Program-made: the position numbers and the translations under genes
Shown: positions 1-64,000 of the stretch, one piece after another
How the letters are laid out: each line of letters opens with the position of its first letter
Position numbering within the stretch: the stretch's first letter is position 1
The notes under the pieces: model-generated
Databases searched by the model: none
What the model saw: only the letters and a program-made list of their open reading frames with translations
Told to the model about the DNA's origin: nothing
Virus record (IMG/VR): IMGVR_UViG_3300045391_006247
Length of the DNA stretch: 64,000 nucleotides
Strand: one strand, 5' to 3'
Source of the DNA: a virus

Positions 1-1024
1 CCAAGCTTTAGGGATAACAGGGAGTGAAGAGCAGATTCAGCGAAAACTAGCCGATCGCCAACGGCAAGAAGCGATCGCGACACTAGCTAGGCTTGCCCAA
101 AAACAACAGTTTGATCGCATTTCTCTGGACTTGCAGCTGCAACAGGAGGAGGCGCAGAAACGAAGTGCGGTGATCGAGGCGCAACGGAATCAATTAGCCG
201 CGCAACGTCAGGTGATTGAAGCGAAACAAGCTGTTGCTGAAGCTGCCGCCGCCCAACAGAACGCTCAGGCACAATTGCAAGAAGCACAACTCACTCAAGA
301 CCCCGCAGAACGGGCTAGGGCAGTGGCTGAGGCACAAAGGGCAGTTAATGAAGCCGATCGGCAGGCACAAGGAGCACAGCAAAACCTGCAATTCTCCCAA
401 CAGGATGTGGGGCTTGCTCAAGAGCAGGTTACCCAGGCTCAAGAAGCATCAAAAGCTCAGGGTGAAATTGCTGCAAATTCTCGCGCAGCACTTGAAGCAC
501 AACAACAATCCGAGGCAGCGGTTGCCAAACAGACGGCTGATTCCGCCATTTTTGCCGCTAACTTGGGCGAAGCTGAAGCGCGATCGAAGGGCATTAACAG
601 TTACCTGGGTGGAGGAAGTACAACCCCAATCCCTCGACGAACGGGGGGAGATATTCAGTCGGGGCAGCTTTACCACGTTCACAAAGATGAGATGTTTGTC
701 CCTGCGACGAATGGGTATATGTTGCGTCGTGCTGATGCGATGAGGGTGGCACAACAGGCACTTAGCACAGGGGCGGGAGTTTCACTTGGGGGAGTGCGAT
801 CGGTTGGCAGTGCGGCAGGGAATAACAGTGTTTTGCTGCTGTCTTCCCTAGCCCGACTGGAGAAGGCTGTTAAATCAGGAAATTCAGGGATAAATATTCA
901 GCAGTTGTCGCAGTCGATCACCAATCAAGTACCGAGAGATGCGAATGCGATGGCACAACAAGCTGAAAGTGTTTATTTGAGGATGATTTCTGACTTGAGA
1001 AATAGTATTAAGGGATTGAATTGA
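1..1024 (+). CDS. Tail tape measure protein, C-terminal part (5'-truncated)
   Basis: Frame of ORF 131..1024 is open back to the window edge (QALGITGSEEQIQRKL...); Gln/Ala-rich coiled coil followed by TGGDIQSGQLYHVHKDEMFVP, resembling the tape-measure C-terminal GG...GxE.FVP motif. Confidence 0.75.
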   Translation, partial: QALGITGSEEQIQRKLADRQRQEAIATLARLAQKQQFDRISLDLQLQQEEAQKRSAVIEAQRNQLAAQRQVIEAKQAVAEAAAAQQNAQAQLQEAQLTQDPAERARAVAEAQRAVNEADRQAQGAQQNLQFSQQDVGLAQEQVTQAQEASKAQGEIAANSRAALEAQQQSEAAVAKQTADSAIFAANLGEAEARSKGINSYLGGGSTTPIPRRTGGDIQSGQLYHVHKDEMFVPATNGYMLRRADAMRVAQQALSTGAGVSLGGVRSVGSAAGNNSVLLLSSLARLEKAVKSGNSGINIQQLSQSITNQVPRDANAMAQQAESVYLRMISDLRNSIKGLN

Positions 1025-1219
1025 GAGGCGATCGTTTATGAATATTAAGCTGTTCGGGCAAAAACTTATGGCTATAGACCGCAATGGGGTTTTCTTTATA
1101 CGATGGCGCATTACCTCTATATACAACCATCACGTTTCTTCGTCAAATTGGTACAAAGTGAAAGATTTGCCTTTCAATTTGCGAATCATTTGGCGTGAAG
1201 TTACAAGAATCGATCGCCC

Positions 1220-1552
1220 ATGACCACACACAACATCATCATTAAGGTTTTCCCCGACGATAATCAATGGTGCGCCGTGATTGAGAATCCCCCATCTTTT
1301 AGTGAGCCTGAGTTTGGACGGACTGCGGCAGAAGCAGTAGGGAAACTCTCCGATCGGCTTTGCTTGTTAGGGGAAGAACAAATAGAAGAGGATAGCGATC
1401 GTGTTGAAATCTCTAATGTCCCTCATGGGTTTGGGAAAGCTGGCACAATTAGCACGTTCACCGTAACTGCGATCAAGCCAATTGAATCGCCAATACAGGA
1501 AATCATTAAACGCATTGAGAACATCGAGCGGACACTAGGAATATTGCCATGA
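1220..1552 (+). CDS. Hypothetical protein, HicB-like N-terminal fold possible
   Basis: 110-aa ORF; IKVFPDDNQWCAVIE...FGRTAAEAVGKL resembles the HicB pattern. Confidence 0.4.
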   Translation: MTTHNIIIKVFPDDNQWCAVIENPPSFSEPEFGRTAAEAVGKLSDRLCLLGEEQIEEDSDRVEISNVPHGFGKAGTISTFTVTAIKPIESPIQEIIKRIENIERTLGILP

Positions 1553-2085
1553 CTTTTGCTGTAGACGGTTTTGCCAGTATCCGATTCCCCGTTACTCAAG
1601 AAATATACGATCGCTTCTCCTCAGCAAACCCTGATCTCTTTGAGCTATTCTCCACATCTCCATTCAACGCACATATGGTCATGTGGTGCTCTCCTGAAGA
1701 ATACAAGCCGATCGACCAGGAATTGGGCTCAACAGAACTTGTGGCAGGCTACAGTACGATGCTGTTGACTCCTGTGGCTAAACTGTACGGCTTTGAGGTT
1801 TCGACGATCGAGAGTCGTCCCGCGGTCTATGACACTCTTGTGACTCTTAGAAGGAACGCTACAGCTGTTCGGGGTGCGTATAGCGCAATCGTTGTTTACG
1901 ATGGGCACCACGTTCATGATGGGGGTGTTGTTGAGACGATTCACGGTTATCCCTACAGCGTCAGAAACGTGAGACTGACCTCGATCGCACCTCAGGGTGG
2001 GTCTTTGGTTATTGGGGGGAAGAGATACGCTTCTAACGGTTTTACGGTGCGGTTTATTGAGGTGAAGCCACGAGATGTCTACTAG
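1549..2085 (+). CDS. Hypothetical protein, probably distal tail-associated
   Basis: 178-aa ORF, ATGA-coupled, downstream of tape measure. Confidence 0.6.
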   Translation: MTFAVDGFASIRFPVTQEIYDRFSSANPDLFELFSTSPFNAHMVMWCSPEEYKPIDQELGSTELVAGYSTMLLTPVAKLYGFEVSTIESRPAVYDTLVTLRRNATAVRGAYSAIVVYDGHHVHDGGVVETIHGYPYSVRNVRLTSIAPQGGSLVIGGKRYASNGFTVRFIEVKPRDVY

Positions 2086-3190
2086 CCTTCCAGAAGGCGT
2101 CTATCCCGGTTGTAGCGCTATTAGTGGCATCGCTCAACCGGGCGGGGGGATGTGGGTTAATGTTCCCGGTATTGGGTCGAGTGTAAGGGCGATCGCATCT
2201 AACAGGATTGATTCACAAACGAACTTGACTGTAACGGTCGATCGCGCTGGGGCGGTGCGGGTTTTTGGAGTGGGGGAAAGACCGCCAACGCTTGAGAGGA
2301 CGACTGAGTTTAGGCGATCGCGCCGTCGCACCAGTACCGAAAGACTCGTCAGGGCGGCGTATATCCTAATCGAGGACAGAATCACGATCGAACCGTTCAC
2401 TCGGCGCAGATATTATCGTTTGGTGTTGCCTCAAATTGCGCCTATTGATATCCCGTTTGTCGCTAGTCGGATTGAGATCGATCCGCCCGTGTCAACAGTT
2501 ACAGGGGGATTGATTAATTTCTATGTGCCTACTGTGATTCCTCTCATCAGCATTAATAGAGGAAGTCCTAGCACGATTCATATTGATTTCCTGCACACAG
2601 CACTAGACGAACCACCGATCGATCAACTCGTCAATCAGCAGCCACTTCCCCTCTACTACAAGCACTGGCAATATATCGCTGAGCTAGTGGAGGTGGAGCA
2701 GTCAGGGAGTTGGCGATCGTTTGCTTTTGAGGGAGTGACTGAGTATCCCTTTAACTTCACCTATGATTCAGAAGAGGAACAATGGAGTAAGGCGAGCGCT
2801 CTTTATGGGTTGCAGCTATCCCTAGACACCGAGCTAAATACTTTTTTCTTGGTCAATCAATCTGAACTTTTCCCCGATACCTCAACCTACACGAGCAGAA
2901 ATTATTACGGGATGCTTTATCTCAACACTAGCTTCCCTGATCCAACTCAAGAGACAACAATGCGAATTAGGGGATACAAATTTATTGATCGGGCAGCAAT
3001 TCTCTTGACTGATGACAACACTTATGAAACCACAGCAAATATTTTGCTGTCTGGACAGGAAGTACTTCAGGTCTTTGAACCACTATCAGACTGGGGACTT
3101 GCAATTGAGTATGAAAATGTTTTAGGAACACTTACCCCGCTAAATAGTTTCATCGACCCATCGATCGCAGTATTGATTCTTGACGAGTAG
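2075..3190 (+). CDS. Hypothetical tail-associated protein
   Basis: 371-aa ORF overlapping the previous gene. Confidence 0.6.
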   Translation: MSTSLPEGVYPGCSAISGIAQPGGGMWVNVPGIGSSVRAIASNRIDSQTNLTVTVDRAGAVRVFGVGERPPTLERTTEFRRSRRRTSTERLVRAAYILIEDRITIEPFTRRRYYRLVLPQIAPIDIPFVASRIEIDPPVSTVTGGLINFYVPTVIPLISINRGSPSTIHIDFLHTALDEPPIDQLVNQQPLPLYYKHWQYIAELVEVEQSGSWRSFAFEGVTEYPFNFTYDSEEEQWSKASALYGLQLSLDTELNTFFLVNQSELFPDTSTYTSRNYYGMLYLNTSFPDPTQETTMRIRGYKFIDRAAILLTDDNTYETTANILLSGQEVLQVFEPLSDWGLAIEYENVLGTLTPLNSFIDPSIAVLILDE

Positions 3191-3270
3191 GCGATCGCGC
3201 ATCAAGATTTGGCTCATTGGCTCTAACCCACTGTTTCACGGCAGTGGGTTTTTCTTTGGGGCGATCGGGT

Positions 3271-3544
3271 GTGTGCAAACTGTGTCAACCCTCACCAATA
3301 GGTTGCCACGGCTGAAAGTCTTGATATATCTACCTTGTTCCAACTGTATACAACTGTTCCAACCTCAAAAAAAGATTTAGTAAATATAAGAAAACGGCGA
3401 TCGCACACACCCCTAAAAACTTTGCTGTGAATTTCCCCTCTAAGGAAAACAGCTTGAACAGTTGCCACGGTTGGAACGGTTGAGACGGGGTAAGGGTTTG
3501 AAGCGTTCCAACCCCTAGCGATGAGTTGGAACGGGGGTTGGAAC
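3271..3544 (+). repeat. Dispersed ~300-bp ori-like repeat, copy A (non-coding)
   Basis: Colinear with the reverse complement of 58741-59030; contains GGTTGCCACGGCTGAAA, AACTGTTCCAACCTCAAA, TTAGTAAATATAAG and GGTTGGAAC iterons. Confidence 0.9.
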
Positions 3545-3671
3545 GGGGAATGGTGCCGTGGTGCGATCGGCTTTGCTTGACTGTGTAGAGTTGTTGATGC
3601 AGCGGCAATTACGGTGAGATTAGGTAAGAAAATAGTCGTAGTACATAAAGCAAGAAATCACTTAATGTCAC

Positions 3672-3718
3672 AAACCAAAATGCCCTCAACTTAGTCTAAG
3701 TTGAGGGCATTTTGGTTT
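3672..3718. terminator. 47-bp palindrome (23-bp arms, 1-nt centre), likely bidirectional terminator
   Basis: AAACCAAAATGCCCTCAACTTAG-T-CTAAGTTGAGGGCATTTTGGTTT, at the stop of 3717..3926. Confidence 0.6.
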
Positions 3719-3926
3719 AAGGTTCAGCCGCTCTCTTGCAGCTTTCCGAGTTGGGTTGATTTTGCTTTTTGTCAATCTCGCAAAGCGCTTTGTCTATTTT
3801 GCGAGTACCCTCCTCCGTTTTTTGAACTTCGGGCGATTTTGTGATGGATTGATATTGAATGTAAATTACAGCTGCAATTCCGGCAGTGGCGATCGCAAGC
3901 AAGGCAATTAAAAGAGGTTTAGGCAT
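3717..3926 (-). CDS. Small N-terminally anchored/secreted two-Cys protein; paralog of 34715..34921
   Basis: Hydrophobic N-terminus; EGTRKI...C...C shared with paralog. Confidence 0.8.
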   Translation of the reverse strand: MPKPLLIALLAIATAGIAAVIYIQYQSITKSPEVQKTEEGTRKIDKALCEIDKKQNQPNSESCKRAAEP

Positions 3927-3979
3927 GGGGTGATCAGATTAACTAGGTCTTACCCAAGGTAGCCGATCACCCCATTGTT

Positions 3980-4219
3980 TTATTGCTCTAGCGCTTCAAA
4001 GTAACGATACGCAACCAGCTTGTGCTCAACTCTCCAACGGTTCAACGTACCCATTACATCAGAAAAGCGATCAGTTTCCGTGAACAATTCAACCGTCAAT
4101 TCGTGCCCAGTTGTAACATGAACCAAAGTGTAAAGCCACAAATGATTTCCTTCAGCGCCAATCGTTTCATCAGCAGGGGATGCGGGGCGATCGAGTAAGG
4201 TTGTGCGTGAACGTGCCAT
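3980..4219 (-). CDS. Hypothetical protein
   Basis: 79-aa ORF divergent from the XRE gene, plausible composition. Confidence 0.6.
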   Translation of the reverse strand: MARSRTTLLDRPASPADETIGAEGNHLWLYTLVHVTTGHELTVELFTETDRFSDVMGTLNRWRVEHKLVAYRYFEALEQ

Positions 4220-4375
4220 AATAGTTGGGTTCCTGTTTTGGGACTGAAAGGCGGTTTCTTCTTTGCCGGAGTGAACCGCCTCTCTTATTTCCTAAAGATA
4301 ACACGATACTAGTATCACGTCAACAGCTAGTCATTATCATAGTATTGTATTATCATAGGATGGTACGATAAAAGG

Positions 4376-4600
4376 ATGAAAGTGATTAGCAAACTACAGT
4401 CGTTAATGGAAAGGCAAGAAGGACTTGATCAAAAGACTCTTGCAGCAAGAACTGGACTTAGCCCTACAACCGTAGGGAAGCTTTACCGTGGTCATTTTGA
4501 TCGCATCGACAATCACACAGTCACCACGCTGTGCAAGTATTTCAAGCTTAAATCTATAAGCGAACTCATAGAGATTCAATGGGAGAGTTCTGATGTCTAA
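4376..4600 (+). CDS. XRE/Cro-C1-type HTH regulator; paralog of 34118..34333
   Basis: KLQSLM...LAARTGLSPTTVGKLY...RID...LCKYF pattern. Confidence 0.85.
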   Translation: MKVISKLQSLMERQEGLDQKTLAARTGLSPTTVGKLYRGHFDRIDNHTVTTLCKYFKLKSISELIEIQWESSDV

Positions 4601-5351
4601 TTTGCAGCTTTTTGACCACGAATTTAACGGACGCAAAATCCGGCAGCGTTCAGAAGATGGTTACGTCAACTTAACCGACATGAGCAAAGCGGGAAGCAAA
4701 ACAGTTGCTTCATTTTTGCGACTCAAGGAAACAAAAGCCTACATTGCAGTTGTAGCCGCCGATGTGCAGATTCACACATCGGCAATTGTGCAAATTTCTA
4801 AAGGTGGAGACGATCAAACCAATCAGGGTACGTGGGCACATCATTTAGTGGCGATCGCGTTTGCTCGGCGTATATCTCCAGAATTTGCAGTTTGGGCTGA
4901 CAAGCAATTAACAAGAATCATCGACAACGACCCCACGCTGACGACAGAGTTGTTAGATCGGATGCCAGACAAAGCCGCAGCTGTGTTGATATCCGATCGC
5001 ATTGAGACAATGGAAGATCTGAGTGCTGTTGAGCTTGTTCAGCAAACAGCATCACAAAAAATTGCCGCATTGCTTGAAAAGGCTGGGTTGCCATACGGTG
5101 AATCTGTGCCAACCCCAAAACTTTCGGAGGAAAAATACGATCGAGCACTTAGTTCTAAACATGCCCATGAATCATGGCAGGTGATTGACGGGGTAACTTG
5201 GTTTTGTCCTCCTGGCACTGATACTTGGCAGGTTGATTGCGACACGAAAAATTATCAAGATTATTGCCTTTGGCGGGAGTGGTATCCAAAAAACAATTTG
5301 CCGTTAGCTCAATCAATTGAAGCTTTGCGTTTAATTAAATCGGTCAATTGA
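4593..5351 (+). CDS. KilA-N domain protein (antirepressor-like)
   Basis: FNGRKIRQRSEDGYVNLTDM...GTWAH..VAIAFARRISPEFAVW is a typical KilA-N signature. Confidence 0.85.
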   Translation: MSNLQLFDHEFNGRKIRQRSEDGYVNLTDMSKAGSKTVASFLRLKETKAYIAVVAADVQIHTSAIVQISKGGDDQTNQGTWAHHLVAIAFARRISPEFAVWADKQLTRIIDNDPTLTTELLDRMPDKAAAVLISDRIETMEDLSAVELVQQTASQKIAALLEKAGLPYGESVPTPKLSEEKYDRALSSKHAHESWQVIDGVTWFCPPGTDTWQVDCDTKNYQDYCLWREWYPKNNLPLAQSIEALRLIKSVN

Positions 5352-5403
5352 TGATGGTTTACCGCCTGAATTACAATAAATTCGTCCCCATTTCACCCGC
5401 CTC

Positions 5404-5649
5404 ATGCAAACGACAATCACCCAATCATTCGATCGCAATCCCCTGTTTCCTTCCAAAGAGAAATCAGCAGATCCTACCTCCCTCGTTTTGATCGAAGCAG
5501 GTGCCCCTTACAGGGTGTTGATGGTAAAAAAAGAGTCAGAAGTTAGAGGTAACGGCAATCCCGATCGCACTCTTCTTCTAGTTCAAGCGCAAGTTACCCC
5601 AGAACCGGGCGATGTTGCGTTTGCTTGGCTCCCAAAGGATAGAATATAG
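5404..5649 (+). CDS. Hypothetical protein
   Basis: 81-aa ATG ORF. Confidence 0.55.
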   Translation: MQTTITQSFDRNPLFPSKEKSADPTSLVLIEAGAPYRVLMVKKESEVRGNGNPDRTLLLVQAQVTPEPGDVAFAWLPKDRI

Positions 5650-5839
5650 GGATTCTAGCTGATTCTTTCCTCTGAACTTCCGAACGGATGCACGATCGCC
5701 CCTAAACAAGGCGATCGTTTTTTATGGCAAAGGGTAGCAGCCTGTTTGCTACCCTTTGCGATCGTTTTTGTTCGGTCACCCTCAAAGCGTTGCCAGACAA
5801 GGAGTTCAGCCTCCAATACTTGAAAGTCCGGTCACCTGT

Positions 5840-6031
5840 TCACTGCTTAGGTGCGCGATAAATCCTACGCCAGCCCGATCGCTCCAAGACATCTTGCCTC
5901 CCCATCGTGACCTTGTTTTCACCGTAATACCTCAGAGTGATACTGCCGAGCAAAGACCTCAAAACGATCGCTGTACTTTGATCGCGATCGTTTTGGACTT
6001 TATCTCCTTCTTGCCACCGGCTATCGTTCAA
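5840..6031 (-). CDS. Hypothetical protein
   Basis: 63-aa ORF starting right after the stop of the 1111-aa tail gene on the same strand. Confidence 0.4.
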   Translation of the reverse strand: MNDSRWQEGDKVQNDRDQSTAIVLRSLLGSITLRYYGENKVTMGRQDVLERSGWRRIYRAPKQ

Positions 6032-6033
6032 AC

Positions 6034-9000
6034 CTACGCCTTTGAAACCTCTAGGTTATCCACCCTGTATTTTGTTGCCCCAGCAGACACGGGTGAAGTC
6101 TTAATTGCGAACTGAAAATCTGTCGATGTCCCCGTTGCACCGATCGAAGTACTGTCAGCAGCGTTCGTGTCAACTTTAATTGAGGCATCAACTCCAGGAT
6201 TACACGAAAGGACGATTGAATACCATGTGCCAACAGATAGAGCAACGGTAGAATCGATCGTGTAACCTCCCCCGACATCATCAAAAATCGCAAGCCGCAA
6301 ACAGTTCACCGAGTTCCGATAGCTCAATGTCCACTCTTCATTGCCGAACATAATTAATGACGTTGCCGATCCGCTTGAAGGTTCGGCGTCAATATAAAAG
6401 TCAAACTTGATCCGCCAAGCCACAACTCCAAGGGATAGTCCCGTGTCTGTACTGGAGATAGAAGAAGTGTTGCTTATAATTGCGATCGCATTCCCTGATG
6501 TACCCGAAAGCAGAGAGCAGCCAGACCCCGACAAAACAAAACCGTTGATTGAGTCAACTTGGTTGGTCGCACTGCCCTCCATATCCCAAAACGCGATCGG
6601 TTCTAGAACGACAGGGGGTTCATACCATCCTTTAACCTCAGAATACAGAATACCTCCACGAGCCAATGCTCTAATAATCCATACCCTACCGGCAGTTGTC
6701 ACCAAGTTGGGGGCTGTTTCGTTGGGGAATCGCCACAGACTGCCAAACGTGACCGCATACCCCCCTGCGCTCGACTGTTTAAGAAGCAACTCATAATCCG
6801 CCCCATTGACAATCCCGATCGGGTTATCGATCAGGGTGTCGGCTTCAATATTGGTCTTGAATAAATTTGTTGTTGCAAGGTTTAGTGTAATAGTTGAGGC
6901 AGGTGCGATCGTTGTTATAGTTCCTGCCACAGGCTTTTGGAAGGTGTTTTGATGCTCTAAGATGGCGATCGTTTCTACCGCGCCACTGCTCTGCTGTCTT
7001 ATCTTCAAAGAGTCGCCTGAAGCAAACAGAGCGGTCTTCCCTGCGTCTGTGGTTGGAGGTTCAGTGATGCGGGTGAGAGCTAATCCACTGGAAGATTCCG
7101 CGCTCCCTGTCGCTCCGGCAACACCCGCACTCGTTACTCGTTTGTTGGTCGCGATCGTTGTTCCAGATGCCGCATTGCCCGCATAGTCTAGATTCTTTAG
7201 AGTGACTGCCGTTGTGGATGCGATCGAAACTACCTGGTAGGTTCCCCCTGTTTCGATGTAAACATTTACCCCAATTGCCATCCAGTTAGTATTTCCAACC
7301 GCAACAGAGATATTAGCCAATGCCGCAGATTGAACAAATGAAGCCGTTGTGCTTGTGTATGCTCCGGGTCCTGCTGGACCTGCCGGAGCCGCGATGCTTC
7401 CTCTTAGCTGCCATGTGTCGGTGGATATTTTTTCGTAAAGGTTGAGGACAGTCCCATCGGTAGCAATGCACTTGTCATTCTCTGTCCCATCTCCAGACGT
7501 TGGGGGCGTATCCCTCAGCAAAATATCTGAAGACTGCGCGATCGCATCTTGCAAGGCAATAAACTCAGGGATGCAGCCCAAAGATTCAGAGTGAGAAATC
7601 TTCGTGACGCGATCGTTTGAGTCGGGGAAGTAGTAAGCGATCGCAACTTGATAATCCCCTGTTGGCAGTGTCGAGGATGACGGCGAAACATCTTGAACCG
7701 TGGCATTAATCGTGTCGTACCCGAACAGGCAAAAATCAGAACTCGGGGAGGTAGGCAACGCTCCAACGATCGAACCACCAGAGAGGGTAATGATATCGAT
7801 CGTTCCTGTCGGGGCAACAGGGTCTAGCTGATAGATATTTCCTGTTGCCAACTCGACGATATAAACATAGATAAAGGGAACGTTGAAGTCTGCCGTAGTT
7901 CCCGCAATTCGATCGGGGTAATCTGACCTAACTGCCGTGGGATAATCGATCGCGAGTCTAATGCCATCGGTGCTACTCGCGATCGTCAGTGCGCTGCTCA
8001 GGGGGGATGCTGTGAATGTGCCTCCCACAGTTGAAACGATCGCTCTCACGGCTTCAGTTGTCAGGATAGTGCCAGAAGGCAAGCGATAGGCGATCGCCCC
8101 CGCCAGTGCGGCAGATACGGTGATTTTGAGGTTCGCCTGATCGGTAGGCAGTCCAATCAACTCGGTCTCACCCACGGATGGCGATCGGTATCCCCCGACA
8201 AGGCACTTGCCCGGTAATCGCTTCACCCCACCTGAGACAGGGACAATCCGCATCAAGTCACCATCAGGGAGCACAACATCCCCAACGATCGCCCATGACG
8301 AGTCGAGCTTGCCTAGCAACCCCTCCGGATATAACACAGTGGTGATTTGTGCGCCCTGTTGAATCACTGATTGAAGCTCAGCGGTCCTAAATCTAAATGT
8401 CAGTTCATACGCTGCTGCATACCCTTTCAGAAGGTCTTGAGGCAGTTCGACGGGTGAATCTGCGGCTTGCCATGTTATCGAGTCTCCTACGGTCGGAATC
8501 GAGGTGTTGAGCGTCCCCGTCGATCGCCTTACATACCCCAATAGCTTGAAGTAAGCACGACCTGAAAAAGCATCCGTGACGTTGCGACCGTTGGCTTTCA
8601 GTTGAAGAGTCAAGGATGTGCCTTGTGGTTCTGCCGCGCCACTGACCTCTTCTAGTCCGTTGGAAAACCACAGTTGAACAGGATATGAGTCTGACCCTGA
8701 ACCACCGTAAGCCGGAGGGGAATAGAGCACATCCTCGGGCAGGATGTTGATCAAAGGGCGATCGCATCCTCCCGCATCTGTCGTGGCAGCAAGATAGGTC
8801 GAGATGTTCACTAGACTCTCACTCACCCAATAGCCTGACGAAGCCCCATAAAGCCCTGACTCCGCGATCGGGTCGTATTTGACGTACTCGCTCGTGGATG
8901 CGATCAGTCGCGTCATGCCATACAGTAATCCAGATGTCGGCAAAGCGGCAGGATTGGCAACAGCAGGAACGATCGCGGTTTGAGAGTCCAAGGTCAAGTC

Positions 9001-9369
9001 TACCGAATAGGGGAAGGTGAGATAATCCCCCTGCCCTGGGTAATTGATGCCGCCAACGGTCAAGAGGTCGCGAGTTCTGATGCTGAACAACCGCTTCATG
9101 TTTGTGGGCGTGTTCGTCGTTGCCGCGCTGATGATGTACTCATAGATATCCTCAGCGCTCGCCCTTGCCGCAGCAGTAAAAGCGATCGTCACTTTTCCCC
9201 CACTGCCCCAAGTCGTTTGAACGGGGGAAGATAAAAGATTTCGCCCTACCCGGTTAATTGCCTGCACCGAGAACCAGAGCGAGCCTGCGGTCAAACTTCC
9301 ACCCGTTCCTGCGGTGAAAGTTACTCCGGGTGTCTGTTGCCGAGTCGAAGCATAAGAACTAATAGACAT
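6034..9369 (-). CDS. Large tail fibre / receptor-binding protein with C-terminal LamG/concanavalin-like domain
   Basis: 1111 aa, Ser/Thr/Gly rich, GPAGPAG hinge, terminal PIAFWDMEG...GTWYSIVL...YRVDNL LamG-like pattern. Confidence 0.7.
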   Translation of the reverse strand: MSISSYASTRQQTPGVTFTAGTGGSLTAGSLWFSVQAINRVGRNLLSSPVQTTWGSGGKVTIAFTAAARASAEDIYEYIISAATTNTPTNMKRLFSIRTRDLLTVGGINYPGQGDYLTFPYSVDLTLDSQTAIVPAVANPAALPTSGLLYGMTRLIASTSEYVKYDPIAESGLYGASSGYWVSESLVNISTYLAATTDAGGCDRPLINILPEDVLYSPPAYGGSGSDSYPVQLWFSNGLEEVSGAAEPQGTSLTLQLKANGRNVTDAFSGRAYFKLLGYVRRSTGTLNTSIPTVGDSITWQAADSPVELPQDLLKGYAAAYELTFRFRTAELQSVIQQGAQITTVLYPEGLLGKLDSSWAIVGDVVLPDGDLMRIVPVSGGVKRLPGKCLVGGYRSPSVGETELIGLPTDQANLKITVSAALAGAIAYRLPSGTILTTEAVRAIVSTVGGTFTASPLSSALTIASSTDGIRLAIDYPTAVRSDYPDRIAGTTADFNVPFIYVYIVELATGNIYQLDPVAPTGTIDIITLSGGSIVGALPTSPSSDFCLFGYDTINATVQDVSPSSSTLPTGDYQVAIAYYFPDSNDRVTKISHSESLGCIPEFIALQDAIAQSSDILLRDTPPTSGDGTENDKCIATDGTVLNLYEKISTDTWQLRGSIAAPAGPAGPGAYTSTTASFVQSAALANISVAVGNTNWMAIGVNVYIETGGTYQVVSIASTTAVTLKNLDYAGNAASGTTIATNKRVTSAGVAGATGSAESSSGLALTRITEPPTTDAGKTALFASGDSLKIRQQSSGAVETIAILEHQNTFQKPVAGTITTIAPASTITLNLATTNLFKTNIEADTLIDNPIGIVNGADYELLLKQSSAGGYAVTFGSLWRFPNETAPNLVTTAGRVWIIRALARGGILYSEVKGWYEPPVVLEPIAFWDMEGSATNQVDSINGFVLSGSGCSLLSGTSGNAIAIISNTSSISSTDTGLSLGVVAWRIKFDFYIDAEPSSGSATSLIMFGNEEWTLSYRNSVNCLRLAIFDDVGGGYTIDSTVALSVGTWYSIVLSCNPGVDASIKVDTNAADSTSIGATGTSTDFQFAIKTSPVSAGATKYRVDNLEVSKA

Positions 9370-9389
9370 TGTGTTGTGCTAACTAATTG

Positions 9390-9626
9390 TTACTGATCTA
9401 ATCCCAGCCAATCGCGATCGCTTTGTTCTACTGATTCGACTTCAATAGAAACGAAAGAATTAATTCGAGTTAAAAGAAATCCAACAAATGCTTGATCTGT
9501 CAAACCTGCCGGACGCAAAGAGGCAACAAGTTCCTTGAACGATTCATCCCCTTCAACGCTGAACGTATCCGCTGCTGCCGCTATAGACCCAATCCGATCG
9601 CTCATTCTGTAAAACGCTATTTTCAT
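9390..9626 (-). CDS. Small protein coupled to the kinase gene (candidate immunity/partner)
   Basis: 78 aa, ATGA overlap with 9623..11077. Confidence 0.7.
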   Translation of the reverse strand: MKIAFYRMSDRIGSIAAAADTFSVEGDESFKELVASLRPAGLTDQAFVGFLLTRINSFVSIEVESVEQSDRDWLGLDQ

Positions 9627-11077
9627 TTGAATCTTGCCTGCAATAAACTACGTTGTTCAGCCGTTAGTCCACCAAAAAAGTCTTGAAGTGAAGTGTCTTT
9701 TTTGGGTGGTTCCGGCTCATGCATAATGTCCCCTAATCTCACCCTGTTCTGAGATTTGCTGAGTTGTTCAATGCGATCGATTCTGGCTTCCAACCCCGAA
9801 GAATCTATGCCGGAAGCTTTTGCTGCACTCAATATCTCAGCTTTTGAGTTCAGGATTGACTGAACATCCTCATTGTTAAGCTCAAGATCTCTAACTTTTT
9901 GGTTTGAAGCCTTCCGAGGATTGGAGGTGTCGTAACCAAACTTGTCTCGAACCAACGTGTTGACAGCTATATCAAGCTTGTCTTTTGGTGTGCCCAAGTT
10001 TTTCTGAGTTACTTCATGAAAAGCGAAGCCATGATCAAACAAAACAGGACTGCCACTTCCATCGACACTAATGTTTGCAGCATGTCGATCTGTATTACCA
10101 ATGATGTAGTCAAAAGCTATTACCTTCAAAGCATCCCGATCGCCGATCTTTTTAATTGCTTTAAGGTTTCCAATATTAGAAACCTCGTCTTTTTCCAAAA
10201 ACGGCATCACAACTGCTGTCTTTTTCTTGACAGTCACCTTTTCGATCGGAACGGTGATGCCATCCAACCCCATTCGTTTAGCGATCTCATAAGCAAGAGT
10301 CTCAATCTTTGCTTCTTTTAAGGGTGTCTGCTTCACGAAATAATCTTTGCCGTCAATACTCGTTTTGGAAATTAAACCCAAATCACCGGCGCCCGATTGA
10401 ACTTTTAATTTTTCAAAAGTTGTTTTGTCAAATTGATCTTGAGACGGGAACTTAACGGCTCTCGACTTTGAAACTGTTTTGACTTGACTCTTTTCGGGTG
10501 TAGGCTTAACTTTTGGACTGCTTGGCTCAGCTTTGTGTGATTCAACAATAGCTTTCACAACCTCGGATTGCTGCGGTGTTGGCTTGTATCGACAGTTCAA
10601 GCTCCCACCCTGGCATTTTTTGCCGCACAGCATATTACCGGGTTTGCAGGTTGGTGTTTTCCTAGTTTTAGTTGTGGTAGATGCAAACTCGATCGCCTCC
10701 ACCCAGTCTCTGTCGTCGGCTTCATTAAACTCTGACATGTTGGGATTCACGGATTGAACAGGCATCAGCTTGTAATCCCAAGCTTCGGGGGACATCGTGA
10801 ATTGATAAAACTGAGATTTGGCAAGACTCAGCTTTTGCTCTGCTTTCCCTTTGATCGTGCTAGTAACAGTGTCGATCGTCAAGTCGAAGACACGTTGAAT
10901 CACACCCCCCACTTCTTCATCAAGAAGCGATCGCACTCTCTCTAAAACCTGCGGACTGCTAACGGTCGTCTCGGAAAACACAACAAGTGTTAACTTTCCC
11001 TCTTTAATTGATTGAAACAATCGCCCCAACTCAGCAAAAGCTTCAATTCTACTCGCCATCATATTTCTAACCCCCAA
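9623..11077 (-). CDS. Cargo-family paralog 3: shared N-terminal module plus PI3/4-kinase/HipA-like kinase domain
   Basis: YFVK, E.LAYEIAKRMGL, FDYIIGNTDRHAAN and LFDHG kinase motifs; N-terminus near-identical to 24796..26442; likely start is ATG at 11062 or 11059. Confidence 0.85.
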   Translation of the reverse strand: MGVRNMMASRIEAFAELGRLFQSIKEGKLTLVVFSETTVSSPQVLERVRSLLDEEVGGVIQRVFDLTIDTVTSTIKGKAEQKLSLAKSQFYQFTMSPEAWDYKLMPVQSVNPNMSEFNEADDRDWVEAIEFASTTTKTRKTPTCKPGNMLCGKKCQGGSLNCRYKPTPQQSEVVKAIVESHKAEPSSPKVKPTPEKSQVKTVSKSRAVKFPSQDQFDKTTFEKLKVQSGAGDLGLISKTSIDGKDYFVKQTPLKEAKIETLAYEIAKRMGLDGITVPIEKVTVKKKTAVVMPFLEKDEVSNIGNLKAIKKIGDRDALKVIAFDYIIGNTDRHAANISVDGSGSPVLFDHGFAFHEVTQKNLGTPKDKLDIAVNTLVRDKFGYDTSNPRKASNQKVRDLELNNEDVQSILNSKAEILSAAKASGIDSSGLEARIDRIEQLSKSQNRVRLGDIMHEPEPPKKDTSLQDFFGGLTAEQRSLLQARFK

Positions 11078-11282
11078 AACTATCGGTACGTCCCAACTGT
11101 TCAGACGCGATCGAGAAACCGATCACCCCTATCTGAGTCCTATTCCTTTTCAACACCTGATATCCGTCCGGATACAAAGGGGTGGGGGCTTTCGTCGTTA
11201 CTTGCAGGCGATTGTTCAGAATGTCTTCTTGCAGTTGCGCGATCGCGGTTTGAATCCGTGCGGACTTGGGGACGTATTCCAT
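11067..11282 (-). CDS. Hypothetical protein
   Basis: 71-aa ATG ORF overlapping the kinase gene start. Confidence 0.5.
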   Translation of the reverse strand: MEYVPKSARIQTAIAQLQEDILNNRLQVTTKAPTPLYPDGYQVLKRNRTQIGVIGFSIASEQLGRTDSFGG

Positions 11283-11478
11283 CGTTTGTATTGTCGGAAA
11301 TGCCTCAATTTTACTTCCGTTTCTACGGAATGCCTGATTTAGGGGCGATCGGACTGGATATCTAAATAGATTTAGGGGTTGATTATGACGATCGTCGGTT
11401 GGGTTGCGTTCGGTTTTATTGTGGGGATGGTTGCAACGATCTTTGTTTTGGCGATGGCTTCGGCTGCGGATTAATGGG

Positions 11479-11825
11479 GTGTTCCAACCTGTTTATAAAT
11501 GCGTTCCAACCCATCGATCGAGGTTGACACGCCTGAAACCCTTGATTTATATAGGGCGTGTCAACCGTGTCAACCGTTCAAGCTGTTTTCCCTAGAGGGG
11601 AAATTTCTGCGCTGTTTTTCAGGGTGGGGAGAGACCACTGTAGTCTTATATTTACTAAGTCTTCTCTTTGAGGTTGGAACAGTTATATACAGTAAAGCCG
11701 GTGCATTGATTTATAAGGCTTTCAGCCGTGGCAACCTCAAAAGCAGGGTTGGAACAGGTGACTTCACCCCAAAAAAGCGATCGCGCAAAGTCTTGATTTA
11801 CTGCGGTTTTCACCCCGTTCCAACC
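11479..11825 (-). repeat. Dispersed ori-like repeat, copy B (non-coding)
   Basis: 30-bp exact match of 11571-11600 to 58823-58852; same core and iterons as other copies. Confidence 0.9.
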
Positions 11826-11927
11826 TGGATGGGCGATCGGATAAGATTGATTTTCCTTTTTCCTATTGACAGTCTTCTAAAAGTTGGGGTAAAGCTGGGG
11901 TAACACTAAAACAAAGGACATCAAGCA

Positions 11928-12437
11928 ATGAATATTCCAACTAAAGAAGCCCTAGAATCTGTTTTGAGCCAGCTTGAAGCCCAAAAAATAGATAAAGTTG
12001 CGAACGATCTTGATGCGTTAATAGGGTCGATCGTTCTCAGGAGATACGAAGACCCTAAGTTCTCTCATGATGGTGGTTGTCATACTGTTTACACGATCGA
12101 ATTCAGCAATATGAATGCGCCATTAGAGTGCGAAACCGACTTGGTTGAATGGGTGTATCAAGAAACTTACGACCCCAATGGTTTCATGGCTCATTACACT
12201 TTTTATGGTGTTCCTGTTTGGGCGTTCTGGAATGAGATCAGATATTTTGGGGGCGAACCTCAACCTGACGCTCAAACTTCTTATGAATGCACGCCGAAAG
12301 AGTGGAATCGCGATAAAGCAAAAGAGCTTGGCATGGTGGAAGTCAAAATATCTATCAACATGAGCGACTTTAGCTGGTATGAAAAGAGATTGAGAGAAAT
12401 GCTGGGAAAGTCTGCCGAGCTTGCGGCAAACCCCTAG
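11928..12437 (+). CDS. Hypothetical protein (moron-like, opposite strand to tail genes)
   Basis: 169-aa ATG ORF with upstream AAGGA. Confidence 0.7.
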   Translation: MNIPTKEALESVLSQLEAQKIDKVANDLDALIGSIVLRRYEDPKFSHDGGCHTVYTIEFSNMNAPLECETDLVEWVYQETYDPNGFMAHYTFYGVPVWAFWNEIRYFGGEPQPDAQTSYECTPKEWNRDKAKELGMVEVKISINMSDFSWYEKRLREMLGKSAELAANP

Positions 12438-12741
12438 CCAAACAAAACCGATCGGGTTATTGCAAAGCTCATGTAGAGCAATCACCCGATCGCAAGTCTC
12501 GCAAGCCACACAAATATCGTTAAGCGATCGCTCAAATCAAAAGCCGATATGGGAATTCCCGTATCGGCTTTTGATTGAAATGGTGGACATGAAAAACCGC
12601 CCGGTGAGGGGCGGCAGGAAGGAAGGAACATGAACCGTGAAAACTTTACGCCGATTGCTCATCTAGGGCTACCCTCCATCGATTTCTGCGATTTCAAATC
12701 GCAAAATTCCAAACGCTTGCTCTGACTAGCTTTGATACGCC

Positions 12742-15159
12742 TCACTCATCAAAGCTCAACGTCACAGGGGGATTCAGATACAGCCCCAAAGACATACTCA
12801 CACCCCCCGAAGTGACCAACGATCGCCCTCCCACGACACACTGAATCGCCATTTCCTCTTCTAAAGATAAGACGACAAACAGTTTGCCAAGCAAGTGAAC
12901 GCGATCGCCCTCTTCAATCTCTGCCGCTGCTTGATGGCGTACAACAACCTGCCAAGTTTCCGTGCCCTTTGTGTTCTCGATGGATAATGCCACCTGTGCG
13001 CACGATCGCGCTTCCTCAAAATCAAACACTCCAGGGATTTGAATTGAGCCGTTCTCGGGGTCATCAGGGGTGTATCCGTTATTAGGCGAATTCAGTAGTG
13101 CCCTCAGTGAGGTTTGTGGCGCGGGTGGTTTTGGATCAGGGGGATTAGGGTTAGGGCGAACAATCTCCATTCGCGTGTGGGTCGATGGACGCCCTAGAAA
13201 CTCAGTTCTTCGCCCAATGTTCAAGGAATCCTTGAGGTCTTGCCCCTGACTGCCCGTTGTTTTGCTGTGGACGGTGTATTGCTCAAACTCCTTTTGCCAG
13301 GATTGCTCACTAACACCGCGATCGGGATAATTCACGACCACCCGTTTCACCTCATCAAACGCCCTGCCTGACGTTAAAACGGGTTTATTGGGGTCGGGTG
13401 AATCTGAGAACTCAGTCTCCGCAACCGATCGCTTTGTCAGAATCGCGTACTTTGGCTCAACCCAGTTGGGGTCGTCCTTTTGCCGTTTGATATCGGGATA
13501 CAGCCCCAAATAAGAGGCGAGAACATATCGGGTAGTGTCACTCGATCGAAGCCACTGCCACTGGTATGCCGCCCGCAGGTTATTCCCGTCATACACAACC
13601 CTGCCGTTACGGGTGATTACAGGGGCATATTGGGCTTTTATGGTCTCGATCGCATCTTGTTCTTGCTTTGCTCTTCCTAAATGCCTGCCGGTGATACTGA
13701 CCGATCGGAGATACCCCTCTGATTGGTCGTAGTTGTAAGACTCGTCTACTTCCTCAACTAATCCCCAAAATGCTTGAGGGTTAACTCCTGCACCTGTGTA
13801 GCGATACCAGTTCACTGTCACATCAGCAGTGGCAGAAATTCCTGAAACCTCAAAGTCATAAACCTGAGAACCTTTGAAGGTGAAGCCGTATTTAAATTTT
13901 TTCGCCTTGATGATCGTGCCATTTCTATAAAGGGTGCGCGTTCGTTCCTTTGTGATTCCCCCAGAATCAAAGTTATGCGATAAATTCCCGAGGCTCAACT
14001 TATTGCTTGCCAAACTGTTGAATTCTGGAGGTGCGTCTTCGGGAAACTCGTCGGCATCGTCAATCCAGATGGAAGTATTGCGGACTCGATCGCTCTCATT
14101 AGCGTCAGTGTCCAGCGTCAACCGAGTGTTTTTGTACTCGTTGGATAATTGATTGTTCTGACTCTGAGCTTCGTAATCCGCCCCTTTGCCGCTGAGGGTA
14201 ATCGCGATCGGACTCAATAAATCAGCCTTGGAAATCCAGTGAACGCGAGTTTTACCCCATTCACGAGTCTGGACATTGTTTTGTCCACTGTAAAAGACGA
14301 ATGATTTTTTACCGATCGCCCTTGATTCAAGCTCTGAGCCTAGCTGAGTTGTAACTGAAGCAGGGGTGCTGTAGCTCTGATTTAGTTTAATTGCCGCACC
14401 AGAGTAAGGCACCCCTGCAAGTTGAGCCAAACTCGAAACAGTCCCCCCATCGCGATCGATCGCATCTTTAACCTTGATTGATTCTGATAATTCCTCAACA
14501 AATCGCCCGGTCAGCGATACTTCCACCTGAATCCAGCCACCCGGATAAATCACCTCGGGTAATCGTTGAATCGCGATCGAGTCTACGCTGTAGCCAACCC
14601 CAAACGCCCCGATGCGCGATCGGTTTTTTAGCTGCTCTCTTACGTCCGGTTCGTTGGATGCGAGTGTGGTGAAAGTGAAAGAACCGGACGGTTGGCTTCC
14701 GAAACTACGCGATCGCTTGAAACTTCCGGTAATATTCCACTCTCCCCACCAATTTGGAGGACGTGTCAGCACTTCGGCGTCAGGAATTAAAACAGGGGGG
14801 TAGCTTGCAATTTGATAGTGAACAATTGCCGGAGTCGCGATCGGTGGAATAGGGAAGAAGGTTATTTCCCCTGTTGCCGTGTCCCAGCTGAATGAGTTCT
14901 GCTCAGGGGTGTTAGCTGTTGCAGGCTCGTAAGTTACTCCGCCAATCGTTATAGAGTCGATCGCTCCTACATCTTCTGGAGCCTCGATCGTGCCTGTGCT
15001 TGAAGTCGTTGTGATTATGGTGGCAGATAGGATTGTCGAAGTGCGATCGCCGTACATCAGTGATGCTCCGCCCTGTGCGATCGTTTCTACGACAGGTGCG
15101 CCGTTACCTGGGGATGCGATCGGGCTTAGGGGAAGTTCAGGGCTGTTGAGGGTGAGCAT
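12742..15159 (-). CDS. Large tail/baseplate hub-like protein
   Basis: Long ORF in the tail cluster; start moved to ATG 15159 (MLTLNSPE) to avoid overlap with the propeller gene. Confidence 0.65.
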   Translation of the reverse strand: MLTLNSPELPLSPIASPGNGAPVVETIAQGGASLMYGDRTSTILSATIITTTSSTGTIEAPEDVGAIDSITIGGVTYEPATANTPEQNSFSWDTATGEITFFPIPPIATPAIVHYQIASYPPVLIPDAEVLTRPPNWWGEWNITGSFKRSRSFGSQPSGSFTFTTLASNEPDVREQLKNRSRIGAFGVGYSVDSIAIQRLPEVIYPGGWIQVEVSLTGRFVEELSESIKVKDAIDRDGGTVSSLAQLAGVPYSGAAIKLNQSYSTPASVTTQLGSELESRAIGKKSFVFYSGQNNVQTREWGKTRVHWISKADLLSPIAITLSGKGADYEAQSQNNQLSNEYKNTRLTLDTDANESDRVRNTSIWIDDADEFPEDAPPEFNSLASNKLSLGNLSHNFDSGGITKERTRTLYRNGTIIKAKKFKYGFTFKGSQVYDFEVSGISATADVTVNWYRYTGAGVNPQAFWGLVEEVDESYNYDQSEGYLRSVSITGRHLGRAKQEQDAIETIKAQYAPVITRNGRVVYDGNNLRAAYQWQWLRSSDTTRYVLASYLGLYPDIKRQKDDPNWVEPKYAILTKRSVAETEFSDSPDPNKPVLTSGRAFDEVKRVVVNYPDRGVSEQSWQKEFEQYTVHSKTTGSQGQDLKDSLNIGRRTEFLGRPSTHTRMEIVRPNPNPPDPKPPAPQTSLRALLNSPNNGYTPDDPENGSIQIPGVFDFEEARSCAQVALSIENTKGTETWQVVVRHQAAAEIEEGDRVHLLGKLFVVLSLEEEMAIQCVVGGRSLVTSGGVSMSLGLYLNPPVTLSFDE

Positions 15160-15172
15160 GAGGGCGATCGGA

Positions 15173-16330
15173 CTAGTATTTATTGAGATAGCTAGATAGG
15201 GTAATGTTTGGCTTGTAAGTATTGGAAAACTGCCCGTAAATTCTCGCTGTAGTTGACTCACGAGGAATACAGAACACTCTGCCATCCAACATCAAAACTC
15301 CACCCTGGAAAGCAGCAGAGCCAGCAAATGCTCCCGATGGGGTGGTGACAGTGTCCGCGATCGGGTCATAAATCCGCGCAGTAGTTGAGTTTAAGGGAAC
15401 GCAAAAGACTCGTCCATCTGGCATCAAAACACCAGTAACAAAAGCGTTGCTACCCGGATAAGTCCCGACTGGTGTGACTAAAGTGTCAGTGACAGGGTCA
15501 TAAATCCGCGCCGTTGTAGAAGTCTGAGGAACACAAAACACTCTGCCATCGGGTAAAAGCACGCCACCCTGAAAAGAGTTCCCGCCTGGGTAGGTCCCTG
15601 TTGGTGTAGTTAAGGTGTTTGCGATCGGATCATAAATCCGCGCAGTGGTAGATGTTTGGGGAACACAAAACACTCGTCCATCTAGTAGTAATTGTCCACC
15701 CGCAAAAGAAGTTACTCCTGGATAAGTCCCTGCTGGGGTTGTGAGGGTATCGGTAACAGGGTCGTAAATCCGCGCAGTGGTTGAGTTGAATGGAACACAA
15801 AACACTCTGCCATCGGGCAAGAGTACGCCACCTTGGAAAGCGTTGACGGTTGGGTAAGTTCCACTCGGTGTGATTAGTGTATCCGCGATCGGGTCATAAA
15901 TCCGCGCAGTCATCGAGTTGGACGGCACGCAAAACACTCGCCCATCTTGTAGCAATACACCACCAATAAAAGCGTTTAACCCTGGATAAGTTCCTGAAGG
16001 AGTAGTGACGGTATCGGTAGCAGGGTTGTAAATTCTTGCAGATGTAGAACTTGCCGGAACACAAAATATTCTTCCATCCGGCAGTACCACCCCTCCTCTA
16101 AAAGCTGTTGACCCTGGATAGGTTCCGCCCGGTGTGATTAAGTTATTTGAGGTTAAAACAGTGGCGCTTTTTGTGCGGTTGAGATGCCTCAGAAATCTTT
16201 TTGATGCAGAGGGCTGTACTACCCGATCGCGTGTCATCCCAGATGTATCAGTGCGCTGAATCTGAGAAAATGCCTGAACTTTGGGCGATCGCAAGCTAGT
16301 GACAGCGCTCCAAGAAACAAGTCCTGGCAT
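15173..16330 (-). CDS. Seven-repeat Kelch-like beta-propeller protein
   Basis: Seven ~44-aa repeats TLTTPxGTYPGxxxFxGGVLLPDGRVFCVPxxSTTARIYDP. Confidence 0.85.
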   Translation of the reverse strand: MPGLVSWSAVTSLRSPKVQAFSQIQRTDTSGMTRDRVVQPSASKRFLRHLNRTKSATVLTSNNLITPGGTYPGSTAFRGGVVLPDGRIFCVPASSTSARIYNPATDTVTTPSGTYPGLNAFIGGVLLQDGRVFCVPSNSMTARIYDPIADTLITPSGTYPTVNAFQGGVLLPDGRVFCVPFNSTTARIYDPVTDTLTTPAGTYPGVTSFAGGQLLLDGRVFCVPQTSTTARIYDPIANTLTTPTGTYPGGNSFQGGVLLPDGRVFCVPQTSTTARIYDPVTDTLVTPVGTYPGSNAFVTGVLMPDGRVFCVPLNSTTARIYDPIADTVTTPSGAFAGSAAFQGGVLMLDGRVFCIPRESTTARIYGQFSNTYKPNITLSSYLNKY

Positions 16331-16777
16331 CTAGAAGTCCTCAACGATCGCGGTGACTGTTACGGTAGCGGCAGCGGTAACAGCTACTTTTGCGGCAATT
16401 CTTAGCTTCTTAGTCGCAGGCAAAGGGATAAAGCGGTTGCCATAAATATCCAAAACACTCCAAGGCAAGTTGTTGGCATTCAGTCCGTTGACGGAGTTAA
16501 CAGTGCCGTCAAAACCCGAGTTGGCGGGAACGTCAATGTGTCCGATTAGAGCGTCACCGCTGCCGACCGAAGTACCCGAAGAGGATGAATCAGACAGGTA
16601 TAAAAGAACGTCTCGTGCGGTTCCATCTGAGCTGGCGATCGCAATAGCCACCACTCTAGAATCATCCGTCCCCGCAGAAACTAAATCTTTCAGGTTGGTA
16701 GAGTCGGCGTTGACTAGAGTTGTGACGCTGCTAGCTCGATATCCGATCGGTAAATATAAAGTGTTTTGTTTAGCCAT
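16331..16777 (-). CDS. Tail-associated structural protein
   Basis: 148 aa, beta-rich, tightly coupled to neighbours. Confidence 0.65.
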   Translation of the reverse strand: MAKQNTLYLPIGYRASSVTTLVNADSTNLKDLVSAGTDDSRVVAIAIASSDGTARDVLLYLSDSSSSGTSVGSGDALIGHIDVPANSGFDGTVNSVNGLNANNLPWSVLDIYGNRFIPLPATKKLRIAAKVAVTAAATVTVTAIVEDF

Positions 16778-17085
16778 TACACAACCTCAACGTGAATCTT
16801 TTCTGCAGGAATACCAAACTGTTGAAATTCAAATGCCAACGCCGCACTCATGTCTGACGGTGCCCAGTTGACTGCAACTTGATACTCTGTCTGCCAACAT
16901 CCATTGAGGCTTTGTCTGCTGACACGCGAAACGCCTTGCAACTCTTCCATTGATGCGGCGATCGCATCAGCACTTTGCAAATCAAGGGCGATCGAAGCTA
17001 AAACCCTGTGAGGTTCAGAGCCGCTACTTGAATAAATCTCAATCCAGACAGCAAACGTTGGGGAATAAGACTGCGAAAGGGGCAT
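16777..17085 (-). CDS. Hypothetical protein
   Basis: 102 aa, 1-nt overlaps with both neighbours. Confidence 0.65.
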   Translation of the reverse strand: MPLSQSYSPTFAVWIEIYSSSGSEPHRVLASIALDLQSADAIAASMEELQGVSRVSRQSLNGCWQTEYQVAVNWAPSDMSAALAFEFQQFGIPAEKIHVEVV

Positions 17086-18041
17086 TAAATCACCTGCAAA
17101 AGTAGAAGATTAAGCTTTGCGTTAACGGCGGCATCAACAGAGCCAGCAGTTTGACTTGATGGCGACCAGTGATACCTGGTGCCGTCGAAGAAATAACGTA
17201 AGTAACTGTTAGCGTTAGCAGTTGCAAGAATGTTGATTGCGGTTGTGGTAATACCGCCGACAATACTTGGCGTTGGTAGGGTTATCGATCGCCCTCCCGT
17301 GCCGTCTTGAACTATTCGCAGCCAGCCCGAATCACCAGCTACCGCATTGCTAACTGAAAGAGTTCGATTGCCGCTAATCGTAACGACTGCGTTCAGCCCT
17401 AAATTCAAGTTGAATGTGATTGTGGCTCCGTCTGTCAGCGTTTGAATGCCGCCAATTCCAATACTCGATCGCGCTGTCGATGGGGAAGTAAGCCCTGATA
17501 AATTACTTGCGCCGTCTAGAAGTGTGCGAGTAGTGTTCGTCGAATCTTTGTATTGGATGGAATTGACGTTTCGCCATAGACGCCCGATCGCGGCTCCGGT
17601 TGAAGTGCCAAGAGTGAGATCGGCGGCAACTGTTCCACCCGTAATTGCAACAGCGGAAGCGTTCTGAGTAGACATGCTTCCAAGCACAGTACTTTTGCTG
17701 TTGAAAAAGTACGTTGTTCCGTCAAAGTAATATTCAAATAGGGTGGCTGTTGCTGTTGTTGTCAGAGTTCCTTCCGTGTCTCCTTGAACGTTAGCAGGAA
17801 CAGTAAGGGTAAGGGTTTTAGTATTTGCGCCATCTTGCAATACAAGCAGCCGCCCAGAGTCCCCTGTTGTGCCATTGGTTATAGAAAGATTTCGACTAGC
17901 GGCAATAGTGACGACTGCATTTAACCTGGCAGCTAAGTTAAAAGTAATTGTTGCCCCATCAGTCAGGGTTTGGATGCCGCCAATCCCGATGCTCGATCGC
18001 GCTCCCGCTTGACTTGTTGGAGTAAAAGTTCCGTATTTCAT
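17085..18041 (-). CDS. Tail fibre-like protein with an internally duplicated domain
   Basis: ARSSIGIGGIQTLTDGATITFNL occurs twice, each followed by LNAVVTI...GDSGxL. Confidence 0.75.
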   Translation of the reverse strand: MKYGTFTPTSQAGARSSIGIGGIQTLTDGATITFNLAARLNAVVTIAASRNLSITNGTTGDSGRLLVLQDGANTKTLTLTVPANVQGDTEGTLTTTATATLFEYYFDGTTYFFNSKSTVLGSMSTQNASAVAITGGTVAADLTLGTSTGAAIGRLWRNVNSIQYKDSTNTTRTLLDGASNLSGLTSPSTARSSIGIGGIQTLTDGATITFNLNLGLNAVVTISGNRTLSVSNAVAGDSGWLRIVQDGTGGRSITLPTPSIVGGITTTAINILATANANSYLRYFFDGTRYHWSPSSQTAGSVDAAVNAKLNLLLLQVI

Positions 18042-19423
18042 TAGCCTGTTACCACTACCGTCCAGGTTCCTGTCATTGTTGCCGCAAAGCTTGTCAAGTC
18101 AACGGTTAGGGTCGTTGTTGAGGTAAAAGTAATGTCATCAACACCCCCTATTGCTTTGTTGTTGTTGTCTGCGATTGCCCATGTGCAAATTTGAGCGCCA
18201 AGATTATGGTTAACAGTCAAAATGCCACTACTTAAAGAAGCACTAGTGAAAGTTGTTCGGTAAACTCCCGCCGCACTTAAATTTGTCCGTGCTGCCGCCG
18301 CAGTTGTCGCGCCTGTCCCACCGTTGGCAACAGCGATCGCTGTTCCGTTCCACACTCCAGTGGCGATCGTGCCTAATGTCGTGATGCTCGATTGACCAAC
18401 ATAAGTGGCAGCAATATCAACACCAGCACCAGAAACAAAGATTCTGTTAGTAGTTCCCGTAACAGCAAATATATTCCCCGTCAGGCTTAAGCCGTTACCA
18501 TTGGTGTAAGTCGCGCCTGCACCAAACTGGGTAAAGGTGAGTGCCGTTGAACCAAGGGTGATGGGTAGTGGGGTGGATAGAACCCAGCTAGTCGTGGCGT
18601 TCGTCGAGCCTTCTTCAATAAAGGTAAACGAGCCTGTTGTAAGTTTTGTGGCTGTGTCTGCGTCCGTTGTGCGAGCCAACGCAGCGCCCGCCGAAGTGAA
18701 AACGTAATACCCGTTTTCAGCTGCTGCCGTTTGGTTTTTAAGAAGAATTCGGTTGCCCGCAGCAAGTGTTACCCCGTCGATCGCGCTTGGGGCGGATGAG
18801 ACACTGACGTTGGCAGTAGAAGCAACACGACAAGAAGCTTTAACATCTAAGCCTTGGGAAAAGGCGTCAACATAAGCTTTTGTTGCAGCATCTTGAGCGT
18901 TAGTAGGGTCTGCTAATCCCGTTATTTTTTGAGAGTTGAACGCGACCGATGCGGTTGGTGCGGCAAGCTGGTCAAGTCTATTTGTTCTAACCTGTGTGTC
19001 AAAGTTGGAAATCTTGGAGGCTAATAGGGACGGGACATCCGCAGCCGCGATCGCCCTAAAAACAGGAGTACCACTAGAACCATCAGGGCTAGCAAAAAAT
19101 ACATTTGCAGATTGACTGTTGAATGCTGCGGTTAGCGTTCCGGTGGTTGTAACGGGTGAACCTGAAACGCCAAATATGTTAGGTAGTGCCAACGCAACGC
19201 TGGTGACTGTCCCCCCGCCACCACTAAGGGCTTGGGTGGCAAGTTGTCCGGTTGAGTCAACTGTGATTGCTTGGGTAGACCCAGGCAGCGCATTAAACAG
19301 CGTTAAGTCAAAGCTGGTTGCAGGGGCTGATGCTGGAGGTTTTAGCCCAACATAGTTAGATCCGTCTGTCGTTCTAAATCGCAATCCAGATTTGATTGCC
19401 TCGATTATCCCGAATCTAGCCAT
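18041..19423 (-). CDS. Tail fibre protein
   Basis: 460 aa, Thr/Ala/Gly rich, LADPTNAQDAATKAYVD fibre motif. Confidence 0.75.
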   Translation of the reverse strand: MARFGIIEAIKSGLRFRTTDGSNYVGLKPPASAPATSFDLTLFNALPGSTQAITVDSTGQLATQALSGGGGTVTSVALALPNIFGVSGSPVTTTGTLTAAFNSQSANVFFASPDGSSGTPVFRAIAAADVPSLLASKISNFDTQVRTNRLDQLAAPTASVAFNSQKITGLADPTNAQDAATKAYVDAFSQGLDVKASCRVASTANVSVSSAPSAIDGVTLAAGNRILLKNQTAAAENGYYVFTSAGAALARTTDADTATKLTTGSFTFIEEGSTNATTSWVLSTPLPITLGSTALTFTQFGAGATYTNGNGLSLTGNIFAVTGTTNRIFVSGAGVDIAATYVGQSSITTLGTIATGVWNGTAIAVANGGTGATTAAAARTNLSAAGVYRTTFTSASLSSGILTVNHNLGAQICTWAIADNNNKAIGGVDDITFTSTTTLTVDLTSFAATMTGTWTVVVTG

Positions 19424-19757
19424 TGATGACGATCCTCCAAGTACCTTGTAATGGGCTAAAACTGCTCAAATTAAAAGAAGCGATCGAAGTTGTCAGGTTG
19501 TCTTCATCGTCTGGATAAACGCGATCGCCCGAAGCATTTGTGATGCGAGCGCTCGCAGGGTAAACCTCTAAGTTGTGGTTGACCACCAAAATTCCAGCGA
19601 TCGACAAACTCGCGTCAGTGAAAGTCTGCTCGTAACGCAAACCTCCATTAACTCCATCCTGTCCGTCTTGACCATCGGCTCCGGGTGGTCCCTGAATCCC
19701 TTGAACACCCTCGATCGCAATTCTTCTTACTGCCTGCGGGTTAATTTGAATTGACAT
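19416..19757 (-). CDS. Short collagen-like tail-associated protein
   Basis: GVQGIQGPPGADGQDGQDG Gly-X-Y run. Confidence 0.65.
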   Translation of the reverse strand: MSIQINPQAVRRIAIEGVQGIQGPPGADGQDGQDGVNGGLRYEQTFTDASLSIAGILVVNHNLEVYPASARITNASGDRVYPDDEDNLTTSIASFNLSSFSPLQGTWRIVING

Positions 19758-20088
19758 TGATCGTCACTCCCGGCTCAACAGTGATATTCCCTTGGGAGAT
19801 CGTCCGTATCTGTCCGACCCCACCCGATCGAATCCACAAATCCCACTTGTAAGTTCCAGGGGCAAGTATTGCTGTCTGTTCATTCGTCAGGGAGAGCTTG
19901 ATGATTGCGGGGTTTGAGGTTTGAAGGATTCCCGTGGTGAAAGCGATCGCGATTTCTTCTGTGTATTCCCGTTTGAATGCTGCCTTTACCTCAAAACCGG
20001 TTAAATCAACGTCCAGATATAGGTGAACGTTATAATCCGAGTATTGTTGTATCGCGGCATCACCGTTTAGGTGAACAGTGTCAGGCAT
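19741..20088 (-). CDS. BppU N-terminal-like baseplate/fibre adaptor
   Basis: DLTGFEVKAAFK...IKLSLTNEQTAIL.PGTYKWDL pattern. Confidence 0.6.
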   Translation of the reverse strand: MPDTVHLNGDAAIQQYSDYNVHLYLDVDLTGFEVKAAFKREYTEEIAIAFTTGILQTSNPAIIKLSLTNEQTAILAPGTYKWDLWIRSGGVGQIRTISQGNITVEPGVTINVNSN

Positions 20089-20607
20089 ATGGGAATTACC
20101 GCAAAAGGGAAAGAAGTCGGAATATTGGCGGCACTCGATCGGTTAGAAGCTTTTGCAAACTCACCCTCTGGTGTTCTGGAAGATTTCGCACTGTACGCCA
20201 AAGATCAACACACAAAGGCGATGCAGAATCGGTTTGACCCCATCACTGGAAAACCTTGGGCACCCCTGAAACCCTCGACGATCGCTCAACGAAAGGTCAC
20301 GAAACGCCCTAATCAAACAATCCTCAGCACCCTGTACACCGAAGTTAGGGGTAATTCGATGGAGATTGGGTACAACAGTCCGATCGCGGCTTTTCAGCAC
20401 TTTGGGGTCAGTGTTCCGGCTCGCACGATCGTTCCTAAGAACAAAAAAGCGCTGTATTGGGTGGGTGCGGCTCATCCGGTCGGTCGTGTTAATCAACCTG
20501 CGTTTACTGTCCCTGCCCGACCGAGGATTGGCTACTCTCAAGCAGACCTGCAACATCTCGACAAACTGATCGCGCAAAAGATTCAGGCAATTTGGGATGG
20601 TCAATAG
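20071..20607 (+). CDS. Mu gpG/S-like virion morphogenesis (tail completion) protein, inverted relative to neighbours
   Basis: RFDPITGKPWAPLKPSTI...IGYNSPIAAFQHFG...VPARPRIGYS matches the family pattern. Confidence 0.8.
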   Translation: MNSVRHMGITAKGKEVGILAALDRLEAFANSPSGVLEDFALYAKDQHTKAMQNRFDPITGKPWAPLKPSTIAQRKVTKRPNQTILSTLYTEVRGNSMEIGYNSPIAAFQHFGVSVPARTIVPKNKKALYWVGAAHPVGRVNQPAFTVPARPRIGYSQADLQHLDKLIAQKIQAIWDGQ

Positions 20608-21026
20608 CAAGAAATATTCCATCTTCGCCCCTCCTCAAACCGCACGAGTGGAAGTACGATCGCTTCCACCTCTCCACCTGTAATCAGGTTTGCTAGATCG
20701 GCTTGGCTGAGTTCTGATAAAGATTTCAGCCATTCGATCGACTCTTGCGCCTGCTCTGAGATGCGATCGTCCACCCCTAATAGATGGTTAAGGGCGATTC
20801 TCGCCGAATGAATCTTGAGAATGCCGAGGAACCGATCGCTAAACTTACTCGGAGCTACCCCAACAGTTAGCAAATAACCATCGACGATCGCTGACCCATG
20901 CTGGCACGCTGCCGACAGGGACACATCATTGATAGTCTCTGCCGCCGGATCGTTGTAGTTTGTCCCCTGCACCAATAGGTCAGGGTCGTACAACGATCGC
21001 ATGTCAGTGGGGGTGACGTAGGGCAT
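20601..21026 (-). CDS. Mu gp36-like (DUF1320) head-tail adaptor
   Basis: MPYVTPTDM...GSAIVDGYL...AIEWLK-type pattern; position after capsid. Confidence 0.75.
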   Translation of the reverse strand: MPYVTPTDMRSLYDPDLLVQGTNYNDPAAETINDVSLSAACQHGSAIVDGYLLTVGVAPSKFSDRFLGILKIHSARIALNHLLGVDDRISEQAQESIEWLKSLSELSQADLANLITGGEVEAIVLPLVRFEEGRRWNISCY

Positions 21027-21283
21027 TACTTGCCTTTTTTGTGCGCGGGTGGTTCAGATACTACGGTCGCATCCGTGATCGCTTCTTCGGGCGCAGGGAA
21101 GCCTGCGGGATTCGTCACAGCAGGGGCGTTGTACAGGGGTAGCACTGGATCGCCAGACACCACACCCGCCAAAGATGCAGCTTCGGACTCGGTTAACTCG
21201 ACTTCATCACCTGGGTTATAGGACTTGCCATCGTGAACAAGGGGAGATTCAACTTTGTAGGATTTCTTTTGAACTTCAGCCAT
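21026..21283 (-). CDS. Small head-associated protein (Mu gp35-like position)
   Basis: YKVESPLVHDGKSYNPGDEVEL motif; follows capsid gene. Confidence 0.65.
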   Translation of the reverse strand: MAEVQKKSYKVESPLVHDGKSYNPGDEVELTESEAASLAGVVSGDPVLPLYNAPAVTNPAGFPAPEEAITDATVVSEPPAHKKGK

Positions 21284-21312
21284 GATGCCTCCATTAAATT
21301 AATAGCGATCGG

Positions 21313-22305
21313 TTAGTCAACAGCGGTCTGAATCAGATATCCAGAGTTAATCAGTCCACCTGACACCCCGGTCAAAACGGGTTGACGGTGCAGTTTAGCG
21401 CCAAAGATCCACGCATCAGCGTTGTCATCGTGATATTTCGGCTTAGCCATTGGATGACCCTGCATCACATAGGTGTATCCAGTCGCAGGGGCATAGCGAT
21501 TGATCTGCTGCGTCGTCTGATAGGTCAAGCGATTAGAACCCAAAGCCGCGGGGTTGACGTAAGACATGATGATGTCTTTACCCCAAACATCGGTGGGCGT
21601 GCCCGTGATGTCATCCGCGATCGCCATCCCCACCACAACCTTTTGAAATCCATAAATCTGAGCCAACATCTCAGGGGTGATGGATTCAGAAGAAGTGTAT
21701 TTCAGCTTGTCGCGAATCTCTGGATTCTCCTGAAGTCCAGGAAGAACAGCGGCAGGAATCTCCATCACGTTGGGGTAAACCCCGATCGCAGCTCTAACCG
21801 CTTCTTTGCCTGCACGAATAACGGCAGAAGGGGTAGATGCTGCGTTGTTGAATCGGGAAGTGCCCGACAATGCGATCTTGTTGTTTGAGGCGTAGTTTGA
21901 GGCGTTCCGCAGAAGTGCGGCTTGCTCTACTTCAAGGTTGAGTGTTAGTCCACTCATGCAAGCATCCATCGCGTATTGCGACCAGTTAATACCAATCTGC
22001 CCGGCTTCTGAAATCTGCTCATCAGGGAGGGCGTGTTCCAAAGCATCCAGAATCAAGTTAAACGCAGTGTTGCTTGTATAGCCTGTCTGAATCCGTTTCG
22101 TCGCAGCACCGGGCGATCGCCGTGAGTTATACGTCTGAAAACATGCGCGATCGAACTCAATAATTCTGCCGCCGTAGGTGACAACCTCAGCAAAGGGAAG
22201 TAGGTTCATCCCCACTAGCTCAAGCTGTTTGAAGCCTTGAGCCATCGTTGTCAGAATGGGATCAATTACTCGCGTTTCTTTTAGTGATCTTCCAGTTCCA
22301 ACCAT
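21313..22305 (-). CDS. Major capsid protein
   Basis: 330 aa, RVIDPILTTMAQGF N-terminus, position after protease and decoration genes. Confidence 0.85.
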   Translation of the reverse strand: MVGTGRSLKETRVIDPILTTMAQGFKQLELVGMNLLPFAEVVTYGGRIIEFDRACFQTYNSRRSPGAATKRIQTGYTSNTAFNLILDALEHALPDEQISEAGQIGINWSQYAMDACMSGLTLNLEVEQAALLRNASNYASNNKIALSGTSRFNNAASTPSAVIRAGKEAVRAAIGVYPNVMEIPAAVLPGLQENPEIRDKLKYTSSESITPEMLAQIYGFQKVVVGMAIADDITGTPTDVWGKDIIMSYVNPAALGSNRLTYQTTQQINRYAPATGYTYVMQGHPMAKPKYHDDNADAWIFGAKLHRQPVLTGVSGGLINSGYLIQTAVD

Positions 22306-22320
22306 CTTGTTTTATCTCTC

Positions 22321-22662
22321 CTAGTTGGACAATAAAAGAACTTCAAAGTTTTGGTCAGCCGCCGTTGCAGCCTCCAATGCGCGAGCAACAGTAACGCCAG
22401 CCGACTTTGTGACGAGCCGCCCTGACGCATCCGTTTCAAGAGCAGCGCCAAGGGCAACAGCCGCGCCCGAAGTCGCGATCGACGTTCCTTGCACATCCAC
22501 CGTGACGTATTCGCCAGCCGCAGTTGCACCGTAATCAGCAATACCCAAGATCGCGACCGCAGCACCCGCCTGAGCACCCGCATAGGTCACAGCCCGCTTT
22601 TTAGCGATCGCACCTGTTGACTTGATAGTCAAAGTTAGAACCGTAATTTTCTGGGTTCCCAT
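22321..22662 (-). CDS. Capsid cement/decoration protein (DUF2190-like)
   Basis: 113 aa, Ala/Gly rich, GAAVALGAALETDASGRLV...ARALEAA. Confidence 0.8.
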   Translation of the reverse strand: MGTQKITVLTLTIKSTGAIAKKRAVTYAGAQAGAAVAILGIADYGATAAGEYVTVDVQGTSIATSGAAVALGAALETDASGRLVTKSAGVTVARALEAATAADQNFEVLLLSN

Positions 22663-22665
22663 TGT

Positions 22666-24021
22666 TTAGTACACTCCTCTAGTAACAGCCGCGATCGCTT
22701 CGCTGAAATCGCAATTTTGCGCCTTTTGGTATTCCTGAGCCTTGCGAAAAGTCTTGGCAGATTCCGGATCTACGGAATAACCGGGCGGCAAAGAAATTCC
22801 GGCAACCTCTGAAAAGTCAGTTGGCGCATCTTCGGGGTTGATCGGTAGGCGTCGATCAGTCCACAAAGGTTTTCTGTTTGCCAACTTTGCCTCATATTTA
22901 GCGCGAGGGGTAAGCTGCCCCTCTTCGCCGTAGTCTGCGGTCGTGGTGTTATCCAAGGACAAGATGAATCGAATTTCGTCATCCTTCTCAACCAAATCAA
23001 TCTTGTGATCTCTGACCAACGTTTCACAAAACGCAGAAACGCGATCGGTTTCACGTTGCAGCTGAACATCTTTGTTCTGCTGAAGCAGGAATTGCACGCT
23101 TGCTTTTAGTTGCTCGTTTTCAGCTTTCAGTTCGCTGTATTGAGCTGTTGACACTTCGTCTGTCACAGGGGTTGTATCCTCTTGCTCTTGATAATCGGGC
23201 ATAGACTTTTGCTCCAGTTGGTCAATTCGTTGGGCTAGCATGGCAACCATGTCAGGAGTTACGTCCGGTTGCCAAGGTTGAGACGCGATCGCATTCAATT
23301 GATCGAGGACGAATGAGGGGTAAAGCTTGTCGGCTTCTTCAACGCCTTTTTCCTCGATTAAGCGATCGCGACTACGGCTATAAAAATCGCGGAATAAAGA
23401 AGCCAGTTGCGGTGAATCACCCCCAAAGCTGGCAGCAGTAGCGCTAACTGATTGCAATGCGGCGTAAAGTTTCGCCCCTAGCTTTGCCTGCTCGATCGTT
23501 TCTTCGTCAGCATCGAGGGCAAAATCAACAGTCCCCTCTTGCTCTTCGGCGTAGCAGGGGAATTCTGCCAGCGGTTCAGTGAAGGCGAGGTTCATCCCCT
23601 TGACTGCGGGAGGGTCAACCCCTAATCCAGAAATGTGGCGCAGTGCCAACTTGCCAGGATAGGGATTGTGGGGGGAACCAGGGAGATAGAAACTAGACGA
23701 CAATCCGAGAATGTTGCCGTTCTTAACCCACTCCTGGAATTGGGGCGATATCTTCTTAAAGCCTGCCAACAACCGATCGCCCACCCGTTTCAGCTTGTCG
23801 GGATAGCCGTAAGCCAGTTGAGACTTGTGCAAATCTGCATCAGAATATCCCGCAGTCGAGTGGGCGGGGTAACTGACAATTAGGGGAGCTTTGAAGTGAT
23901 CGGGATTGTACGTACTTACAGCCTGATCTAGCTCGTCTGTCGCGTAATTACGGGATATTCCATTAGAAGAAGTCCTCGCTCCTCCAACGAAACACTCAAG
24001 CCATTTGAGGTCTTCTGGCAC
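22666..24021 (-). CDS. Mu gpI-like prohead protease/scaffold
   Basis: APLIVS..H, LAYG, SSSFY, LRHISGLGVDPPAVKGM motifs plus acidic coiled-coil scaffold tail. Confidence 0.85.
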   Translation of the reverse strand: MPEDLKWLECFVGGARTSSNGISRNYATDELDQAVSTYNPDHFKAPLIVSYPAHSTAGYSDADLHKSQLAYGYPDKLKRVGDRLLAGFKKISPQFQEWVKNGNILGLSSSFYLPGSPHNPYPGKLALRHISGLGVDPPAVKGMNLAFTEPLAEFPCYAEEQEGTVDFALDADEETIEQAKLGAKLYAALQSVSATAASFGGDSPQLASLFRDFYSRSRDRLIEEKGVEEADKLYPSFVLDQLNAIASQPWQPDVTPDMVAMLAQRIDQLEQKSMPDYQEQEDTTPVTDEVSTAQYSELKAENEQLKASVQFLLQQNKDVQLQRETDRVSAFCETLVRDHKIDLVEKDDEIRFILSLDNTTTADYGEEGQLTPRAKYEAKLANRKPLWTDRRLPINPEDAPTDFSEVAGISLPPGYSVDPESAKTFRKAQEYQKAQNCDFSEAIAAVTRGVY

Positions 24022-24124
24022 GATCGCTATTCCTGAGACTGCTTCAAGCCTATTTCAGGGATGGGCGATCGGCATTGGCGTTGTTGGAGTTTCAGTTAAT
24101 ATGTTGGAATAACCGCTAAATTGT

Positions 24125-24370
24125 TTGACAGATATGCAATCATCGCTCGCACTTCAGATTACAGAGTCAGACCCATACAAAAGACAGGGTGCGATCGTTG
24201 AGATGGCAAGAATAGCAACAAGAAAAAGCCGCAAAGATTTAGCGACTGAACTTTCCGTAACTCCGGAAACAGTTCGATTGTGGGAGAAGGGCGATCGCAC
24301 CATTAGTGGAGTGATGCTGGGCAGGATTGCGATCGCGCTTGGGCAGGATGTGTCGTTGTTTTTGAGTTAA
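24125..24370 (+). CDS. XRE-family HTH regulator (inverted insert in head module)
   Basis: SRKDLATELSVTPETVRLWEKGDRTI HTH. Confidence 0.8.
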   Translation: MTDMQSSLALQITESDPYKRQGAIVEMARIATRKSRKDLATELSVTPETVRLWEKGDRTISGVMLGRIAIALGQDVSLFLS

Positions 24371-24375
24371 GAATT

Positions 24376-24699
24376 ATGAGCGTATCTCGCTGGCTGTGCT
24401 TATTGACTAAAGAAGAGTTTGAGGTCGCCCAGACTAATCATGGGTATGGTGAGAGCTGGTTTCACGGGCTAATTCCCCTTCATCCCTGCTTTGAATTTGG
24501 CGACGGACGGGATGAGAACGAGTTAGGAGAACCGCTCAGTAGCGACTGCTACGACCTACAAGATGAACCCTTTGCCGCTAATACTGATAGGCTCAAGGCT
24601 TTGTACGAGCAGTGCTCTGACTTTGACGAAGCAAAATGGGATGCCATCGAACAAACAGCATCCCACTCCGATCGATATATTTATTTTTATTCGGAATAG
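24376..24699 (+). CDS. Hypothetical acidic protein
   Basis: 107-aa ORF 5 nt after the XRE gene. Confidence 0.7.
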   Translation: MSVSRWLCLLTKEEFEVAQTNHGYGESWFHGLIPLHPCFEFGDGRDENELGEPLSSDCYDLQDEPFAANTDRLKALYEQCSDFDEAKWDAIEQTASHSDRYIYFYSE

Positions 24700-24795
24700 G
24701 CGATCGCTCTATCAGTCAGATTGCTTGACATCACTCTTACTCGTGCGCATCAGGTTCAATAATTCGATCGCGAGCTCTTCGGCGTTAGCCTGCTT

Positions 24796-26442
24796 TTACA
24801 CCCCCAAGAACTCTTCGTTAGCTAAATCAGCAAAATCCAAAGCTTCAAACGAATACCACCATTCGTCTGAAATTTCCGAGAAGTTGAGTTCTTTTTTAAG
24901 CTTGTTGTAAGCGTTATTTATTCTCTCAAATTCCTGAGAAGAACCACCTACGTCTGGATGCGCCTGCAAAGACGCTTTACGGTAAGCAGTTTTAATTTGC
25001 GCTGGGGTAGCGTCCTTGGAAACGCCAAGAACATCGCGAGATGCCGAGGGATGCAAAGCACCTTGCAAATGTCTTTTGATTAGCTCACGTTGACGGTTTT
25101 CAGTTGCAGCAGGTACTTCGCGATCGGGGGGTGGGGCATACTCTGCTTTAAATCCCAAGACTGATTCAAGCTGCTCTTGAATCGTTTTTTGATCTCCTTT
25201 TGCAATTCGAGTCTGGATTTTTTTGGCTGTCGCTTCTTGTTTTGCTTGATCCGCGTCGAATTCTTCTTCTACCCTCTTCCGTAGTTCGTCTTGCGATAAT
25301 TTCAGCCGATCGGTAAGCCGTTTAGCCGTAGCTTGAGCAGACTCTTTTTCGGTTTCTTGCTGCTTGAGCTGCTTTTCTAATTTTGCTTTGACAGTTGGCT
25401 TTGTCTTGGGGTTCGCAATTTTAGCTTTCGTAGCCTCGATCGTGGCGTCGGTTATAAACGCATACCGCTGCCAATCGCCGTAGTCAATTCCATCCGCATT
25501 TTTCTTGACGTTGTCTTCGTGGAGTTCCTTTGCAACTTGATTCAAGTAGGCATTCTTGTCTCCCATTGCACGCCTCACCTCGTCTGGGGCGTCCTCCCAA
25601 TATTGGGACCCAGAAGGTTTGTATCGCCTCTCCAACTTTGAGCGCAATGTCAACCCTTCGGCACTGGTGTTATAGGCGAGCTGATCTTTAATCCAACCGT
25701 CGATATCAGCGTTACTCGGGTTGTCAGAAGCGTACTTTTGATCGATTTTTTCTTGCTCTGACTTTGGTGTGGACGATTTAGATTCTGAATCAGACGATTT
25801 TGATTCGGTTTTCGTCAACTTGCCAGCAATAGGAGAGATCGACCCACCTTTCGTCGTCGGAGTGTCAGAAGTTGCCTCACTAGGACTTGTAGTAGTTTTC
25901 TTGGCTTTAGTCTTAGCCTTAGTTGCAACAGTCTCAACAGCTTGCGATTGCTCATGGCTCGGAGCGTAGCGGCAATTTTTCTTTCCGTCCTGGCATTTCC
26001 CTCCGCACTGTGTGTTACCCGGCTTGCAGTTGAGTTTTTTGGATGCCCTAGCCGATTTAGACTTAACCGCTGTCGCTGCAAACTCGATCGCCCCCGCCCA
26101 GTCCTCGTCGTTGTTCTCGTCAAACTCTGCCATTTCAGGATTGACGGACTGAGCAGGGATGAGTTTGTAATCCCAAGCCGATGGCGACATTGAGAACTGG
26201 TAAAACTGAGATTTTGCAAGACTTAGTTTTTGCTCCGCTTTACCCCTAAATGTGTTTGTGTTAGAGTCGATCGTCAAGTCGAAGACACGTTGAATCACAC
26301 CCCCCACTTCTTCATCAAGAAGCGATCGCACCTCTCCTAAAATTTCAGGGTCAGTAACGGGGATTGATTCAGAAAAGTTTTGACTCTCTTGATAAAGTTT
26401 TCCTAGTTCTACAAAAGCTTTAGCGCGATCGGTTAACAGCAT
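24796..26442 (-). CDS. Cargo-family paralog 2: shared N-terminal module plus C-terminal DnaJ J-domain
   Basis: RDVLGVSKDATPAQIKTAYRKASLQAHPDVGGSSQEFERINNAYNKL with intact HPD. Confidence 0.85.
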   Translation of the reverse strand: MLLTDRAKAFVELGKLYQESQNFSESIPVTDPEILGEVRSLLDEEVGGVIQRVFDLTIDSNTNTFRGKAEQKLSLAKSQFYQFSMSPSAWDYKLIPAQSVNPEMAEFDENNDEDWAGAIEFAATAVKSKSARASKKLNCKPGNTQCGGKCQDGKKNCRYAPSHEQSQAVETVATKAKTKAKKTTTSPSEATSDTPTTKGGSISPIAGKLTKTESKSSDSESKSSTPKSEQEKIDQKYASDNPSNADIDGWIKDQLAYNTSAEGLTLRSKLERRYKPSGSQYWEDAPDEVRRAMGDKNAYLNQVAKELHEDNVKKNADGIDYGDWQRYAFITDATIEATKAKIANPKTKPTVKAKLEKQLKQQETEKESAQATAKRLTDRLKLSQDELRKRVEEEFDADQAKQEATAKKIQTRIAKGDQKTIQEQLESVLGFKAEYAPPPDREVPAATENRQRELIKRHLQGALHPSASRDVLGVSKDATPAQIKTAYRKASLQAHPDVGGSSQEFERINNAYNKLKKELNFSEISDEWWYSFEALDFADLANEEFLGV

Positions 26443-26500
26443 ACTTATTTCTTTTGTTTCGTATGGATTGCAATTGCGTTTTGAAAGAATTTAGACACCA

Positions 26501-26689
26501 TTACATCCCAAATAATCTTTGCTCAACCATATAAAAACCTTCGATCGCCTGTCTTGCTTCGTTGGCTTCCTGTTCGGGCAATCCGGACAAACCTCTAGCA
26601 ATATTTCTTACCTCATCCCTTGAGTTTTCTAAGTTCACGAGTGTTAGCTGTTGAGTTAACTCTTTGACTCTGTCTGCTGTGTTTGTCAT
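26501..26689 (-). CDS. Small protein coupled to the metalloprotease gene (candidate immunity/partner)
   Basis: 62 aa, ATGA overlap with 26686..28083. Confidence 0.7.
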   Translation of the reverse strand: MTNTADRVKELTQQLTLVNLENSRDEVRNIARGLSGLPEQEANEARQAIEGFYMVEQRLFGM

Positions 26690-28083
26690 TTCTTTTTACT
26701 TTGGGCTGCAAGTTCTAGTGTGTCTTCAATGAATTTATGCCCGATCGGATCAAAAGCCTTGTAGGATTCCCCGTCAAGCACCCACGCGGCAAAATGCTCG
26801 GCAAACCACTCATCGTTGTTGGTATTAGCGTAACTTGTCAGGGTTTTGGTATCGTCTGGGTATATAACCATGCGAGCCGAATCAGCCTTAAACAGTACTT
26901 GATGTCCCACTTCGTGTAGATATGTCGACAAAGTCGCAGTATCCGGATCAACAGCGATCGATGATATTGAATGCCTCGGCAATTCAAATTCATGGGCGGT
27001 AATTGCACTCTGAATGGTCGCGCCCAAGTCTCGAGCATCAGGCGAAAACCTTCCCGACTTGCCTTCTCGAATATTAACAAACACATGATTTGCGATTTGT
27101 ATTGTATGCCCATTTGCCCCATCAAGCGGAGTAACAGAAGGTGAGATCGCCTTAAAAAAATCAGGATGTTCTCTGTTGATTTTTTCTCTCACCCTTCCGC
27201 CCGCAATAACAACACCTTTCGACTCCTGCCAGTAACGATATCGATCGTCGTTAATGAAGTCGTAATTTTTGACTCCCTTTGCGATAGTCTTGGCTTGAGC
27301 AAGATAACCAGGAGCTTCCTCATCCCAAAACGCAGCCTGGACCTCGTGCTTGTTAACAAACGATCGGAACTTCTCAACCCTTTCCGCCGCTCCAGATGTG
27401 GGGATGCTGTCGAGAGCATTTTCGAGGGCAGCCTGAGTAACTCTTGATTTAATTCCGATCGTATGACCATCAAACATTTTTGCCCCAGACTTAGGGGTAA
27501 CACCCGCATCTTGTGCAGCTTTCGGAGTACTTGTTTTAGGTGCGATCGAGTTTGTTTCTGACGGTTTTAATGTGCCCGCCTTTATCGCTGCGGCTTTGGC
27601 TTTTCTGACAACTGACTGAGCCTTCTTCTTTTGCTCTGGACTCATGCCGTGATAGCAGTTGAGCGTCTCTTTTTGGCACTTTCCCCCGCATTGCATGTTG
27701 CCGGGTCGGCAGTTGAGCTTCTTGCCACTTCTAGCAACAAACTCAACAAGATCACCCCAGTCCTCGTCGGACTCCCCAAATCCAACAGGAGAACTTACAA
27801 CCTTGTACACAATGCGATCAGGGGTAATCGTGAAGCCATAAGTCCGAATTCTAGACAAAGAAACCCTTTGATCAGCCTTCCCTTTTAGGGTGTCGGTGTC
27901 AGGGTCAAGGGTTAACTCAAACACTCGCTCAAGGTCGCCAACTTCATCCTCTAACAGCGATCGCACATCCCCCGCCACATCTGAATCGAAAATAGCGATC
28001 GGTTCAGCAAAACTGCCAACCAAAGAAGCAAGCCAAACTTTTCCCAGTTCAGCAAAAGCTTTGGCGCGATCGGTTAACAACAC
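26686..28083 (-). CDS. Cargo-family paralog 1: shared N-terminal module plus zincin metallopeptidase (lethal-factor/MPTase-like)
   Basis: YLHEVGH (HExxH) followed by TSYANTNNDEWFAEHF third-ligand motif. Confidence 0.85.
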   Translation of the reverse strand: MLLTDRAKAFAELGKVWLASLVGSFAEPIAIFDSDVAGDVRSLLEDEVGDLERVFELTLDPDTDTLKGKADQRVSLSRIRTYGFTITPDRIVYKVVSSPVGFGESDEDWGDLVEFVARSGKKLNCRPGNMQCGGKCQKETLNCYHGMSPEQKKKAQSVVRKAKAAAIKAGTLKPSETNSIAPKTSTPKAAQDAGVTPKSGAKMFDGHTIGIKSRVTQAALENALDSIPTSGAAERVEKFRSFVNKHEVQAAFWDEEAPGYLAQAKTIAKGVKNYDFINDDRYRYWQESKGVVIAGGRVREKINREHPDFFKAISPSVTPLDGANGHTIQIANHVFVNIREGKSGRFSPDARDLGATIQSAITAHEFELPRHSISSIAVDPDTATLSTYLHEVGHQVLFKADSARMVIYPDDTKTLTSYANTNNDEWFAEHFAAWVLDGESYKAFDPIGHKFIEDTLELAAQSKKK

Positions 28084-29733
28084 TCATTTCCCTCCCTTTT
28101 TAGACGGCGCAGGACCAAAGCCTCGCTTATTGGGGTTATAGCCGGAATGCTCTCCGTTCGGACCCGATCGCACCCAGTCACCCCTCTCTGCGATTTTGCG
28201 CTCTTCCTCGGTCAACGCCCGCACTTTTACAAGCTTTGTTCCGCCGCGTTTCAGTTTAGCTCTAGCCTCCTCAACCGATCGCGCAATGATACCCGTCCTC
28301 CGATGTTCGAAAAAATAAAGTTTCCAGTCCGGCTCGCTCAGTGTAGTGACGTCTTGGGGCGTGTCCGTGGGAGCGGGTTCCGCAGCGGGAAGGGTGAACG
28401 CATCTCCGTAAACTTCTGAAATATATTCCTGAGTTACGGAAAGTCCGATCGTGTTTATCAACACAACATCAGTTTGAACGCGTTGATTCCGCAGCTCTTC
28501 CTCGGCTTGCAATTGCTCAATCTTGCGTCTTTCTGCAAAAGTCTCACGGCGGATCTTAGGGGGGTTGGCTTTGGGATAATTGCGATCGGCTATCCATTGC
28601 CACAGTTGATCTGCAAGCTGCTCATCCAGGGAATTGCAGTCTGAATCGACTACATTCTCGTTGCGGTTCTCTGCCTGTTGAGTTGCAGCTGCATAAGACC
28701 CTGTACCCTTTTCAGAGTACGAACCTTCACCCCAAATCGCTCTTGTAATCTCAAGCCCTGAGGTTTCATACAACCATTTTAAGATTTCGTGTCCTCCTGA
28801 CTTGGAAGGTTCCAGAAAATTGATAGTGAAGCCTTCGCTCGTGAGTGCGTTGCCGTTGGGGGAGAATGCCCTCAACACTCGATCGAATGCGTTCAATACT
28901 TCCGCTTGGTCGGAGTCTTTCGTGTCCAGAGTATTAGGGTAAGTGCCATGCACAGGGGGAGAACCCAGCCGATCGGCTGTCAGTACTCCGCTCCTAAGGC
29001 ACTCTCGCCTAATCTCGTAGAACTTGCGAATCTGCGCCCCGAGTCCGTAGCCTTGGGGAAGTCCTTTGATAGAGCCAAAGGTGAAGGTGAAGAACCTGTT
29101 TTTAGGGCATCGTTCCCCATTGATGGGCGATCGTTTGGTCAGGAGTCGCAGTTCATAACCATTGACTTTTGCGATTTCGCTGAGATCTAAATCTTCGTCG
29201 CTGCAAACGGGGATTGTTTTGTTTTCGGGTTCAAAGTTCCGAAATACGAAACGTCGTTGCGGAACGAATTCTAATTTAGGAACTACAACGGTTTGATTTT
29301 TGACCGACTCTTGTTCTTCTCCGTCAACGTCTTTCGTAACTACGTAAAAAGCTTGTTTTTCTTCAACTTCAGCCACCGCCATAACTGAAAAGCCGAATAT
29401 CAACCCGGAATACAAAAACGAATTGCAGACCTGCTCGTAGGGGATGAGGTTATGGTCAATGATTCGTCTGGCAGTGTCTGCTGCGTCCTGGTCTATCTTT
29501 CGCCGTGTTGCTGCGTCAATTAGAACCGATCGCCCTAACAACGCCCCAACTCGCTCGCTCAGCTTGCCCCTGACTTGCGGGTCGAGCAACATCTCTTCGT
29601 ATTTGGTAAAGTCGCCACCGAAGCGATCGTACAGGTACGAGTCTTCGGGGACCGGTGCGTCGTTAAAGATGGCTGCGATCGCTTCTGGATCTGTTTGGGC
29701 AAGGCGAAGTCTAGCGTTAGTGTCTAGGGGCAT
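28084..29733 (-). CDS. Portal protein (Mu gp29/DUF935-like) with C-terminal extension
   Basis: YEEMLLDPQVRGKL..R, DRLGSPPVHGTYP, GSYAAA, DCNSLDEQLADQL patterns; follows terminase. Confidence 0.85.
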   Translation of the reverse strand: MPLDTNARLRLAQTDPEAIAAIFNDAPVPEDSYLYDRFGGDFTKYEEMLLDPQVRGKLSERVGALLGRSVLIDAATRRKIDQDAADTARRIIDHNLIPYEQVCNSFLYSGLIFGFSVMAVAEVEEKQAFYVVTKDVDGEEQESVKNQTVVVPKLEFVPQRRFVFRNFEPENKTIPVCSDEDLDLSEIAKVNGYELRLLTKRSPINGERCPKNRFFTFTFGSIKGLPQGYGLGAQIRKFYEIRRECLRSGVLTADRLGSPPVHGTYPNTLDTKDSDQAEVLNAFDRVLRAFSPNGNALTSEGFTINFLEPSKSGGHEILKWLYETSGLEITRAIWGEGSYSEKGTGSYAAATQQAENRNENVVDSDCNSLDEQLADQLWQWIADRNYPKANPPKIRRETFAERRKIEQLQAEEELRNQRVQTDVVLINTIGLSVTQEYISEVYGDAFTLPAAEPAPTDTPQDVTTLSEPDWKLYFFEHRRTGIIARSVEEARAKLKRGGTKLVKVRALTEEERKIAERGDWVRSGPNGEHSGYNPNKRGFGPAPSKKGGK

Positions 29734-29772
29734 ATTTCATGTCAGCGATATCCTCAATAATATACGCTGCAA

Positions 29773-29826
29773 CAACAAACCCCTCGATTAATGCAAGTTT
29801 TTCGGGCTTGCGCGAGGGGTTTGTTG
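29773..29826. terminator. Stem-loop between terminase and portal
   Basis: CAACAAACCCCTCG...CGAGGGGTTTGTTG inverted repeat. Confidence 0.45.
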
Positions 29827-29893
29827 GGTGAGTAAAGTCAAGATTCGCTCTCTTAAGCATATTATAAACGCGATCGCGTAATTACGACAACAA

Positions 29894-31465
29894 CTACCAA
29901 GAGAGTCGGCTAGTCGGGTTGTTGACTGTTCCGGCAACGCTATATTTCTTCGGCTTCAGGGTGAGCGCAAATTCTAACCATGCAAACCCTGCTGCCCAAC
30001 AAGTAATAGTGTCGTCGTTCAGGTCGTCACTCTCGACGATCGCAGCTCGATTCAAGGCTGAGAAGTTTCGAGCCTCCTTGATACCAATCCAGTCGGATGG
30101 AAACACAACGTCTCCAGCCTCAACGTTTTGGGTAATGCGATCGGTGTTAACAATTTTGGACATTTGGGAGGTTCTTGTAATCTCAACGTGAAGTTGGGGC
30201 ATCTCCGCCGATATTTGCTCAGCAATGACCACCCCGCCGTTGTCTGCTTCTACTGCCAAGAAAACAGCGTTAAATCTTTTAATTAATTCCATTGACTTCG
30301 TTCTGCAATACAAAGGTTTTTTGTAGTTCTCTCTGTATTGAGCAACAAGCCTAAACGGAGCCTTTGTGATATCCCAAATCTGGCAGACCCAAAAGTTTTG
30401 CCCGCCGTAATTCGGGTCAATGCAGGAAAGGTAAGAATGTCCGGCTTCAGGGGTGGACATCCATTGCCCTGTTGCGCATTTGATAACCAGTTCTGGATCA
30501 AACAGGCTAGCGCCTTGCTTCGGCAACCCAAGATTGTGCTCTCTTTGGGCTTGAGCATCCGTCAGCTTCTTCTTTGTGCGCTGCTCCTCAACGTATTGAG
30601 GGTTTGAGCCATAAATGGGATGGGCTTTGTGGGAAATAATAACCTTGACCCATCCGCCCTTATCCTCCCAAGCGCAGAATCCAGGGATTGCAGGCAATGG
30701 GACTTTGGTTTGATTGAAAAATCCACCAGAACGAGCGACCGCCAGTAGTTCTTCTAAGTCGATCGCATCAGGATTATCTGCCAGCCCCCTCTCAAAAAAC
30801 CAACTATCAAGCCCTTCTTTTGGGATGGTGGAGACAATAAACGTCCGAGCGTCGGCTCCAACCATTTCTTGGGATGGGGTAGAAGCTGCATACATCTCGT
30901 CAATGATGGGGACAAAACCCGCCTCATCAAACATTAAATCCCAAACAGACTCTAGTCCGCGAGTTGCGTTTGTGGTGGATGGGCGAAAGTTCATCTCACC
31001 CCCGTCTTTGGGCTTACGAACACTGATCGAGTCAACTTCCCATTCAAAATCAGGAATTTGGGAGGGCATTCGCTCTATTCGTTTGGAAACCTTATGAGCA
31101 TCCTTTTCGGTAATGCTGAACACTGCGCCAGCATAGGCAGGGTTGAGCTTTGCTCTAAACAGCATCCAACAGATCAACAATTCAGTTAAACCCAACTGCC
31201 GATCTTTAACGAGCCACAGTCCTGGATAAACAGCAATTAGACGAGCGATCGCTTCTTGGTAGTCAAATAGTGGGTCAAAGCGGATTAAGCGCGTTCCTGA
31301 GCGAATAACACACTGGTTAGCAAAAGCCTTGAACTCTTCGATCGTGGGGATTGGGTTGACTGTTGGGGTGTTTTTTGGTAATCCAGCCGTTTGCGCGATC
31401 GCGTTTAACGACTGCCTCTTGAGTTCTCGATCGACAAAGCTAATTGCCTGATTTCTCTTCGCCAT
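29894..31465 (-). CDS. Terminase large subunit
   Basis: KDRQLGLT Walker A-like, LMFDEAG Walker B, CIDPN and terminal DD nuclease residues. Confidence 0.9.
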   Translation of the reverse strand: MAKRNQAISFVDRELKRQSLNAIAQTAGLPKNTPTVNPIPTIEEFKAFANQCVIRSGTRLIRFDPLFDYQEAIARLIAVYPGLWLVKDRQLGLTELLICWMLFRAKLNPAYAGAVFSITEKDAHKVSKRIERMPSQIPDFEWEVDSISVRKPKDGGEMNFRPSTTNATRGLESVWDLMFDEAGFVPIIDEMYAASTPSQEMVGADARTFIVSTIPKEGLDSWFFERGLADNPDAIDLEELLAVARSGGFFNQTKVPLPAIPGFCAWEDKGGWVKVIISHKAHPIYGSNPQYVEEQRTKKKLTDAQAQREHNLGLPKQGASLFDPELVIKCATGQWMSTPEAGHSYLSCIDPNYGGQNFWVCQIWDITKAPFRLVAQYRENYKKPLYCRTKSMELIKRFNAVFLAVEADNGGVVIAEQISAEMPQLHVEITRTSQMSKIVNTDRITQNVEAGDVVFPSDWIGIKEARNFSALNRAAIVESDDLNDDTITCWAAGFAWLEFALTLKPKKYSVAGTVNNPTSRLSW

Positions 31466-31934
31466 TCAGCTGTTCCATTACGGCTTCTAGTCCAATCAAT
31501 TCAGCCATACCCTGCAATGCATTCTCGGTGAGGTCATCTGCCGCTTTAATCAGCTGGGAAATGTTATTAGGGGCGATCGCTTCTTCAGGGAGATCTCGCA
31601 ATCTATTTTGAACCTTGTTAAGAATCTCGTTGCCCAAGTTCAACTTAATGGCGTAAGACTCCATCCGCAGTTCACGGTATTTTTTTAAGTCCTCGTAAAA
31701 GGAGCCAATCTCGCCCAGCCGAATCTCACTTGCTTTTTGACGGTGAGCCTCGATCGCCTGCTGCTTCCGCCGATCGACCTCAGCCAAGAATGACTCATTC
31801 TGCATCCATCGGCTAACTGTCCTCCTTGAGACACCGATCGCCTCTGCTGTGTCAGGAACGGACAAACCCGTGGACAAAAAACCAGTTGCCCTTAGCTGTA
31901 TTTCACTTAAATCAAAGGTTCTAGATGCTGGCAC
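31440..31934 (-). CDS. Terminase small subunit
   Basis: N-terminal HTH (TAEAIGVSRRTVSRW) directly upstream of and overlapping the large subunit. Confidence 0.75.
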   Translation of the reverse strand: MPASRTFDLSEIQLRATGFLSTGLSVPDTAEAIGVSRRTVSRWMQNESFLAEVDRRKQQAIEAHRQKASEIRLGEIGSFYEDLKKYRELRMESYAIKLNLGNEILNKVQNRLRDLPEEAIAPNNISQLIKAADDLTENALQGMAELIGLEAVMEQLNGEEKSGN

Positions 31935-32062
31935 GTCGGGACAGGGTGGATATTCTTGGGGACACGACTGTATCTAGTTTAATCGCCCTCGCCCCATTCC
32001 GTTGAAACGCGATCGCACCTTCTTTCGCATTTGCGGAACCAGTAAAGAAAACCAGGCTTCAG

Positions 32063-32420
32063 GGGTTGGAACAGGTTGCCACACCTTGATTTGCAAGGGT
32101 TTCAGCGATCGCATACTCTTGTCCGTGGCAACCTGTTCCAACCCATCAGGGGAGGTTGCCACGGCTGAAAAGCTTATAAATCAACAACTCCACCTTACTG
32201 TATATAACTGTTCCAACCTCAAAGGGAAGACTTAGTAAATATAAGACTACAGTGGTCACACTCATCCCGTTAAATCTCCCCTAAAACTGCTCAGGAAATT
32301 TCCCTCTAGGGAAAACCGAGGGAACGGTTGACACGGTTGGAACACCCTATATCCCGCAAGGCTTTCAGCCGTTCCAACCTACTCGAAGGGGTTGGAACAC
32401 ACCTCAAAACAGGTTGACAC
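32063..32420 (+). repeat. Dispersed ori-like repeat, copy C (non-coding)
   Basis: 32132-32170 is a 39-bp exact reverse complement of 58971-59009. Confidence 0.9.
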
Positions 32421-32486
32421 ACCCCAGAATCACCCCCAAAAGGCGCGATCTCCCTTCCAAGTTTCGCAATTACGGAATGAAGTAAG

Positions 32487-33371
32487 GTGCGATCGCTAAA
32501 ATGGGGACATCTTCGCTTCATTCCCCTAATGCCAAAACTCATCGCAAAGCAATCGACTTGGCTTAAATCGAAAATTCTTGGAGCCACAGATCTCGCAGTA
32601 AGTGAAAAAGTGTTTGTCCCTGCCGGGAAGGAGTACTTCGTCAATTCATGGAGTCCCGATCGCAACCAACACGATCGTTTCGTCTTAGCATCTTCTGTGC
32701 CCGCAGCAGACGGCAAAACAAAGCTCACCACCGTTTATGGGTATGCGCCTCATTTCAAGGTTGAAGGGGAAGATACGCCCCAATTAATTAAGCTGCCTGT
32801 CAAGTACATGTCCCAGTTAGACAATGACACATCAATCTTTGGAGCAGGATGGCGGCAGTGTTGCACTACCAGTCATTGCATGATGGCTGATTACCTACTG
32901 GCAGGGGAAATCTCCGTCCGATCGAAACTAAGGGGTTTCACTGAGCCAGAATCGCTGTATATGCGATCGGTTGGCAAGTATGGGGATACAACCGATGTGC
33001 ATGCCCAGGTGAGGGCGTTAAGTGACTTTGGAATTGAATGTTATTTCAGTCAAACATTGTCGGCAAAAGATTTGTTGAGGGCGTTAGAGCTGGGAATTGC
33101 TGTGCCGATTGGGGTAAGGTACAAGTCAGGAGGTCACTGGGTTGTTGTTGTGGGGCATGATCCAGTTAAAAGATGCTGGTACATTCACGACCCATATGGG
33201 GCACGACATGCAGCTTCTGACAGCTATGACATTGGCGTTGGTGGAGCTTTCGACATTTATAGTTACGACGTAATGCAAAGCGTGTTTTTTGATATGGGCA
33301 GTGAAGCAGGATGGGGAACGATCGCAACTTCGGTCAAGGGAGAACCAACAGGGGTGATGGCAGGGATGTAA
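32487..33371 (+). CDS. C39-like cysteine peptidase, probable endolysin
   Basis: QCCTTS (Cys), GHWVVVVG (His), HDPYG (Asp); N-terminal SH3-like cell-wall-binding-type segment. Confidence 0.75.
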   Translation: MRSLKWGHLRFIPLMPKLIAKQSTWLKSKILGATDLAVSEKVFVPAGKEYFVNSWSPDRNQHDRFVLASSVPAADGKTKLTTVYGYAPHFKVEGEDTPQLIKLPVKYMSQLDNDTSIFGAGWRQCCTTSHCMMADYLLAGEISVRSKLRGFTEPESLYMRSVGKYGDTTDVHAQVRALSDFGIECYFSQTLSAKDLLRALELGIAVPIGVRYKSGGHWVVVVGHDPVKRCWYIHDPYGARHAASDSYDIGVGGAFDIYSYDVMQSVFFDMGSEAGWGTIATSVKGEPTGVMAGM

Positions 33372-33414
33372 AACAAAAGCCCCGATCGCAACTAAACGAT
33401 CGGGGCTTTTGTTT
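33371..33414. terminator. Bidirectional intrinsic terminator
   Basis: AAACAAAAGCCCCGATCG-loop-CGATCGGGGCTTTTGTTT between convergent genes. Confidence 0.8.
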
Positions 33415-33429
33415 GGGTGAAATATTCGG

Positions 33430-34125
33430 TTAGCAGTCTTGAAGCTCTGTGTACCGATTGTAGACGCGTTCTTCTAATGGAACGTACTTAGTTAACTGCT
33501 CAAACATTTCATTGTTTATCTTGACAAACCGAACTCTTTTTGGAAGAGAAACGCATAATTCGGATGCGATCGCAACTCCTTCTTGCGACTGAAGGTGACT
33601 CATATACCGCTCTAGCTGTACCAATGCAGCCCTGTCAAACTTTACCCTCTTAACTTCTACCGGAATAATTTTGCCGTTTTCTTTCAAAATGAAATCCGGG
33701 CGATGTCCGCAACTGTCTGTGACTTGAGGCGTCAAACTTCCTTCTAGTCCCAACACGTCTTGATATCTTTGGATGTGAGGATACAGCTGATTTTCGTTGT
33801 AAAACTCCCTCTGAAATTGAAGTTGAATCAGCGTCCGAACACCGTGAAAAATCATTGAAGCTTCCTGCCCTCTATACAGGGACATTGCCTGATCGTATAG
33901 GTAGTGAGAATCTCTAAATCCTCCCGGATAGGTTCCCATCGCGATTCTCGCTGCCGCCTCTAGAATCGCCAAGCTTGCATCTTTGCGACTCAAGCAATCC
34001 GAGCTAGACTCCCAGTGAAAGCCTGTTAAATGCATCAAATCACGAGCACTCCAAAACTCATTACCGCGATCGTCAATTTTCCGGATAGCGTTAAAAGGGG
34101 AGTGAGACTGAGTTAAATTAGACAT
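33430..34125 (-). CDS. Bro/DinD-like N-terminal domain plus PD-(D/E)XK nuclease (NucS-like)
   Basis: SPFNAIRKIDDRGNEFWSARDLM N-terminus; RPDFIL...IPVEVKR...QLERYM; start placed at ATG 34125. Confidence 0.75.
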   Translation of the reverse strand: MSNLTQSHSPFNAIRKIDDRGNEFWSARDLMHLTGFHWESSSDCLSRKDASLAILEAAARIAMGTYPGGFRDSHYLYDQAMSLYRGQEASMIFHGVRTLIQLQFQREFYNENQLYPHIQRYQDVLGLEGSLTPQVTDSCGHRPDFILKENGKIIPVEVKRVKFDRAALVQLERYMSHLQSQEGVAIASELCVSLPKRVRFVKINNEMFEQLTKYVPLEERVYNRYTELQDC

Positions 34126-34333
34126 CTGAAGCTCCTTCAATTTCATAAAGCTCATCTAAGCTGCTGAGTTCAAAAAACTCCAGCAGCTTTTTTGCTGTGT
34201 TGCAATCAATACGGCTAACAGTGGGATGCCGATACAACATCCCAACAATGCTTGGGTTTAAGCCAGTGGCTTTAACAACCTGCGTCTGGTTCAAACCCCG
34301 ATCGTTCATCAATTTTCTCAATTTGCAAATCAT
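34118..34333 (-). CDS. XRE/Cro-C1-type HTH regulator; paralog of 4376..4600
   Basis: KLRKLM...TGLNPSIVGMLY...RID pattern. Confidence 0.85.
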   Translation of the reverse strand: MICKLRKLMNDRGLNQTQVVKATGLNPSIVGMLYRHPTVSRIDCNTAKKLLEFFELSSLDELYEIEGASDV

Positions 34334-34444
34334 CTCTTTTCCTCCGAAACCTTTCTCTATTTTAACCCGTTATCGCGATAATGCGCGATGCAAACAAAAA
34401 AGATTCCGTTAAATCGCGATCGCCCCTCACCACTATTGCCAATT

Positions 34445-34486
34445 GCGTAATTGCGCAATATCATTAAACCTATAGCGCAATTACAC
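34445..34486. promoter_or_regulatory. Paired operator
   Basis: GCGTAATTGCGC at 34445 and GCGCAATTACAC at 34475 between divergent genes. Confidence 0.7.
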
Positions 34487-34503
34487 AAAAGCGAGGGCAA
34501 AGG

Positions 34504-34665
34504 ATGTTAACGATTCAGAACGGCGACTACACAATCAATGTCGCGTTGATTTCAGAAATTGACTGGACGATCGAGGGTGAGGCGACGGTCACAATGGTGA
34601 CGGGCATCCAGTACACCCTAGAAGGCGAGGATTTGGCAGCTTTAAAGACGAAGATCACTGAGTAA
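34504..34665 (+). CDS. Small hypothetical protein (not in ORF track)
   Basis: 53-aa ORF MLTIQNGDYTINVALISEIDW... after AAGG. Confidence 0.6.
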   Translation: MLTIQNGDYTINVALISEIDWTIEGEATVTMVTGIQYTLEGEDLAALKTKITE

Positions 34666-34714
34666 GTAAAGCGCGATCGCATATTCTAAGAGGGCACCCT
34701 ACCCCGATCGCGCC

Positions 34715-34921
34715 ATGCCTAAAACACTCCTGATCGCCATCCTTGCCCTAGCAGCAGCCGGAATCGCGATCGTCTTACTCACACAGCATCAAAACATCAC
34801 AAAACCCCCTGAAGCCCAAAAAATGGACGAGGGGACGCGCAAAATCTACGTCGAGCTTTGCAATCTTGACAAAATTAAAAAGATTCCCGACTCAGACAAC
34901 TGTAAAAAAGCAAATCCTTAA
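34715..34921 (+). CDS. Small N-terminally anchored two-Cys protein; paralog of 3717..3926
   Basis: MPKTLLIAILALAAAGIA...EGTRKI...C...C. Confidence 0.8.
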   Translation: MPKTLLIAILALAAAGIAIVLLTQHQNITKPPEAQKMDEGTRKIYVELCNLDKIKKIPDSDNCKKANP

Positions 34922-34941
34922 CACAAAAGGAAAAAATAAAA

Positions 34942-35187
34942 ATGCTTAAAGATACAACGTGCTGCGGATGCGGCATTTATACGGCAAAACTGACCGAGGG
35001 TGGGCGAGGTCGTGTATTCTGCGAAGATCGCTGTAGAGTTTTAGCCGTTGGCAAAGGTAACTACAATCCGTCCAGAGAAGAAGCTAAGAATTTAGGATTG
35101 CAAAAAGATGCTGCTGGGCAGTGGCGACTATTTAGCGGCGGGCAATGGTTAACTTATCACTGGGCTAAGGGTTATTGGGATGCTTAG
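34942..35187 (+). CDS. Small Cys-rich hypothetical protein
   Basis: CCGCG...FCEDRCR zinc-finger-like spacing. Confidence 0.6.
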   Translation: MLKDTTCCGCGIYTAKLTEGGRGRVFCEDRCRVLAVGKGNYNPSREEAKNLGLQKDAAGQWRLFSGGQWLTYHWAKGYWDA

Positions 35188-35219
35188 AAATGTGTAAGCA
35201 CTCCGACAAGACTTAATTA

Positions 35220-35417
35220 CTACATCTCCTCCCAAATCCCCTGCTCGATTGCCTGACGAACGATCGCTTCTCTCAACCACTCCGATCGGTTCGGCATTGC
35301 CCTAACAACTTCATCCAAACTCTCAGGGAGTCTCACGGTCAGCGATTGCGCTGCTAGAGGCTCTTTTCCTTTTGGGGCAAACTTGCCAGTATTATCACGG
35401 GAAACATCTTCTTCCAT
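35220..35417 (-). CDS. Ribbon-helix-helix (CopG-like) regulator
   Basis: LTVRLPESLDEVVRAMPNRSEWLREAI. Confidence 0.75.
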   Translation of the reverse strand: MEEDVSRDNTGKFAPKGKEPLAAQSLTVRLPESLDEVVRAMPNRSEWLREAIVRQAIEQGIWEEM

Positions 35418-35471
35418 ATCTCACAAATTCAGTAATTCTCTTCATCCTAGCCGCGAACACGCGGAGTTATC

Positions 35472-35774
35472 TTGAAAAAGTCAAAGGGCAGTGCATCCCG
35501 CGAAGAACAGCACCGCCCCACTCACCTGAAAGGTACTCAGATGTCTCAAGATATTACACCGACCGCTACATATTTCACAGTGATCCGCGCCACATCGATC
35601 GCTGCCATTCGCGAAATCTCAGGAGTAGACCTGATGATGTTCCCAATTAAAACCCCAGTATTCGACCTAAAAGAAACCGCGATCGAGTTTTGCAATCGCC
35701 TTAACGACCACCAGCAGCAAACAGGGCAAATTGTTTCACTGCTCGTTTCTGCGCCTCAACTAGCCACAGCTTAA
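35472..35774 (+). CDS. Hypothetical protein
   Basis: 100-aa ORF; true start may be the internal ATG (MSQDITP). Confidence 0.55.
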   Translation: MKKSKGSASREEQHRPTHLKGTQMSQDITPTATYFTVIRATSIAAIREISGVDLMMFPIKTPVFDLKETAIEFCNRLNDHQQQTGQIVSLLVSAPQLATA

Positions 35775-35850
35775 TTAAAAAGCGATCGCTCATCCCCGCT
35801 AAGAGAGTGCGATCGCCCATCCTCAACCTGCAACAATCAAGGACACTTCT

Positions 35851-36402
35851 ATGCTATCAACGATTACCCCAGACATTGACGATCTGCTGCTACAGATCGA
35901 AGTTCTGCTTGCTGAGAACGCCCGCCTAAAACGGGATGCTTACACCGATGGACTAACCGGAATTGCTAACCGCAGAGCATTCGACACCACACTAGAACAA
36001 GAATGGAGCCGATGCAGTCGCACCCAAAGCCCGATCGCACTCCTACTCATTGATATCGATTTTTTCAAAAAGTACAACGACACCCACGGGCATGACGGAG
36101 GCGATGAGCTGCTAAGAGGTTTAGCCACAGCATGGAAAGCGATCGCCCTGCGTACATACGACTTAGTTGCTCGCTATGGGGGAGAAGAGTTTGCCGTTAT
36201 CCTCCCCAACACTGATGCGATCGGCGCGTCACGAGTGGCTGAAGAGTTTGCTAAGGCTGCTCACACCCTGAAAGTTACTGTCTCGATCGGGGTCAAAGCG
36301 ATCGTCCCTTGCGACCACTGCCCTAAATCCCTGATTCGATCGGCTGACGCGGCGTTGTATCGCTCAAAGTCAGAAGGACGCGATCGGGTCACTGTAGGGT
36401 AA
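35851..36402 (+). CDS. Diguanylate cyclase (stand-alone GGDEF domain)
   Basis: TDGLTGIANRRAF, DIDFFKKYNDTHGHDGGD, RTYD I-site, RYGGEEF active site, ADAALYRSK..GR. Confidence 0.95.
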   Translation: MLSTITPDIDDLLLQIEVLLAENARLKRDAYTDGLTGIANRRAFDTTLEQEWSRCSRTQSPIALLLIDIDFFKKYNDTHGHDGGDELLRGLATAWKAIALRTYDLVARYGGEEFAVILPNTDAIGASRVAEEFAKAAHTLKVTVSIGVKAIVPCDHCPKSLIRSADAALYRSKSEGRDRVTVG

Positions 36403-36418
36403 GGTGCGATCGGATGGT

Positions 36419-36721
36419 TTACCGCTCCGTTTGGGGCGGTTTTTTGTTGCGGATGCGTTTTAAGCTGCTAGCCTCAAATATTTCCAAAAGTTCAGGATAT
36501 TTCTCTCTACATTCTCGCCACTGTTCTAGCAATGTGAACGCTGAGTCCAACAATAAGACTTGACGTTTAACCGCTTCTGTTTCTTCTCCCCCATGCATTA
36601 GCCAATGAGAGACGGTCGATCGCGTTACCCCTAAGAGTTGAGCTAATTGCTCCTGGGTTAAGCACCACTTTTCCTTAAATGTCTTGGCACTTCCCACGAT
36701 CGCATCTCTCCCTAGCAACAT
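36419..36721 (-). CDS. XRE-family HTH regulator
   Basis: LTQEQLAQLLGVTRSTVSHW. Confidence 0.8.
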   Translation of the reverse strand: MLLGRDAIVGSAKTFKEKWCLTQEQLAQLLGVTRSTVSHWLMHGGEETEAVKRQVLLLDSAFTLLEQWRECREKYPELLEIFEASSLKRIRNKKPPQTER

Positions 36722-36826
36722 TTTTAATTCTCCGATTCAGAGCAGAAAAATACAAATAAAAATAAGCGCTTTTTTAGAGTAATTTTGAAAAATAGTTTTC
36801 AGACAGTCTCATGATAATAAATGTAG

Positions 36827-37016
36827 TCTTAACTTGAGAATTAAGCTTTTACGGCGTTTATGGCTGCAATTTGTTTTGTCTTGAAACCGTCCAAACCCTA
36901 TTAATCTCATTTGAGACTCACCTTAAGACAAGATGAACGCTATTTTAATCTCATTTTGAGATAGCTGCAACCCTTGATTTACAAAGCTTTTAACCAACTT
37001 TGTCTCAAAGTGAGAC
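36827..37016. promoter_or_regulatory. Cluster of TCTYA-N2/3-TGAGA palindromes
   Basis: Sites at 36827, 36905, 36949 and 37003 between divergent genes. Confidence 0.5.
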
Positions 37017-37094
37017 TTGACAAGACGGGTTTTGAACAAATGTCTTGACAGTTGCTCTTATTTAGCGCAATACTACTTGTATTGAAAGCAAGAA

Positions 37095-37589
37095 ATGGAG
37101 CAAAAAGCGGTGAGGTTGCAGAGCGATTTTGAGTATTACTGTCAAGTGTTAGGGCGATCGCTCTCCGTCCGTACCTGGGATAGAACGATCGCGGATCTGG
37201 ATTTAACAAGCTGCTCTTTTGTGGAGCGTCGCAAACGGTTAAAAGCACTTGCTCAAATCCGAAAGCTAAATCCAACACTGAAAGTCACCTTAGAAACAGT
37301 TGAGCGATATCAAGCGATTGAAAAGATTGCCACACTGCCAGACGGCACTAAGGGTACGGACATGTATCAAGCGGTTCTCGGACTGAGGCATCTTTCAGAG
37401 GTTCAGTTTCGGCGTTGGGTTGAATCGTCGGGCATCAAGTATGGGCGCAACTCCCAATACTCTGGAACCGAACTAAAAGCGATCGTTCAGCAGCTCATCA
37501 TCCGCTTAGTTTCCAAGCCCGAGCTTGTTTGTTTCAGCAAAAAAATGTCAAGTCAACAAAAAGGAGCCTTATTTCTGTGGACAAACTAA
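37095..37589 (+). CDS. Hypothetical, possible DNA-binding protein
   Basis: 164-aa basic ORF. Confidence 0.65.
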   Translation: MEQKAVRLQSDFEYYCQVLGRSLSVRTWDRTIADLDLTSCSFVERRKRLKALAQIRKLNPTLKVTLETVERYQAIEKIATLPDGTKGTDMYQAVLGLRHLSEVQFRRWVESSGIKYGRNSQYSGTELKAIVQQLIIRLVSKPELVCFSKKMSSQQKGALFLWTN

Positions 37590-38086
37590 TTGCCGAGTTG
37601 AAAAAGAACCGAGTTAATACAACCCCTGTTGCGGTTGAAGCTTTGATGAAGGATTTAGGAATTACGCCTGCTGATTTAGATGATGAAACGATCGCTGGCA
37701 TTGTTCAAGAGCTATCCACGCAGCCCGCATTCACGACAAAAGAAGTTAAACAGGTTGCAGGCAAAGCAGACAAAACACCCTTAACCGATCACCCTAAAAG
37801 CACGATCGCTCAAGACTTCCAAAATCTAGCGACATCTGCCGATACCGCCGCCTCTCGACTGTTTCGCCGCGCTCAAGAGATTGCCGATCAAAAAACAGCG
37901 GAACTTGAAGAGCAATTAGCTCAACAAATGGCAGATAAAGCGATTGCGGCTCGTTTGTCTGCATATCAAACAGGTGTGGATTTTTTGGAGCGAAATCTAG
38001 GGAGCACAAAGTTTCTGCTTCCCGCTCAACAATATTTCCAGCTCGAATCGACGGACGCGATCGAGGTTCAAGCTACCCAGGTTTAG
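37529..38086 (+). CDS. Hypothetical coiled-coil protein
   Basis: 185-aa ORF with Ala/Glu/Gln-rich helix. Confidence 0.65.
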   Translation: MFQQKNVKSTKRSLISVDKLIAELKKNRVNTTPVAVEALMKDLGITPADLDDETIAGIVQELSTQPAFTTKEVKQVAGKADKTPLTDHPKSTIAQDFQNLATSADTAASRLFRRAQEIADQKTAELEEQLAQQMADKAIAARLSAYQTGVDFLERNLGSTKFLLPAQQYFQLESTDAIEVQATQV

Positions 38087-38124
38087 GGCAGGCACAGTCG
38101 GAACTTCACCGCATCCACGATCAG

Positions 38125-38271
38125 GTGGCGAAAGAAGCAAACTGGTTGGCAATTTTAACAGGTTCAGCAATCGGCATTGTTTTGATTTTACTTTCCGTAA
38201 ATGCGATCTCTGACAAGATGAAAAGTCCGTATCAACGGATGTTAGACAAGCAACTGGAGCAAATCAAATGA
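38125..38271 (+). CDS. Small membrane protein (not in ORF track)
   Basis: 48-aa GTG ORF with WLAILTGSAIGIVLILLSV hydrophobic helix; stop overlaps the next ATG. Confidence 0.5.
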   Translation: MAKEANWLAILTGSAIGIVLILLSVNAISDKMKSPYQRMLDKQLEQIK

Positions 38272-38435
38272 TCAGTCTAAGCAATGGATGGACGTTAAAA
38301 CCTGACAACAAGTGGACTCCCGACTGTAGTTTTGGTCAATGGATTCTCTACTACAAAAATAGTTACGCAGGAAGATTTGACACTCAAGGTGAAGCGTGGG
38401 AGTACGCAGAAAGTAAGTCCAATCAATCCAGCTAA
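38268..38435 (+). CDS. Small hypothetical protein (not in ORF track)
   Basis: 55-aa ORF MISLSNGWTLKPDNKW... after GGAG, ATGA-coupled. Confidence 0.6.
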   Translation: MISLSNGWTLKPDNKWTPDCSFGQWILYYKNSYAGRFDTQGEAWEYAESKSNQSS

Positions 38436-38504
38436 TGATTAAAGCTTTAGGTTTTCAATCTGCTGCGATCGCGATTAAACACACAAACAACTGGAGCAAA
38501 TTAA

Positions 38505-38702
38505 GTGAGTAAATACCAGGTCACATACGAAGACGAAAGTCTAGGTCCGCAAATTGTTTCTGATGATGACGGTAAAGGTTTGTCGATCGAGGATGCTTTT
38601 CATATTGCAGCGGGTGAATCGGCTGATGCGTTTTTTGCTAGTGGTGGCAATAGCTACGATTGCACCGATACAAGTTATGCGGTTCAACCCCGCAAAAAAT
38701 AA
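38505..38702 (+). CDS. Hypothetical protein
   Basis: 65-aa GTG ORF with GGAG leader repeated from 38247. Confidence 0.6.
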   Translation: MSKYQVTYEDESLGPQIVSDDDGKGLSIEDAFHIAAGESADAFFASGGNSYDCTDTSYAVQPRKK

Positions 38703-38804
38703 ACCAAGTGTTCCAAGTTTTTAATCTGCTGCGATCGCCCGGTCAAAGTTATCGCAGCAGACACCCCAGTTCCGCAATCAACAAAACAGAGGATTTTCTA
38801 TTTT

Positions 38805-38987
38805 ATGTCTAAAGCAAAAGGTGTTGGCTTAATGGGTTTGGCGGTTGGCGCTGTAGCAGTTGGGGCAAGTGGTGGACTTGCAGCCATCCCCGCAGTAGTT
38901 GGAATGGTCATGGTTGCAACATCCGATCGCAACGAGCGCGATCGCGATTCTTGGCATCAAACACCAGACGGCATGAAACAGCACTAG
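38805..38987 (+). CDS. Small membrane protein
   Basis: Gly/Ala-rich hydrophobic hairpin. Confidence 0.65.
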   Translation: MSKAKGVGLMGLAVGAVAVGASGGLAAIPAVVGMVMVATSDRNERDRDSWHQTPDGMKQH

Positions 38988-38997
38988 GAGTAGAAAA

Positions 38998-39201
38998 ATG
39001 TTTGGACGCAAAAAAGAGTACGTGGTTGATTACGTTGCAGATGCAGACATCGATGGTGATGACGTTGAAATTCAAGGGCGATCGAGTGTGTATGGTCGCA
39101 ACTTGTCGGGCGATCGAATTGCTGACGCGGTTGCCCGAAATATTGAAGAAGAAGAGTCGGGCTGCTCTGTTCAAAACGTCAAGATTACAAAGGTTCGGTA
39201 A
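38998..39201 (+). CDS. Hypothetical acidic protein
   Basis: 67-aa ORF after AGGAG. Confidence 0.65.
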   Translation: MFGRKKEYVVDYVADADIDGDDVEIQGRSSVYGRNLSGDRIADAVARNIEEEESGCSVQNVKITKVR

Positions 39202-39204
39202 GCC

Positions 39205-39837
39205 ATGGAAAACGTTCAAGACCTTTTGAATGGATGGGGGGAGGTAAAAGACTCCCCTTTTTCGGGAGCAGTACCAAGTTCAGTCGTTTACGAACCACAA
39301 GGCGCGATCGAGCATCAAGCAATCCCTGGGACTCGCATTCAGTACGTTCCCACCCCTCCACCCCAAAACCCAATCAAACCCCACTGGTTGAGACTAGCAA
39401 CGATCGCGCTTGTGGTTAGTGTGCCTTGCTTCTTTTGTTTTGCAGGCTATGTTTTGTGGCTCTTAACCGCACCTAATCGGATGGCTGGGCAATCCAACGA
39501 AATTGCAGGTGGAGTGGCGCTGACCGCCTTAAGCAAGCCAGGGAATATCACCATCAACTATGCCCCTCAGTGCAATCAGGGGTTGTTTGGTGGGCAAGCC
39601 TGCAACTTCCCTGAATCCCCCGCAGTGCCTGCATCGACACAGTCTGCCGCTATTCAGGGGAGAGAAGCATCGTTGCAGGTTGGGCGATCGGTTGACATCT
39701 GGTCAATGCCGCCAAGTGAATTGACGATCGCGCAGTTGAACGAGATTAAGGCTAAGACAACCGCAGAAACGGCAGCAAAACACCCCCAGTGGTGGCAACA
39801 AGTTCAAGTTGCCTACGCACAGAAGAGGGGGCAATAG
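39205..39837 (+). CDS. Single-pass membrane protein
   Basis: LATIALVVSVPCFFCFAGYVLWLL hydrophobic segment. Confidence 0.7.
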   Translation: MENVQDLLNGWGEVKDSPFSGAVPSSVVYEPQGAIEHQAIPGTRIQYVPTPPPQNPIKPHWLRLATIALVVSVPCFFCFAGYVLWLLTAPNRMAGQSNEIAGGVALTALSKPGNITINYAPQCNQGLFGGQACNFPESPAVPASTQSAAIQGREASLQVGRSVDIWSMPPSELTIAQLNEIKAKTTAETAAKHPQWWQQVQVAYAQKRGQ

Positions 39838-39943
39838 TGAGAATAGTGTTCTTTATCCTTAGGGCAATGATGGCGATGTATGCCGTTTCAACGATGAGCG
39901 ATCGTTATCCCCGCCAGCGTTCCCCTTCTGAGGAGCAAAGCAA

Positions 39944-40141
39944 ATGATTGATTTTTTATATGCCTTACTACGCCCCCGTCAGACAATTGATCGCGCCAAG
40001 TTCCTAAAGTATTTAATCACCGACCAAAAGCAGGCAATAACCGAAATGCAGCGATACACCAAGCTCAACGCCAAACTAGAAGGGCAGACTAAGCTTGACG
40101 AGTACGATCGCGCAGCCGACAAGTTCAATCAATTCTTTTAG
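39944..40141 (+). CDS. Hypothetical protein
   Basis: 65-aa ATG ORF. Confidence 0.6.
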   Translation: MIDFLYALLRPRQTIDRAKFLKYLITDQKQAITEMQRYTKLNAKLEGQTKLDEYDRAADKFNQFF

Positions 40142-40280
40142 GAGTCCCCCATGCCCTCATACACAGTTGTTGGACGTAACCCCCGCACCGGCAACCCGAT
40201 CTACGGCAGAAGAAACTGGCTCAGCCGCGCTCTCCATGAAGTGAAATCTTTGATAACCTATGCCCTACAGGACATCTGTA

Positions 40281-42023
40281 ATGACTTCCAGTTCTGCCTT
40301 TCGTAAAACACTCCAAGCCAGCACGATCGCCGCTACAGGGGTGGGATTCCTATTTACCCCGTTGGCATTCCCGATCGCTCTTGCCTCGCTCGCTGGGCTT
40401 GCTGTCACATCCACTTCACGGCAGCACAAATACGATCGAGCCGATCGGCACAGGGAGAACGAGATCTTGAAGACTGACCTATCGCGCAGATTGGTCAATA
40501 CGAAACACGCGCTAAAACTGGAAGAAATTAACGCCCGCAAAATTCTGATCATGAATCCTAAGACAGGAGTTCATCCGTCTGGTTGGGCAAAAGCATTTAG
40601 GGCTGAAGGGATTTTAGAGTATTGCGAAGCCGAATTAACTGCGGCGAATGCTTGGCTTCAACAGCAGTATAACTACGTCACAGCAGAAGCAGTGGAAGGT
40701 GGTGAAGAGTTCACCCCATCTCGACCAACTCGACTGCCTAAAATTTCTGCTGATATTTCAGACTTGCCACCCGATGGCGCTAAGTTGATTCAGTGCAAAG
40801 ATTTAAACGATGTAAACAAATATCCCGTCGTCATGCTGATTGCCCCTCCCGGTTCGGGTAAGTCAGCAACGATGGGGGCAATCATGCAGCAGTTGAGCGG
40901 ATGGAAGGCGATCGCATCTCCCAAGCCCCTCAACGACAAAATGCAGGGCATGTTTGACTTGGTTTATGGCTGCGACCCAGAAACAGGACGATGGCTCAAC
41001 TGGGGAAACCTAACAGATACCGACTGCGCCGATCATCGCGACCTCTCCTTCCAGTTACACAAAGCTAAGAAGCAGGGTAAGCAGATCGGTTCTATGCTGG
41101 ATTTCTTGTGGGGTTGTCGTCGTGAGTCGATGAATCGTATGCAGGGCACAACCGAAAACAAAGTGTTTTGGCGTTGCTTCTTTGATGAGGCTTCCTACAC
41201 TTACACGTCAGGCTACAACGACCCCCAAGATGCCAAGGGAGCAGCAGAGAAGGCGACCCAGACGTTTATTTCTGGCATCAACAAAGATGCTTTTCAGAAC
41301 TTCCGAGGGCAAAAGGTTCAATACTTCCTTGGGGCGCAGGTTGAAACAGTAGATTCGATCGGATTGAATGGATTTAACGGAGCCAAAAAAGAAGCATGGT
41401 TTTTATTCCCTGGCATGAAGGCGATCGCCGCTGCTGAAAAGCACGGTAAAAACCAACTAGCTCAATGGTTAAAACGCCGTGTTAAAGCTGGACTTGGGGT
41501 GGCACTCTTAATTAAAGAAGGTGTTTTCTTTGAAGTGCTGGATTTACCCCCGATCGCTGAGCTGTCAGCGTTGGTTGAAGGCGTAGATATGGTGCTTCAA
41601 ACCCCTGTAAATTTTGCACAAGTAGAGGCGAATGAGAAAGACAAGGAAGTCATCAGCCAAACCGAAAAAACGTTCAACACGATCGAGCAAAAAGCCGACA
41701 GTGCGGAGGGCGAAACCGAAGACGCGCCCAAAGCAAAAAACGCTGGCAGTAATGGATGGAGAAACGCCAGTAAAGAGCGCGATCGGTTTGGTTTTAGCGA
41801 GTTCTACAAGCTCTACATTAAATCTGACGAGTGGGAAGCAAAACGGCAACAGCGACTAAAAATAGACGGCAGGCAGTGTGCCGTGTGTAGCGCCAAAACA
41901 GGGCTTCAGGTTCATCATAAGGATTATTCCAGACTTGGAGATGAGCCAATGGAACACCTGATAACCCTTTGCAAAGTTCACCACGACTTGACCCACAACC
42001 TTAATAAAGGACTTCACCCCTAA
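40281..42023 (+). CDS. Membrane-anchored P-loop ATPase fused to C-terminal HNH nuclease
   Basis: N-terminal hydrophobic hairpin, APPGSGKS Walker A, CFFDEAS Walker B, CAVC...VHH...NLITLC-type HNH (HLITLCKVHH); start placed at ATG 40281. Confidence 0.8.
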   Translation: MTSSSAFRKTLQASTIAATGVGFLFTPLAFPIALASLAGLAVTSTSRQHKYDRADRHRENEILKTDLSRRLVNTKHALKLEEINARKILIMNPKTGVHPSGWAKAFRAEGILEYCEAELTAANAWLQQQYNYVTAEAVEGGEEFTPSRPTRLPKISADISDLPPDGAKLIQCKDLNDVNKYPVVMLIAPPGSGKSATMGAIMQQLSGWKAIASPKPLNDKMQGMFDLVYGCDPETGRWLNWGNLTDTDCADHRDLSFQLHKAKKQGKQIGSMLDFLWGCRRESMNRMQGTTENKVFWRCFFDEASYTYTSGYNDPQDAKGAAEKATQTFISGINKDAFQNFRGQKVQYFLGAQVETVDSIGLNGFNGAKKEAWFLFPGMKAIAAAEKHGKNQLAQWLKRRVKAGLGVALLIKEGVFFEVLDLPPIAELSALVEGVDMVLQTPVNFAQVEANEKDKEVISQTEKTFNTIEQKADSAEGETEDAPKAKNAGSNGWRNASKERDRFGFSEFYKLYIKSDEWEAKRQQRLKIDGRQCAVCSAKTGLQVHHKDYSRLGDEPMEHLITLCKVHHDLTHNLNKGLHP

Positions 42024-42076
42024 CACCCGATCGCCGCTTTCCCAAGGGCGGCTTTTTGTTGGGTTGTTGAGCGATC

Positions 42077-42119
42077 GCGTAATTACACAATTAATTTCTT
42101 GACAATTGCGTAACTGCGC
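42077..42119. promoter_or_regulatory. Paired operator
   Basis: GCGTAATTACAC at 42077 and GCGTAACTGCGC at 42108. Confidence 0.7.
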
Positions 42120-42292
42120 GATTACCATAAAAGACATGGGGCACAGGATGCCCGGTGGCGAAAGCCGAGATTTCAAGCCTTGAAAATCGAATACCTCCCA
42201 GGCGGAACAGAGCACCGCCGAGCGTCCCAAAGACTCAACAGGGACGGGGAGCAGAGGTTCAGTGTTTTACAAAAAAATTAGCAGGAGGTGTT

Positions 42293-42808
42293 GTGGACAA
42301 AATCTGGCTTCCAATTTTTGGATATGAAAGTCTTTACGAAGTAAGTAATCACGGAGAGGTAAGAAGCTTGAGGTCTAACAAGCTTCTTAAACCTTCTTTG
42401 GCAAAAGGCTATTTCAAGGTTGTGCTATCAGCCGAGAATATTCCAAAACCATTTACTGTACATCGGCTTGTAGCATTGGCTTTTATTCCTAACTTCGAAA
42501 ACCTCCCACAAGTTAATCATCGAGATGGAGTTAAGACAAACAATTCCGCATCAAATCTTGAATGGGTTACACCAAAGGCAAATATTTCTCACGCAATCGA
42601 ATCTAAATTGATTGATTTTTCTACGCGACGATTTTCTACTCAACATCGTCGCGTTGGTCAACGACGCAAAGGAAAGATATCTGACTGCCAAGTTCAAGAA
42701 ATTATTGAAAGGTTCAAAAATGGCGAATCCAAAAAATCGTTGGCTCGATTTTTTGGGGTTACACCTAAAGCGATCATCTACATTCTTAAGAGAGATCGCG
42801 TTATTTAA
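42293..42808 (+). CDS. NUMOD4-HNH homing endonuclease-like protein
   Basis: IWLPIFGYESLYEVSNHGEVRS (NUMOD4); VHRLVALAF...VNHRDGVKTNNSASNLEW (HNH); GTG start after GGAGG. Confidence 0.9.
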   Translation: MDKIWLPIFGYESLYEVSNHGEVRSLRSNKLLKPSLAKGYFKVVLSAENIPKPFTVHRLVALAFIPNFENLPQVNHRDGVKTNNSASNLEWVTPKANISHAIESKLIDFSTRRFSTQHRRVGQRRKGKISDCQVQEIIERFKNGESKKSLARFFGVTPKAIIYILKRDRVI

Positions 42809-42835
42809 ATTTATTCACCCCTTACGGAGAAAATC

Positions 42836-43072
42836 ATGCTGGCACTGCAAGAACGGACTGCTGCTGTGAAAGAGACGATCGCCCTTGCGATTGACGCTTA
42901 TCACGCAACTGTTAACGAGGCATCCAACGCCGAAGGCGGTAAGGTGAACTGGAATTTGCTTTATTCCGCGATCCCCACCCTTCGCAAGGAATTGTTGACA
43001 GTCCTACCCGAATCTGAAACCGATCGCATTTTGGATCGGTTGTACGAGGAGGAAGAAGCGGCAGGTTTGTAA
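42836..43072 (+). CDS. Hypothetical protein
   Basis: 78-aa ORF after GGAG. Confidence 0.65.
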   Translation: MLALQERTAAVKETIALAIDAYHATVNEASNAEGGKVNWNLLYSAIPTLRKELLTVLPESETDRILDRLYEEEEAAGL

Positions 43073-43150
43073 AGCGGTTGGGCGATCGGTTGGTCGCCTT
43101 TCCTGCAAGGGGTTGAATCAAAAAAAACTAAGTCAATTAAGGAGTTAAAC

Positions 43151-43300
43151 ATGAAAAAATACCAAGTGCGCTTAAAGTCAGATTTGTCAGTTGTGAAAGT
43201 TTACGAAGCAGAATCCCCTTTTGATGCTGCCGAACTGTTTGCTCAAGATATGGGGCTTTCGATCAGTTTTTCTGATGTTGACGTCAAGAAAATTAAATAG
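43151..43300 (+). CDS. Small hypothetical protein (not in ORF track)
   Basis: 49-aa ORF MKKYQVRLKSD... after AAGGAG. Confidence 0.6.
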   Translation: MKKYQVRLKSDLSVVKVYEAESPFDAAELFAQDMGLSISFSDVDVKKIK

Positions 43301-43422
43301 ACACTCAAGGGCGCTAACCCCGCCCGATCGCTTAATCTCGCCTGCGCAGCACCGATCGCAGCCAGTCCCAAGCCTGGAACCCAAGAGAGAGGGAGCACAA
43401 CACATTTTCAAAGGGAAAAATC

Positions 43423-43797
43423 ATGCAAGCCATTCTAAATTTCGCGATCGAGTTCATCGTTTTCGGTTCCGCCGCACTATTCGCCATCGCCTTCATTTCA
43501 GGCTACAGCCGCTGGCAACCCAAAACGGCAGCAATCCCCACCCTGTCAGCAGAAGACAAGCCGATCGCGCAGCAGTTATCGGAGGCGTGGAAGGATGCCA
43601 CAGAACCGATCGCGATTGAACTTGGGGTCGTGCCATTCACCCGCAAGGCTCCCGACCTGAAAAGGCTAAAGATTCGCGAATTAAAAGCGATCGCTCAACG
43701 GGTGAAGCTGGCAAAATACAGCAACAACCCGACCTCAGTTTTGGTGGAGCGGTTGTCTGAGTTGCCTGCTTGGACGTTGCGGGAAGCGATCGGGTAG
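43423..43797 (+). CDS. Membrane-anchored protein with C-terminal Rho-N/SAP-like motif
   Basis: N-terminal TM; DLKRLKIRELKAIAQRVKLAKYS motif. Confidence 0.65.
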   Translation: MQAILNFAIEFIVFGSAALFAIAFISGYSRWQPKTAAIPTLSAEDKPIAQQLSEAWKDATEPIAIELGVVPFTRKAPDLKRLKIRELKAIAQRVKLAKYSNNPTSVLVERLSELPAWTLREAIG

Positions 43798-43828
43798 GGT
43801 TTGAGCTAACAAAACAAAGGAGAGAACT

Positions 43829-44026
43829 ATGGATAGCACAGAACTGATCAGACAGGGTGTTCTTAATGTTGAGCTTGACAAGAAGATGATTCTAGATCCC
43901 AACGGCAACAACCCTGTTTGCAAGCCGGGGTTGGGAACGGGAGTTTGTGAAAGATGTGGCAAGCCTGTCAGTCTTGGCAAGGCGTGTTCTTCGGTTCCCT
44001 TAGATCAAAGATGGCGGATGGGTTGA
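43829..44026 (+). CDS. Small Cys-containing protein
   Basis: 65 aa, CERCG motif, GGAG leader. Confidence 0.55.
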   Translation: MDSTELIRQGVLNVELDKKMILDPNGNNPVCKPGLGTGVCERCGKPVSLGKACSSVPLDQRWRMG

Positions 44027-44060
44027 TCAGATCGCCTTACAAAATTAATGTTTGATTATT

Positions 44061-44102
44061 GCGTAATTACGCACTATTATTAAATTAATAACGTAATTAC
44101 GC
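44061..44102. promoter_or_regulatory. Paired operator (includes the perfect palindrome)
   Basis: GCGTAATTACGC at 44061 and ACGTAATTACGC at 44091. Confidence 0.75.
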
Positions 44103-44258
44103 AATTATGTCTCAATTAATCTTTTCGATACTCCTAAGCGCGATTGCCCTTTCCCTGCCGTTTGTGGCGTTAGGTGCGATCGGTTGTAGGGTTAGGGATT
44201 GTCCTCCGGGGCAGTTTGATGGTTCTTGTAGATGTGTTGATAAATAGGAGGAAGGACG

Positions 44259-44579
44259 ATGAATCAACCACCCGATCACGTTATGGCTCGATCGCGATCC
44301 ATCTGTCCCAGTGATGCGGATCGCCCTAATGGAGAGCAATACACACCAAGCAATGGAACAGAAGGCGAAATCTTTATGTCCCGATGGTGCGAAGCCTGCC
44401 ATCACGATCGAAACGAAGACTGCGAAATTCTCATGCAAGCGCTCTGCCACGAAGAACCAACAGAATGGCAATACTGGAACGGCAAGCCTGTCTGTACCAG
44501 TTTTGAAGCCAAGCGTGAACCTGCCGAGCGCAAACATGTTGATCCGATCGCCCCTGGTCAAATAGCTTTAGATCTCTAA
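44259..44579 (+). CDS. Small Cys-rich hypothetical protein
   Basis: YTPSNGTEGEIFMSRWCEAC...C...C. Confidence 0.7.
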   Translation: MNQPPDHVMARSRSICPSDADRPNGEQYTPSNGTEGEIFMSRWCEACHHDRNEDCEILMQALCHEEPTEWQYWNGKPVCTSFEAKREPAERKHVDPIAPGQIALDL

Positions 44580-44595
44580 TCAACATTCCATTCCC

Positions 44596-44847
44596 ATGAA
44601 CGACACAACACAAGAAAAACCACAACGTTATTCAATATCCCGACTCAGCTACGCAGATGCGATCGCCCTAATTGAAGCCTTAAGCGCGATCGGAATTGAG
44701 TCAAACATCACGGCAGGGGGAGTGGCAATCTACCCTTTGTCAAGCCAAGTTGAAGCAATGCAGGCATGTTGCATGAAGTTTGGCGAGCGAGCTTTTGAGG
44801 GCACAACGATTCTCGAAGACAACGTTTTGTATCCGTGGAGTAATTAA
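44596..44847 (+). CDS. Hypothetical protein
   Basis: 83-aa ORF in operon. Confidence 0.6.
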   Translation: MNDTTQEKPQRYSISRLSYADAIALIEALSAIGIESNITAGGVAIYPLSSQVEAMQACCMKFGERAFEGTTILEDNVLYPWSN

Positions 44848-44851
44848 CCCC

Positions 44852-45022
44852 ATGAACCCCCGATCGATATTCCTCCACGAGATTGAAGACACGATCGCCC
44901 ATCCCCAAGATGCCGAGCAACTCACAGCAGCGATCGCGGCTCATCGGGCTTATTTAGCTTGGGATAGAGAGCAGACCACGAAGAAATGGCGATCGTTTTG
45001 CAAGCAGTACAGAAAGGTTTAA
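44852..45022 (+). CDS. Hypothetical protein
   Basis: Start placed at ATG 44852 (MNPRSIF) within track ORF 44780..45022. Confidence 0.5.
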   Translation: MNPRSIFLHEIEDTIAHPQDAEQLTAAIAAHRAYLAWDREQTTKKWRSFCKQYRKV

Positions 45023-45135
45023 GCCATGCTCTACTTCTTCCACTATCGAATCATTAAAACAGGTGAAGAAGTCACCCAAATCTTCACCCGCAGTGAAGCA
45101 GAAAAGTTTTGGACAGCAAATAGGGAAAGAATTGA

Positions 45136-45420
45136 ATGGATAAAACAACACCAGCGATAAAGGAAATGCGCCCCATCCTAAGCGCGATCGGCATTAGTGC
45201 GACGATGATGGATTGGACAGCAACACAAGCGATCGAGGCTCTCTCCCTTGACTATCACACGGGCAATGCGGTCTATTTGCTATGGCATTGTGAGGGTGTG
45301 GATGATTTGAAGAGGGCACTGTGGCACCTCGATCGGATTGGGGGCGATCGATTTCATGTTTTTGCTAGGGGTCTAATTCGAGGAAAGATTGAGGAGGAGT
45401 TAGGGGTATGCCAAAAATGA
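45136..45420 (+). CDS. Hypothetical protein
   Basis: 94-aa ORF in operon. Confidence 0.6.
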   Translation: MDKTTPAIKEMRPILSAIGISATMMDWTATQAIEALSLDYHTGNAVYLLWHCEGVDDLKRALWHLDRIGGDRFHVFARGLIRGKIEEELGVCQK

Positions 45421-45605
45421 CCATCACTGAACTGGCAGAAAAAGCGATCGCGACTGGACTGATTATTCGGTACTGGCAAGACCAAGTAGACGGTGATCAT
45501 ATTATTAGATTTGAAGATGGGGAGAATTGGTCTTTCAGTAATGACAGGGAATTGGCGATCGCGCTTGAGACGGTGATCAAGGTTAAGTCGTTGGTTGAGT
45601 TTTAA
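45408..45605 (+). CDS. Hypothetical protein
   Basis: 65-aa ORF after GAGGAG. Confidence 0.6.
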   Translation: MPKMTITELAEKAIATGLIIRYWQDQVDGDHIIRFEDGENWSFSNDRELAIALETVIKVKSLVEF

Positions 45606-45607
45606 TT

Positions 45608-45841
45608 ATGGAAATAGACCCCCAATACTGCGCCGAAATTTTAGCCGAGGAAACGGGATATCCCTGCTACGTCGAAGCAGTATCCGATCGCGCAATTAGT
45701 TTCAGGCTCAACCTTCCAAACGATCGGGTCTTGCATCACACTATTGAAGTTAAATTGCTTGAATCTTTTGTTGGTGGGGTTGAAGGTTTTCTTAGGTCGG
45801 CAGCTTGGCGGATTTTAGAACAAGACCTTAAGCTTGGATAA
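45608..45841 (+). CDS. Hypothetical protein
   Basis: 77-aa ORF 2 nt after the previous stop. Confidence 0.6.
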   Translation: MEIDPQYCAEILAEETGYPCYVEAVSDRAISFRLNLPNDRVLHHTIEVKLLESFVGGVEGFLRSAAWRILEQDLKLG

Positions 45842-46017
45842 CCGATCGCGTATATCCGGATATACTTTGAAAATTGCTAGGTCAAATGCAGAGCCGTGCT
45901 GGGGTAGTACGGCTTTTTTGTTCGTGTTTGCGCGATCGGGTGTAGAATAATGGCGTAACAGCGGAAGTGTTCGAGGTTTCCGCCATTACTGACCACCAAT
46001 CTAGGATAAATAGACCA

Positions 46018-46761
46018 ATGGCTAGCACTATTAAAGCGCATATTACGGATGTTTCTGTTGGACATCTCAGCGTTAAAGGCTTAATGTCTGACGATGGCAA
46101 TTTCTATATTGCTATCCCTCAAATTGCCGAGCGATTTAACGTTCCTCAGAAAAACGCTTCAAGAGACTTCAAAGCCTTGATGGGTGAGGGTTTTACGTTC
46201 CTCAAGATGTCTGTTCATGGAACAAAAGTGACGGTTAACGCCATGCCTCTTGAGGTCTTTGAGTTATTGGTTGCAAAGCTCGATCGCTCAGGCAATCAAT
46301 CAGCACAAGATTTCAGGGATGATCTTGTGGGATTATCACTTCGCCAGTTGTTCTCTGACGCATTTGGGGTGAAGTTTGAAGAGGAAGATCGGCAGCAATG
46401 GTTGAAGTTAAGGCAAGAGGTAAAACAGGTCAGACGATCGCTCACTGACGCCGTCAAAAACTACATCCAGAGCCACTCTGAGTTATCAGAGAACGCAATC
46501 AAGTTCATGTACTCCAATGCTAGCGACAAGGTGAACAAGGCTGTGTTTGGACGCATAGCGCGTCAACTAGTGAAAGACTTCCAGTGCAACAAAGATGACC
46601 TCAGAGATCAGTTCACTGCTGCCGAATTGCGCCATATACAGCAGGTAGAAGATCTGGCAATGCGTTTGGTCGATCAGCATGACATCGAGCCTGTAGCGGC
46701 TGTAGATGAGGCTAAGCGACGGTTAGAGATTCCAGTGAGCGATCGGAGAGTTGTCGCTTGA
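46018..46761 (+). CDS. Antirepressor-like DNA-binding protein (P22 Ant/P63C-like)
   Basis: VKGLMSDDGNFYIAIPQIAERF N-terminus; RRSLTDAVKNY...YSNASDKVNKAVFG C-terminal pattern. Confidence 0.6.
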   Translation: MASTIKAHITDVSVGHLSVKGLMSDDGNFYIAIPQIAERFNVPQKNASRDFKALMGEGFTFLKMSVHGTKVTVNAMPLEVFELLVAKLDRSGNQSAQDFRDDLVGLSLRQLFSDAFGVKFEEEDRQQWLKLRQEVKQVRRSLTDAVKNYIQSHSELSENAIKFMYSNASDKVNKAVFGRIARQLVKDFQCNKDDLRDQFTAAELRHIQQVEDLAMRLVDQHDIEPVAAVDEAKRRLEIPVSDRRVVA

Positions 46762-46794
46762 ATTAGTCGAAGTTCAAACACAAAGAGGTTAAAA

Positions 46795-47073
46795 ATGGAA
46801 GCTAGTCTTTTAAGAAAAATGCTGTCAAGCCTTGAAATAAGTCTATCAGGCGCAGTTGACGACAAAGCCAATGGTCAGAAAACACTGCGCTTCAATTATT
46901 TCTATCTAGGGTGGGATCAGGATGACTTAGAGTACCCAACTGTAACTGATGCTGAAAGCCTTCCCCTAGTGACCAAGAAAATGCAAATTGATGAAGCGAT
47001 CGCCTATTTGCAAGGTCAAAAAGACTTGCTGATGATGCTGGTAGTTTTGTCTACAAAAGCCAGCAAGGGATAG
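46795..47073 (+). CDS. Hypothetical protein
   Basis: 92-aa ORF after GAGG. Confidence 0.6.
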   Translation: MEASLLRKMLSSLEISLSGAVDDKANGQKTLRFNYFYLGWDQDDLEYPTVTDAESLPLVTKKMQIDEAIAYLQGQKDLLMMLVVLSTKASKG

Positions 47074-47094
47074 ACAGTCGATCGACCCAAGCCA

Positions 47095-47128
47095 AAGCCC
47101 CGCACTACTTAAAACAGTGCGGGGCTTT
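47095..47128. terminator. Bidirectional terminator
   Basis: AAAGCCCCGCACT-loop-AGTGCGGGGCTTT between convergent operons. Confidence 0.75.
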
Positions 47129-47147
47129 GTGCGTAATTCAAGCTCAA

Positions 47148-47468
47148 TTAAATTTCAGGTTTGATTTTTCTTTTGATTAGCAAACGAGGCAACCACTTGA
47201 CAGTAATATTCATTGCAATGCCAAATCGTACCGGAGCCTCAATTTTAGACCGGGAGAACAGTCGTCCAGTCTTTTTAAGTAAATGCTTTTGACTATCCTC
47301 GATCGCATCCTTCAAATACTTATCACTTGGCATCATGGTTCCGTAGATAGTCCCAAGAATCGCGCCAACGACCAAATAAGCAAAAACACCAGTCAGCAAT
47401 AAATTCAACAGCATTAATTTCTCCAAACGGGTAAACGACACAACAGGGAAACACGATCGACCTACCAA
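47148..47468 (-). CDS. Membrane protein
   Basis: LLNLLLTGVFAYLVVGAILGTIYG TM segment. Confidence 0.6.
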   Translation of the reverse strand: MVGRSCFPVVSFTRLEKLMLLNLLLTGVFAYLVVGAILGTIYGTMMPSDKYLKDAIEDSQKHLLKKTGRLFSRSKIEAPVRFGIAMNITVKWLPRLLIKRKIKPEI

Positions 47469-48245
47469 TCAAGCTGAAACCATGCGCGATCGGGTTCTGA
47501 CGTACCGCACGGGACATCTTCCCACCTTGATCAGGTCACCGCGCGCCATAAGGCTACGTACCGCACGAAGTTCTTCTATCCTGTGGAAGTTTGCGACCTC
47601 ATAGCTATACACCTCATCTCTGAACTCAAATCGGCTCAGAACTCTTAACTCATCCTTGGTATAGGGCTTTGAGTAATCAAAACTGTCCTCGCGAACAGGG
47701 ATAGCCTGCTTTGGTGGCTGGGGTTTCTTAGTCGTGACACGAACTTTTTTAGGCTTTTCGACCTTGGGTGGTTGAGCGACGATTGCATTTCCCAAGGAAT
47801 AAACAACGGGAGTTCTGCCGGTGCCGTGTGCTTTGACTTCCCCTGAAGATTTTAGATAGCCCAACAACTTGTAGAGTGTGTCTCGCGAAAACTCAACCCT
47901 TTCCTGTAGCTCCTGAAACGTCAGGGGTTTGTCTACGATCAAATCCTTGATTAACTGCAAGCCTTTGAACCATGTTTTGTCACACTTAGGGGATACCCAG
48001 GTAAGAGGAAATTCGTAGCCGGGAGCGGCATAATAAGAAAAGTTGCTTGTGTCTAGACGCCCTCTTTCAATCCGCCCTTGCTTGACAAGGATTTGAACGT
48101 GGTCTTTGACCGTAGAAATTGAAACATCAATCCGATCGGAGATCTCCCTAATGCTGAGGGGTTTGTCCGTTTCGCAGCACAGCTTTTCTATTCTTTCCTT
48201 GGTGTCAGTTTTCATAGCTAGTGTAGGTGGATAGGTGAACAGCAA
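47469..48245 (-). CDS. Tandem winged-HTH DNA-binding protein
   Basis: PLSIREISDRIDVSISTVKDHVQILVKQG and PLTFQELQERVEFSRDTLYKLLGYLKSSG. Confidence 0.75.
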   Translation of the reverse strand: MLFTYPPTLAMKTDTKERIEKLCCETDKPLSIREISDRIDVSISTVKDHVQILVKQGRIERGRLDTSNFSYYAAPGYEFPLTWVSPKCDKTWFKGLQLIKDLIVDKPLTFQELQERVEFSRDTLYKLLGYLKSSGEVKAHGTGRTPVVYSLGNAIVAQPPKVEKPKKVRVTTKKPQPPKQAIPVREDSFDYSKPYTKDELRVLSRFEFRDEVYSYEVANFHRIEELRAVRSLMARGDLIKVGRCPVRYVRTRSRMVSA

Positions 48246-48248
48246 AAC

Positions 48249-48288
48249 AATCCCCCCTCGATCGCGGCTAATCGATCGAGGGGGGATT
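48249..48288. terminator. Stem-loop after SSB-like gene
   Basis: AATCCCCCCTCGATCG-loop-CGATCGAGGGGGGATT. Confidence 0.6.
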
Positions 48289-48292
48289 TCAT

Positions 48293-49267
48293 TTAGAAGG
48301 GGATGTCATCGTAGGATGGGTCTTTTGCTGCTGCGGGCGCAGCACCTGCGGCAACCATCTCTTTGACAGGGGTGGGAGCTTTGAACCGCAACGCACAATC
48401 AAGGTAAATCTTCTTGTCGTCCTTTGTTTCCTTGATTTGGATATTGCCGATCGCCAACTTGACAGGAACACCTGCGGCAAATGCAGCATCCAGCTTGGCT
48501 CGCTCAGTGTCAGAGCGCAGCTGCTTTTCAGCACCGCCACGGCTCCATGTTTCTTGTCCATCACTTAGTTTGATGATGTAGCGATCGCCTTTTTTGGTTG
48601 TCACGACACGATAACCATCAACATCAAACGAGCCTTCACCTAACGTTTCCATACCGATCGCTTCACCTCCACTACCACCTGAATTAACAGCAGGCTTCAG
48701 GTAGTTGGCAAGCGTGCCTGCATCAATGGCAGTGCCGATCGTTTGCTTGTCGGGATACTTGGACAGGTCAAAGCCAATATTGACGCGCCAAAAGTTAGTG
48801 CCATCCCCAAACTCAATCCAGCATTTTGTGTAACTAACCTCAACTTCAGCGCCATCAATCTTGGTTTTGGTCTTGGAGGGGTCGCCATCGGCAAACTCAA
48901 GGGAGCCAAACAGTGAACCTGCGGTGAAAAGCTTTTCCTTGATGACTCGCTTGCCGATCGTGCGCTCTGACTCCTCGATCGTCACAGGGTAGAGTGTCTT
49001 GCCTAGCTTGATGACTAGCTCTCCCTCATTCGATCGGAGGGATGCGGCAAAAATATCTTTTAGGAATCCACCCTCGGCTTGAGCCAGCAGCACATCAGAA
49101 GTGTCAAGCTCAATCTGGTTTTCCCCTGATGCTGCAACGTGGAAGTTGGTGATAATTTCCTGCTCAGCAGGGTCAAGCATGTCAAGTTCGACGTTTGTCC
49201 ACTGCCGATCGAAATACTCGCCACTCAGGGATGCAAACTCAGTTTTGTTGTTGGTAAAAAATGCCAT
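48293..49267 (-). CDS. Putative non-canonical ssDNA-binding/recombination protein
   Basis: 324 aa ending in DPSYDDIPF, an SSB-type acidic C-terminal tip. Confidence 0.55.
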   Translation of the reverse strand: MAFFTNNKTEFASLSGEYFDRQWTNVELDMLDPAEQEIITNFHVAASGENQIELDTSDVLLAQAEGGFLKDIFAASLRSNEGELVIKLGKTLYPVTIEESERTIGKRVIKEKLFTAGSLFGSLEFADGDPSKTKTKIDGAEVEVSYTKCWIEFGDGTNFWRVNIGFDLSKYPDKQTIGTAIDAGTLANYLKPAVNSGGSGGEAIGMETLGEGSFDVDGYRVVTTKKGDRYIIKLSDGQETWSRGGAEKQLRSDTERAKLDAAFAAGVPVKLAIGNIQIKETKDDKKIYLDCALRFKAPTPVKEMVAAGAAPAAAKDPSYDDIPF

Positions 49268-49345
49268 CGAAAAGTCCTCTCGGATAAATAAGAATTGGCT
49301 GAAACAAATTGCGGTCTAACCACCTACCACAAGGGACGTTTGCGT

Positions 49346-49696
49346 TTAAGCGTGATCAAGAAGCTCGGCTAGGTTGTTTTGTTGGATTAGCTCTAAAAAA
49401 AGCTTGTGAAACGGATTGTTTGGATAGTTGTCATCAGCTATTTCTTTGAGAAACAGTCTTACCCCTTCAAGCCAACCAACAACTTCTTTGACATCCTGGA
49501 CACTTCTAGGCTTAAACCACCCAAAACCGCGATCGGGGTCTTCCGTGTTTGCTGGTTTTCCAAACCGAAGCTCAACCACTCGCTTATATATCAGGCTTTC
49601 AGCCAAATCTGGTGGGGGGTTGTCTACAAACTGTGGGTCTATGTAAAAGTAAATCGAATACGCCATTGCAATTTCTCTCAATAAATCAAAAAACAT
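49346..49696 (-). CDS. Hypothetical protein
   Basis: 116-aa ORF, start may be MAYSIY. Confidence 0.6.
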   Translation of the reverse strand: MFFDLLREIAMAYSIYFYIDPQFVDNPPPDLAESLIYKRVVELRFGKPANTEDPDRGFGWFKPRSVQDVKEVVGWLEGVRLFLKEIADDNYPNNPFHKLFLELIQQNNLAELLDHA

Positions 49697-49949
49697 CGAC
49701 TACATCAGGCATCCAGATATTTCCGATCGCCCATCCTTGCTCGATTAGGTGACGGGTAGCGTTTGACTGCTGAAGGATTTCGGTCACTGCTTCATCGTTA
49801 GCTTGCCGATCGGTGACCATCACATCCACGATTTTCTTGCCGTGGTCGCGGTGATTGAGTTCACACTTGTAGCGATTCACCCGTACTTCCGGAGGGCAGT
49901 GCTGTGCTGCCCACGAACTAACGTAAATTCTCTCAAGTACTTCCGGCAT
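49686..49949 (-). CDS. Hypothetical protein
   Basis: 87-aa ORF after AAGGAG. Confidence 0.65.
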   Translation of the reverse strand: MPEVLERIYVSSWAAQHCPPEVRVNRYKCELNHRDHGKKIVDVMVTDRQANDEAVTEILQQSNATRHLIEQGWAIGNIWMPDVVDVF

Positions 49950-49982
49950 TTACTCTCCTTTAATCGCGTAATTACGGAAACT

Positions 49983-50159
49983 CTAGGCACACTTAGCTAG
50001 ATAAGCGATCGCATCTTGACGGCTCAGGCATTTCTTGCCCTTAGCCTTGTAGTTGCTGTGAGCCATCCAACGCCCACCTAACTGGTAGAAATAGCCGATC
50101 GCGCCTTCTTTGGACTCTTGAACTTGGCAATCTTCAGTTAGGAAGTAGGTGGGATTCAT
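49983..50159 (-). CDS. Small hypothetical protein (not in ORF track)
   Basis: 58-aa ORF MNPTYFLTEDCQ...; first gene after the operator at 50205. Confidence 0.6.
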   Translation of the reverse strand: MNPTYFLTEDCQVQESKEGAIGYFYQLGGRWMAHSNYKAKGKKCLSRQDAIAYLAKCA

Positions 50160-50242
50160 GGCTCGCTCTCTCTTTCGCTTCTACGGATATCTTAACTCAG
50201 GATTGCGTAACTACGCAATAGTTGAGGGCAAGAAATTGAAAG

Positions 50243-50481
50243 TTAATTACGAATTAATTACGACAAAATAAAAGAACTCTGAAACGTTGTTAAATCAAGC
50301 ACTTCAGAGTTCTGCCGATCCTTTGAGAGGAAACCTCTACAACTCAAACCAAAAACCGCTAGAATCAAGCATTATCGGGTTTGTAAGCTTTGCTAGTTAA
50401 GCGTCTTACTTGTCATATAGTAGAAAAATGTAGATTTTTTTCAGAAATAGTAGAAGCTTTTTAATTACGATTTAATTACGA
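50243..50481. other. Candidate attP region with tandem arm-type repeats
   Basis: TTAATTACGA exact at 50243, 50254, 50461 and 50472 (two pairs, 11-bp period) flanking an AT-rich gap directly upstream of the integrase. Confidence 0.55.
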
Positions 50482-51572
50482 TGCCTAGAACACTTGAATC
50501 AATCAACGATCGCATTTCTGGGTCAGGGGTGAGAGTTGAGAAAAAAGGCAATAAGCTTTACCTCGTCAGCGTTTTACCTCCCCGTAGTGGAGAAGGGAAA
50601 GCTAAACAGCAGAAGATTGCACTGAAGATAAGCGATCGCACCCCATTGGAACTGGAACAAGCAGAGGGGCGAGCATTGGAGCTATTGAGCCAGAAAATTA
50701 AAGGGGAATTTAGTTGGTCGAAGTGGCGGCAGGGTAATGGTGAAGCGATCGCACAGGTGGAGAACCTTGGGACGCTGATTGAGCGATACAAACTCGATCG
50801 AACAATATCGGGCATGACTCCCGATCAATGGGCGAGGGAGTGGGAGTTCTTAAAGCGGTTGCCGATGGAGTCTCGCCCAACTAAAGAAGCGTTCCTTGAT
50901 GTGGTAGCGCGATCGGTTCCGAACACGGCAACTCGCAAGGAATATGTGACTCGGTTTAACCGGCTGATCAAATGGGCAGAGCTGGATATAGACCTATCCC
51001 CCTATCAATCGAACTACAGTGCCAGTCGCGTCAAACCTCGCCAGCTGCCCACTGATGAAATGATCGAACAGACTCGTGACTGGATTATCAGTGTCGATCG
51101 GGGGAGGATTCAGCGGCAGGCTTTAACCTGGCAATGGGTGTATGGTGTGCTCGCTGCGTATGGGCTAAGACCGCATGAAGTGATGTTCTGTCGAATTAGC
51201 TCAACCCCTCCCTATGCCTGCCATGTGACTGAAGGAAAGACAGGGAAGCGCACCGTCTACCCTTTTCATCCCCATTGGGTTGAACAGTGGAAGTTATGGG
51301 AAATGAACAAACCTAATGTGAGGTGCGATCGCGCTCATAGGAAGGTGGGGCAGTCGGTCACTGATTCGTTGAGGAGATATGGGGTTAACCTTCCCTATAA
51401 CCTAAGACACGCTTACTCATTAAGAGCACATGTAAAATACAATACCCCGCCACGAGTTGTAGCGGGGTTGATGGGGCATACTGTTGCAGTTTGGCAGAAG
51501 ACTTATTCTCGTTGGCTTAGGGATGATGACCTGCTGTCGTCTTATATGCGATCGATTAGCGGAGAGAGTTAA
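50481..51572 (+). CDS. int: Tyrosine recombinase (phage integrase)
   Basis: YGLRPHE (Arg I), KTGKR (Lys), YNLRHAY (HxxR variant), LMGH and downstream Tyr (KTYSRW). Confidence 0.92.
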   Translation: MPRTLESINDRISGSGVRVEKKGNKLYLVSVLPPRSGEGKAKQQKIALKISDRTPLELEQAEGRALELLSQKIKGEFSWSKWRQGNGEAIAQVENLGTLIERYKLDRTISGMTPDQWAREWEFLKRLPMESRPTKEAFLDVVARSVPNTATRKEYVTRFNRLIKWAELDIDLSPYQSNYSASRVKPRQLPTDEMIEQTRDWIISVDRGRIQRQALTWQWVYGVLAAYGLRPHEVMFCRISSTPPYACHVTEGKTGKRTVYPFHPHWVEQWKLWEMNKPNVRCDRAHRKVGQSVTDSLRRYGVNLPYNLRHAYSLRAHVKYNTPPRVVAGLMGHTVAVWQKTYSRWLRDDDLLSSYMRSISGES

Positions 51573-51762
51573 TTGCTTGGCATCGTTCCAAATGAACTAA
51601 CCAGGTTACTCGTTTAGCTCCGGGTGATTCAGGTTTGATGTGTTTACCCACCTTTAGCCACCCTTCTTTTTTGCCCTTCCTGATCCAATGCCGTAATGCG
51701 CTGACATCCTTTTTAGCAAGAGCTTCGTAGGCTTCGTCGGTTCTGTACCATTCACGAGTCAT
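51556..51762 (-). CDS. Excisionase-like / MerR-type winged helix
   Basis: LRHWIRKGKKEGWLKVGKH...VTWLVHLERC, convergent with and overlapping int; start at ATG 51762. Confidence 0.6.
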   Translation of the reverse strand: MTREWYRTDEAYEALAKKDVSALRHWIRKGKKEGWLKVGKHIKPESPGAKRVTWLVHLERCQAINSLR

Positions 51763-51926
51763 GTGCGATCGCCCTCCCTTGCTTCTAAATTCCAACATCG
51801 GTTTAAATATTTGCGGCGCATTTCATTCTCTAAAACAATCTGTTTTTCAAGCTTTTCGGTCAGATCTCGGAATTCATTGGTGAGAGTAATGAATTCTCGG
51901 ATGGAGTTGAGCAGACGTTTAATCAT
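51759..51926 (-). CDS. 55-aa protein, paralog of 52639..52806 (not in ORF track)
   Basis: MIKRLLNSIREFITLTNEF...CWNLEAREGDRT, ATGA-coupled both sides. Confidence 0.7.
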   Translation of the reverse strand: MIKRLLNSIREFITLTNEFRDLTEKLEKQIVLENEMRRKYLNRCWNLEAREGDRT

Positions 51927-52219
51927 GCCCGATCGCCCTCTTTGTCTAGAAAAGACTCAACAAGATCTTCAATGATTTCACTCATTTCTCTGTCAGATTC
52001 AATAGCTTTTACCTTTAGTTTTCTGTGAACAGATTTAGTCAAATAGACGGTTAACCGTTGATATGACGGATTTTTGCTTTTTGCAAGAATTACTTCATTT
52101 TGGTCAATAGTTTTCTTAGGTCTCGATGGCTCTATGTCGTACTGCTTTACAAGATCATCCCAAAACTCTGGGTTTGACTGTATTTCTTCTTGAACATGAG
52201 GAGGAAGCGCTCTATTCAT
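51923..52219 (-). CDS. Ribbon-helix-helix (ParG/CopG-like) protein
   Basis: RLTVYLTKSVHRKLKVKAIESDREMSEIIEDLV. Confidence 0.75.
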   Translation of the reverse strand: MNRALPPHVQEEIQSNPEFWDDLVKQYDIEPSRPKKTIDQNEVILAKSKNPSYQRLTVYLTKSVHRKLKVKAIESDREMSEIIEDLVESFLDKEGDRA

Positions 52220-52460
52220 ATCCGAGCGCCTTCCATGATTCCCGCACAAACCCTACTCTGATTTCTTGTTCTTGCTTTATCCGATTTAGCGCTAACTCTA
52301 ATTCAACTGCGATCGCTCTCAGGTCTTCATTGCAAGCCTTTCCCGCTATATACTCCTGCCTGATCGAATCTAGAAGTTTTGGGTCACTTGCCCATTGAAG
52401 GGATGTGATCAATTCATGAAGAGCAATCGCTTGGTTACTGTTTAGTTTCAGGTGAATCAT
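52212..52460 (-). CDS. Hypothetical protein
   Basis: Start at ATG 52460 after GGAGGGCGA. Confidence 0.6.
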   Translation of the reverse strand: MIHLKLNSNQAIALHELITSLQWASDPKLLDSIRQEYIAGKACNEDLRAIAVELELALNRIKQEQEIRVGFVRESWKALGYE

Positions 52461-52642
52461 TCGCCCTCCTGTGGCTTCAAGAACAGAAACAACGCAAAAC
52501 ACAAAGACGAAACACTGAGAAGCGCGATCGATTGGGCTGAGGGGTTGACGATCGTGGCAGCGAGGCGATCGGATGCGCCAAAGAGAAACGCTGCTGTTAG
52601 GGTCCAGAATATTCCCTGTCTGACTGCGAGTAGTTCGTTCAT
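52457..52642 (-). CDS. Two-TM small membrane protein
   Basis: Two hydrophobic segments; start at ATG 52642. Confidence 0.6.
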   Translation of the reverse strand: MNELLAVRQGIFWTLTAAFLFGASDRLAATIVNPSAQSIALLSVSSLCFALFLFLKPQEGE

Positions 52643-52806
52643 GGGCGATCGCTCCTTACTTCTAAACTCCAACACTTCTCTAGCAACTCTCGATCGCGCA
52701 TGACTTCTAGGGCTTCAACTCGCTCAGCTAGAACCGCGATCGGCTCTGCAAATTCGTTGGTGTGATCAAGCCATTCTTGGATGAATTTGAGAATGCGTTT
52801 AATCAT
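52639..52806 (-). CDS. 55-aa protein, paralog of 51759..51926 (not in ORF track)
   Basis: MIKRILKFIQEWLDHTNEF...CWSLEVRSDRP. Confidence 0.7.
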   Translation of the reverse strand: MIKRILKFIQEWLDHTNEFAEPIAVLAERVEALEVMRDRELLEKCWSLEVRSDRP

Positions 52807-53062
52807 GTCCGATCGCCCTCACTCTATCTCTTTCAACCTCTACGCTGCTCCATCCTTTCGCGCACATTACACCTTGGATATACCCAATCCACCGATGAGA
52901 TTTATCTGACTCCCACAACTTTCTGTTATTGATAATCTCGTGGCACATCCATCGCAAATAAGGAATACTCGTAGGCTCGGCAGTCTTCATGTGAAAAGTT
53001 GTTGAGTCAGCCAAAAGCAACGATTCAAGCAGGCTATAGGCTATCTTCCACGCTGGTTTCAT
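52799..53062 (-). CDS. Hypothetical protein
   Basis: KSHRWIGYIQGVM motif; start at ATG 53062. Confidence 0.65.
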   Translation of the reverse strand: MKPAWKIAYSLLESLLLADSTTFHMKTAEPTSIPYLRWMCHEIINNRKLWESDKSHRWIGYIQGVMCAKGWSSVEVERDRVRAIGHD

Positions 53063-53253
53063 GTCCGATCGCCCTCCCATCTACGCATTTCATGAGGCAT
53101 CCCTACCTGATCAGCCATCAAAGTTTTAGACAAGTTGTGCAAGTTGCGGCAGTCGTCGTACAGCTTGATTAACACTTGGGTCTTTTGCTCTGATGTCAGT
53201 GTCTCGATCGTGTTTATAAACGAGGCGCGGGCAAATTGTTCTTCAAGTGTCAT
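53059..53253 (-). CDS. Small protein resembling phycobilisome degradation protein NblA
   Basis: MTLEEQFARASF...LTSEQ...LIKLY...N..K.LM resembles the NblA pattern (LSLEQQF...S.EQ...L..LY); by eye only. Confidence 0.5.
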   Translation of the reverse strand: MTLEEQFARASFINTIETLTSEQKTQVLIKLYDDCRNLHNLSKTLMADQVGMPHEMRRWEGDRT

Positions 53254-53588
53254 GGGCGATCGCCTCTCAGCTTTAGTGCTTGTTTTGCGTATTTCAATGC
53301 CTGTTTTGCCTGATAAAAAGAAATTTTTTCTTGGTGCGATCGCCCATCATCAATTTGTCGTGTGAACTCGTAGCTAAGTTTTGTATGGCGCAGTCTGCCG
53401 TCACCAATTGCAATACCATCGCAAGCAACTTTGATTAGATCGTCTGGGCGCAAAGTCTTGAGGTAGTTTGCCAGTGGGCAATTGCAATCTGTTCGAGCAG
53501 TGCCAGCAATCGATCGCCCATGCTGGCGGTTTAGGTAGTCCTCAAAATCAGCCAAGTCTTCTAGCTGTTGTTCTAGGGGTGTACTCAT
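53250..53588 (-). CDS. Hypothetical protein
   Basis: Start at ATG 53588; CNCPLANYL motif. Confidence 0.6.
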   Translation of the reverse strand: MSTPLEQQLEDLADFEDYLNRQHGRSIAGTARTDCNCPLANYLKTLRPDDLIKVACDGIAIGDGRLRHTKLSYEFTRQIDDGRSHQEKISFYQAKQALKYAKQALKLRGDRP

Positions 53589-53812
53589 CACCGATCGCCT
53601 CCATCCAAAACAGGCAGCACCAACTCTTGAATCGATCGCATCTCCCCTGATGGTGGAATCAACCACAAAGCTTTCAGGGAGTAAAGCTGCACCACGACAC
53701 TGCGGGATTCTGCAATTTGTCTAGCCTCATCGATCGCGTAGGGGAGAGTCTTTGCGGGCAAGTACGCGATCGGTTTTCCTGTGACGTCCGTAACTACGTA
53801 ATGTGTGGGCAT
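53588..53812 (-). CDS. Hypothetical protein
   Basis: 74 aa, TGATG coupling. Confidence 0.6.
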   Translation of the reverse strand: MPTHYVVTDVTGKPIAYLPAKTLPYAIDEARQIAESRSVVVQLYSLKALWLIPPSGEMRSIQELVLPVLDGGDR

Positions 53813-54195
53813 CAGAAACCCTCCAATAGGGTCAATTGAATTGTGGCGCGTTTAATTTCCAACATTTCCAGTTTTTGCATCTTCTCCAAAACCTTCAGGA
53901 CTGCGGCATGAGTTAACACTTTGTTTCGCCCTGTGTCAGGGTCAGGCATTGTCTGCCATCTAAAAATGAAGTTGTCGAGGTCAAATGCCTGACCGTTTTC
54001 TTTGTCGATTGACAAGGCTGCGTAAATGAAGGCTGAATCGTTGAAGATACCTGCGCCCCACAGGTCTAGAATTTGGTCTTGAAGTGCTCCCCAAGTGCCG
54101 ATCGTTTCTTCTTCTGTTTCTAGGGGGACTTCGGAGTTGGGCACGATCGATGGGACTAAGCTCATTTGTGTTCTCGGTCTAGCTGCTGTTGACAT
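53812..54195 (-). CDS. Hypothetical, possible winged-helix protein
   Basis: 127 aa, TGATG coupling. Confidence 0.6.
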   Translation of the reverse strand: MSTAARPRTQMSLVPSIVPNSEVPLETEEETIGTWGALQDQILDLWGAGIFNDSAFIYAALSIDKENGQAFDLDNFIFRWQTMPDPDTGRNKVLTHAAVLKVLEKMQKLEMLEIKRATIQLTLLEGF

Positions 54196-54199
54196 AGTT

Positions 54200-54442
54200 T
54201 TATCCTGGATACTCGACTAAACAATCAACGGGAACACGTTTAGTAATCCCTGCTTCGGCATTGCCGATCGTTGCTACTCTTCGCCCCTGCACTGAGCCGA
54301 TCGCTTTTACAACGTAGATGTGGGCACTCCACCCAAAATTGTTTTGCTCGCAATCGCGTTCTTCGTAGTTCATGGGGATTTGACTGAGCCAGATTTCCCA
54401 TTTTTGAAGATCTCCCGCGACTACTTTTGACCCTGGCTTCAT
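54200..54442 (-). CDS. Hypothetical protein
   Basis: 80 aa, ATGA coupling. Confidence 0.6.
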   Translation of the reverse strand: MKPGSKVVAGDLQKWEIWLSQIPMNYEERDCEQNNFGWSAHIYVVKAIGSVQGRRVATIGNAEAGITKRVPVDCLVEYPG

Positions 54443-55278
54443 CCGATCGCTCCTTCTAAAACTTGATTAAATTCAGCAGGAAACTCTCTAATCTTCAAAT
54501 CGCTCGGAAATTCATCAATGTTGCCGCCATGAGAATCTGAAATACTCCATCGATCGCCGTCCATCGTCACTGGACTTTTGCCAAGTTGTTTAACCAAACA
54601 CGGAGTTTCGTTTGCTTGACACTGATGAACGACTCCACGAATTGCAGATAAGCTAGTCTCTCTAGCTTTTGAGCCGGACTCACCACCGACAATCACCCAA
54701 TCAACAGGATTAGATAACAAATACAAGTTCACACGACCTAGCAAGGGTTCGCAAGAATAAAAAACTTTAGATCCCCGTGAACGAACATCTTGCATATAAG
54801 GCGATCGCTCGTTGTACCTTTGCTGATCTTCAATCGTGCAGCCAAACCAAACATGGGGATTTTGGCGTGCCCATTTGCTAAAAAAATCGCCAGAAATACT
54901 CTCGACCATTGAAATAATGTTTTGAGGGCGCTTGGTCAGCAGCAGCCAATCTAAATTCTTGCAGCTTTCAATAACCCGAAACGCATCTTGCCGCCATTCT
55001 ACTGAGACTTCATTATCAAAAATATCTGCCAGCGACGAACAAAACACGCGATAGCGAATTCCAAGTTTTTCAGCTTGGCGATTCCATTTAGCAGGGTGTT
55101 TCCAGTTTGCTTCACTAGTGCGCGATCGCTCTTGCCCTGCACCCCACTTTACGCGACCATAGCGATCGTCCATCATGGTTTTGGCGTAGCAATTTGCACA
55201 ACCAGGGGAGACTTGAGTACAACCAATCCACGGATTCCAAGTGTGGTCAGTCCATTGAATATCACTGTTTTCTGCCAT
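54439..55278 (-). CDS. DUF5131 / phage Gp37-Gp68 radical-SAM-like protein
   Basis: IQWTDHTWNPWIGCTQVSPGCANCYA (CxxxxxxCxxC), VFCSSLADIF, LLTKRP, WVIVGGESG. Confidence 0.92.
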   Translation of the reverse strand: MAENSDIQWTDHTWNPWIGCTQVSPGCANCYAKTMMDDRYGRVKWGAGQERSRTSEANWKHPAKWNRQAEKLGIRYRVFCSSLADIFDNEVSVEWRQDAFRVIESCKNLDWLLLTKRPQNIISMVESISGDFFSKWARQNPHVWFGCTIEDQQRYNERSPYMQDVRSRGSKVFYSCEPLLGRVNLYLLSNPVDWVIVGGESGSKARETSLSAIRGVVHQCQANETPCLVKQLGKSPVTMDGDRWSISDSHGGNIDEFPSDLKIREFPAEFNQVLEGAIG

Positions 55279-55637
55279 TATCCGATCGCCCTCCCAGCTA
55301 CATCTGTTGTATAAAACTGTTGCATTCCTACATCGCTAATCCCATCAGGCAGGCAGTTTTCTCGAGATGCAAAATACCAATCATCGCCGTCAGGGGTTTT
55401 GAGGGACGCCCAAAACCTTTCGGGCAAATCACGCTGGAGTTCAATTAATTCATCGAGCTTTTCTCCGCCGATCGCCTGAACCAAAAGCATCGAATTAAGC
55501 AAGATTGGCTCCATGAGGAACCCCATAATCAGCATCCCAATTGCCTGCGATCGGTCGTAGTACAGGGTGAGGGTGTATTGTGCGGGCTTGCCGTAACCGG
55601 GAAAAAAGCTTTTGCGCTGTCTTGATCTCTTACCCAT
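55278..55637 (-). CDS. Hypothetical protein
   Basis: Start placed at ATG 55637 (MGKRSRQ), just below the paired operator. Confidence 0.6.
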   Translation of the reverse strand: MGKRSRQRKSFFPGYGKPAQYTLTLYYDRSQAIGMLIMGFLMEPILLNSMLLVQAIGGEKLDELIELQRDLPERFWASLKTPDGDDWYFASRENCLPDGISDVGMQQFYTTDVAGRAIG

Positions 55638-55650
55638 TAAATCTTTGATT

Positions 55651-55693
55651 GCGTAATTACACAACAATACTATCTTAAATAACGTAACTACGC
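55651..55693. promoter_or_regulatory. Paired operator
   Basis: GCGTAATTACAC at 55651 and ACGTAACTACGC at 55682. Confidence 0.7.
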
Positions 55694-56038
55694 AATAGTA
55701 GAACGCCAAGACGCCACCAAAATCCGATCGCGCTCTATCAATTCTTCGCGCCATGCCAGCAGCAGGGATACTGCCTCTTCAAACTCAGCACCGAATCGAC
55801 AAATCTTAGACTCGATCTCCCCTGTTGGCTTGTACTGCCAAGGTAAGTCGTGGTATTCGCGCCAGACTGAGCCGTAGGGAAGCCAATAGGCGATCGGGTC
55901 TAAGACGCTATGAAAGTTCTGGGTGGGGTCGTAGGGGGTAAATATGCCCTTCTGCATGTCGATACAAGTGCAGATGATGTAGGGGCGATCGGATTTTGGG
56001 GTGGGGGTGTCGAGGGTTAAGGTGAGTTGTTGGGTCAT
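55688..56038 (-). CDS. Hypothetical protein
   Basis: 116 aa, ATGA coupling. Confidence 0.6.
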   Translation of the reverse strand: MTQQLTLTLDTPTPKSDRPYIICTCIDMQKGIFTPYDPTQNFHSVLDPIAYWLPYGSVWREYHDLPWQYKPTGEIESKICRFGAEFEEAVSLLLAWREELIERDRILVASWRSTIA

Positions 56039-56226
56039 CCGATCGCCTCGCTAGTTGAAAATCTAAACAGACAGTCACCACATTCTCTGCGCCGATAAAT
56101 TGTGTTATCGCTTTTCCGATCGCGTGTTTCGAGTATGGATATCCGTTGACCGCCGCACTTAGGGCAGGGCATAACTGCGCTTAAAGATTTGCGATCGTGC
56201 CTTGGTTTTGTTCGTTGCGTTGTCAT
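56035..56226 (-). CDS. NrdR-like N-terminal zinc ribbon protein
   Basis: MPCPKCG...LETR...IYRRRECGDCLFRFSTSE. Confidence 0.8.
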   Translation of the reverse strand: MTTQRTKPRHDRKSLSAVMPCPKCGGQRISILETRDRKSDNTIYRRRECGDCLFRFSTSEAIG

Positions 56227-56435
56227 CCAATCGCCTCCAATTGTGAATGCCACCAATAAGCCGATCGCCCTTCCCGATCTAGCCTGTAGTACGGTTCTGA
56301 CTCACTCCGCATCAATTTCAAGGGGCGATTGCCGTCAAACCCTGTGTTGCCTGCCACGCAAGCCATCACTACTTCGTATTGCAGGGCGGGATTGCCTTTG
56401 AGTTGAACGCAATCGCCCGGTTGGAATGGGGTCAT
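56223..56435 (-). CDS. Hypothetical protein
   Basis: Start at ATG 56435 (MTPFQPGD). Confidence 0.6.
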   Translation of the reverse strand: MTPFQPGDCVQLKGNPALQYEVVMACVAGNTGFDGNRPLKLMRSESEPYYRLDREGRSAYWWHSQLEAIG

Positions 56436-56944
56436 GCGATCGCCTCCCCGTTTTCCATGTCGCACAACAACGAATGCGCGATTAATCCCGCATCAGCCCT
56501 GTTGTGGTTGCGTTTAACCGATCGCGGAGCCTTGTATATCAGGCTATGGCGACACTCAGGATAGAGCGCGATTAATTGCGCGATCGATGCATCTTTTGAC
56601 TCTCCTGTTAACCCTGACGATCGTTTCCACTTGGCAGCAGGGACACACTCAACGGGAATGCCGAGGGTTTGCAGGACACTAACGCACATCTGCTGATGCT
56701 TGATTAGGGATAGGACGCGCCAAACAGAGCCCTTTTGAATATCTCCCCACCAAATCGTTTGGTCTTCTATGCGACCAATACAGGACAAGTGCAGGAAGGG
56801 AGAAACGATCGCGGATAATGATTTCTCTTCATTGAGTCCGGGTAGGTCTTGGATTGCGATCGCGCCATCAGGGGTGATAATCGCGATCGCGCCTTTGGAG
56901 TTTTCGGCTACGCCTGGGTCGATGCCGATGATGACTGGCTTCAT
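56432..56944 (-). CDS. RuvC-like Holliday junction resolvase
   Basis: IIGIDPG, IED, VPAAKWK, RADAGLIA acidic motifs. Confidence 0.8.
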   Translation of the reverse strand: MKPVIIGIDPGVAENSKGAIAIITPDGAIAIQDLPGLNEEKSLSAIVSPFLHLSCIGRIEDQTIWWGDIQKGSVWRVLSLIKHQQMCVSVLQTLGIPVECVPAAKWKRSSGLTGESKDASIAQLIALYPECRHSLIYKAPRSVKRNHNRADAGLIAHSLLCDMENGEAIA

Positions 56945-57222
56945 TTCACCGCCTCAATCAAACTTTGCGCCATCCGATCGCCCTTTGCTGTCTGCTCGTA
57001 GTATCCAGGTGTGGGATGAATCCAAATCAAGCCGTACTTTCGCAGGGATTGAACAGCTTTAATAACGCGATCGGGGGAAATCATCCCTTCTCGGATTGCC
57101 CCGAGGATCATTGACTCGTCGGAGTTGGGATTAGCGCCGATCGCGAGTAAGACTAGGGCTTCGTCTAGGGTGAGCTGTGGGGTGAGGATGCCTAAAGCTT
57201 CGAGAAATTTCTTGAATATCAT
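56941..57222 (-). CDS. Winged-helix-like hypothetical protein
   Basis: 93 aa, ATGA coupling. Confidence 0.6.
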   Translation of the reverse strand: MIFKKFLEALGILTPQLTLDEALVLLAIGANPNSDESMILGAIREGMISPDRVIKAVQSLRKYGLIWIHPTPGYYEQTAKGDRMAQSLIEAVK

Positions 57223-58223
57223 GATGCTACTCCTGCGATCGCTTTTGCTAAATTACACGGGACACCATTGCCAATTATTTTTGATGCAAGTTTTGAGTTG
57301 TTGGGCAGTTCGTACCAGTCGGGCAGGGTTTGCAATCTAGCCAAGCATCGAGCATTCAGCGCTACTATTCGCCCTTCGTCCCAAGCTCTGACAGGTTTTT
57401 TATTCTGACTTGCTTTAAGAGTGAAGCAAGGTTCTTGACGATCGCGGATCGTCACGGATGATCCGCGATCGTTCGCAGTGCCATCAACCAAAAATGCTCG
57501 CCTTGGTGCAATTGATGTGCTGACCGTAAACGAAGGACTACCACCTACCCGGTAGTTAAGCCCTCCTTTTTCAAGCGATCGAGCGTTTTGCCCATCAACT
57601 AAAATTGACGAATAAACTTCCGGCATTAAATCAAGTTGCCACTGGGCAAAACTTGATTCTGGCAATAAAGGAATTAAATCCTCGATCGACTCATACCATC
57701 CCTGCCATTTTGTTGACTCCGACAATGGCGCAGGGAAGCCACCTAAAACCGCTCGTAAAATCAATCGCTTGCGGTTCTGGGGAACGCCATAGTCAGCAGC
57801 GTCTAGGATGTCTACGTTGCACCAATAACCCAAACCCCAAAGGGTATCCACAATCTTTCGAAATGACCAGAAAACACGGTATCCGGCAACGTTCTCAAGG
57901 GTAAAAGATTTGGGCTTGAAGCACTCGATCGCCTCGCAACAGGAAAGGGAGATCGCTTTATCTAGTTCACCTTCACCACCTTTTGAGTTGGCGATAGAAG
58001 CATTCTGACAGGGTGGAGAAATGTGCAAGTGGTCTGGGCGTTCCGCGTTATGCCAATTGAATCCGATCGCAGAGTCCACGTAGACTTTGTGCTTGAGATT
58101 GGCAGATGCAACTTCGGCGATTGACGGTTCTATTTCAATCCCCCAAATGGGATTAAGTCCAGCAGACTGAAACCCAATATCTGCAAGTCCTCCACCAGTG
58201 CAAATTGAAGCAAAAGTTTTCAC
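57219..58223 (-). CDS. DNA cytosine-5 methyltransferase
   Basis: FASICTGGG (motif I variant), SPPCQ, LENV, DAADYGVPQNRKR, RLQTLPD, IGNGVP; GTG start 58223. Confidence 0.92.
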   Translation of the reverse strand: MKTFASICTGGGLADIGFQSAGLNPIWGIEIEPSIAEVASANLKHKVYVDSAIGFNWHNAERPDHLHISPPCQNASIANSKGGEGELDKAISLSCCEAIECFKPKSFTLENVAGYRVFWSFRKIVDTLWGLGYWCNVDILDAADYGVPQNRKRLILRAVLGGFPAPLSESTKWQGWYESIEDLIPLLPESSFAQWQLDLMPEVYSSILVDGQNARSLEKGGLNYRVGGSPSFTVSTSIAPRRAFLVDGTANDRGSSVTIRDRQEPCFTLKASQNKKPVRAWDEGRIVALNARCLARLQTLPDWYELPNNSKLASKIIGNGVPCNLAKAIAGVAS

Positions 58224-58567
58224 GCTGCCTTCCTCTCGCGTAGTCTTGTAAGTCCCAATCGCTGTTGTGGGGTAAGCGCTTCCCATACCTGCAACTTTTG
58301 GGCAGGGGTGAGATGGGTTAGTAAGTCCATATCTTCTACAGAAACGCTCTCTAGAATCGCGATCGCCACTGCGGTGAGGGTTTCTATCTCCGACTCGTTT
58401 AACGCGCTCTCAGAGCGATCGGGAGAGCAATCAGCGAGCATTGCAGGCGTGTTATTGGGCAATCCCATCAGAACTACCTCGCCATTCTTTTTTAATCGTC
58501 GGGTGACGGTGAAGGCTCCGTGCTGTTTATGAAAGGCGCGATCGCCCACGTTCGGAATCCAGGACAT
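58220..58567 (-). CDS. Hypothetical protein
   Basis: 115 aa, first gene after the paired operator at 58583. Confidence 0.65.
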   Translation of the reverse strand: MSWIPNVGDRAFHKQHGAFTVTRRLKKNGEVVLMGLPNNTPAMLADCSPDRSESALNESEIETLTAVAIAILESVSVEDMDLLTHLTPAQKLQVWEALTPQQRLGLTRLRERKAA

Positions 58568-58582
58568 AAATCATTCCTTGTT

Positions 58583-58624
58583 GCGTAACTACGTAATATT
58601 GTAGCAACAATCGCGTAAGTACGT
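58583..58624. promoter_or_regulatory. Paired operator
   Basis: GCGTAACTACGT at 58583 and GCGTAAGTACGT at 58613. Confidence 0.7.
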
Positions 58625-61341
58625 CAAAAAGGTTCAGCGGTTGCCAAAAATTCCTTGATTTCCTCTTCACTCATCTTCTTAAAGTCGATCGGCTCGTCTT
58701 TTTGGTGGTGTCCGTTGCTGTTTGAGGGGGCGATCGGAGTGTGTTCCAACCCCTGTTCCAACCCCTTTGAGTAGGTTGGAACGCTTGAAACCCTTGCTGT
58801 GCTTGAACCGTTCCAACCGTGGCAACCGTTCAAGCTGTTTTCCCTAGAGGGGTCAGAGTTCTCTTGTAATTGGGGGGTGGTTGGCTCACTCTCTTCTTCT
58901 TTATTTACTAAATCTTTCTTTGAGGTTGGAACAGTTATACACAGTTGGAACAAACTTGATTTTTCAAGGGTTTCAGCCGTGGCAACCTCCCCTGATGGGT
59001 TGGAACAGGCTGACACGGGGGTTGGAACGGCTTCATCTGGCTTCTCCCAGACTCGGGTTGGAACTCCGTCAATCCGTTTCTTCTTGCACACCCACCCCAT
59101 CGATCGGAGGGTGTCAGCAACCCGCATCTGTGCAGCTTTGTCGTGCTTGCTCTTTTCCAATTCAACGCAATTCTCAAGGATGCCTGACACGGTGACATGC
59201 TGAGCCATTACAAGATACTCACGGATGTAAGACGCCCAAGCATCCTCTGATTGATAGTCGTGGGCAATCTCGTCGGCAGCAAGCTCTTCCACTCCCCACA
59301 GATGCCAATGCACCCCACCTTTGTACAGTTGCATTGCTGCCGCCCAAATCCGATCGCGCTCCTCAATTAGGGTGGATGTGTCAATCTGCTTGATCGAGGG
59401 GTGGACGGGGATAATCCAAAATCGACGGTTCCCGGTCGAGTCGTTCAGGAATTCGTCCTGGTTGGTTGTGCCCACAATCACCGATCGCCGTGGCATATCC
59501 ACCACCGATCGCGCATAGGGAGGGCGAACCTTGTCGTTGGCAGAGGATAGGAATGATTTTGTTTGGCTGACATCTTTCCGTTTGAACACCGTCTCAAGCT
59601 CTGCCCACTCCATGAACCAAGTTTGATGGAGTTTTAACTTTTCGTCTTTGTCGCCAACGTTGCCCAAAGAATCGTCAAACCAATCTCCCCCTGCTAGGGC
59701 TTTAAAAAAGCTAGACTTCCTGACGCCCTGCTTACCCTGAAGAATTAGAGCGGAGTCATGCTTACAACCAGGCTGAAGAACTCGGGCACAGGCTGCAATC
59801 AGAAAACGAATCACAAAAATTGTGTAGATGGGGTCAGATTGCCCGAAGTAGCGATCGGCAATACACCGCAAAATTTCTAGAGAGCCTTCCTTCTCCCCAT
59901 GCTGCTCATAGACTTTGTTGAGATACTCGGCTACAGGGTGGTATGAATTTTGTTTAGCAATTTTGACCACCAATCCGCTGACGTCTTCGGCTCCAGAAGC
60001 AATAAACAAGCCGTAATCAATCATCAGGTCAGCGCGTGCCGAATCAACGTCTAGCTTCTCCCCATCTAGCTCAACGATACCCCTCAGTTCGTTGTAGCGA
60101 AGCCGATCGCCCATCAATCTCTTGATTCGCTTGTAGTCGGCAACCAACTTTTGATCGTTCTCATCTGGCTCCAAATCTTCCGCAATCTTTCCCTTAAATT
60201 CCGTAACTCCGGAAACCTTGGACGCAGAAACATCAGCCATAGCAGTTTCAATCCCTTTTTCAATGATTTTCCGAACGAACGCAGCACCCTTCTGACTCAA
60301 GACATCATCAATCCCCTTGCCCGATCGTTTATCCCACTTCGCGACCCCAACCTTGCACCCCTTCGCCCGCAGCAAATTCCCCGTCGATCGAATTGCAGCC
60401 CTGACTGCGTCACGAGTCGTTTCCTTTTCGTCCTGGTCGTAGCAAAAAACGATCGGGCGACCTTCCGAAGCCATCGCCTCAATTTCAGGGATTAATCGCG
60501 CAGGTAAGTTTTTAACGTCATCCTTCCGCCTGTAAGCCCCCCAAATGCCAGGAATGGCGATCGCGTTATACCCCAAAGAAACCAACGCACCCGCCTTCTT
60601 TCCCCCTTCAACGAGGATTAAAGGGATGCTTGGGGCGTTCTTTACCTTCACCCAACGATCGGGCTTTGTGGGGTCTTCTAAAAATATGGCTCCAGTGTCA
60701 ACCTGGTTGGGGTTGACGTATTTGACAAGCTTGTCTGGCTTTTGTGTGTCAGGGCGAGGTTGGTTTGGCTTCAACTGCCCCCAATCTTCTCTGCGGCTCC
60801 AGTTATTCAGGGGATCTAATCCAGTAAGCCACCACCCCCCATCGCCGTCGACTAGATTTTGATTTTGGTTCAGAATTCGCTTGAGTGGCTCTGTGGGATA
60901 TGACTTGACGTTTTGAATCTTCTCCGAAACTTCCTCGCAGATGATCTGCAACGCCAGTTCCCCATCAACCGATCGCACATTGGCGGCAACAATCTCGGGG
61001 TTGACTCCAGATGCAATCCACTCATCCCAATGGGGTTGGGTGATGTGACTAGGACGGGCGATCGGGTGTTTGTCAGTGTTAATAAAAACTGACTCGCTTA
61101 CCTTCTTAAACTTTGCTGCCGACAACCCTGACAGCTCAAATGCTTTTTCAATGTGCCGATCGGCGTCAAATCCTGGATACTTCAAGCCATTGCCAAGGTC
61201 AGCCAGCCGCCGCATTCTCCATTCGGGAATTCCGCACTTCTCCGCCTCAGACTTGACCAAAGCATCGGTGTAATACGGATTAGTCAGTGAATCTTTCCGT
61301 AAAAGCGCGATCGATGCTATAATTTGTTCAAAGTTTTGCAT
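58624..61341 (-). CDS. Primase-helicase: DUF3854-like Toprim domain plus VapE-type SF3 helicase
   Basis: ILVEGGKKAGAL, FCYDQD, KGIDD (Toprim); PGCKHD..LILQGKQGVRKSSF and TTN..EFL.DSTGNRRFW (VapE). Confidence 0.92.
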   Translation of the reverse strand: MQNFEQIIASIALLRKDSLTNPYYTDALVKSEAEKCGIPEWRMRRLADLGNGLKYPGFDADRHIEKAFELSGLSAAKFKKVSESVFINTDKHPIARPSHITQPHWDEWIASGVNPEIVAANVRSVDGELALQIICEEVSEKIQNVKSYPTEPLKRILNQNQNLVDGDGGWWLTGLDPLNNWSRREDWGQLKPNQPRPDTQKPDKLVKYVNPNQVDTGAIFLEDPTKPDRWVKVKNAPSIPLILVEGGKKAGALVSLGYNAIAIPGIWGAYRRKDDVKNLPARLIPEIEAMASEGRPIVFCYDQDEKETTRDAVRAAIRSTGNLLRAKGCKVGVAKWDKRSGKGIDDVLSQKGAAFVRKIIEKGIETAMADVSASKVSGVTEFKGKIAEDLEPDENDQKLVADYKRIKRLMGDRLRYNELRGIVELDGEKLDVDSARADLMIDYGLFIASGAEDVSGLVVKIAKQNSYHPVAEYLNKVYEQHGEKEGSLEILRCIADRYFGQSDPIYTIFVIRFLIAACARVLQPGCKHDSALILQGKQGVRKSSFFKALAGGDWFDDSLGNVGDKDEKLKLHQTWFMEWAELETVFKRKDVSQTKSFLSSANDKVRPPYARSVVDMPRRSVIVGTTNQDEFLNDSTGNRRFWIIPVHPSIKQIDTSTLIEERDRIWAAAMQLYKGGVHWHLWGVEELAADEIAHDYQSEDAWASYIREYLVMAQHVTVSGILENCVELEKSKHDKAAQMRVADTLRSMGWVCKKKRIDGVPTRVWEKPDEAVPTPVSACSNPSGEVATAETLEKSSLFQLCITVPTSKKDLVNKEEESEPTTPQLQENSDPSRENSLNGCHGWNGSSTARVSSVPTYSKGLEQGLEHTPIAPSNSNGHHQKDEPIDFKKMSEEEIKEFLATAEPF
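58741..59030 (-). repeat. Ori-like iteron region inside the 3' end of the primase-helicase gene (copy D)
   Basis: Many GTTCCAACC/GGTTGGAAC and GGTTGCCAC units in both orientations around an AT-rich core. Confidence 0.85.
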
Positions 61342-61389
61342 TGGTTCGCTGCCCGCAGTCGGTTCTTAGCCGCTGCGGGTATTTTGTTT

Positions 61390-63177
61390 TCAATATTTGG
61401 CGTAAGCAATCAACTGTTGAGATGCACGGGACGATGCAACATAGATGAGCCGCGATCGGGTCGCAACATCCCTGCACTGCATCATGTTCTGATGGTCAGA
61501 AAACACATAATCGTAGGTTCCGCCCTGGCTTTTGTGGACGGTTGAGGCAAAAGAGTATTGCAGTCGCTGCATCAACTTCCCTTTTGCAACCAAACTGAAC
61601 TGCTCTAATAGCTCAAAATACATGCGCCAGTGCTTTTTCTTTTCAGCTTTATCTTCGGACGTCAACGCCTTGCGCTTTTCTGTGGCAACCATTTCAGCGA
61701 CGATCGACATAGACTTTAAGTCGATCGTCATTACGTTAACCCCAAAACCCTCGTCAAGCTGAACTCCCACCCAGTTGACATGAATGACCTCGCTATTGAT
61801 GTGAATAAAATCGGGGATAACAGATTCCACTACCCCTTCGTCACAGGTCTTCATCAGGGTTTCGCTTTTTTCGCCGTAGTCAGTCATCACTTTACGAATG
61901 ATAGGCTCGTTCGCCATTACCCGATCGCCCTTCATAAAACGAACAACATCGGGCGAGACTCCGGTCAATGCAAATCTAATTTTTGAGTTCAACTCATCGA
62001 CTCTCTTGTTTGTCCACGCCAACGCTCGCGCACCCGTGGGATTCTGCTGAATATCGATCGTCTTGAACGTCTCAATCATTTCGCGTTCCCAGATTTCGCG
62101 CCCACCCAGTCTGATCAGATTGCCAGTGTCTGTCTCGAACTTGGCAATCTGGGGAAGGAACTGGGAACCCTCGTCAATCGCATCGGCAATGGCGTCAACA
62201 TAAAACGCGATCGCGCCGTCATATCGCACGACTTTTGTTAGCTCAATTCCGCAGGGCAGGCTAAACACAGGGGATAATTCCCCAACCATATTAGTTTCGT
62301 CCTCAACCGGGAAAAGTTGCCGGTGATCTCCCATTAATATTGTGGGAACGCTTGACGCAACGAACTTAAACAGTTCTTTGCCTGTCATCGACTGTTCGTC
62401 AGCAATCACCAAGCCAAACTCGTTCCAGTGCGGCTCTTGACTCCAAGTATTTACCTCAAGCTTTGTTTTGCCGTTGTGGTCAGCTTTTCCTGGAATTAGA
62501 TGAAGCAAGGAATGCATCGTCGAAACATGACAAGCAAGTCCGATCGATGCTGCAAAGTTCTCCAGGATGGCGCGAGCGCGATGCGTTGGAGCGGTCAAAG
62601 CTATTTTTAATCGTCTGCCGTTTCTTGCCTCATAAGTAGCCGCGATCGACTTGGCGATGCGTTGAGCTGTGTGGGATTTTCCAGATCCAGGGCGACCCGC
62701 TAACACGAAAGGCTCATTCACCCCGTCAGGGGAGAAGAACCATTCATGTGCTAAATCAAAAGCCTGAGCCTGTTGCTCATTAAGACCCGATCGCCATTCA
62801 GAAGTTAGCCAAGGCTTTTCATCAACAACTGGCACGATCGCAACCGCACCACGTTTAATGGGCTTCGCTATTACGCGATCGGTTGGAGTATATAGCGTAA
62901 TTTCGGAATCATCAGACACAACAAAACGTCGCACCTCTTCAACAGAAGGGAGGGTAAAGCCACTTAACTGTTTGCGGTACTTTTGCAGCATGACCGCAGC
63001 CGCAACTAACTGCCGATCGCTCAGCGGTCTATCCAACCCCGCTAAATCATGCCCTAAACGGCTATCAAAACCGTTAAAGCCAACCCCGTCATCCTCGATC
63101 GCGCCGTCGCACTTGCCCGCCAAATATCGGAGACACTCCCCGATCGCATCTCGAACCGAAACTTTTGACTGCGTCAT
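61390..63177 (-). CDS. Dda/RecD-like superfamily 1 helicase
   Basis: GRPGSGKS, TAPTHRA, IADEQSM, MGDHRQLFPV, STVHKSQGGT; start at ATG 63177. Confidence 0.9.
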   Translation of the reverse strand: MTQSKVSVRDAIGECLRYLAGKCDGAIEDDGVGFNGFDSRLGHDLAGLDRPLSDRQLVAAAVMLQKYRKQLSGFTLPSVEEVRRFVVSDDSEITLYTPTDRVIAKPIKRGAVAIVPVVDEKPWLTSEWRSGLNEQQAQAFDLAHEWFFSPDGVNEPFVLAGRPGSGKSHTAQRIAKSIAATYEARNGRRLKIALTAPTHRARAILENFAASIGLACHVSTMHSLLHLIPGKADHNGKTKLEVNTWSQEPHWNEFGLVIADEQSMTGKELFKFVASSVPTILMGDHRQLFPVEDETNMVGELSPVFSLPCGIELTKVVRYDGAIAFYVDAIADAIDEGSQFLPQIAKFETDTGNLIRLGGREIWEREMIETFKTIDIQQNPTGARALAWTNKRVDELNSKIRFALTGVSPDVVRFMKGDRVMANEPIIRKVMTDYGEKSETLMKTCDEGVVESVIPDFIHINSEVIHVNWVGVQLDEGFGVNVMTIDLKSMSIVAEMVATEKRKALTSEDKAEKKKHWRMYFELLEQFSLVAKGKLMQRLQYSFASTVHKSQGGTYDYVFSDHQNMMQCRDVATRSRLIYVASSRASQQLIAYAKY

Positions 63178-63190
63178 TGGGTTACCTATT

Positions 63191-63233
63191 GCGCAATTAC
63201 ACAAACAGTTTAGCTTTTATTACGTAACTACGC
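63191..63233. promoter_or_regulatory. Paired operator
   Basis: GCGCAATTACAC at 63191 and ACGTAACTACGC at 63222. Confidence 0.7.
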
Positions 63234-63295
63234 AATATAGACGCAAAAATTGAGCGGGTGGAGATTCCGCTCTTTAAAAGGAACAGTCATGCTGT

Positions 63296-63625
63296 TTAAC
63301 CTGCTGCTTTGTTTTTCTGCTTCATTTTTCTTGACGCGATCTCTTCATCAATATTAATGGCAGAGACAACATCTTCTACTTTTAGGGAGATGCCGACAGC
63401 GCTCAGTTGGTAGCACAAAATATATAGGGTCGCAACCCCAATATCTTGGCGCTTTTTCCCTCCCATCAAGTCGCGCAGTACGGAGCCAGAGACTTTCGCT
63501 TCACTAGCCAGAGTAAACAAACCCTTCCCTGTTTTCTTTAAGTAAGAGTCAATAGCGTTTTGTATGACTTGCAAATGAGGGGGAACACCCTCATGTTTTG
63601 TGGATTCGATCGTGCTAATCTTCAT
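63296..63625 (-). CDS. Cro-like HTH regulator
   Basis: LFTLASEAKVSGSVLRDLMGG; divergent from the repressor. Confidence 0.7.
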   Translation of the reverse strand: MKISTIESTKHEGVPPHLQVIQNAIDSYLKKTGKGLFTLASEAKVSGSVLRDLMGGKKRQDIGVATLYILCYQLSAVGISLKVEDVVSAINIDEEIASRKMKQKNKAAG

Positions 63626-63695
63626 GTGTTTAGGTAAAAACTCCTGTTGAAACGGAAAAATCTAGAGTTAATCGCGTAACTACGTAAATACTATC

Positions 63696-64000
63696 ATGCC
63701 TAAAGCAGTCCGACCAGAATTAATTAAATTTGGACGAGAGATTAAGAATATTATTGAACAGTCCGGTTACAGCATGTCCGCCTTTGCGGAGAAGTTCAGC
63801 ATCCCCAAGACGATCGTCTATGAAGCCGCGAAGGGGCAGACAATGCCCGGAGCTGAAACACTAGGGGCGATCGCACGGGGTTTATCTCAGATTTCAGGGA
63901 AAAAGATCACTGTTGACGAACTGCTGATCAAGACTGGACTGAAAGAAGAACAAGAAGATCAAGAAGAACTGCGGACAATACCGAATTCCAAGTTACTTTG
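63696..64000 (+). CDS. CI-like XRE repressor, 3'-truncated (not in ORF track)
   Basis: ATG 63696: MPKAVRPELIKFGREIK...SMSAFAEKFSIPKTIVYEAAKGQTMPGAETLGAIA; operator GCGTAACTACGT at 63674. Confidence 0.8.
   Translation, partial: MPKAVRPELIKFGREIKNIIEQSGYSMSAFAEKFSIPKTIVYEAAKGQTMPGAETLGAIARGLSQISGKKITVDELLIKTGLKEEQEDQEELRTIPNSKLL

Follow-up and report, generated by a model that had tools for sequence, protein, structure and literature searches.

Four dispersed copies of a ~270–290-bp repeat module in a cyanobacterial phage probably represent its iteron-type origin module, built to the SaPI/PICI Pri-Rep design and read by the phage's own primase-helicase. As a putative multi-copy version of a known origin design, the arrangement is unusual. 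The sequence data directly show the repeat architecture, selection on the repeats, helicase homology, repeat clusters at one common place across the family, and extra modules that recur in relatives. The phage record comprises 69,840 bp (~70 kb); the window, the stretch of DNA that was analysed, is 64,000 nt long.

Architecture and conservation of the four modules

A preliminary description of this DNA had reported three non-coding copies of an element and a fourth in frame in the primase-VapE gene. All four lie where it placed them, copy D within a 905-aa ORF (58624–61341, −), and their cores could be refined:

3282–3545 (+), copy A, refined core of a putative non-coding origin module; unit spacing closest to copy D
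3377–3391 (+), AT-rich 15-mer TTAGTAAATATAAGA of copy A, candidate DNA-unwinding element
11481–11763 (−), copy B, refined core of a putative non-coding origin module; outlying unit at 11817–11825
11644–11658 (−), AT-rich 15-mer TTAGTAAATATAAGA of copy B, the same 15-mer as in copy A
32064–32421 (+), copy C, refined core of a putative non-coding origin module; extra outer repeat pair at 32064–32082
32232–32246 (+), AT-rich 15-mer TTAGTAAATATAAGA of copy C, the same 15-mer as in copy A
58743–59028 (−), copy D, refined core of the putative in-gene origin module; outlying unit at 59056–59064
58897–58911 (−), variant of the AT-rich 15-mer in copy D

A search of the whole virus record found no fifth copy. 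The repeat units, GGTTGGAAC / GGTTGCCAC, are 9 bp long and occupy two dyad arms, with an invariant AT-rich tract between them. GGTTGSMAC has 35 occurrences in the window where 2.4 are expected, and 30 of the 35 fall inside the four modules; none of the shuffled sequences reached 35 hits. The unit map confirms the order of units earlier said to be shared by all copies and extends it to their orientation and spacing. In order, the shared units are an inverted pair 20 bp apart, followed after 35+19 or 55 bp by the unit preceding the AT-rich tract; ~105 bp further on comes a tandem pair 9 bp apart, then 35 bp and a second inverted pair 20 bp apart, with the last unit 12 or 22 bp beyond. At least two repeats lie on each side of the AT-rich region, in opposite orientations, and the A+T content of a 40-nt window around the tract is 62–70% versus ~52% for the whole window. 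The exact tracts of 39 bp (32132–32170 and 58971–59009) and 30 bp (11571–11600 and 58823–58852) described before are correct.

The arms are ~45 bp long, ~80% complementary and surround a 168-bp centre. Such arms, in four dispersed copies, could also belong to a non-autonomous mobile element (MITE-like, with 45-bp inverted arms), as had been suggested for this DNA, or to a dispersed centromere of the kind that four sop sites form in the phage-plasmid N15; we regard both as highly improbable. Within the arms the spacers show no covariation; the module ends are not sharp, further repeats lying beyond the arms at variable distances, and no target-site duplication recurs consistently. A search with the arm pattern gave no hit in 185,579 species genomes, nor in IMG/VR other than in this record itself. 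Pfam and PHROGs searches found no transposase, integrase, ParA or ParB; they covered window ORFs of at least ~55 residues, except for some short ones, and did not extend to the three ORFs of ≥100 aa located wholly beyond the window. A MITE or other non-autonomous transposon is therefore disfavoured on its ends, duplications, distribution and missing transposase, and an N15 sop-like partition centromere because neither ParA nor ParB families occur among the scanned window ORFs.

For a test of invariance, repeat columns were defined in copy D alone and then scored in copies A, B and C. Among these three, 54 of 63 repeat columns (86%) are invariant, versus 103 of 202 other columns (51%; Fisher p = 4e-7), in keeping with the earlier remark that motifs are conserved while spacers drift; evenly spread divergence was not seen. 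Pairwise identity of the copies is 86–98% in the repeats and 56–71% elsewhere in the module, and the flanks are unrelated (17–40%). Judged from this pattern of sequence conservation, the repeats and the AT-rich tract of the extra copies are kept under selection. The pattern is hard to reconcile with remnants of the primase-helicase gene's 3' end that rearrangements left behind and that now decay neutrally. Copies A, B and C do contain stops and frameshifts in the reading frame of copy D, and the nearest relative, L014, shows protein-level homology to the left part of copy D and even to copy A (tblastn). Fragments in decay are nevertheless disfavoured by the uneven divergence, by unit spacings preserved to the base, and by copies that end exactly at the module ends and exclude the flanking coding sequence of the gene; we give this explanation hardly any credence.

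The primase-helicase and its family

Copy D and its putative reader are encoded in the same gene, whose relevant parts and upstream neighbour are:

58624–61341 (−), primase-helicase gene, 905 aa, with DUF3854 (Toprim-like) at residues 230–353 and a VapE-like SF3 helicase at residues 491–697
59038–59244 (−), predicted winged-helix domain, residues ~700–768, presumed repeat reader, directly upstream of copy D
58639–58668 (−), conserved C-terminal helix, residues ~892–901, motif S-E-E-E-I-x-E-F-L
61390–63204 (−), gene of a UvrD/PIF1-like SF1 helicase, immediate upstream neighbour of the primase-helicase gene

The Pfam matches are strong (VapE-like_dom, 9.4e-73; DUF3854, 2e-40). In a phmmer search of the PDB the only solved relative is the SaPI1 Rep1–DNA complex (7PDS_A, E 6.1e-27 over residues 430–645); no other PDB chain matches the helicase or the winged-helix part at E ≤ 1. 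An AF2 model built from a 47-sequence alignment has pLDDT values of 84–97 over residues 650–769 and a helix-helix-helix-hairpin topology. VIA-align superimposes the predicted winged helix on many winged-helix DNA binders with Z 5.6–7.2 and on residues 290–467 of 7PDS_A with Z 6.3; Foldseek returned no hit for the model at E ≤ 0.001, its E-values being weak (≥0.05). The assignment is thus a prediction from a model with middling Z-scores.

Copy D encodes residues ~770–867 and lies inside the last 135 codons, between the predicted winged-helix domain and the conserved C-terminal helix. The peptide it encodes is predicted to be disordered, and the conserved helix downstream shows that the reading frame through copy D is really translated. 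The pairing of the SF1 helicase and primase-helicase genes is syntenic in L014.

At least 33 of ~90 relatives, drawn from metagenomes and cyanobacterial genomes, have a lineage-specific repeat cluster where the primase-helicase gene ends or shortly beyond. There is one such cluster per relative, made of its own 9-mer and located at the gene's 3' end or right after the stop, and many of the words resemble GGTnGGAAC. Because relatives place their own repeats at the same site, copy D is very probably the cognate origin of this primase-helicase family. Most relatives have a single cluster within the visible sequence, so a single module evidently suffices. More are present in two distant relatives whose repeat words differ: L016 has three homologous clusters and L103 two near-identical inverted modules. 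In L023 the end of the contig interrupts a second cluster. On sequence grounds, the combination of in-gene and dispersed modules arose again independently in L016 and L103. The nearest relative, at 53% identity, retains only the left half of the in-gene module with few recognisable repeats, and no extra copy is present in its 15.9 kb of readable sequence.

Genomic surroundings of the copies

Copy A lies between a terminator-like hairpin (3225–3250) and a perfect 23-bp hairpin (3672–3718). Copy B falls within the late region, in a 1.6-kb island made up of non-structural ORFs, with an 847-aa gene (12742–15285) and a cargo kinase gene (9623–11077) as neighbours. Copy C occupies the divergent intergenic region between a small-terminase-like gene (31440–31934, −) and the gene at 32487–33371 (+), 130 bp upstream of the former at the head of the structural block. 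Copies A and B, in opposite orientations, flank a point of transcription convergence (~5650/6034), and copy C sits at a divergent switch. GC skew tracks transcription and gives no origin signal.

These positions raise the question of late-gene control. The modules could be regulatory sites of another phage DNA-binding protein that controls the neighbouring (late) operons, copy D being one more operator. Copies B and C are placed suitably for this, copies A, B and D point the same way as local transcription, and the phage encodes several HTH or winged-helix proteins, among them:

47469–48245 (−), tandem winged-helix protein with weak O-like/DnaD-like hits, alternative candidate repeat binder
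4593–5351, KilA-N protein, another candidate binder

However, none of the four modules contains a sigma-70-like promoter site, the gene of the tandem winged-helix protein has no repeat array nearby, and the co-orientation of the two informative copies is expected by chance with a probability of ~0.25. Dozens of relatives have clusters of their own words at the 3' end of the primase-helicase gene, which ties the modules to this protein and not to late genes. Control by another binder thus appears unlikely, and the replication-coupled late control offered earlier as an alternative finds no support, since every module lacks a promoter-like site.

Comparison with known origins and possible roles of the extra copies

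The closest counterpart to an origin read by the primase-helicase is the SaPI/PICI Pri-Rep-ori system. SaPI Reps use a C-terminal winged helix to recognise iterons; directly downstream of rep comes the ori, whose AT-rich centre has iterons in opposite orientation on either side (PMC9371898). The phage shares with this system a homologous SF3 VapE-type self-loading helicase (SaPI1 Rep1, PDB 7PDS, E 6e-27), fused to a primase domain as in SaPI5 PriRep5, a predicted C-terminal winged helix and, at the 3' end of the gene, short repeats that flank an AT-rich tract in opposite orientations. It differs in its primase domain (DUF3854, Toprim-like), in units of 9 bp rather than the 5–6 bp of SaPIs, in an origin module within the reading frame instead of after the stop, and in the carrier, a 70-kb phage with four modules versus a satellite with one.

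In lambda, with ori inside gene O, and in N15, with ori inside repA, the initiator gene likewise contains the origin repeats in frame, where it encodes a linker-like part of the protein. Each of these has a single origin, however, and lambda O is not a helicase. P4 alpha reportedly combines a primase, an SF3 helicase and a C-terminal origin-binding domain in one polypeptide, and is said to bind crr, another cluster of these repeats that acts in cis from a distance of several kb (work ascribed to Flensburg and Calendar, 1987, and to Ziegelin et al., 1993 and 1995). The phage protein has the same composition, its origin-binding domain being predicted, and the phage likewise has distant repeat clusters on the same molecule, in the form of three extra modules 8–27 kb apart. 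In P4, however, ori is located outside the alpha gene and crr is a repeat cluster, not a full origin copy; a search limited to the PDB detected no sequence similarity between alpha and the phage protein. The cyanobacterial plasmid proteins CyRepA1/CyRepA2 (pSYSA Slr7037, pCC5.2 ORF B) share the N-terminal DUF3854 (31–38% identity over ~30% of the protein) but carry a DEXDc helicase instead of a VapE-like one. The CyRepA2 ORF plus its upstream region suffices for autonomous replication, which fits an origin within the gene or beside it; that study (PMC10079941) maps no CyRepA origin and describes no multi-copy one.

In layout, phage SPP1 is similar. Its oriL lies inside the initiator gene 38 and its oriR in an intergenic island among late genes; each combines repeats with an AT-rich unwinding element, and gp38 binds the two (PMC6316719). 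Copy D corresponds to the origin in the initiator's gene and copy B to the similarly organised intergenic copy interrupting late genes; the likeness extends to copy C, upstream of the small-terminase-like gene. SPP1 has two copies instead of four, and its gp38 is a separate origin-binding protein that needs the loader gp39 and the DnaB-type helicase gp40, thus belonging to a different protein family from the fused primase-SF3 helicase of the phage. Neither a DnaB-type helicase nor a gp39-like loader was found among the scanned phage ORFs. The phage therefore resembles SPP1 in layout and is not a member of its protein system.

We propose that the 9-bp GGTTGGAAC / GGTTGCCAC units would be binding sites for the C-terminal winged helix of the DUF3854-VapE primase-helicase, a putative self-loading SF3 helicase. 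With units facing opposite ways on the two arms of the dyad, helicase rings would be placed on both sides of the AT-rich tract; the tract would then melt and allow the fused primase domain to prime. Of this scheme, winged-helix binding, origin melting and firing are steps that we infer. Copy D would be the ancestral origin, held inside the gene in a disordered linker between winged helix and C-terminal helix, and copies A, B and C complete duplicates of its ~280-bp segment, put into intergenic DNA and kept intact by selection. As their most likely role, we tentatively favour that of additional helicase-loading sites, i.e. auxiliary origins, which would be separated by ~8, 21, 27 and 14 kb once the genome is circular or concatemeric. 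The suggestion in the preliminary description of auxiliary origins or crr-like sites read by the primase-helicase is supported by homology of its helicase to the SaPI Rep self-loading initiator-helicases and agrees with the 3'-end clusters across the family, the selection on copies A–C and the recurrence in L016 and L103.

Control iterons of plasmids act by initiator titration or handcuffing. The next most likely role, possible but less so than auxiliary origins, is that the primase-helicase binds copies A, B and C without firing there; they might act in cis on copy D by P4 crr-like looping or enhancement, titrate or handcuff the initiator, or block forks. In the roadblock version, protein–DNA blocks would stall forks and switch replication from theta to concatemer mode. 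This has a precedent at SPP1 oriR, where gp38 is proposed to stall the fork for restart by a Holliday-junction resolvase and an exonuclease (PMC3485210, PMC6316719). The phage encodes a Holliday-junction resolvase (56432–56944), a Cas4-like nuclease (33430–34155) and the UvrD-like helicase; the positions of copies A and B around the convergence point and of copy C at the divergent switch fit as well, and L016 and L103 have one in-gene cluster plus nearby clusters, as in P4. Yet copies A, B and C retain the whole module, including the AT-rich tract and non-repeat boxes that would be superfluous for pure binding sites.

Auxiliary origins can be joined with elements of the roadblock idea in a broader, more speculative reading that we consider possible. 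The four modules would be equivalent origins for a self-loading helicase, whole-module duplication would be recurrent and selected in the cyanobacterial DUF3854-VapE replicon family, gene conversion would pass sequence between the modules, and the two that flank the transcription convergence would serve as fork traps or as switches to concatemer synthesis. That L016 and L103 reached the multi-module state independently, with different repeat words, would argue that module duplication is a recurrent strategy. If the four origins are indeed equivalent, the phage would be a truly multi-origin bacterial virus.

Four copies of one repeat module

The preliminary description had recognised one element at four places in the phage genome, three of them non-coding and one in frame in the primase-helicase gene. 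A four-way alignment upheld this shared module and placed its cores as follows.

Cores of the four module copies
3282-3545, + strand: copy A, non-coding
11481-11763, - strand: copy B, non-coding
32064-32421, + strand: copy C, non-coding
58743-59028, - strand: copy D, inside the primase-helicase gene

The exact tracts of 39 bp (32132-32170 vs 58971-59009) and 30 bp (11571-11600 vs 58823-58852) proved correct on re-checking, and copy D falls, as claimed, in frame within the 905-aa ORF 58624-61341 (-); A, B and C carry stops and frameshifts in D's reading frame. The 9-mer GGTTGSMAC occurs 35 times in the window versus 2.4 expected, a count reached by none of 100 shuffles, and 30 of the 35 matches fall within the four modules. 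The whole 69,840-bp IMG/VR record, rated 99% complete and represented in the window by its bases 4961-68960, holds no fifth copy and no units beyond the window. Described in element orientation, the module has a layout common to all four copies, with 9-bp units GGTTGGAAC / GGTTGCCAC.

Layout of the module
Part 1: inverted unit pair, starts 20 bp apart, in all copies
Part 2: 35+19 bp in A and D, 55 bp in B and C, then a unit embedded in AACTGTTCCAACCTCAAA
Part 3: AT-rich tract TTAGTAAATATAAGA, without differences between A, B and C
Part 4: ~105 bp of variable sequence, closing with a conserved box (CCCCTCTAGGGAAAACAGCTTGAAC)
Part 5: tandem unit pair, 9 bp apart
Part 6: 35 bp with AAGGSTTTCA inside
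Part 7: second inverted unit pair, 20 bp apart
Part 8: final unit, beyond the second inverted pair by 12 bp in A and D and by 22 bp in B and C

The left and right arms, which flank the AT-rich tract, are mutual inverted repeats (~45 bp, with 80% complementarity and a separation of 168 bp in D), and the GCCAC/GACAC variant recurs at fixed positions in every copy.

Copy A is flanked by a terminator-like hairpin and a perfect 23-bp hairpin, and has GCGATCGG on either side (3261-3268, 3563-3570). Copy B lies within a 1.6-kb island of small non-structural ORFs in the late block, and copy C in a divergent region 130 bp upstream of a small-terminase-like gene. A and B are oppositely oriented on either side of a transcription convergence (~5650/6034) and C sits at a divergent switch; this geometry was recorded and given no weight in our conclusions. 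The only sequencing run with the phage is a soil metagenome. CGATCG occurs 418 times in the window (every 153 bp) and the full HIP1 octamer GCGATCGC 86 times, an abundance consistent with a cyanobacterial host. The left borders of A, B and C each have a CGATCG no more than 40 bp away; at a chance of 0.22 per 40-bp window, a link between HIP1 and the module borders is suggestive only.

Other repeats are present in the genome. A second family, built on the palindrome ATTGCGTAATTACGCAAT, occupies intergenic spots in early/middle regions (34441-34488, 42074-42123, 44058-44106, 55648-55697, 58580-58610, 63188-63237). The best promoter-like site in the vicinity of the primase gene (TTGACG-18-TACAAT, 58627-58598, minus strand) overlaps the family's copy at 58580-58610, and the palindrome probably serves a phage repressor as an operator/promoter motif. 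The ORF 15173-16330 (-), in the tail/fibre region, contains seven tandem 132-bp (44-codon) repeats (15219-16124, 60-73% identity) that look like a repeated structural domain. The common N-terminal module described for two putative cargo genes, one kinase-type and one J-domain-type, is visible as a 271-bp direct repeat of 80% identity (10677-10947 and 26072-26342).

Selection on the units and alternative readings

Evenly spread divergence would have meant decaying gene fragments. Instead, pairwise identity among the copies is 86-98% in unit columns, 56-71% in the other core columns and 17-40% in the flanks. To avoid circularity, unit columns were defined in D only and invariance was scored among A, B and C only; 54/63 unit columns are invariant, compared with 103/202 others (Fisher p = 4e-7). 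Decaying gene fragments were rejected or down-weighted on this invariance, and copies A, B and C are under selection. Relationships among the copies are mosaic, the closest pair per 30-column window being C-D, A-D, B-C or B-D; this suggests that the copies have undergone gene conversion or have had a complex history. Gene conversion alone is insufficient, because it would not spare units specifically.

Several other candidates were tried. A structured RNA was rejected: folded as a consensus, the four copies only reproduce the dyad, with a covariation term of -0.12 kcal/mol and nearly all pairs invariant; the window has no Rfam matches or tRNAs. A conserved antisense ORF was rejected: an ORF of 92-141 aa overlaps each copy, but starts, ends and frames differ, and that of C is out of frame. 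The ORF 47469-48245 (-) encodes 258 aa with two tandem winged-helix domains and weak O-like and DnaD-like matches; no repeat array lies near it, and a second initiator system found no support. Promoter or operator modules were rejected or down-weighted on the same absence, and on that of any sigma-70-like site inside the four modules. GC skew tracks the transcription blocks and marks neither an origin nor a terminus.

The suggestion of a non-autonomous mobile element did not hold. We found no target-site duplications, and the arm pattern had no match in genome contigs or viral contigs; an 18-mer search of the viral contigs returned just two single-unit chance matches. The scanned ORFs include a Holliday-junction resolvase, a Cas4-like nuclease and a UvrD-like helicase, and none encodes ParA/ParB, an integrase, a transposase, a DnaB-type helicase or a DNA polymerase. 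A MITE was rejected or down-weighted on the lack of duplications, transposase and copies elsewhere, and a partition centromere on the lack of ParA/ParB.

The primase-helicase and its relatives

The only solved relative of the primase-helicase is 7PDS, the SaPI1 Rep1-DNA complex (E 6e-27). SaPI Reps are self-loading initiator-helicases whose C-terminal winged helix reads iterons directly downstream of rep; these flank an AT-rich centre, two or more units per side, in opposite directions (PMC9371898). The phage module matches this description. Single-sequence structure prediction was poor (pLDDT 39), and we used an AlphaFold model built from 47 homologues, confident at residues 640-769.

Parts of the primase-helicase
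Residues 230-353: DUF3854 (Toprim-like)
Residues 491-697: VapE-like SF3 helicase domain
Residues ~700-768: predicted winged helix
Residues ~770-867: segment encoded by copy D
Residues 892-901: short predicted helix

The winged-helix part aligned to many DNA-binding winged helices (Z 5.6-7.2) and to 7PDS_A residues 290-467 (Z 6.3); Foldseek E-values against the PDB were weak, none at E <= 0.001. Residues ~782-879, within the D-encoded segment, have pLDDT below 50, and the short helix reappears after them. Long-tailed cyanobacterial homologues also end in the C-terminal helix motif S-E-E-E-I-x-E-F-L, indicating that the reading frame through the origin is really translated. Origin D is located, according to the model, in a predicted linker of its own initiator. 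The lambda ori likewise lies within a linker of gene O.

A longer form, [ST]-[DE]-E-[EQ]-[IL]-x-E-F-[LW]-x-Y-L, ends the proteins of eight relatives' loci (L018, L019, L020, L022, L098, L099, L102, L103) and corresponds to window 58639-58668 (residues 892-901). The phage protein keeps only the last helix, past the origin-encoded linker; the motif could serve in partner docking.

Close relatives of the primase-helicase are rare: none was found by protein in IMG/VR, and no other record has the identical protein. At the nearest locus, L014 (53% identity), the UvrD-like helicase and primase-helicase genes are syntenic; protein and DNA homology is kept only as far as the AT-rich tract, with several synonymous changes and few recognisable units. 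Among distant homologues, L015 carries CTACTCAGG 11 times in the gene's last 410 bp and L016 its own array of ACACTACCT at the same place. We scanned each gene's 3' end at 80 metagenome and 11 genome loci for over-represented 9-mers. Clear clusters stand out at a minimum of 33 loci; they comprise 5-12 units, in both orientations, and lie inside the gene 3' end or at most ~20 bp past the stop. The repeat word is lineage-specific per locus, and many words are akin to GGTnGGAAC (AGGTTGGAA, GGTAGGAAC, GGTTAGGAC, GGTTGGGAC, GGCAGGAAC). The recurrence of clusters at this position argues that copy D is very probably the family's cognate origin site, and we infer that the in-gene or gene-end position is ancestral and that A, B and C derive from D.

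Additional modules occur in some relatives. The 13-kb L016 (JGI contig Ga0598287_0001075) has clusters at 2295-2650, 4192-4479 and, in the gene, 7571-7844, with a homologous ~130 bp core common to all three. L103 has a second, inverted and near-identical module ~3 kb from the in-gene one, and a second cluster in L023 is interrupted by the contig end; other loci of 7-22 kb have a single cluster each. The segment L016:1190-7914 comprises an XisA/C-like recombinase, a Csx3-like gene, a cI-like HTH gene, the DUF3854-VapE primase-helicase and the three ACACTACCT modules, and L016 could be a cyanobacterial element, either a P4-like integrative satellite or a plasmid. A box, CAGCAAGGGTTT, adjoins inner units at window 58788-58799 (D), L016:2358-2369 and L103:8935-8946 and 12035-12046. 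The repeat words of D, L016 and L103 are unrelated although they have this box in common, which argues for deep homology of the module itself. The box may be a conserved origin element whose reader is not the part of the winged helix that determines specificity. All four copies in the window contain weaker forms (AAGGSTTTCA), which also appear in inverted orientation in their left arms.

Possible roles of the extra copies

We infer binding, melting and firing at the modules, which would be loading sites for a self-loading primase-helicase. Winged helices would bind oppositely oriented units on both arms; the AT-rich tract would then melt, and rings would load and prime. Because A, B and C keep the entire module, AT-rich tract included, the evidence tilts toward auxiliary origins. 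The extra copies may alternatively be partner sites, acting in looping, in handcuffing or as a fork barrier that sets off a theta-to-sigma switch. The distant repeat cluster of the P4 satellite, crr, is a precedent for such a role. Phage SPP1, for which a second origin copy is known (PMC6316719), is another (PMC6316719, PMC3485210).

From staphylococcal pathogenicity islands (SaPIs), origins whose iterons are read by self-loading SF3 helicases are known as single modules. Precedents exist for the SaPI-type Rep iteron origin, for the placement of an origin within the initiator gene and for a further copy or cluster at another site (SPP1, P4); new are four complete, selected copies in one phage and the independent recurrence in relatives with different words. 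The literature searched yielded no phage with three or more copies of an iteron origin module.

The modules are candidate replicon parts for cyanobacterial vectors, consisting of one protein and a ~280-bp site; the N-terminal domain of the primase-helicase is common to the broad-host-range CyRepA plasmid Rep family (PMC10079941). Copy D would exemplify an origin carried in frame as a predicted disordered linker that joins two functional parts of its own initiator. If the copies fire, the phage would offer a tractable bacterial-virus model for multi-origin replication, and the family a natural set of cognate winged-helix/repeat-word pairs with which to study origin specificity. The extra full modules in distant relatives (three in L016, two in L103) suggest that evolution has arrived repeatedly, and not by accident, at copying the whole origin.

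Follow-up and report, generated by a model that had tools for sequence, protein, structure and literature searches.

A candidate virion-delivered kinase and its coupled HipS-like partner in a soil cyanophage

Kinases related to HipA can be held by a small protein that is encoded separately from the catalytic core. In the HipBST toxin-antitoxin systems of E. coli O127 and Legionella (PDB 7ab3, 8ezr/8ezs, 7vkb), the core kinase HipT lacks the N-subdomain of HipA and is encoded beside HipS, a small alpha/beta protein with the shape of the HipA N-domain. HipS blocks HipT by reaching into the HipT active site; in full-length HipA, the equivalent N-subdomain belongs to the active enzyme (PMC10627512). 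We describe here a similar pair, a core kinase and a 78-residue alpha/beta protein, encoded in a virus genome (IMG/VR record IMGVR_UViG_3300045391_006247; the whole stretch of 64,000 nucleotides that was analysed is referred to as the window). As in HipBST, the partner is predicted at the active site of the kinase, and gene order varies among the relatives as it does in the Hip families. The phage kinase differs in being only a distant structural relative of HipT (Z 12) that scores below the cut-offs of HipA_C and HipA_2, in carrying an N-terminal carrier module and in sitting among late virion genes. Its partner is a third shorter than HipS (65-78 versus ~100 residues) and has no Couple_hipA match, and the pair lacks a HipB regulator.

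A second group of comparable systems consists of effectors associated with phage heads. In the MuF polymorphic toxins of temperate phages, a constant head-associated N-terminal domain is followed by a variable C-terminal effector, and most of the toxin genes precede a small ORF that has been interpreted as conferring immunity (Jamet et al., 2017, PMC5576092). The locus described here has the same layout, including the small downstream ORF, and one relative of its kinase (P0007) is a true MuF fusion, but its carrier is an uncatalogued four-cysteine module and its genome has no MuF domain; the word "kinase" is absent from the main text of PMC5576092. Polyvalent proteins, for which co-delivery with the DNA and modification of host proteins have been predicted (Iyer et al., 2017, PMC5512222), contain the same kinase domain alongside MuF, ParB, InPase, NUDIX, LigT and zincin domains. 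In contrast, the kinase of the window (P0001) has only one recognisable effector domain behind its carrier and keeps the full helical C-lobe, and no cognate small partner was described for the polyvalent proteins (PMC5512222). A HipA-superfamily kinase has also been found among the late head genes of tailed gut phages, the "Gratiaviridae" (Benler et al., 2021, PMC8008677). Its proposed role was superinfection immunity, exerted together with an ATPase and a glycosyltransferase, and, unlike in the present case, neither a carrier module nor a HipS-like partner was reported (PMC8008677).

Two further kinases are relevant by fold. Among solved bacterial kinases, CtkA (JHP0940) of Helicobacter pylori (PDB 3akj/3akk/3akl) comes nearest by Foldseek, and it offers a parallel as a compact atypical Ser/Thr kinase whose site of action is outside its producer cell, although the identity is 16-18% and the target cells of CtkA are eukaryotic. 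To our knowledge, CtkA has no carrier module or small partner. The type II phosphatidylinositol 4-kinases (PI4K; PDB 4hne, 8a5x, 9hhm) give the best fold match (~216 residues aligned) and share the D-R-H-x2-N and D-x-G signatures with the phage kinase; they differ as eukaryotic lipid kinases with palmitoylation and membrane-binding inserts, at 13-16% identity.

Layout of the locus and history of its carrier module

The two genes of the pair had been called from their open frames in a preliminary description of this DNA, and both ORFs are real: one of 484 residues from a TTG at 11077 (9623..11077, minus strand) and one of 78 residues, joined by an ATGA stop/start overlap that can be read directly. 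The TTG is an alternative start for the kinase, and the ATG at 11062 is likely the better one, because a GGGGG run lies upstream, the N-termini of the paralogs agree with it and the gene caller picks it. The features of the locus are collected in the table. Between the carrier module and the kinase domain, the linker differs among relatives in length and composition, and model pLDDT is low at its end.

Table. Coordinates in the window of the kinase gene, its parts and the adjoining features
Feature	Position	Strand	Basis
Candidate cargo kinase gene (P0001, 479 aa)	9623..11062	-	ORF list, gene-caller start, identical database protein
N-terminal carrier module, residues 1-160	10583..11062	-	BLASTP to two paralogs, alignment A1
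Four-cysteine motif C-K-P-G-N-x2-C-G-x2-C-x6-C, residues 139-157, at the module end	10592..10648	-	Alignment A1
66-bp identical tract	10871..10936	-	Exact match to 26266-26331 in the DnaJ paralog
Low-complexity Lys/Pro/Ser-rich linker, residues 161-205	10448..10582	-	Sequence
Atypical kinase domain and C-terminal tail, residues 206-479 (274 aa)	9626..10447	-	Pfam, catalytic columns, AF2 model
Partner gene, 78 aa, HipS-like small alpha/beta protein	9390..9626	-	ATGA overlap, adjacency, model, co-fold
Non-coding repeat-rich upstream region, 850 bp	11078..11927	.	No conserved ORF

The carrier module is shared with two other genes of the window, as had been noticed earlier. By BLASTP, the N-terminal ~175 residues match the products of 24796..26442(-) at 58% (E 4e-68) and of 26686..28083(-) at 37% (E 1e-29), and the nearer of these paralogs lies 13.7 kb away, in agreement with the ~14 kb first estimated. 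The paralogs are a zincin peptidase and a J-domain (DnaJ) protein encoded directly after a Mu-type portal gene, and a small coupled ORF also follows the zincin paralog. Alignment A1 of the module has 49 invariant columns, among them the four cysteines C139, C146, C150 and C157; a reduced form of the four-cysteine motif is present in P0009, P0013 and the kinase of locus L010. The domains found C-terminal to the module vary and include kinase, DnaJ, zincin and ParB-like domains, among others. The module has no match in Pfam or among PDB sequences, and a structure search of the Atlas, made from a poor model, returned only matches with TM < 0.4. Phage_Mu_F (PF04233) has no six-frame match at E up to 1 in the 69.8-kb genome.

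The kinase gene had been thought to result from duplication of the module at a new locus. The sharing of the module holds, but this account of the gene's origin needs correction. The unit of module, kinase and small gene is also found in the distant phages L004 and L005, with kinase domains only 26-29% identical; thus the fusion of module and kinase is older than this phage. As judged from the sequences, the recent event is instead a homogenisation of the module with its paralogs. The 66-bp tract that is identical to the DnaJ paralog lies between 30-nt windows that are 21-26/30 identical within the module and about 10/30 identical outside it, and by this pattern it is a gene-conversion footprint between modules. 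In addition, the module of the kinase groups with those of the DnaJ paralog and of P0002/P0003 (from another contig) and not with the modules of other kinases.

Unlike the paralogs, the kinase and its partner form a separate transcription unit 13.7 kb from the head genes, with an opposite-strand gene adjoining. The pair is tightly followed by a late-type gene for a 1111-aa protein (6034..9369, minus strand), which starts 20 nt downstream and is probably co-transcribed with it. This protein, at first called a large tail fibre, matches only phrog_31840 (unknown function) and, below threshold, Laminin_G_3; PDB sequence searches with it and with an 847-aa neighbour returned nothing. On the upstream side, the adjoining "ori-like" repeat stretch that had been pointed out does exist, as 850 bp of non-coding DNA with an inverted repeat (11503-11543 / 11715-11755) and the tandem repeat GTGTCAACC. 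It is presumed to be the promoter region of an operon comprising the kinase, the small gene and the 1111-aa gene; no match to the sigma-70 consensus was found in 11078-11927. Among public sequencing runs, the stretch was found only in its probable source, a soil metagenome, and no RNA run was listed.

An atypical kinase domain on different carriers

The kinase motifs are intact, as first described. YFVK (residues 241-244 of P0001; 10331-10342), DRHAAN (residues 325-330; 10073-10090) and FDHG (residues 342-345; 10028-10039) sit in invariant or near-invariant columns of 21 relatives. They supply the ATP-binding K244, D325 and N330 of the catalytic loop (D-x4-N) and the metal-binding D343, and E254 of helix C is present as well; these positions are invariant or nearly so both in the 21 relatives of alignment A2 and in the nine of alignment A7. 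Neither alignment contains a conserved stretch of 7-10 columns.

The label "HipA/PI3K-like kinase" given to this protein at the outset is correct for the superfamily and, by score, incorrect for the HipA family. PI3_PI4_kinase (PF00454) is the sole Pfam family above its cut-off for P0001 (28.6 bits over the full protein, 29.5 over the domain alone; cut-off 27.1), with a match that spans only residues 319-368 of the ORF, the ~50 residues of the catalytic and activation loops. HipA_C (PF07804; 17.5 bits against 30.5) and HipA_2 (PF20613; 20.9-22.2 bits against 27) both remain below their cut-offs on P0001; the relative P0007 does pass HipA_2, with 34.6 bits. In the AF2 model of the kinase domain (pLDDT 86), the best fold match by VIA-align is a type II PI4K (Z 16.1, rmsd 3.6, 216 residues aligned; PI4K type II entries Z 15-16), followed by CtkA at Z 14.3 and Legionella HipT at Z 12.0, and CtkA is the top match by Foldseek (E 1.8e-6). 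Thus, the kinase is not a member of the HipA family by Pfam score, and its fold is nearest to type II PI4K and CtkA. By its motifs and its predicted two-lobed fold, it is an intact member of the HipA/CtkA/PI3K-like superfamily.

The same kinase domain is found on several other proteins. In P0007 it is fused to Phage_Mu_F and the same zincin, and other fusions join it to InPase (P0045), ParB (P0149), LigT and the XkdF protease (P0103), and NUDIX. Its top viral structural matches in BFVD are large phage proteins named as ADP-ribosyltransferase, portal and head morphogenesis proteins, and in loci L007, L008 and L015 the kinase gene lies within the head gene block. Comparison of these sequences indicates that the unit of kinase and partner moves among carriers (four-cysteine module, mini-module and MuF) and among genome positions.

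Within the collections searched, the pair appears to be confined to a phage subfamily. The GenBank phage collection gave no match by protein or by 20 kb of DNA, and a scan of IMG/VR with the protein and the module alignment gave pattern matches only and no relative. A degenerate DNA pattern for F-D-Y-L-I-G-x2-D-R-H was found at 58 loci in 185,579 genomes. The kinases at all 58 are distant ones (best E 1e-14 against the subfamily profile), and both the small partner and the carrier module are absent from every locus, which argues for this restriction.

The partner protein and its predicted complex with the kinase

A homolog of the partner adjoins the kinase in 10 loci including the window. It is encoded downstream of the kinase in the window and in L004, L005, L006, L011, L012 and L015, and upstream in L007 and L010; in L008, the small domain is the N-terminus of a prohead protease encoded after the kinase, in one open frame of 439 aa that is known from a single 3.2-kb metagenome contig. 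The link is reciprocal, in that all loci retrieved via the small protein hold the kinase. The partner tracks the kinase domain and not the carrier, as is seen in L007, L010 and L011, whose kinases have no full module. The partner is not universal, because the MuF-zincin-kinase protein P0007 (L013) is followed by a 71-aa ORF related neither to the partner family nor to the 62-aa ORF of the window; L014 ends at the kinase stop codon and says nothing on the partner. A dedicated search for longer, fused forms of the small protein found none, which is weak evidence. A role for the small protein as a tail-fibre chaperone was rejected, since the gene on its other side is a different one in each locus, whereas all share the kinase. 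That the 78-residue ORF is a true coupled gene, as proposed at first, is upheld by this conserved adjacency and by a strong predicted co-fold over the active site.

The family of the small protein is less readily named. It has no match in Pfam, PHROGs or NCBIfam, its profile retrieved nothing meaningful from PDB sequences, and none of 11 family members matches Couple_hipA (PF13657) at E up to 10. Alignment with hhalign to 33 Couple_hipA domains gave P 0.02 over residues 2-28 only (the N-terminal hairpin), a value reached by 2/200 column shuffles. In structure comparisons, the Atlas neighbours of two independent models include Couple_hipA clusters (TM 0.46-0.51). With the small model (pLDDT 75), Foldseek gave no PDB match at E < 0.6. 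After re-alignment of the list of structural matches, the best named PDB match was the HipA N-domain 7czo (Z 4.3, rmsd 3.7, 66 residues aligned), with HipS 7ab3_E at Z 3.9 and 8ezr_A at Z 3.4; no Z reaches 5. HipS and HipA account for 4 of the top 28 among 48,161 representative chains, tied with unrelated chains at Z 3-4.4. The models thus weakly place HipA N-subdomain-1 and HipS as the nearest named structural neighbours of the partner (Z 3.5-4.3).

Co-folding places the partner over the catalytic cleft of the kinase with an ipSAE of 0.85 against 0.00 for the best control; the alignments were custom-made, and part of the score may reflect likeness to HipS-HipT, as solved HipS-HipT complexes exist. 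A mark of 0.85 was reached by 58 of 80 solved complexes and by 2 of 110 mismatched pairs. The runs have at least 75% of contacts in common, with a partner pLDDT of at least 84, and the predicted contacts involve model residues 53 and 55 (F242 and K244), 136-143 (the catalytic loop) and 153-154 (D343). A conserved C-terminal P-T-F-like motif of the kinase is also predicted at this interface, and the small protein has an invariant R54. An immunity role for the small protein is plausible. It could also bind without inhibiting, however, given that the HipA counterpart of the small protein is a subdomain of the active enzyme.

A candidate cargo kinase and what its partner may do

On balance, we favour the view that the pair comprises a virion-delivered, atypical Ser/Thr-type kinase effector of a soil cyanophage and a HipS-like cap that holds it inactive. 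Injection of the kinase, as first suggested, is plausible, considering its carrier module, the position of its paralogs beside the portal gene and the fusions of its domain to MuF, portal and polyvalent head proteins. The carrier would most likely bring the kinase into the procapsid, from which it would be ejected with the DNA to phosphorylate host proteins at the onset of infection, serving host takeover or counter-defence. By comparison with HipA/HipT and T7 gp0.7, candidate substrates would be aminoacyl-tRNA synthetases, RNA polymerase and defence proteins. Translational coupling would make the 78-residue protein in step with the kinase. This protein would lie over the Gly-rich loop and the catalytic lysine, as well as the catalytic loop and the metal-binding Asp, and would keep the kinase silent in the phage-producing cell, as HipS does HipT. 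Packaging, ejection, toxicity and inhibition are steps that we infer, and the protein nature of the substrate is an assumption, given that the nearest solved folds are those of lipid kinases. Against the cargo reading, the carrier could be assigned to no known fold or family, a MuF domain is missing from the genome and, unlike its paralogs, the kinase gene lies away from the head genes; against the cap reading, L008, in which the small domain is fused to a prohead protease, fits an adaptor role at least as well.

That fusion leads to the strongest alternative, in which the small protein binds the kinase without inhibiting it, either as an encapsidation adaptor or chaperone to the protease-scaffold core or as a detachable subunit like HipA N-subdomain-1 that is needed for activity and co-delivered. 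We consider this unlikely. The small domain heads the very protease that is encoded right after the L008 kinase, the homologous HipA subdomain is part of an active enzyme (PMC10627512), and adjacency and co-fold are compatible with any kind of binding. However, K244, the catalytic loop and D343 are all covered at the predicted interface, which would block ATP or substrate rather than help catalysis, and inhibition is found in every characterised split pair of HipS and HipT (PMC6581861, PMC10627512). The L008 fusion, moreover, comes from its one short contig with an empty search for longer forms, and the kinase of the window already has a carrier module of its own.

Quite unlikely, in our estimate, is that the pair is not virion cargo and represents a HipT/HipS-like toxin-antitoxin or abortive-infection moron of the phage or prophage, for superinfection exclusion or stabilisation of the element, with the module used in regulation or oligomerisation. 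Such a role would suit a unit that stands apart from the head genes, has 850 bp of non-coding DNA in front of it and adjoins an opposite-strand gene. HipA-family kinases between the portal and capsid genes of gut phages have been read as superinfection immunity (PMC8008677), and the pairing of a kinase with a small binder follows the classic toxin-antitoxin design (PMC8262856). Conversely, the module is common to two genes directly after the portal gene, the kinase domain is fused elsewhere to MuF, portal and polyvalent head proteins, and the pair runs closely into a late-type gene with which it is probably co-transcribed. No HipB-like HTH regulator is adjacent, and the distant cellular kinases with the motif have neither partner nor module.

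A variant of the favoured reading would make the cap a safety catch: kinase and cap would enter the procapsid together, the maturation protease would destroy or release the cap, and the kinase would be armed only in sealed particles and fire on ejection. We regard this elaboration as a long shot. The idea that the enzyme is a lipid or other small-molecule kinase like type II PI4K, altering the host envelope or a metabolite under regulation by the small protein, is very improbable: the PI4K structures are its best matches (Z 15-16) and PI3_PI4_kinase its sole Pfam family, but that match is limited to the catalytic and activation loop segment, four protein kinases (CtkA, Fam20C, HipT and actin-fragmin kinase) come only 2-5 Z units behind, phosphatidylinositol is not known as a typical lipid of cyanobacteria, and the partner resembles the regulator of a protein kinase.

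Phage proteins borne in the capsid act ahead of all phage gene expression and are therefore prime candidates for host takeover and counter-defence. We know of few such proteins with a known activity, and of no kinase among them that has been characterised experimentally. The locus described here offers a pair that is compact and open to experiment, in which a kinase domain of 274 aa comes with a 78-aa binder for which a specific interface is predicted. It joins two ideas that have been separate: polymorphic effectors that are delivered from the head and have immunity genes, and split HipA kinases under the control of HipS. If the inhibition is borne out, the small-protein family would mark the cargo kinase in metagenomes and would provide a minimal scaffold for a kinase inhibitor. 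Should the safety-catch variant be true, it would represent a new viral way to time a toxin and would extend the split-HipA principle beyond toxin-antitoxin systems, on a carrier unrelated to MuF. The pair also bears on how a phage avoids poisoning its own producer cell.

Pairing of a small gene with a divergent kinase

The 479-aa cargo kinase (P0001), its 78-aa partner and a 1111-aa protein are encoded by three minus-strand genes in tight succession (see table). The true kinase start is most likely the ATG at 11062, because it is preceded by a GGGGG run, is where the identical 479-aa database protein P0001 starts and agrees with the N-termini of the paralogs.

Features of the kinase locus and of the paralog region, in window positions
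Feature	Position	Strand	Remarks
1111-aa gene	6034..9369	-	Start 20 nt past end of 78-aa gene
78-aa partner gene	9390..9626	-	ATGA overlap with kinase gene
Kinase gene, longer reading	9623..11077	-	484 aa from TTG start
Non-coding stretch upstream of kinase operon	11078-11927		850 bp; 41-nt inverted repeat and tandem GTGTCAACC
41-nt inverted repeat	11503-11543 / 11715-11755		Upstream of kinase operon
169-aa ORF	11928-12437	+	Opposite strand, between two large late genes; no match in Pfam, PHROGs or NCBIfam
Near-perfect 42-nt palindrome	12535-12576		Past 847-aa gene
Terminator-like hairpin	12615-12596	-	Past 847-aa gene
81-aa ORF	24125-24370	+	XRE-type helix-turn-helix-looking
107-aa ORF	24376-24699	+	
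DnaJ paralog	24796..26442	-	C-terminal J-domain
62-aa helical ORF	26501-26689	-	ATGA overlap with zincin paralog stop
Zincin paralog	26686..28083	-	C-terminal H-E-x-x-H zincin; start abuts stop of Mu-type portal gene (adjacent base)

The preliminary description had taken the small gene to be coupled to the kinase; the ATGA overlap and the relatives, searched reciprocally, bear this out. A homolog adjoins the kinase in every kinase-fetched locus that extends past the kinase gene, except L013. It lies directly 3' of the kinase in L004 (70 aa), L005 (66 aa), L006 (72 aa) and L015 (65 aa) and directly 5', overlapping it by 4 bp, in L007 (65 aa). In L008 (1272-2591(+)), the partner domain forms the first ~70 residues of the prohead protease/scaffold gene after the kinase, in one 439-aa frame; this fusion was seen once, on a single 3.2-kb metagenome contig, and a search for a second fused form of the domain found none. 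Across these loci, profile E-values in small searches were 2e-16 to 1e-33. Conversely, a database search with the small-protein alignment returned ten proteins of 64-78 aa, all without annotation. The loci behind three of the ten were fetched (L009 being the same contig as L007), and a kinase adjoins the small gene in the new loci L010, L011 and L012. The link is reciprocal. The kinases of L007, L010 and L011 are without the full carrier module, and the gene on the small protein's far side varies among loci; the small protein therefore travels with the kinase domain, and neither with the carrier nor with the downstream 'tail fibre'. The pairing is not universal. In L013, the ORF after the MuF-zincin-kinase gene (P0007) is an unrelated one of 71 aa and no partner homolog, and 58 distant cellular kinases with an F-D-Y-L-I-G-x2-D-R-H motif have no partner-like neighbor. 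In L012 (2-1016(+)), the kinase occupies two ORFs (246+ aa and 88 aa), a split that is probably a frameshift or assembly error.

The kinase domain is a divergent lineage. Residues 190-479, searched exhaustively with HMMER against 1.8 billion representatives, have 249 relatives, of which only 20 fall below E 1e-10; the best is 29% identical. Alignments of 21 and 9 relatives show full or nearly full conservation of K244 (the ATP-binding Lys of Y-F-V-K), the helix-C Glu, D325 and N330 (D-R-H-A-A-N) and D343 (F-D-H-G), so the kinase looks catalytically active. In the module-bearing kinases P0042 and P0050, D-R-N replaces D-R-H in the catalytic loop, with D, N and the metal-binding Asp kept. The AlphaFold2 model (pLDDT 86) is matched best by type II PI 4-kinases in VIA-align (Z 16.1, rmsd 3.6, 216 aligned), followed by H. 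pylori CtkA (Z 14.3), Fam20C (Z 12.5), Legionella HipT (Z 12.0), actin-fragmin kinase (Z 11.4) and class I/III PI3Ks (~Z 10); the top Foldseek match is CtkA (E 1.8e-6). The earlier 'HipA/CtkA/PI3K-like' label holds at superfamily level, but by score not for the HipA family proper, as HipA_2 (20.9 bits against a cut-off of 27) and HipA_C (17.5 against 30.5) fall below their Pfam cut-offs. Pfam PI3_PI4_kinase is just over its own (28.6 against 27.1 bits), covering only the catalytic and activation loops.

Fold and predicted docking of the partner

The kinase domain and the small protein, both supplied as author-built alignments, were co-folded in three runs with three controls. The ipSAE was 0.83-0.85 in the runs and 0.00 in all three controls; of 80 solved complexes, 58 come up to this mark, as do 2 of 110 mismatched pairs. 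Two caveats are the author-built alignments and the solved HipS-HipT complexes, likeness to which may have raised the score. At least 75% of contacts are common to the runs, with a partner pLDDT of at least 84. The predicted interface is large (~120 contacts) and involves both helices of the small protein, with invariant R54 and nearly invariant S36. On the kinase side it takes in strand 1 and the loop before it, F242, K244, the catalytic loop (325-332), 342-343 including the metal-binding Asp, the 177-191 segment (model numbering) and the C-terminal tail with its P-T-F-like motif, which relatives conserve. The co-fold supports binding of the partner to the kinase, and the docking site predicted by the model is where an inhibitor would sit. 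In split-HipA systems, HipS reaches into the HipT active site and neutralizes it (PMC10627512).

The small-protein model (pLDDT 75) has three strands, two helices and a strand. Its top Atlas neighbors, with both the Atlas's own model and a separate one, are three unnamed actinobacterial clusters (TM 0.65-0.67), followed by clusters bearing Couple_hipA, the HipA N-subdomain-1 family (TM 0.46-0.51). Foldseek against PDB gave no significant match; its candidates, once re-aligned, are headed by the HipA N-domain 7czo (Z 4.3, rmsd 3.7, 66 aligned), HipS 7ab3_E (Z 3.9), HipA 3tpt (Z 3.8) and Legionella HipS 8ezr (Z 3.4). A Foldseek-free search of 48,161 representatives placed HipS/HipA at ranks 4, 6, 20 and 28, with unrelated chains tying and no chain reaching Z 5. 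No small-protein family member matched Pfam Couple_hipA, and hhalign against 33 collected Couple_hipA domains aligned the N-terminal hairpin only (P 0.02, a score equaled by 2 of 200 column shuffles). Each test is weak singly; because they combine and the neighbor is a HipA-superfamily kinase, HipS-like ancestry or convergence is considered reasonably probable.

Carrier module, host and origin of the locus

Kinase residues 1-160 match the N-termini of the DnaJ and zincin paralogs. This carrier module, which has no relative in Pfam, PDB or Atlas, has an invariant four-cysteine motif at its end, and a low-complexity linker comes after it. In other proteins the module fronts a zincin in P0003, a ParB-like domain in P0005, an unknown domain in P0002 and this kinase in P0042 and P0050. 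A 572-aa protein of a related myovirus-like contig (L006:7027-8745(+)) carries only the four-cysteine end (profile positions 114-179), which suggests the Cys motif as the carrier's minimal conserved unit. The 62-aa ORF beside the zincin paralog repeats the layout of kinase and partner, with no sequence kinship to the 78-aa protein or the L013 71-aa ORF. Within the head block, the two opposite-strand ORFs at 24125-24699 separate the prohead protease gene from the DnaJ cargo gene.

The window makes up most of an IMG/VR virus record of 69.8 kb that is ~99% complete. Its 64 kb contain the cyanobacterial HIP1 octamer GCGATCGC 86 times, where ~1 copy would be expected; such abundance marks a cyanobacterial host. 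A Coleofasciculaceae cyanobacterium MAG supplies the nearest module-bearing proteins, and a soil metagenome is the sole public sequencing run containing the stretch. These observations identify the element as a cyanobacterial phage whose host is probably filamentous. Gene junctions and the end of a 66-bp identical tract carry several of the HIP1 copies.

That tract (10871-10936) is identical to 26266-26331. The module of the window kinase is 65-67% identical to those of the DnaJ paralog and P0002/P0003 (from another contig) and only 31-45% to those of other kinases, and a tree groups it with the former (support 94/98); recombination within the genome has thus exchanged or homogenized the module. 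The module-kinase-partner unit is also found in L004 and L005, whose kinase domains are only 26-29% identical to that of the window, so the fusion is old. The gene had been proposed to arise by module duplication at a new locus, and the same unit in these distant loci speaks against it; kinase effector and partner have a history separate from that of the module.

Proposed head loading and alternative readings

Phages load effectors into the head on constant N-terminal domains, as in MuF toxins (PMC5576092) and polyvalent proteins (PMC5512222), and by analogy the kinase fits such a head-loaded effector. A MuF domain is absent from the genome (69.8-kb record searched). P0007 joins Phage_Mu_F (E 1e-11) to the same zincin and this kinase (HipA_2 34.6 bits), and the kinase domain also occurs with InPase (P0045), ParB (P0149), LigT and XkdF protease (P0103) and NUDIX (P0010). 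Among viral structures, the best matches are to large phage proteins whose annotations read ADP-ribosyltransferase, portal or head morphogenesis protein. In L007, L008 and L015, the kinase gene lies within the head block, by a Phage_tail_S-like gene, prohead protease and cement protein.

The best reading, slightly favored overall, is that the kinase effector would be expressed late and loaded into the head by the carrier module, with translational coupling supplying a HipS-like cap in stoichiometric amounts to keep it silent; once released into the next host, the kinase would phosphorylate host proteins. The L008 protease fusion, a possible Rosetta-stone link of the partner to the capsid interior, favors the cap as an adaptor or subunit instead of an inhibitor, which is judged unlikely. 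Less likely still, kinase and small protein would form a non-packaged toxin-antitoxin or exclusion module. A lipid or small molecule as the kinase substrate is very improbable.

Several elements of the proposed head-loaded, capped kinase are known: effector and immunity on a head carrier (PMC5576092), kinases within polyvalent proteins (PMC5512222), HipA-family kinases encoded among phage head genes (PMC8008677) and antitoxins of the HipS type, with kinase-first orders such as hipJS among their gene arrangements (PMC8262856). No literature description was found of this PI4K-II/CtkA-like kinase subfamily as head cargo with a dedicated mini-HipS-like partner, of kinase movement among four-cysteine carrier, mini-carrier and MuF, or of the cap-protease fusion. 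The main new result is the small gene as a real, cognate partner of the kinase.

Follow-up and report, generated by a model that had tools for sequence, protein, structure and literature searches.

Head-packaged effectors decide the first minutes of an infection. To our knowledge, few signals that load them are known: the T4 capsid-targeting sequence, MuF, portal fusions, and Dar of phage P1. In T4 internal proteins, Alt (with its capsid-targeting sequence), and phage P1 Dar, an N-terminal signal loads the protein into the head, from which it is ejected with the DNA. In T4 this signal is a short peptide, some 10 residues long, with affinity for the scaffold core, and the prohead protease processes the T4 internal proteins, cutting at x-x-E sites.

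Two other described systems resemble the proteins reported here. In MuF polymorphic toxins, a domain of the SPP1 gp7/Mu gp30 family is fused to an effector (Jamet et al. 2017, PMC5576092; Zhang et al. 2012, PMC3482391). Phage-type polyvalent proteins (Iyer, Burroughs, Anand, de Souza, and Aravind 2017, PMC5512222) are encoded among virion genes, predicted to be injected with the DNA, and composed of domains that include a lethal-factor-like MPTase zincin, ART-PolyVal, InPase, and ParB-like domains. The proteins described below share this vocabulary, context, and predicted injection.

The window, i.e., the whole 64,000-nucleotide stretch analyzed (IMG/VR record IMGVR_UViG_3300045391_006247), is nearly an entire genome (69.8 kb in total, 99% complete). 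Its source is probably a virulent cyanophage with a Mu-type head module. The cyanobacterial signature HIP1 occurs 86 times (0.8 expected), and almost every related locus is likewise enriched in it. No tyrosine integrase was found. Three members of a rare, uncatalogued protein family are encoded (P1 to P3). The relevant features are as follows.

28084..29733, minus strand: Mu-type portal protein (PF06074 Portal_Mu, E 5.4e-40; phrog_113)
26686..28083, minus strand: paralog 1 (P1; P0001, 465 aa), with module, basic linker, and putative lethal-factor-like zincin
27628..28083, minus strand: P1 carrier module, aa 1-152, delimited by alignments
27655-27711, minus strand: P1 four-Cys knuckle, aa 125-143 (Cys invariant in 60-62 members)
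26689..27468, minus strand: putative P1 zincin domain, aa ~206-465 (HEVGH at aa 390-394, downstream Glu in WFAEH)
26501..26689, minus strand: 62-aa ORF whose start overlaps the P1 stop; candidate zincin partner
24796..26442, minus strand: paralog 2 (P2; P0002, 548 aa), with module, Lys/Ser/Glu-rich middle, J-domain, and acidic tail
25939-26442 and 24889-25035, minus strand: P2 module and P2 J-domain with HPD, respectively
9623..11077, minus strand: paralog 3 (P3; P0003), with module, linker, and PI3/4K-HipA-like kinase, in the tail-gene region
10562-11062 and 9845-10360, minus strand: P3 module and P3 kinase, respectively
9390..9626, minus strand: 78-aa ORF overlapping the P3 stop; candidate kinase partner
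24125..24370, plus strand: Xre-type HTH gene between the cargo genes and the protease (PF01381, E 3.2e-7)
22666..24021, minus strand: prohead protease/scaffold protein (phrog_976, E 4.6e-54; 60% identical to the L001 orthologue)
21313..22305, minus strand: major capsid protein (phrog_1005, E 2.1e-71; 88% identical to the L001 orthologue)

The minus-strand order is TerS, TerL, the Portal_Mu portal, P1, the 62-aa ORF, and P2. Beyond P2 lie the HTH gene and a 107-aa ORF (opposite strand), the prohead protease, a scaffold/cement protein, and the major capsid protein. P1 and P2 are thus placed between portal and prohead protease, as the original prediction claimed, with the HTH gene and the 107-aa ORF also intervening. 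All three ORFs are real and share an N terminus of 150 to 170 aa, whose alignment contains 57 invariant columns. In full-length BLASTP comparisons, P1 and P2 are 43% identical (E 7e-43), P2 and P3 53% (E 2e-64), and P1 and P3 35% (E 8e-28), and each pairwise alignment stops at residue ~184-209, within the basic linker. The motifs quoted in the original prediction (AF[AV]ELG, VRSLL[DE][DE]EVG, an acidic F-x-E..DW, and C[KR]PGNxxCG[GK]KCQxxxxNC) were all seen. The P3 ORF exists as predicted; however, its start is most likely the ATG at 11062, as in the 479-aa database protein, rather than the TTG at 11077.

The module has three parts. The first is modeled as a small alpha/beta domain of cystatin-like shape, a helix on a four-stranded antiparallel sheet (AF2, pLDDT 83.7). 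The cystatin-like core comes from VIA-align at Z 6-7.7, under that tool's level for a specific match; we use it as a fold description only, without functional clue, and do not claim homology to cystatins. The second part is acidic and disordered and contains conserved F-x-E and EFAA motifs; motifs of this kind are also enriched in the protease/scaffold protein. The third is a four-Cys knuckle (C-x6-C-x3-C-x6-C, conserved in 60-62 family members) that is predicted to bind metal or to form two disulfides. Its cysteines are the sole ones over the whole length of P1, P2, and P3. A basic linker rich in Lys, Ser, Thr, and Pro (pI 9.3-10.4) follows, and the order of alpha/beta domain, F-x-E/EFAA, knuckle, and linker is the same in all three proteins.

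The module had been described as belonging to no named family, and this held: no match was found in Pfam, PHROGs, NCBIfam, PDB sequences, or by Foldseek against PDB (nothing at E <= 0.001). The module profile matched PDB sequences only at chance level (cystine-rich modules such as VEGF and LDL-receptor class A, E >= 0.5), and matches by shape in the ESM Atlas did not exceed TM 0.38. A term search likewise did not find it among the domains in PMC5512222. Structural matches in BFVD and AFDB were cyanophage or cyanobacterial proteins only. A profile search of 1.84 billion protein representatives yielded ~60 clusters with the module (22 at E <= 1e-30), N terminal in almost all of them, on contigs nearly all of which carry the HIP1 signature. 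For the close subfamily, pattern scans of sequence collections turned up no more than 1 viral, 2 genome, and 4 metagenome loci, the genome loci being 2 MAG contigs among 185,579 species' genomes. Among 50,697 phage records, neither megablast with the head region nor tblastn with the P1 module found a match; divergent family members used as queries did reach Nodularia and Planktothrix phages. We regard the family as restricted to cyanophages.

After the linker, the paralogs diverge into three different C termini, as predicted, and each has one recognizable C-terminal domain. A lethal-factor-like zincin at the end of P1 is backed by HEVGH at residues 390-394 with a Glu further on and by the neighbors of the domain in the Atlas by feature and structure (ATLF, Peptidase_M90, and the C-terminal part of MuF proteins, TM 0.68); the Pfam ATLF match is weak and below threshold (E 0.078). 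This zincin may be a host-directed effector or a processing peptidase, in which case it would not be cargo. P2 ends in a J-domain with an HPD motif (PF00226, E 3.5e-12, aa 470-518). P3 scores 28.6 bits against PI3_PI4_kinase (PF00454; cut-off 27.1), matches phrog_3162 at E 2.5e-13 and HipA_2 at E 2.5e-4 (below the Pfam cut-off), and has DRHAAN and FDHG motifs that fit the DxHxxN catalytic loop and DxG metal-binding site of such kinases.

A survey of homologues bore out the predicted variability of the C termini and the linkage to head or virion genes, the latter at every locus with context. At least 9 Pfam domain types occur C terminal to the module; across the family these include ART/ADPrib_exo_Tox, ART-PolyVal, PARP, DnaJ, DUF3626, GNAT, PI3_PI4/HipA_2, Pkinase, and Peptidase_M90. 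The closest relative, L001, has three module genes, whose products match those of the window only over residues 1 to ~180. P0005 is a mosaic: its module is 79% identical to that of P2 and 51% to that of P1, and its zincin is 59% identical to that of P1. Fusions are also found, i.e., Portal_Mu-module-X (P0060) and InPase-module-DUF3626 (P0032); in L001, L010, L019, and L021, the portal itself bears a fused InPase. The portal-module fusion could stem merely from gene adjacency. These comparisons support a module that carries interchangeable effectors.

Most module genes are followed by a small overlapping ORF, and two such ORFs covary with effector type. A homologue of the 62-aa ORF (55% identity, E 4e-22) likewise overlaps the end of the zincin gene P0005 on another contig, and 2AV2_18 resembles L4_80, both being small ORFs downstream of DUF3626 effectors. 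For the 78-aa ORF after P3, no homologue was identified. The small ORFs thus appear to track the effector and not the module, and the 62-aa product is a candidate partner of the zincin, as inhibitor, immunity protein, or chaperone. A single common chaperone family was considered and rejected; the small ORFs are mutually unrelated unless the effector is the same.

Module genes immediately follow the portal in the window, L001, L004, 2AV2, L010, and L021; the placement of P1 and P2 between a Portal_Mu portal and the prohead protease recurs in L001, L010, L021, and 2AV2. In cyanophage CL131, 23 proteins were detected by LC-MS/MS in CsCl-purified particles, among them ORF044, 045, 047, and 048, with the most spectra for ORF048 and ORF045 (PMC6293099, Table S5). 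All four carry the module or the knuckle, of which ORF048 (1811 aa) has four copies along a single polypeptide. With about 18-24% identity to P2, these members are distant, and they sit between the connector genes and the tape-measure gene. Because nearly every product of this block was detected, the data indicate virion association rather than head location, and as evidence for packaging of the family the detection is statistically weak. By analogy with the distant CL131 members and from gene context, we infer that the proteins of the window phage may also be packaged. A complex prediction for the portal and the P1 module scored 0.00 and counts neither way.

Most likely, the module is a new carrier for a known phage habit, in which enzymes are packed into the particle and so delivered to the host; the carrier is what is new. 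We consider it fairly probable that the module brings its enzyme into the assembling virion and that the enzyme is then injected with the DNA into the next host. The module would load the enzyme during virion assembly, probably inside the head and near the portal, and the preformed enzymes would reach the next host together with the DNA and be active ahead of any phage gene expression. The cargo in the window would be the zincin, a J-domain that recruits DnaK, and a HipA/PI3K-like kinase, and in relatives ARTs, GNATs, DUF3626, and others. Enzyme and small downstream gene would form one exchange unit, which recombination in or close to the linker would move from one carrier to another, the small gene probably encoding an inhibitor or immunity factor that shields the producing cell. 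For this phage, we infer the head location, the ejection, the binding target of the module, cleavage (if it occurs), and what the small ORFs do.

A more specific version makes the module a portable signal, peculiar to cyanophages, that acts autonomously in encapsidation and ejection; it is possible but on balance doubtful. The alpha/beta domain would dock on portal or scaffold, the prohead protease would clip at the conserved F-x-E/EFAA motifs, and the knuckle and basic linker would remain with the enzyme. In either version, the arrangement would resemble that of T4 and phage P1 Dar, where an N-terminal signal brings enzymes or antidefense proteins into the head. Unlike the T4 signal, however, the carrier in the window is a folded 150-aa domain plus knuckle with no homology to it, and its cleavage is hypothetical. 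Unlike the many-domain giants among polyvalent proteins, each module protein of the window carries one effector on its own carrier, although CL131 ORF048, with its repeated copies, is more like them.

A close parallel is with MuF effectors, in which a linker likewise joins a constant N-terminal domain to a C-terminal enzyme that varies, with a gene just past the portal, coupled small ORFs downstream, and an overlapping cargo vocabulary. The zincin of P1 itself is homologous to the C-terminal domain of the MuF protein P0064 (30% identity, E 2e-36) and lies behind the MuF domain in both P0064 and P0066. Since the same zincin is borne by MuF proteins elsewhere, module and MuF can be regarded as analogous carriers. 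The original prediction went further, proposing that the module replaces MuF. Such a takeover, of both the head morphogenesis and the cargo-tag role in the MuF slot, is improbable. P1 does occupy the exact MuF position of Mu-like modules and shares its zincin with MuF proteins, and the predicted lack of a muF-like ORF was confirmed: neither the whole 69.8-kb genome, read in all six frames, nor the three module proteins gave a PF04233 match at E <= 1, and tblastn with the MuF of a close relative found nothing. MuF was also undetectable in PaV-LD and 2AV2. However, module and MuF are both present in the close relative L001 (PF04233, E 2.2e-9) and in L004 and L019, where MuF is encoded separately from the module genes, and in L010 and CL131, where it is fused to the portal. 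MuF and module therefore occur together or apart, with no substitution pattern. The module is also unrelated to MuF by sequence, profile, and fold (hhalign against the L001 MuF, probability 0.08; no MuF proteins among its fold matches), and it has a Cys4 knuckle. Unlike MuF, it occurs as several paralogs per genome (3 in the window and up to 8 in PaV-LD), and unlike MuF toxins, it belongs to an apparently virulent phage and a cyanophage-restricted family that often coexists with MuF. The module thus most likely works beside a MuF carrier and not instead of one. What stood of the earlier interpretation is the unnamed module, the interchangeable effectors, the linkage to head or virion genes, and, in CL131, membership in virions; replacement of MuF was not supported.

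An ejectosome-type role, in which the module would anchor its proteins outside the capsid interior, at the tail or the ejection apparatus (tail lumen, tape measure, or baseplate), is comparably unlikely. Some copies do lie among tail or baseplate-like genes: P3 and P0038 adjoin large tail proteins of about 845 aa, P0032 is near Phage_base_V-like and CIS_tube-like genes, and the genes of CL131 and PaV-LD fall between connector and tape-measure genes. However, most copies follow the portal directly, with one case of fusion to it, and the proteins combine basic linkers with types of enzyme that are known cargo of phage heads. It is still less probable that the proteins are not packaged at all and that the module is a regulatory or inhibitory prodomain, or an oligomerization domain, of late host-takeover enzymes, perhaps cut off by the prohead protease or the zincin. 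Many proteins of cystatin-like fold are protease inhibitors or prodomains, and a disordered loop holds the conserved F-x-E and EFAA motifs, which are of the kind enriched in the protease/scaffold protein; yet CL131 members occur in purified virions, a portal fusion exists, and late host-takeover enzymes make little sense unless carried to the next cell. Least credible is a reading as classical polymorphic toxins that lysis or lysogens would release against competitors, with the small ORFs as immunity genes. It would suit the pairing of toxin-like domain and coupled ORF and has a precedent in MuF toxins proposed for temperate phages (PMC5576092) but is at odds with the failure to find an integrase and the mere 2 MAG contigs among 185,579 species' genomes, with proteins that have neither secretion signal nor receptor-binding part, and with a J-domain, kinase, and ART that need cytoplasmic substrates and have no evident entry into a competitor.

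If the carrier reading is true, it adds a structurally different carrier, confined to phages of bloom-forming and other cyanobacteria, and gives a function to a large block of "hypothetical" cyanophage virion proteins. It points to activities unusual among injected proteins (J-domain, HipA/PI3K-like kinase, ARTs, and DUF3626), and the module could be used as a tag that loads foreign proteins into capsids. In the more specific version, a phage could inject three to nine different preformed enzymes. The occurrence of the same zincin on MuF and on the module implies that cargo cassettes move between unrelated carriers. Because the family is present in growable isolates (PaV-LD, Nodularia phages, and CL131), the carrier idea is directly testable.

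The TGA stop of the portal gene and the GTG start of P1 directly adjoin in frame. Conserved read-through from the portal was rejected, since, judged from coordinates, the in-frame TGA junction is absent in L001, L010, and L021. The modules of P2 and P3 have a 66-bp exact tract in common, and the arrangement with the HTH gene as a landmark is also found in L001, L010, and L019.

The HIP1 octamer (GCGATCGC) occurs 86 times in the window (64 kb out of the 69.8-kb IMG/VR record; completeness, 99% by CheckV) versus 0.8 expected, which indicates a cyanobacterial host. CGATCG occurs 419 times, versus 14 expected. A tyrosine integrase was looked for and none was found. Gene-by-gene annotation revealed a Mu-type head module on the minus strand; its genes, and the three that encode a common N-terminal module (paralogs 1 to 3), are as follows.

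31440-31934, minus: small terminase
29894-31465, minus: large terminase
28084-29733, minus: portal (PF06074 Portal_Mu, E 5.4e-40)
26686-28083, minus: paralog 1
26501-26689, minus: 62-aa ORF
24796-26442, minus: paralog 2
Between paralog 2 and the prohead protease, plus: Xre-type HTH gene and 107-aa ORF
22666-24021, minus: prohead protease/scaffold (phrog_976)
Between the prohead protease/scaffold and the major capsid protein, minus: cement/scaffold protein
21313-22305, minus: major capsid protein
9623-11077: paralog 3, 14 kb from the head module amid large tail-region genes, followed by an overlapping 78-aa ORF

The probable start of paralog 3 is the ATG at 11062, the sole correction to the ORF description in the original prediction.

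The proposal that these three proteins share an N terminus belonging to no named family was borne out. The alignment delimits a module of ~150 to 170 aa with 57 invariant columns, and every full-length BLASTP alignment between paralogs stops at residue ~184 to 209 (E values of 8e-28 to 2e-64). The module is acidic to neutral, and the linker right after it is basic (pI 9.3 to 10.4) and rich in Lys, Ser, Thr, and Pro. The module had zero matches in Pfam, PHROGs, and NCBIfam and none in the PDB, either among sequences or by Foldseek; no description of this carrier domain was found in domain libraries or in the literature searched. Among 1.84 billion cluster representatives, a profile search recovered just 60 proteins (22 with an E value of ≤1e-30), with the module N-terminal in all but three or four. 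Four cysteines (C-x6-C-x3-C-x6-C; here called the knuckle) are invariant or nearly so across the family, and none of the three whole window proteins contains any other cysteine.

An AlphaFold2 model based on the 60-sequence alignment (mean pLDDT, 83.7) begins with two helices and an antiparallel sheet of four strands, continues through an acidic loop of low confidence to small cysteine-bearing hairpins, and ends in a short helix. Two motifs are conserved in the acidic loop, namely, F-x-E (F in 52 and E/D in 51 of the 60 sequences) and E-F-A-A. Exhaustive structural comparison of residues 24 to 98 returned a homogeneous list of cystatin folds (Z, 6 to 7.7; rmsd, about 2 to 2.6 Å over about 74 residues); by the comparison tool's own calibration, this likeness describes the modeled fold and is not evidence of kinship. 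The sole convincing structural matches were uncharacterized proteins of Nodularia phages, Planktothrix phage PaV-LD, and Aphanizomenon phage CL131, together with two cyanobacterial-type AFDB entries. By profile search of the isolate genomes, PaV-LD has four full module copies and additional ones consisting of the knuckle alone, vB_NpeS-2AV2 has three or four copies, and CL131 has copies in ORF044, 045, 047, and 048; the strands and the four cysteines are common to these members in the alignment. CL131 (MG209611) ORF048 (42705-48140), a virion protein of 1,811 aa, carries one full module and three more knuckle copies along its length and is thus a string of carrier-plus-cargo units in the polyvalent style. 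In Nodularia phage 2AV2, a 55-aa ORF (2AV2_16; 12171-12338 of locus L006) separates two cargo genes; its own Cys-rich tail (CGCHTC...C.C) differs from the family knuckle.

Strong HIP1 enrichment in nearly all related loci makes the family look restricted to cyanophages. The enriched loci include a groundwater contig (L001/L002/L013; GCA_016208715.1, JACQXV010000132.1) binned as "Candidatus Woesearchaeota archaeon." This is a cyanophage contig, with 40 HIP1 copies versus 0.3 expected and a capsid protein 88% identical to that of the window, and its archaeal assignment is probably a misbinning.

The three C termini originally described were confirmed: a J-domain (HPD motif; PF00226, E 3.5e-12), a PI3/4K-HipA-like kinase (DRHAAN and FDHG motifs; PF00454 slightly above threshold; phrog_3162, E 2.5e-13), and a HExxH domain that is a probable zincin (a weak ATLF match; its Atlas neighbors by feature and by structure are ATLF/Peptidase_M90 zincins). 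Across the family, the C termini vary and include Alt/VIP2-type and PolyVal ARTs, PARP-like domains, DUF3626, GNATs, J-domains, PI3/4K-HipA-like and Pkinase kinases, and M90/ATLF-like peptidases. In L001, a close relative of the window phage, the portal and protease are 64% and 60% identical to those of the window, and the match between its three module proteins, encoded after the portal, and those of the window is confined to the module. A protein from a cyanobacterial MAG contig (P0005) combines a module 79% identical to that of paralog 2 (51% to paralog 1) with a zincin 59% identical to that of paralog 1 and is a clear mosaic of the two. The modules of paralogs 3 and 2 also share an exact 66-bp tract (10871-10936 and 26266-26331) that begins with CGATCG, ends with a full HIP1 site, and is flanked by bases without a match, which points to recent gene conversion. 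A small, often overlapping ORF follows almost every module gene. These ORFs are mutually unrelated unless the effector is the same: a homolog of the 62-aa ORF (55% identical, with the same overlap) lies behind the P0005 zincin, and 2AV2_18 resembles an 80-aa ORF of locus L004, each behind a DUF3626 effector. The exchanged cassette would therefore comprise an effector and its small partner, much like the cassettes of polymorphic toxin-immunity systems.

The original prediction held that the module replaces MuF (PF04233), a head protein with variable C-terminal toxin domains. MuF is indeed undetectable in the window genome (a search at an E value of ≤1 and tblastn with a relative's MuF were both empty), and none was detected in PaV-LD or 2AV2. 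Replacement is not, however, the general rule, since L001, L004, L019, L010, and CL131 have both: MuF is a separate gene in L001 and L004 (right after the module genes) and in L019, and the portals of L010 and CL131 carry it as a fusion. Module and MuF resemble each other neither in sequence or profile nor in fold. The linker and zincin of paralog 1 are homologous to part of database protein P0064 behind its MuF domain (30% identity, E 2e-36) and show weaker homology to a "minor head protein" of Photobacterium, and the best Atlas structural neighbor of the zincin is a MuF family (TM, 0.68). The same zincin cassette thus rides on either carrier, and the relation of the two carriers is one of analogy. 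This lethal-factor-like zincin is of the kind that forms the commonest hub of polyvalent proteins, where the roles proposed for it are processing of the proteins and action as an effector; in paralog 1 it may have either role.

The module family is real and well defined, and packaging of its members in the window phage is likely. The window, L001, L004, 2AV2, L010, and L021 all have module genes immediately behind the portal; in L019, one lies between the portal and the protease. Database protein P0060 is a Portal_Mu-module-X fusion with every family hallmark, and P0032 has the architecture InPase-module-DUF3626. Four relatives (L001, 4267-6552; L010, 4867-7998; L019; L021) have portals with a fused InPase domain, and Iyer et al. 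interpret portal-fused InPase as head packaged (PMC5512222). The portal of the window lacks InPase and has no counterpart of residues ~464 to 577 of the L001 portal. The strongest evidence for a virion link is experimental and published: LC-MS/MS of CsCl-purified CL131 particles detected 23 proteins, including all four module/knuckle ORFs, with ORF048 (175 spectra) and ORF045 (123 spectra) ranking first and second (PMC6293099, Table S5). The CL131 members are distant, however, and they sit between the connector genes and the tape-measure gene, in a stretch of genes nearly all of whose products were detected; some module copies, including paralog 3, lie amid tail genes. The data thus support association with the virion, whereas a location inside the head is an inference.

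The motif [FY]-[ASTG]-[ED], which resembles motifs conserved in the module, occurs 21 times in 2,940 aa of portal, protease/scaffold, capsid, and module proteins versus 13 times in 7,858 aa of other window proteins, an ~4-fold higher density by a post hoc test. Seven copies are in the protease/scaffold (two within its last 50 residues), three are in the portal, and one is at residue 38 of the capsid protein; the motif is rare in tail and replication proteins. Post hoc, this is only a hint of cleavage or docking, and the motifs may be prohead-protease sites common to head proteins and the cargo module.

In the likeliest mechanism, module proteins would be made late in infection, alongside head proteins, and carried by the module into the prohead or virion, where the basic linker may rest against DNA. 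Inside the producing cell, the small partners would hold the enzymes in check, and at the next infection the enzymes would enter together with the DNA. Head packaging of polymorphic effectors is already known, with parallels in MuF effectors, polyvalent proteins, fusions to the portal, and the capsid-targeting sequence of T4; a description of this carrier domain is absent from the libraries and papers searched.

The TGA stop of the portal abuts, in frame, the GTG start of paralog 1 (28080-28090, minus strand), a gene with a strong Shine-Dalgarno sequence of its own (AAGGGAGGG). A portal-module-zincin fusion resembling the natural fusion P0060 would result from read-through; the in-frame junction is absent from L001, L010, and L021, and hence the arrangement is probably incidental. 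In L021, genes for QueC, a TGT/DUF6884 protein, and a radical-SAM protein (54-2879) adjoin the terminase and suggest 7-deazaguanine modification of DNA. Stand-alone response-regulator receiver genes recur near structural genes of related phage contigs (L009, 8395-8766; L010, 477-848; L020, 12300-12656).
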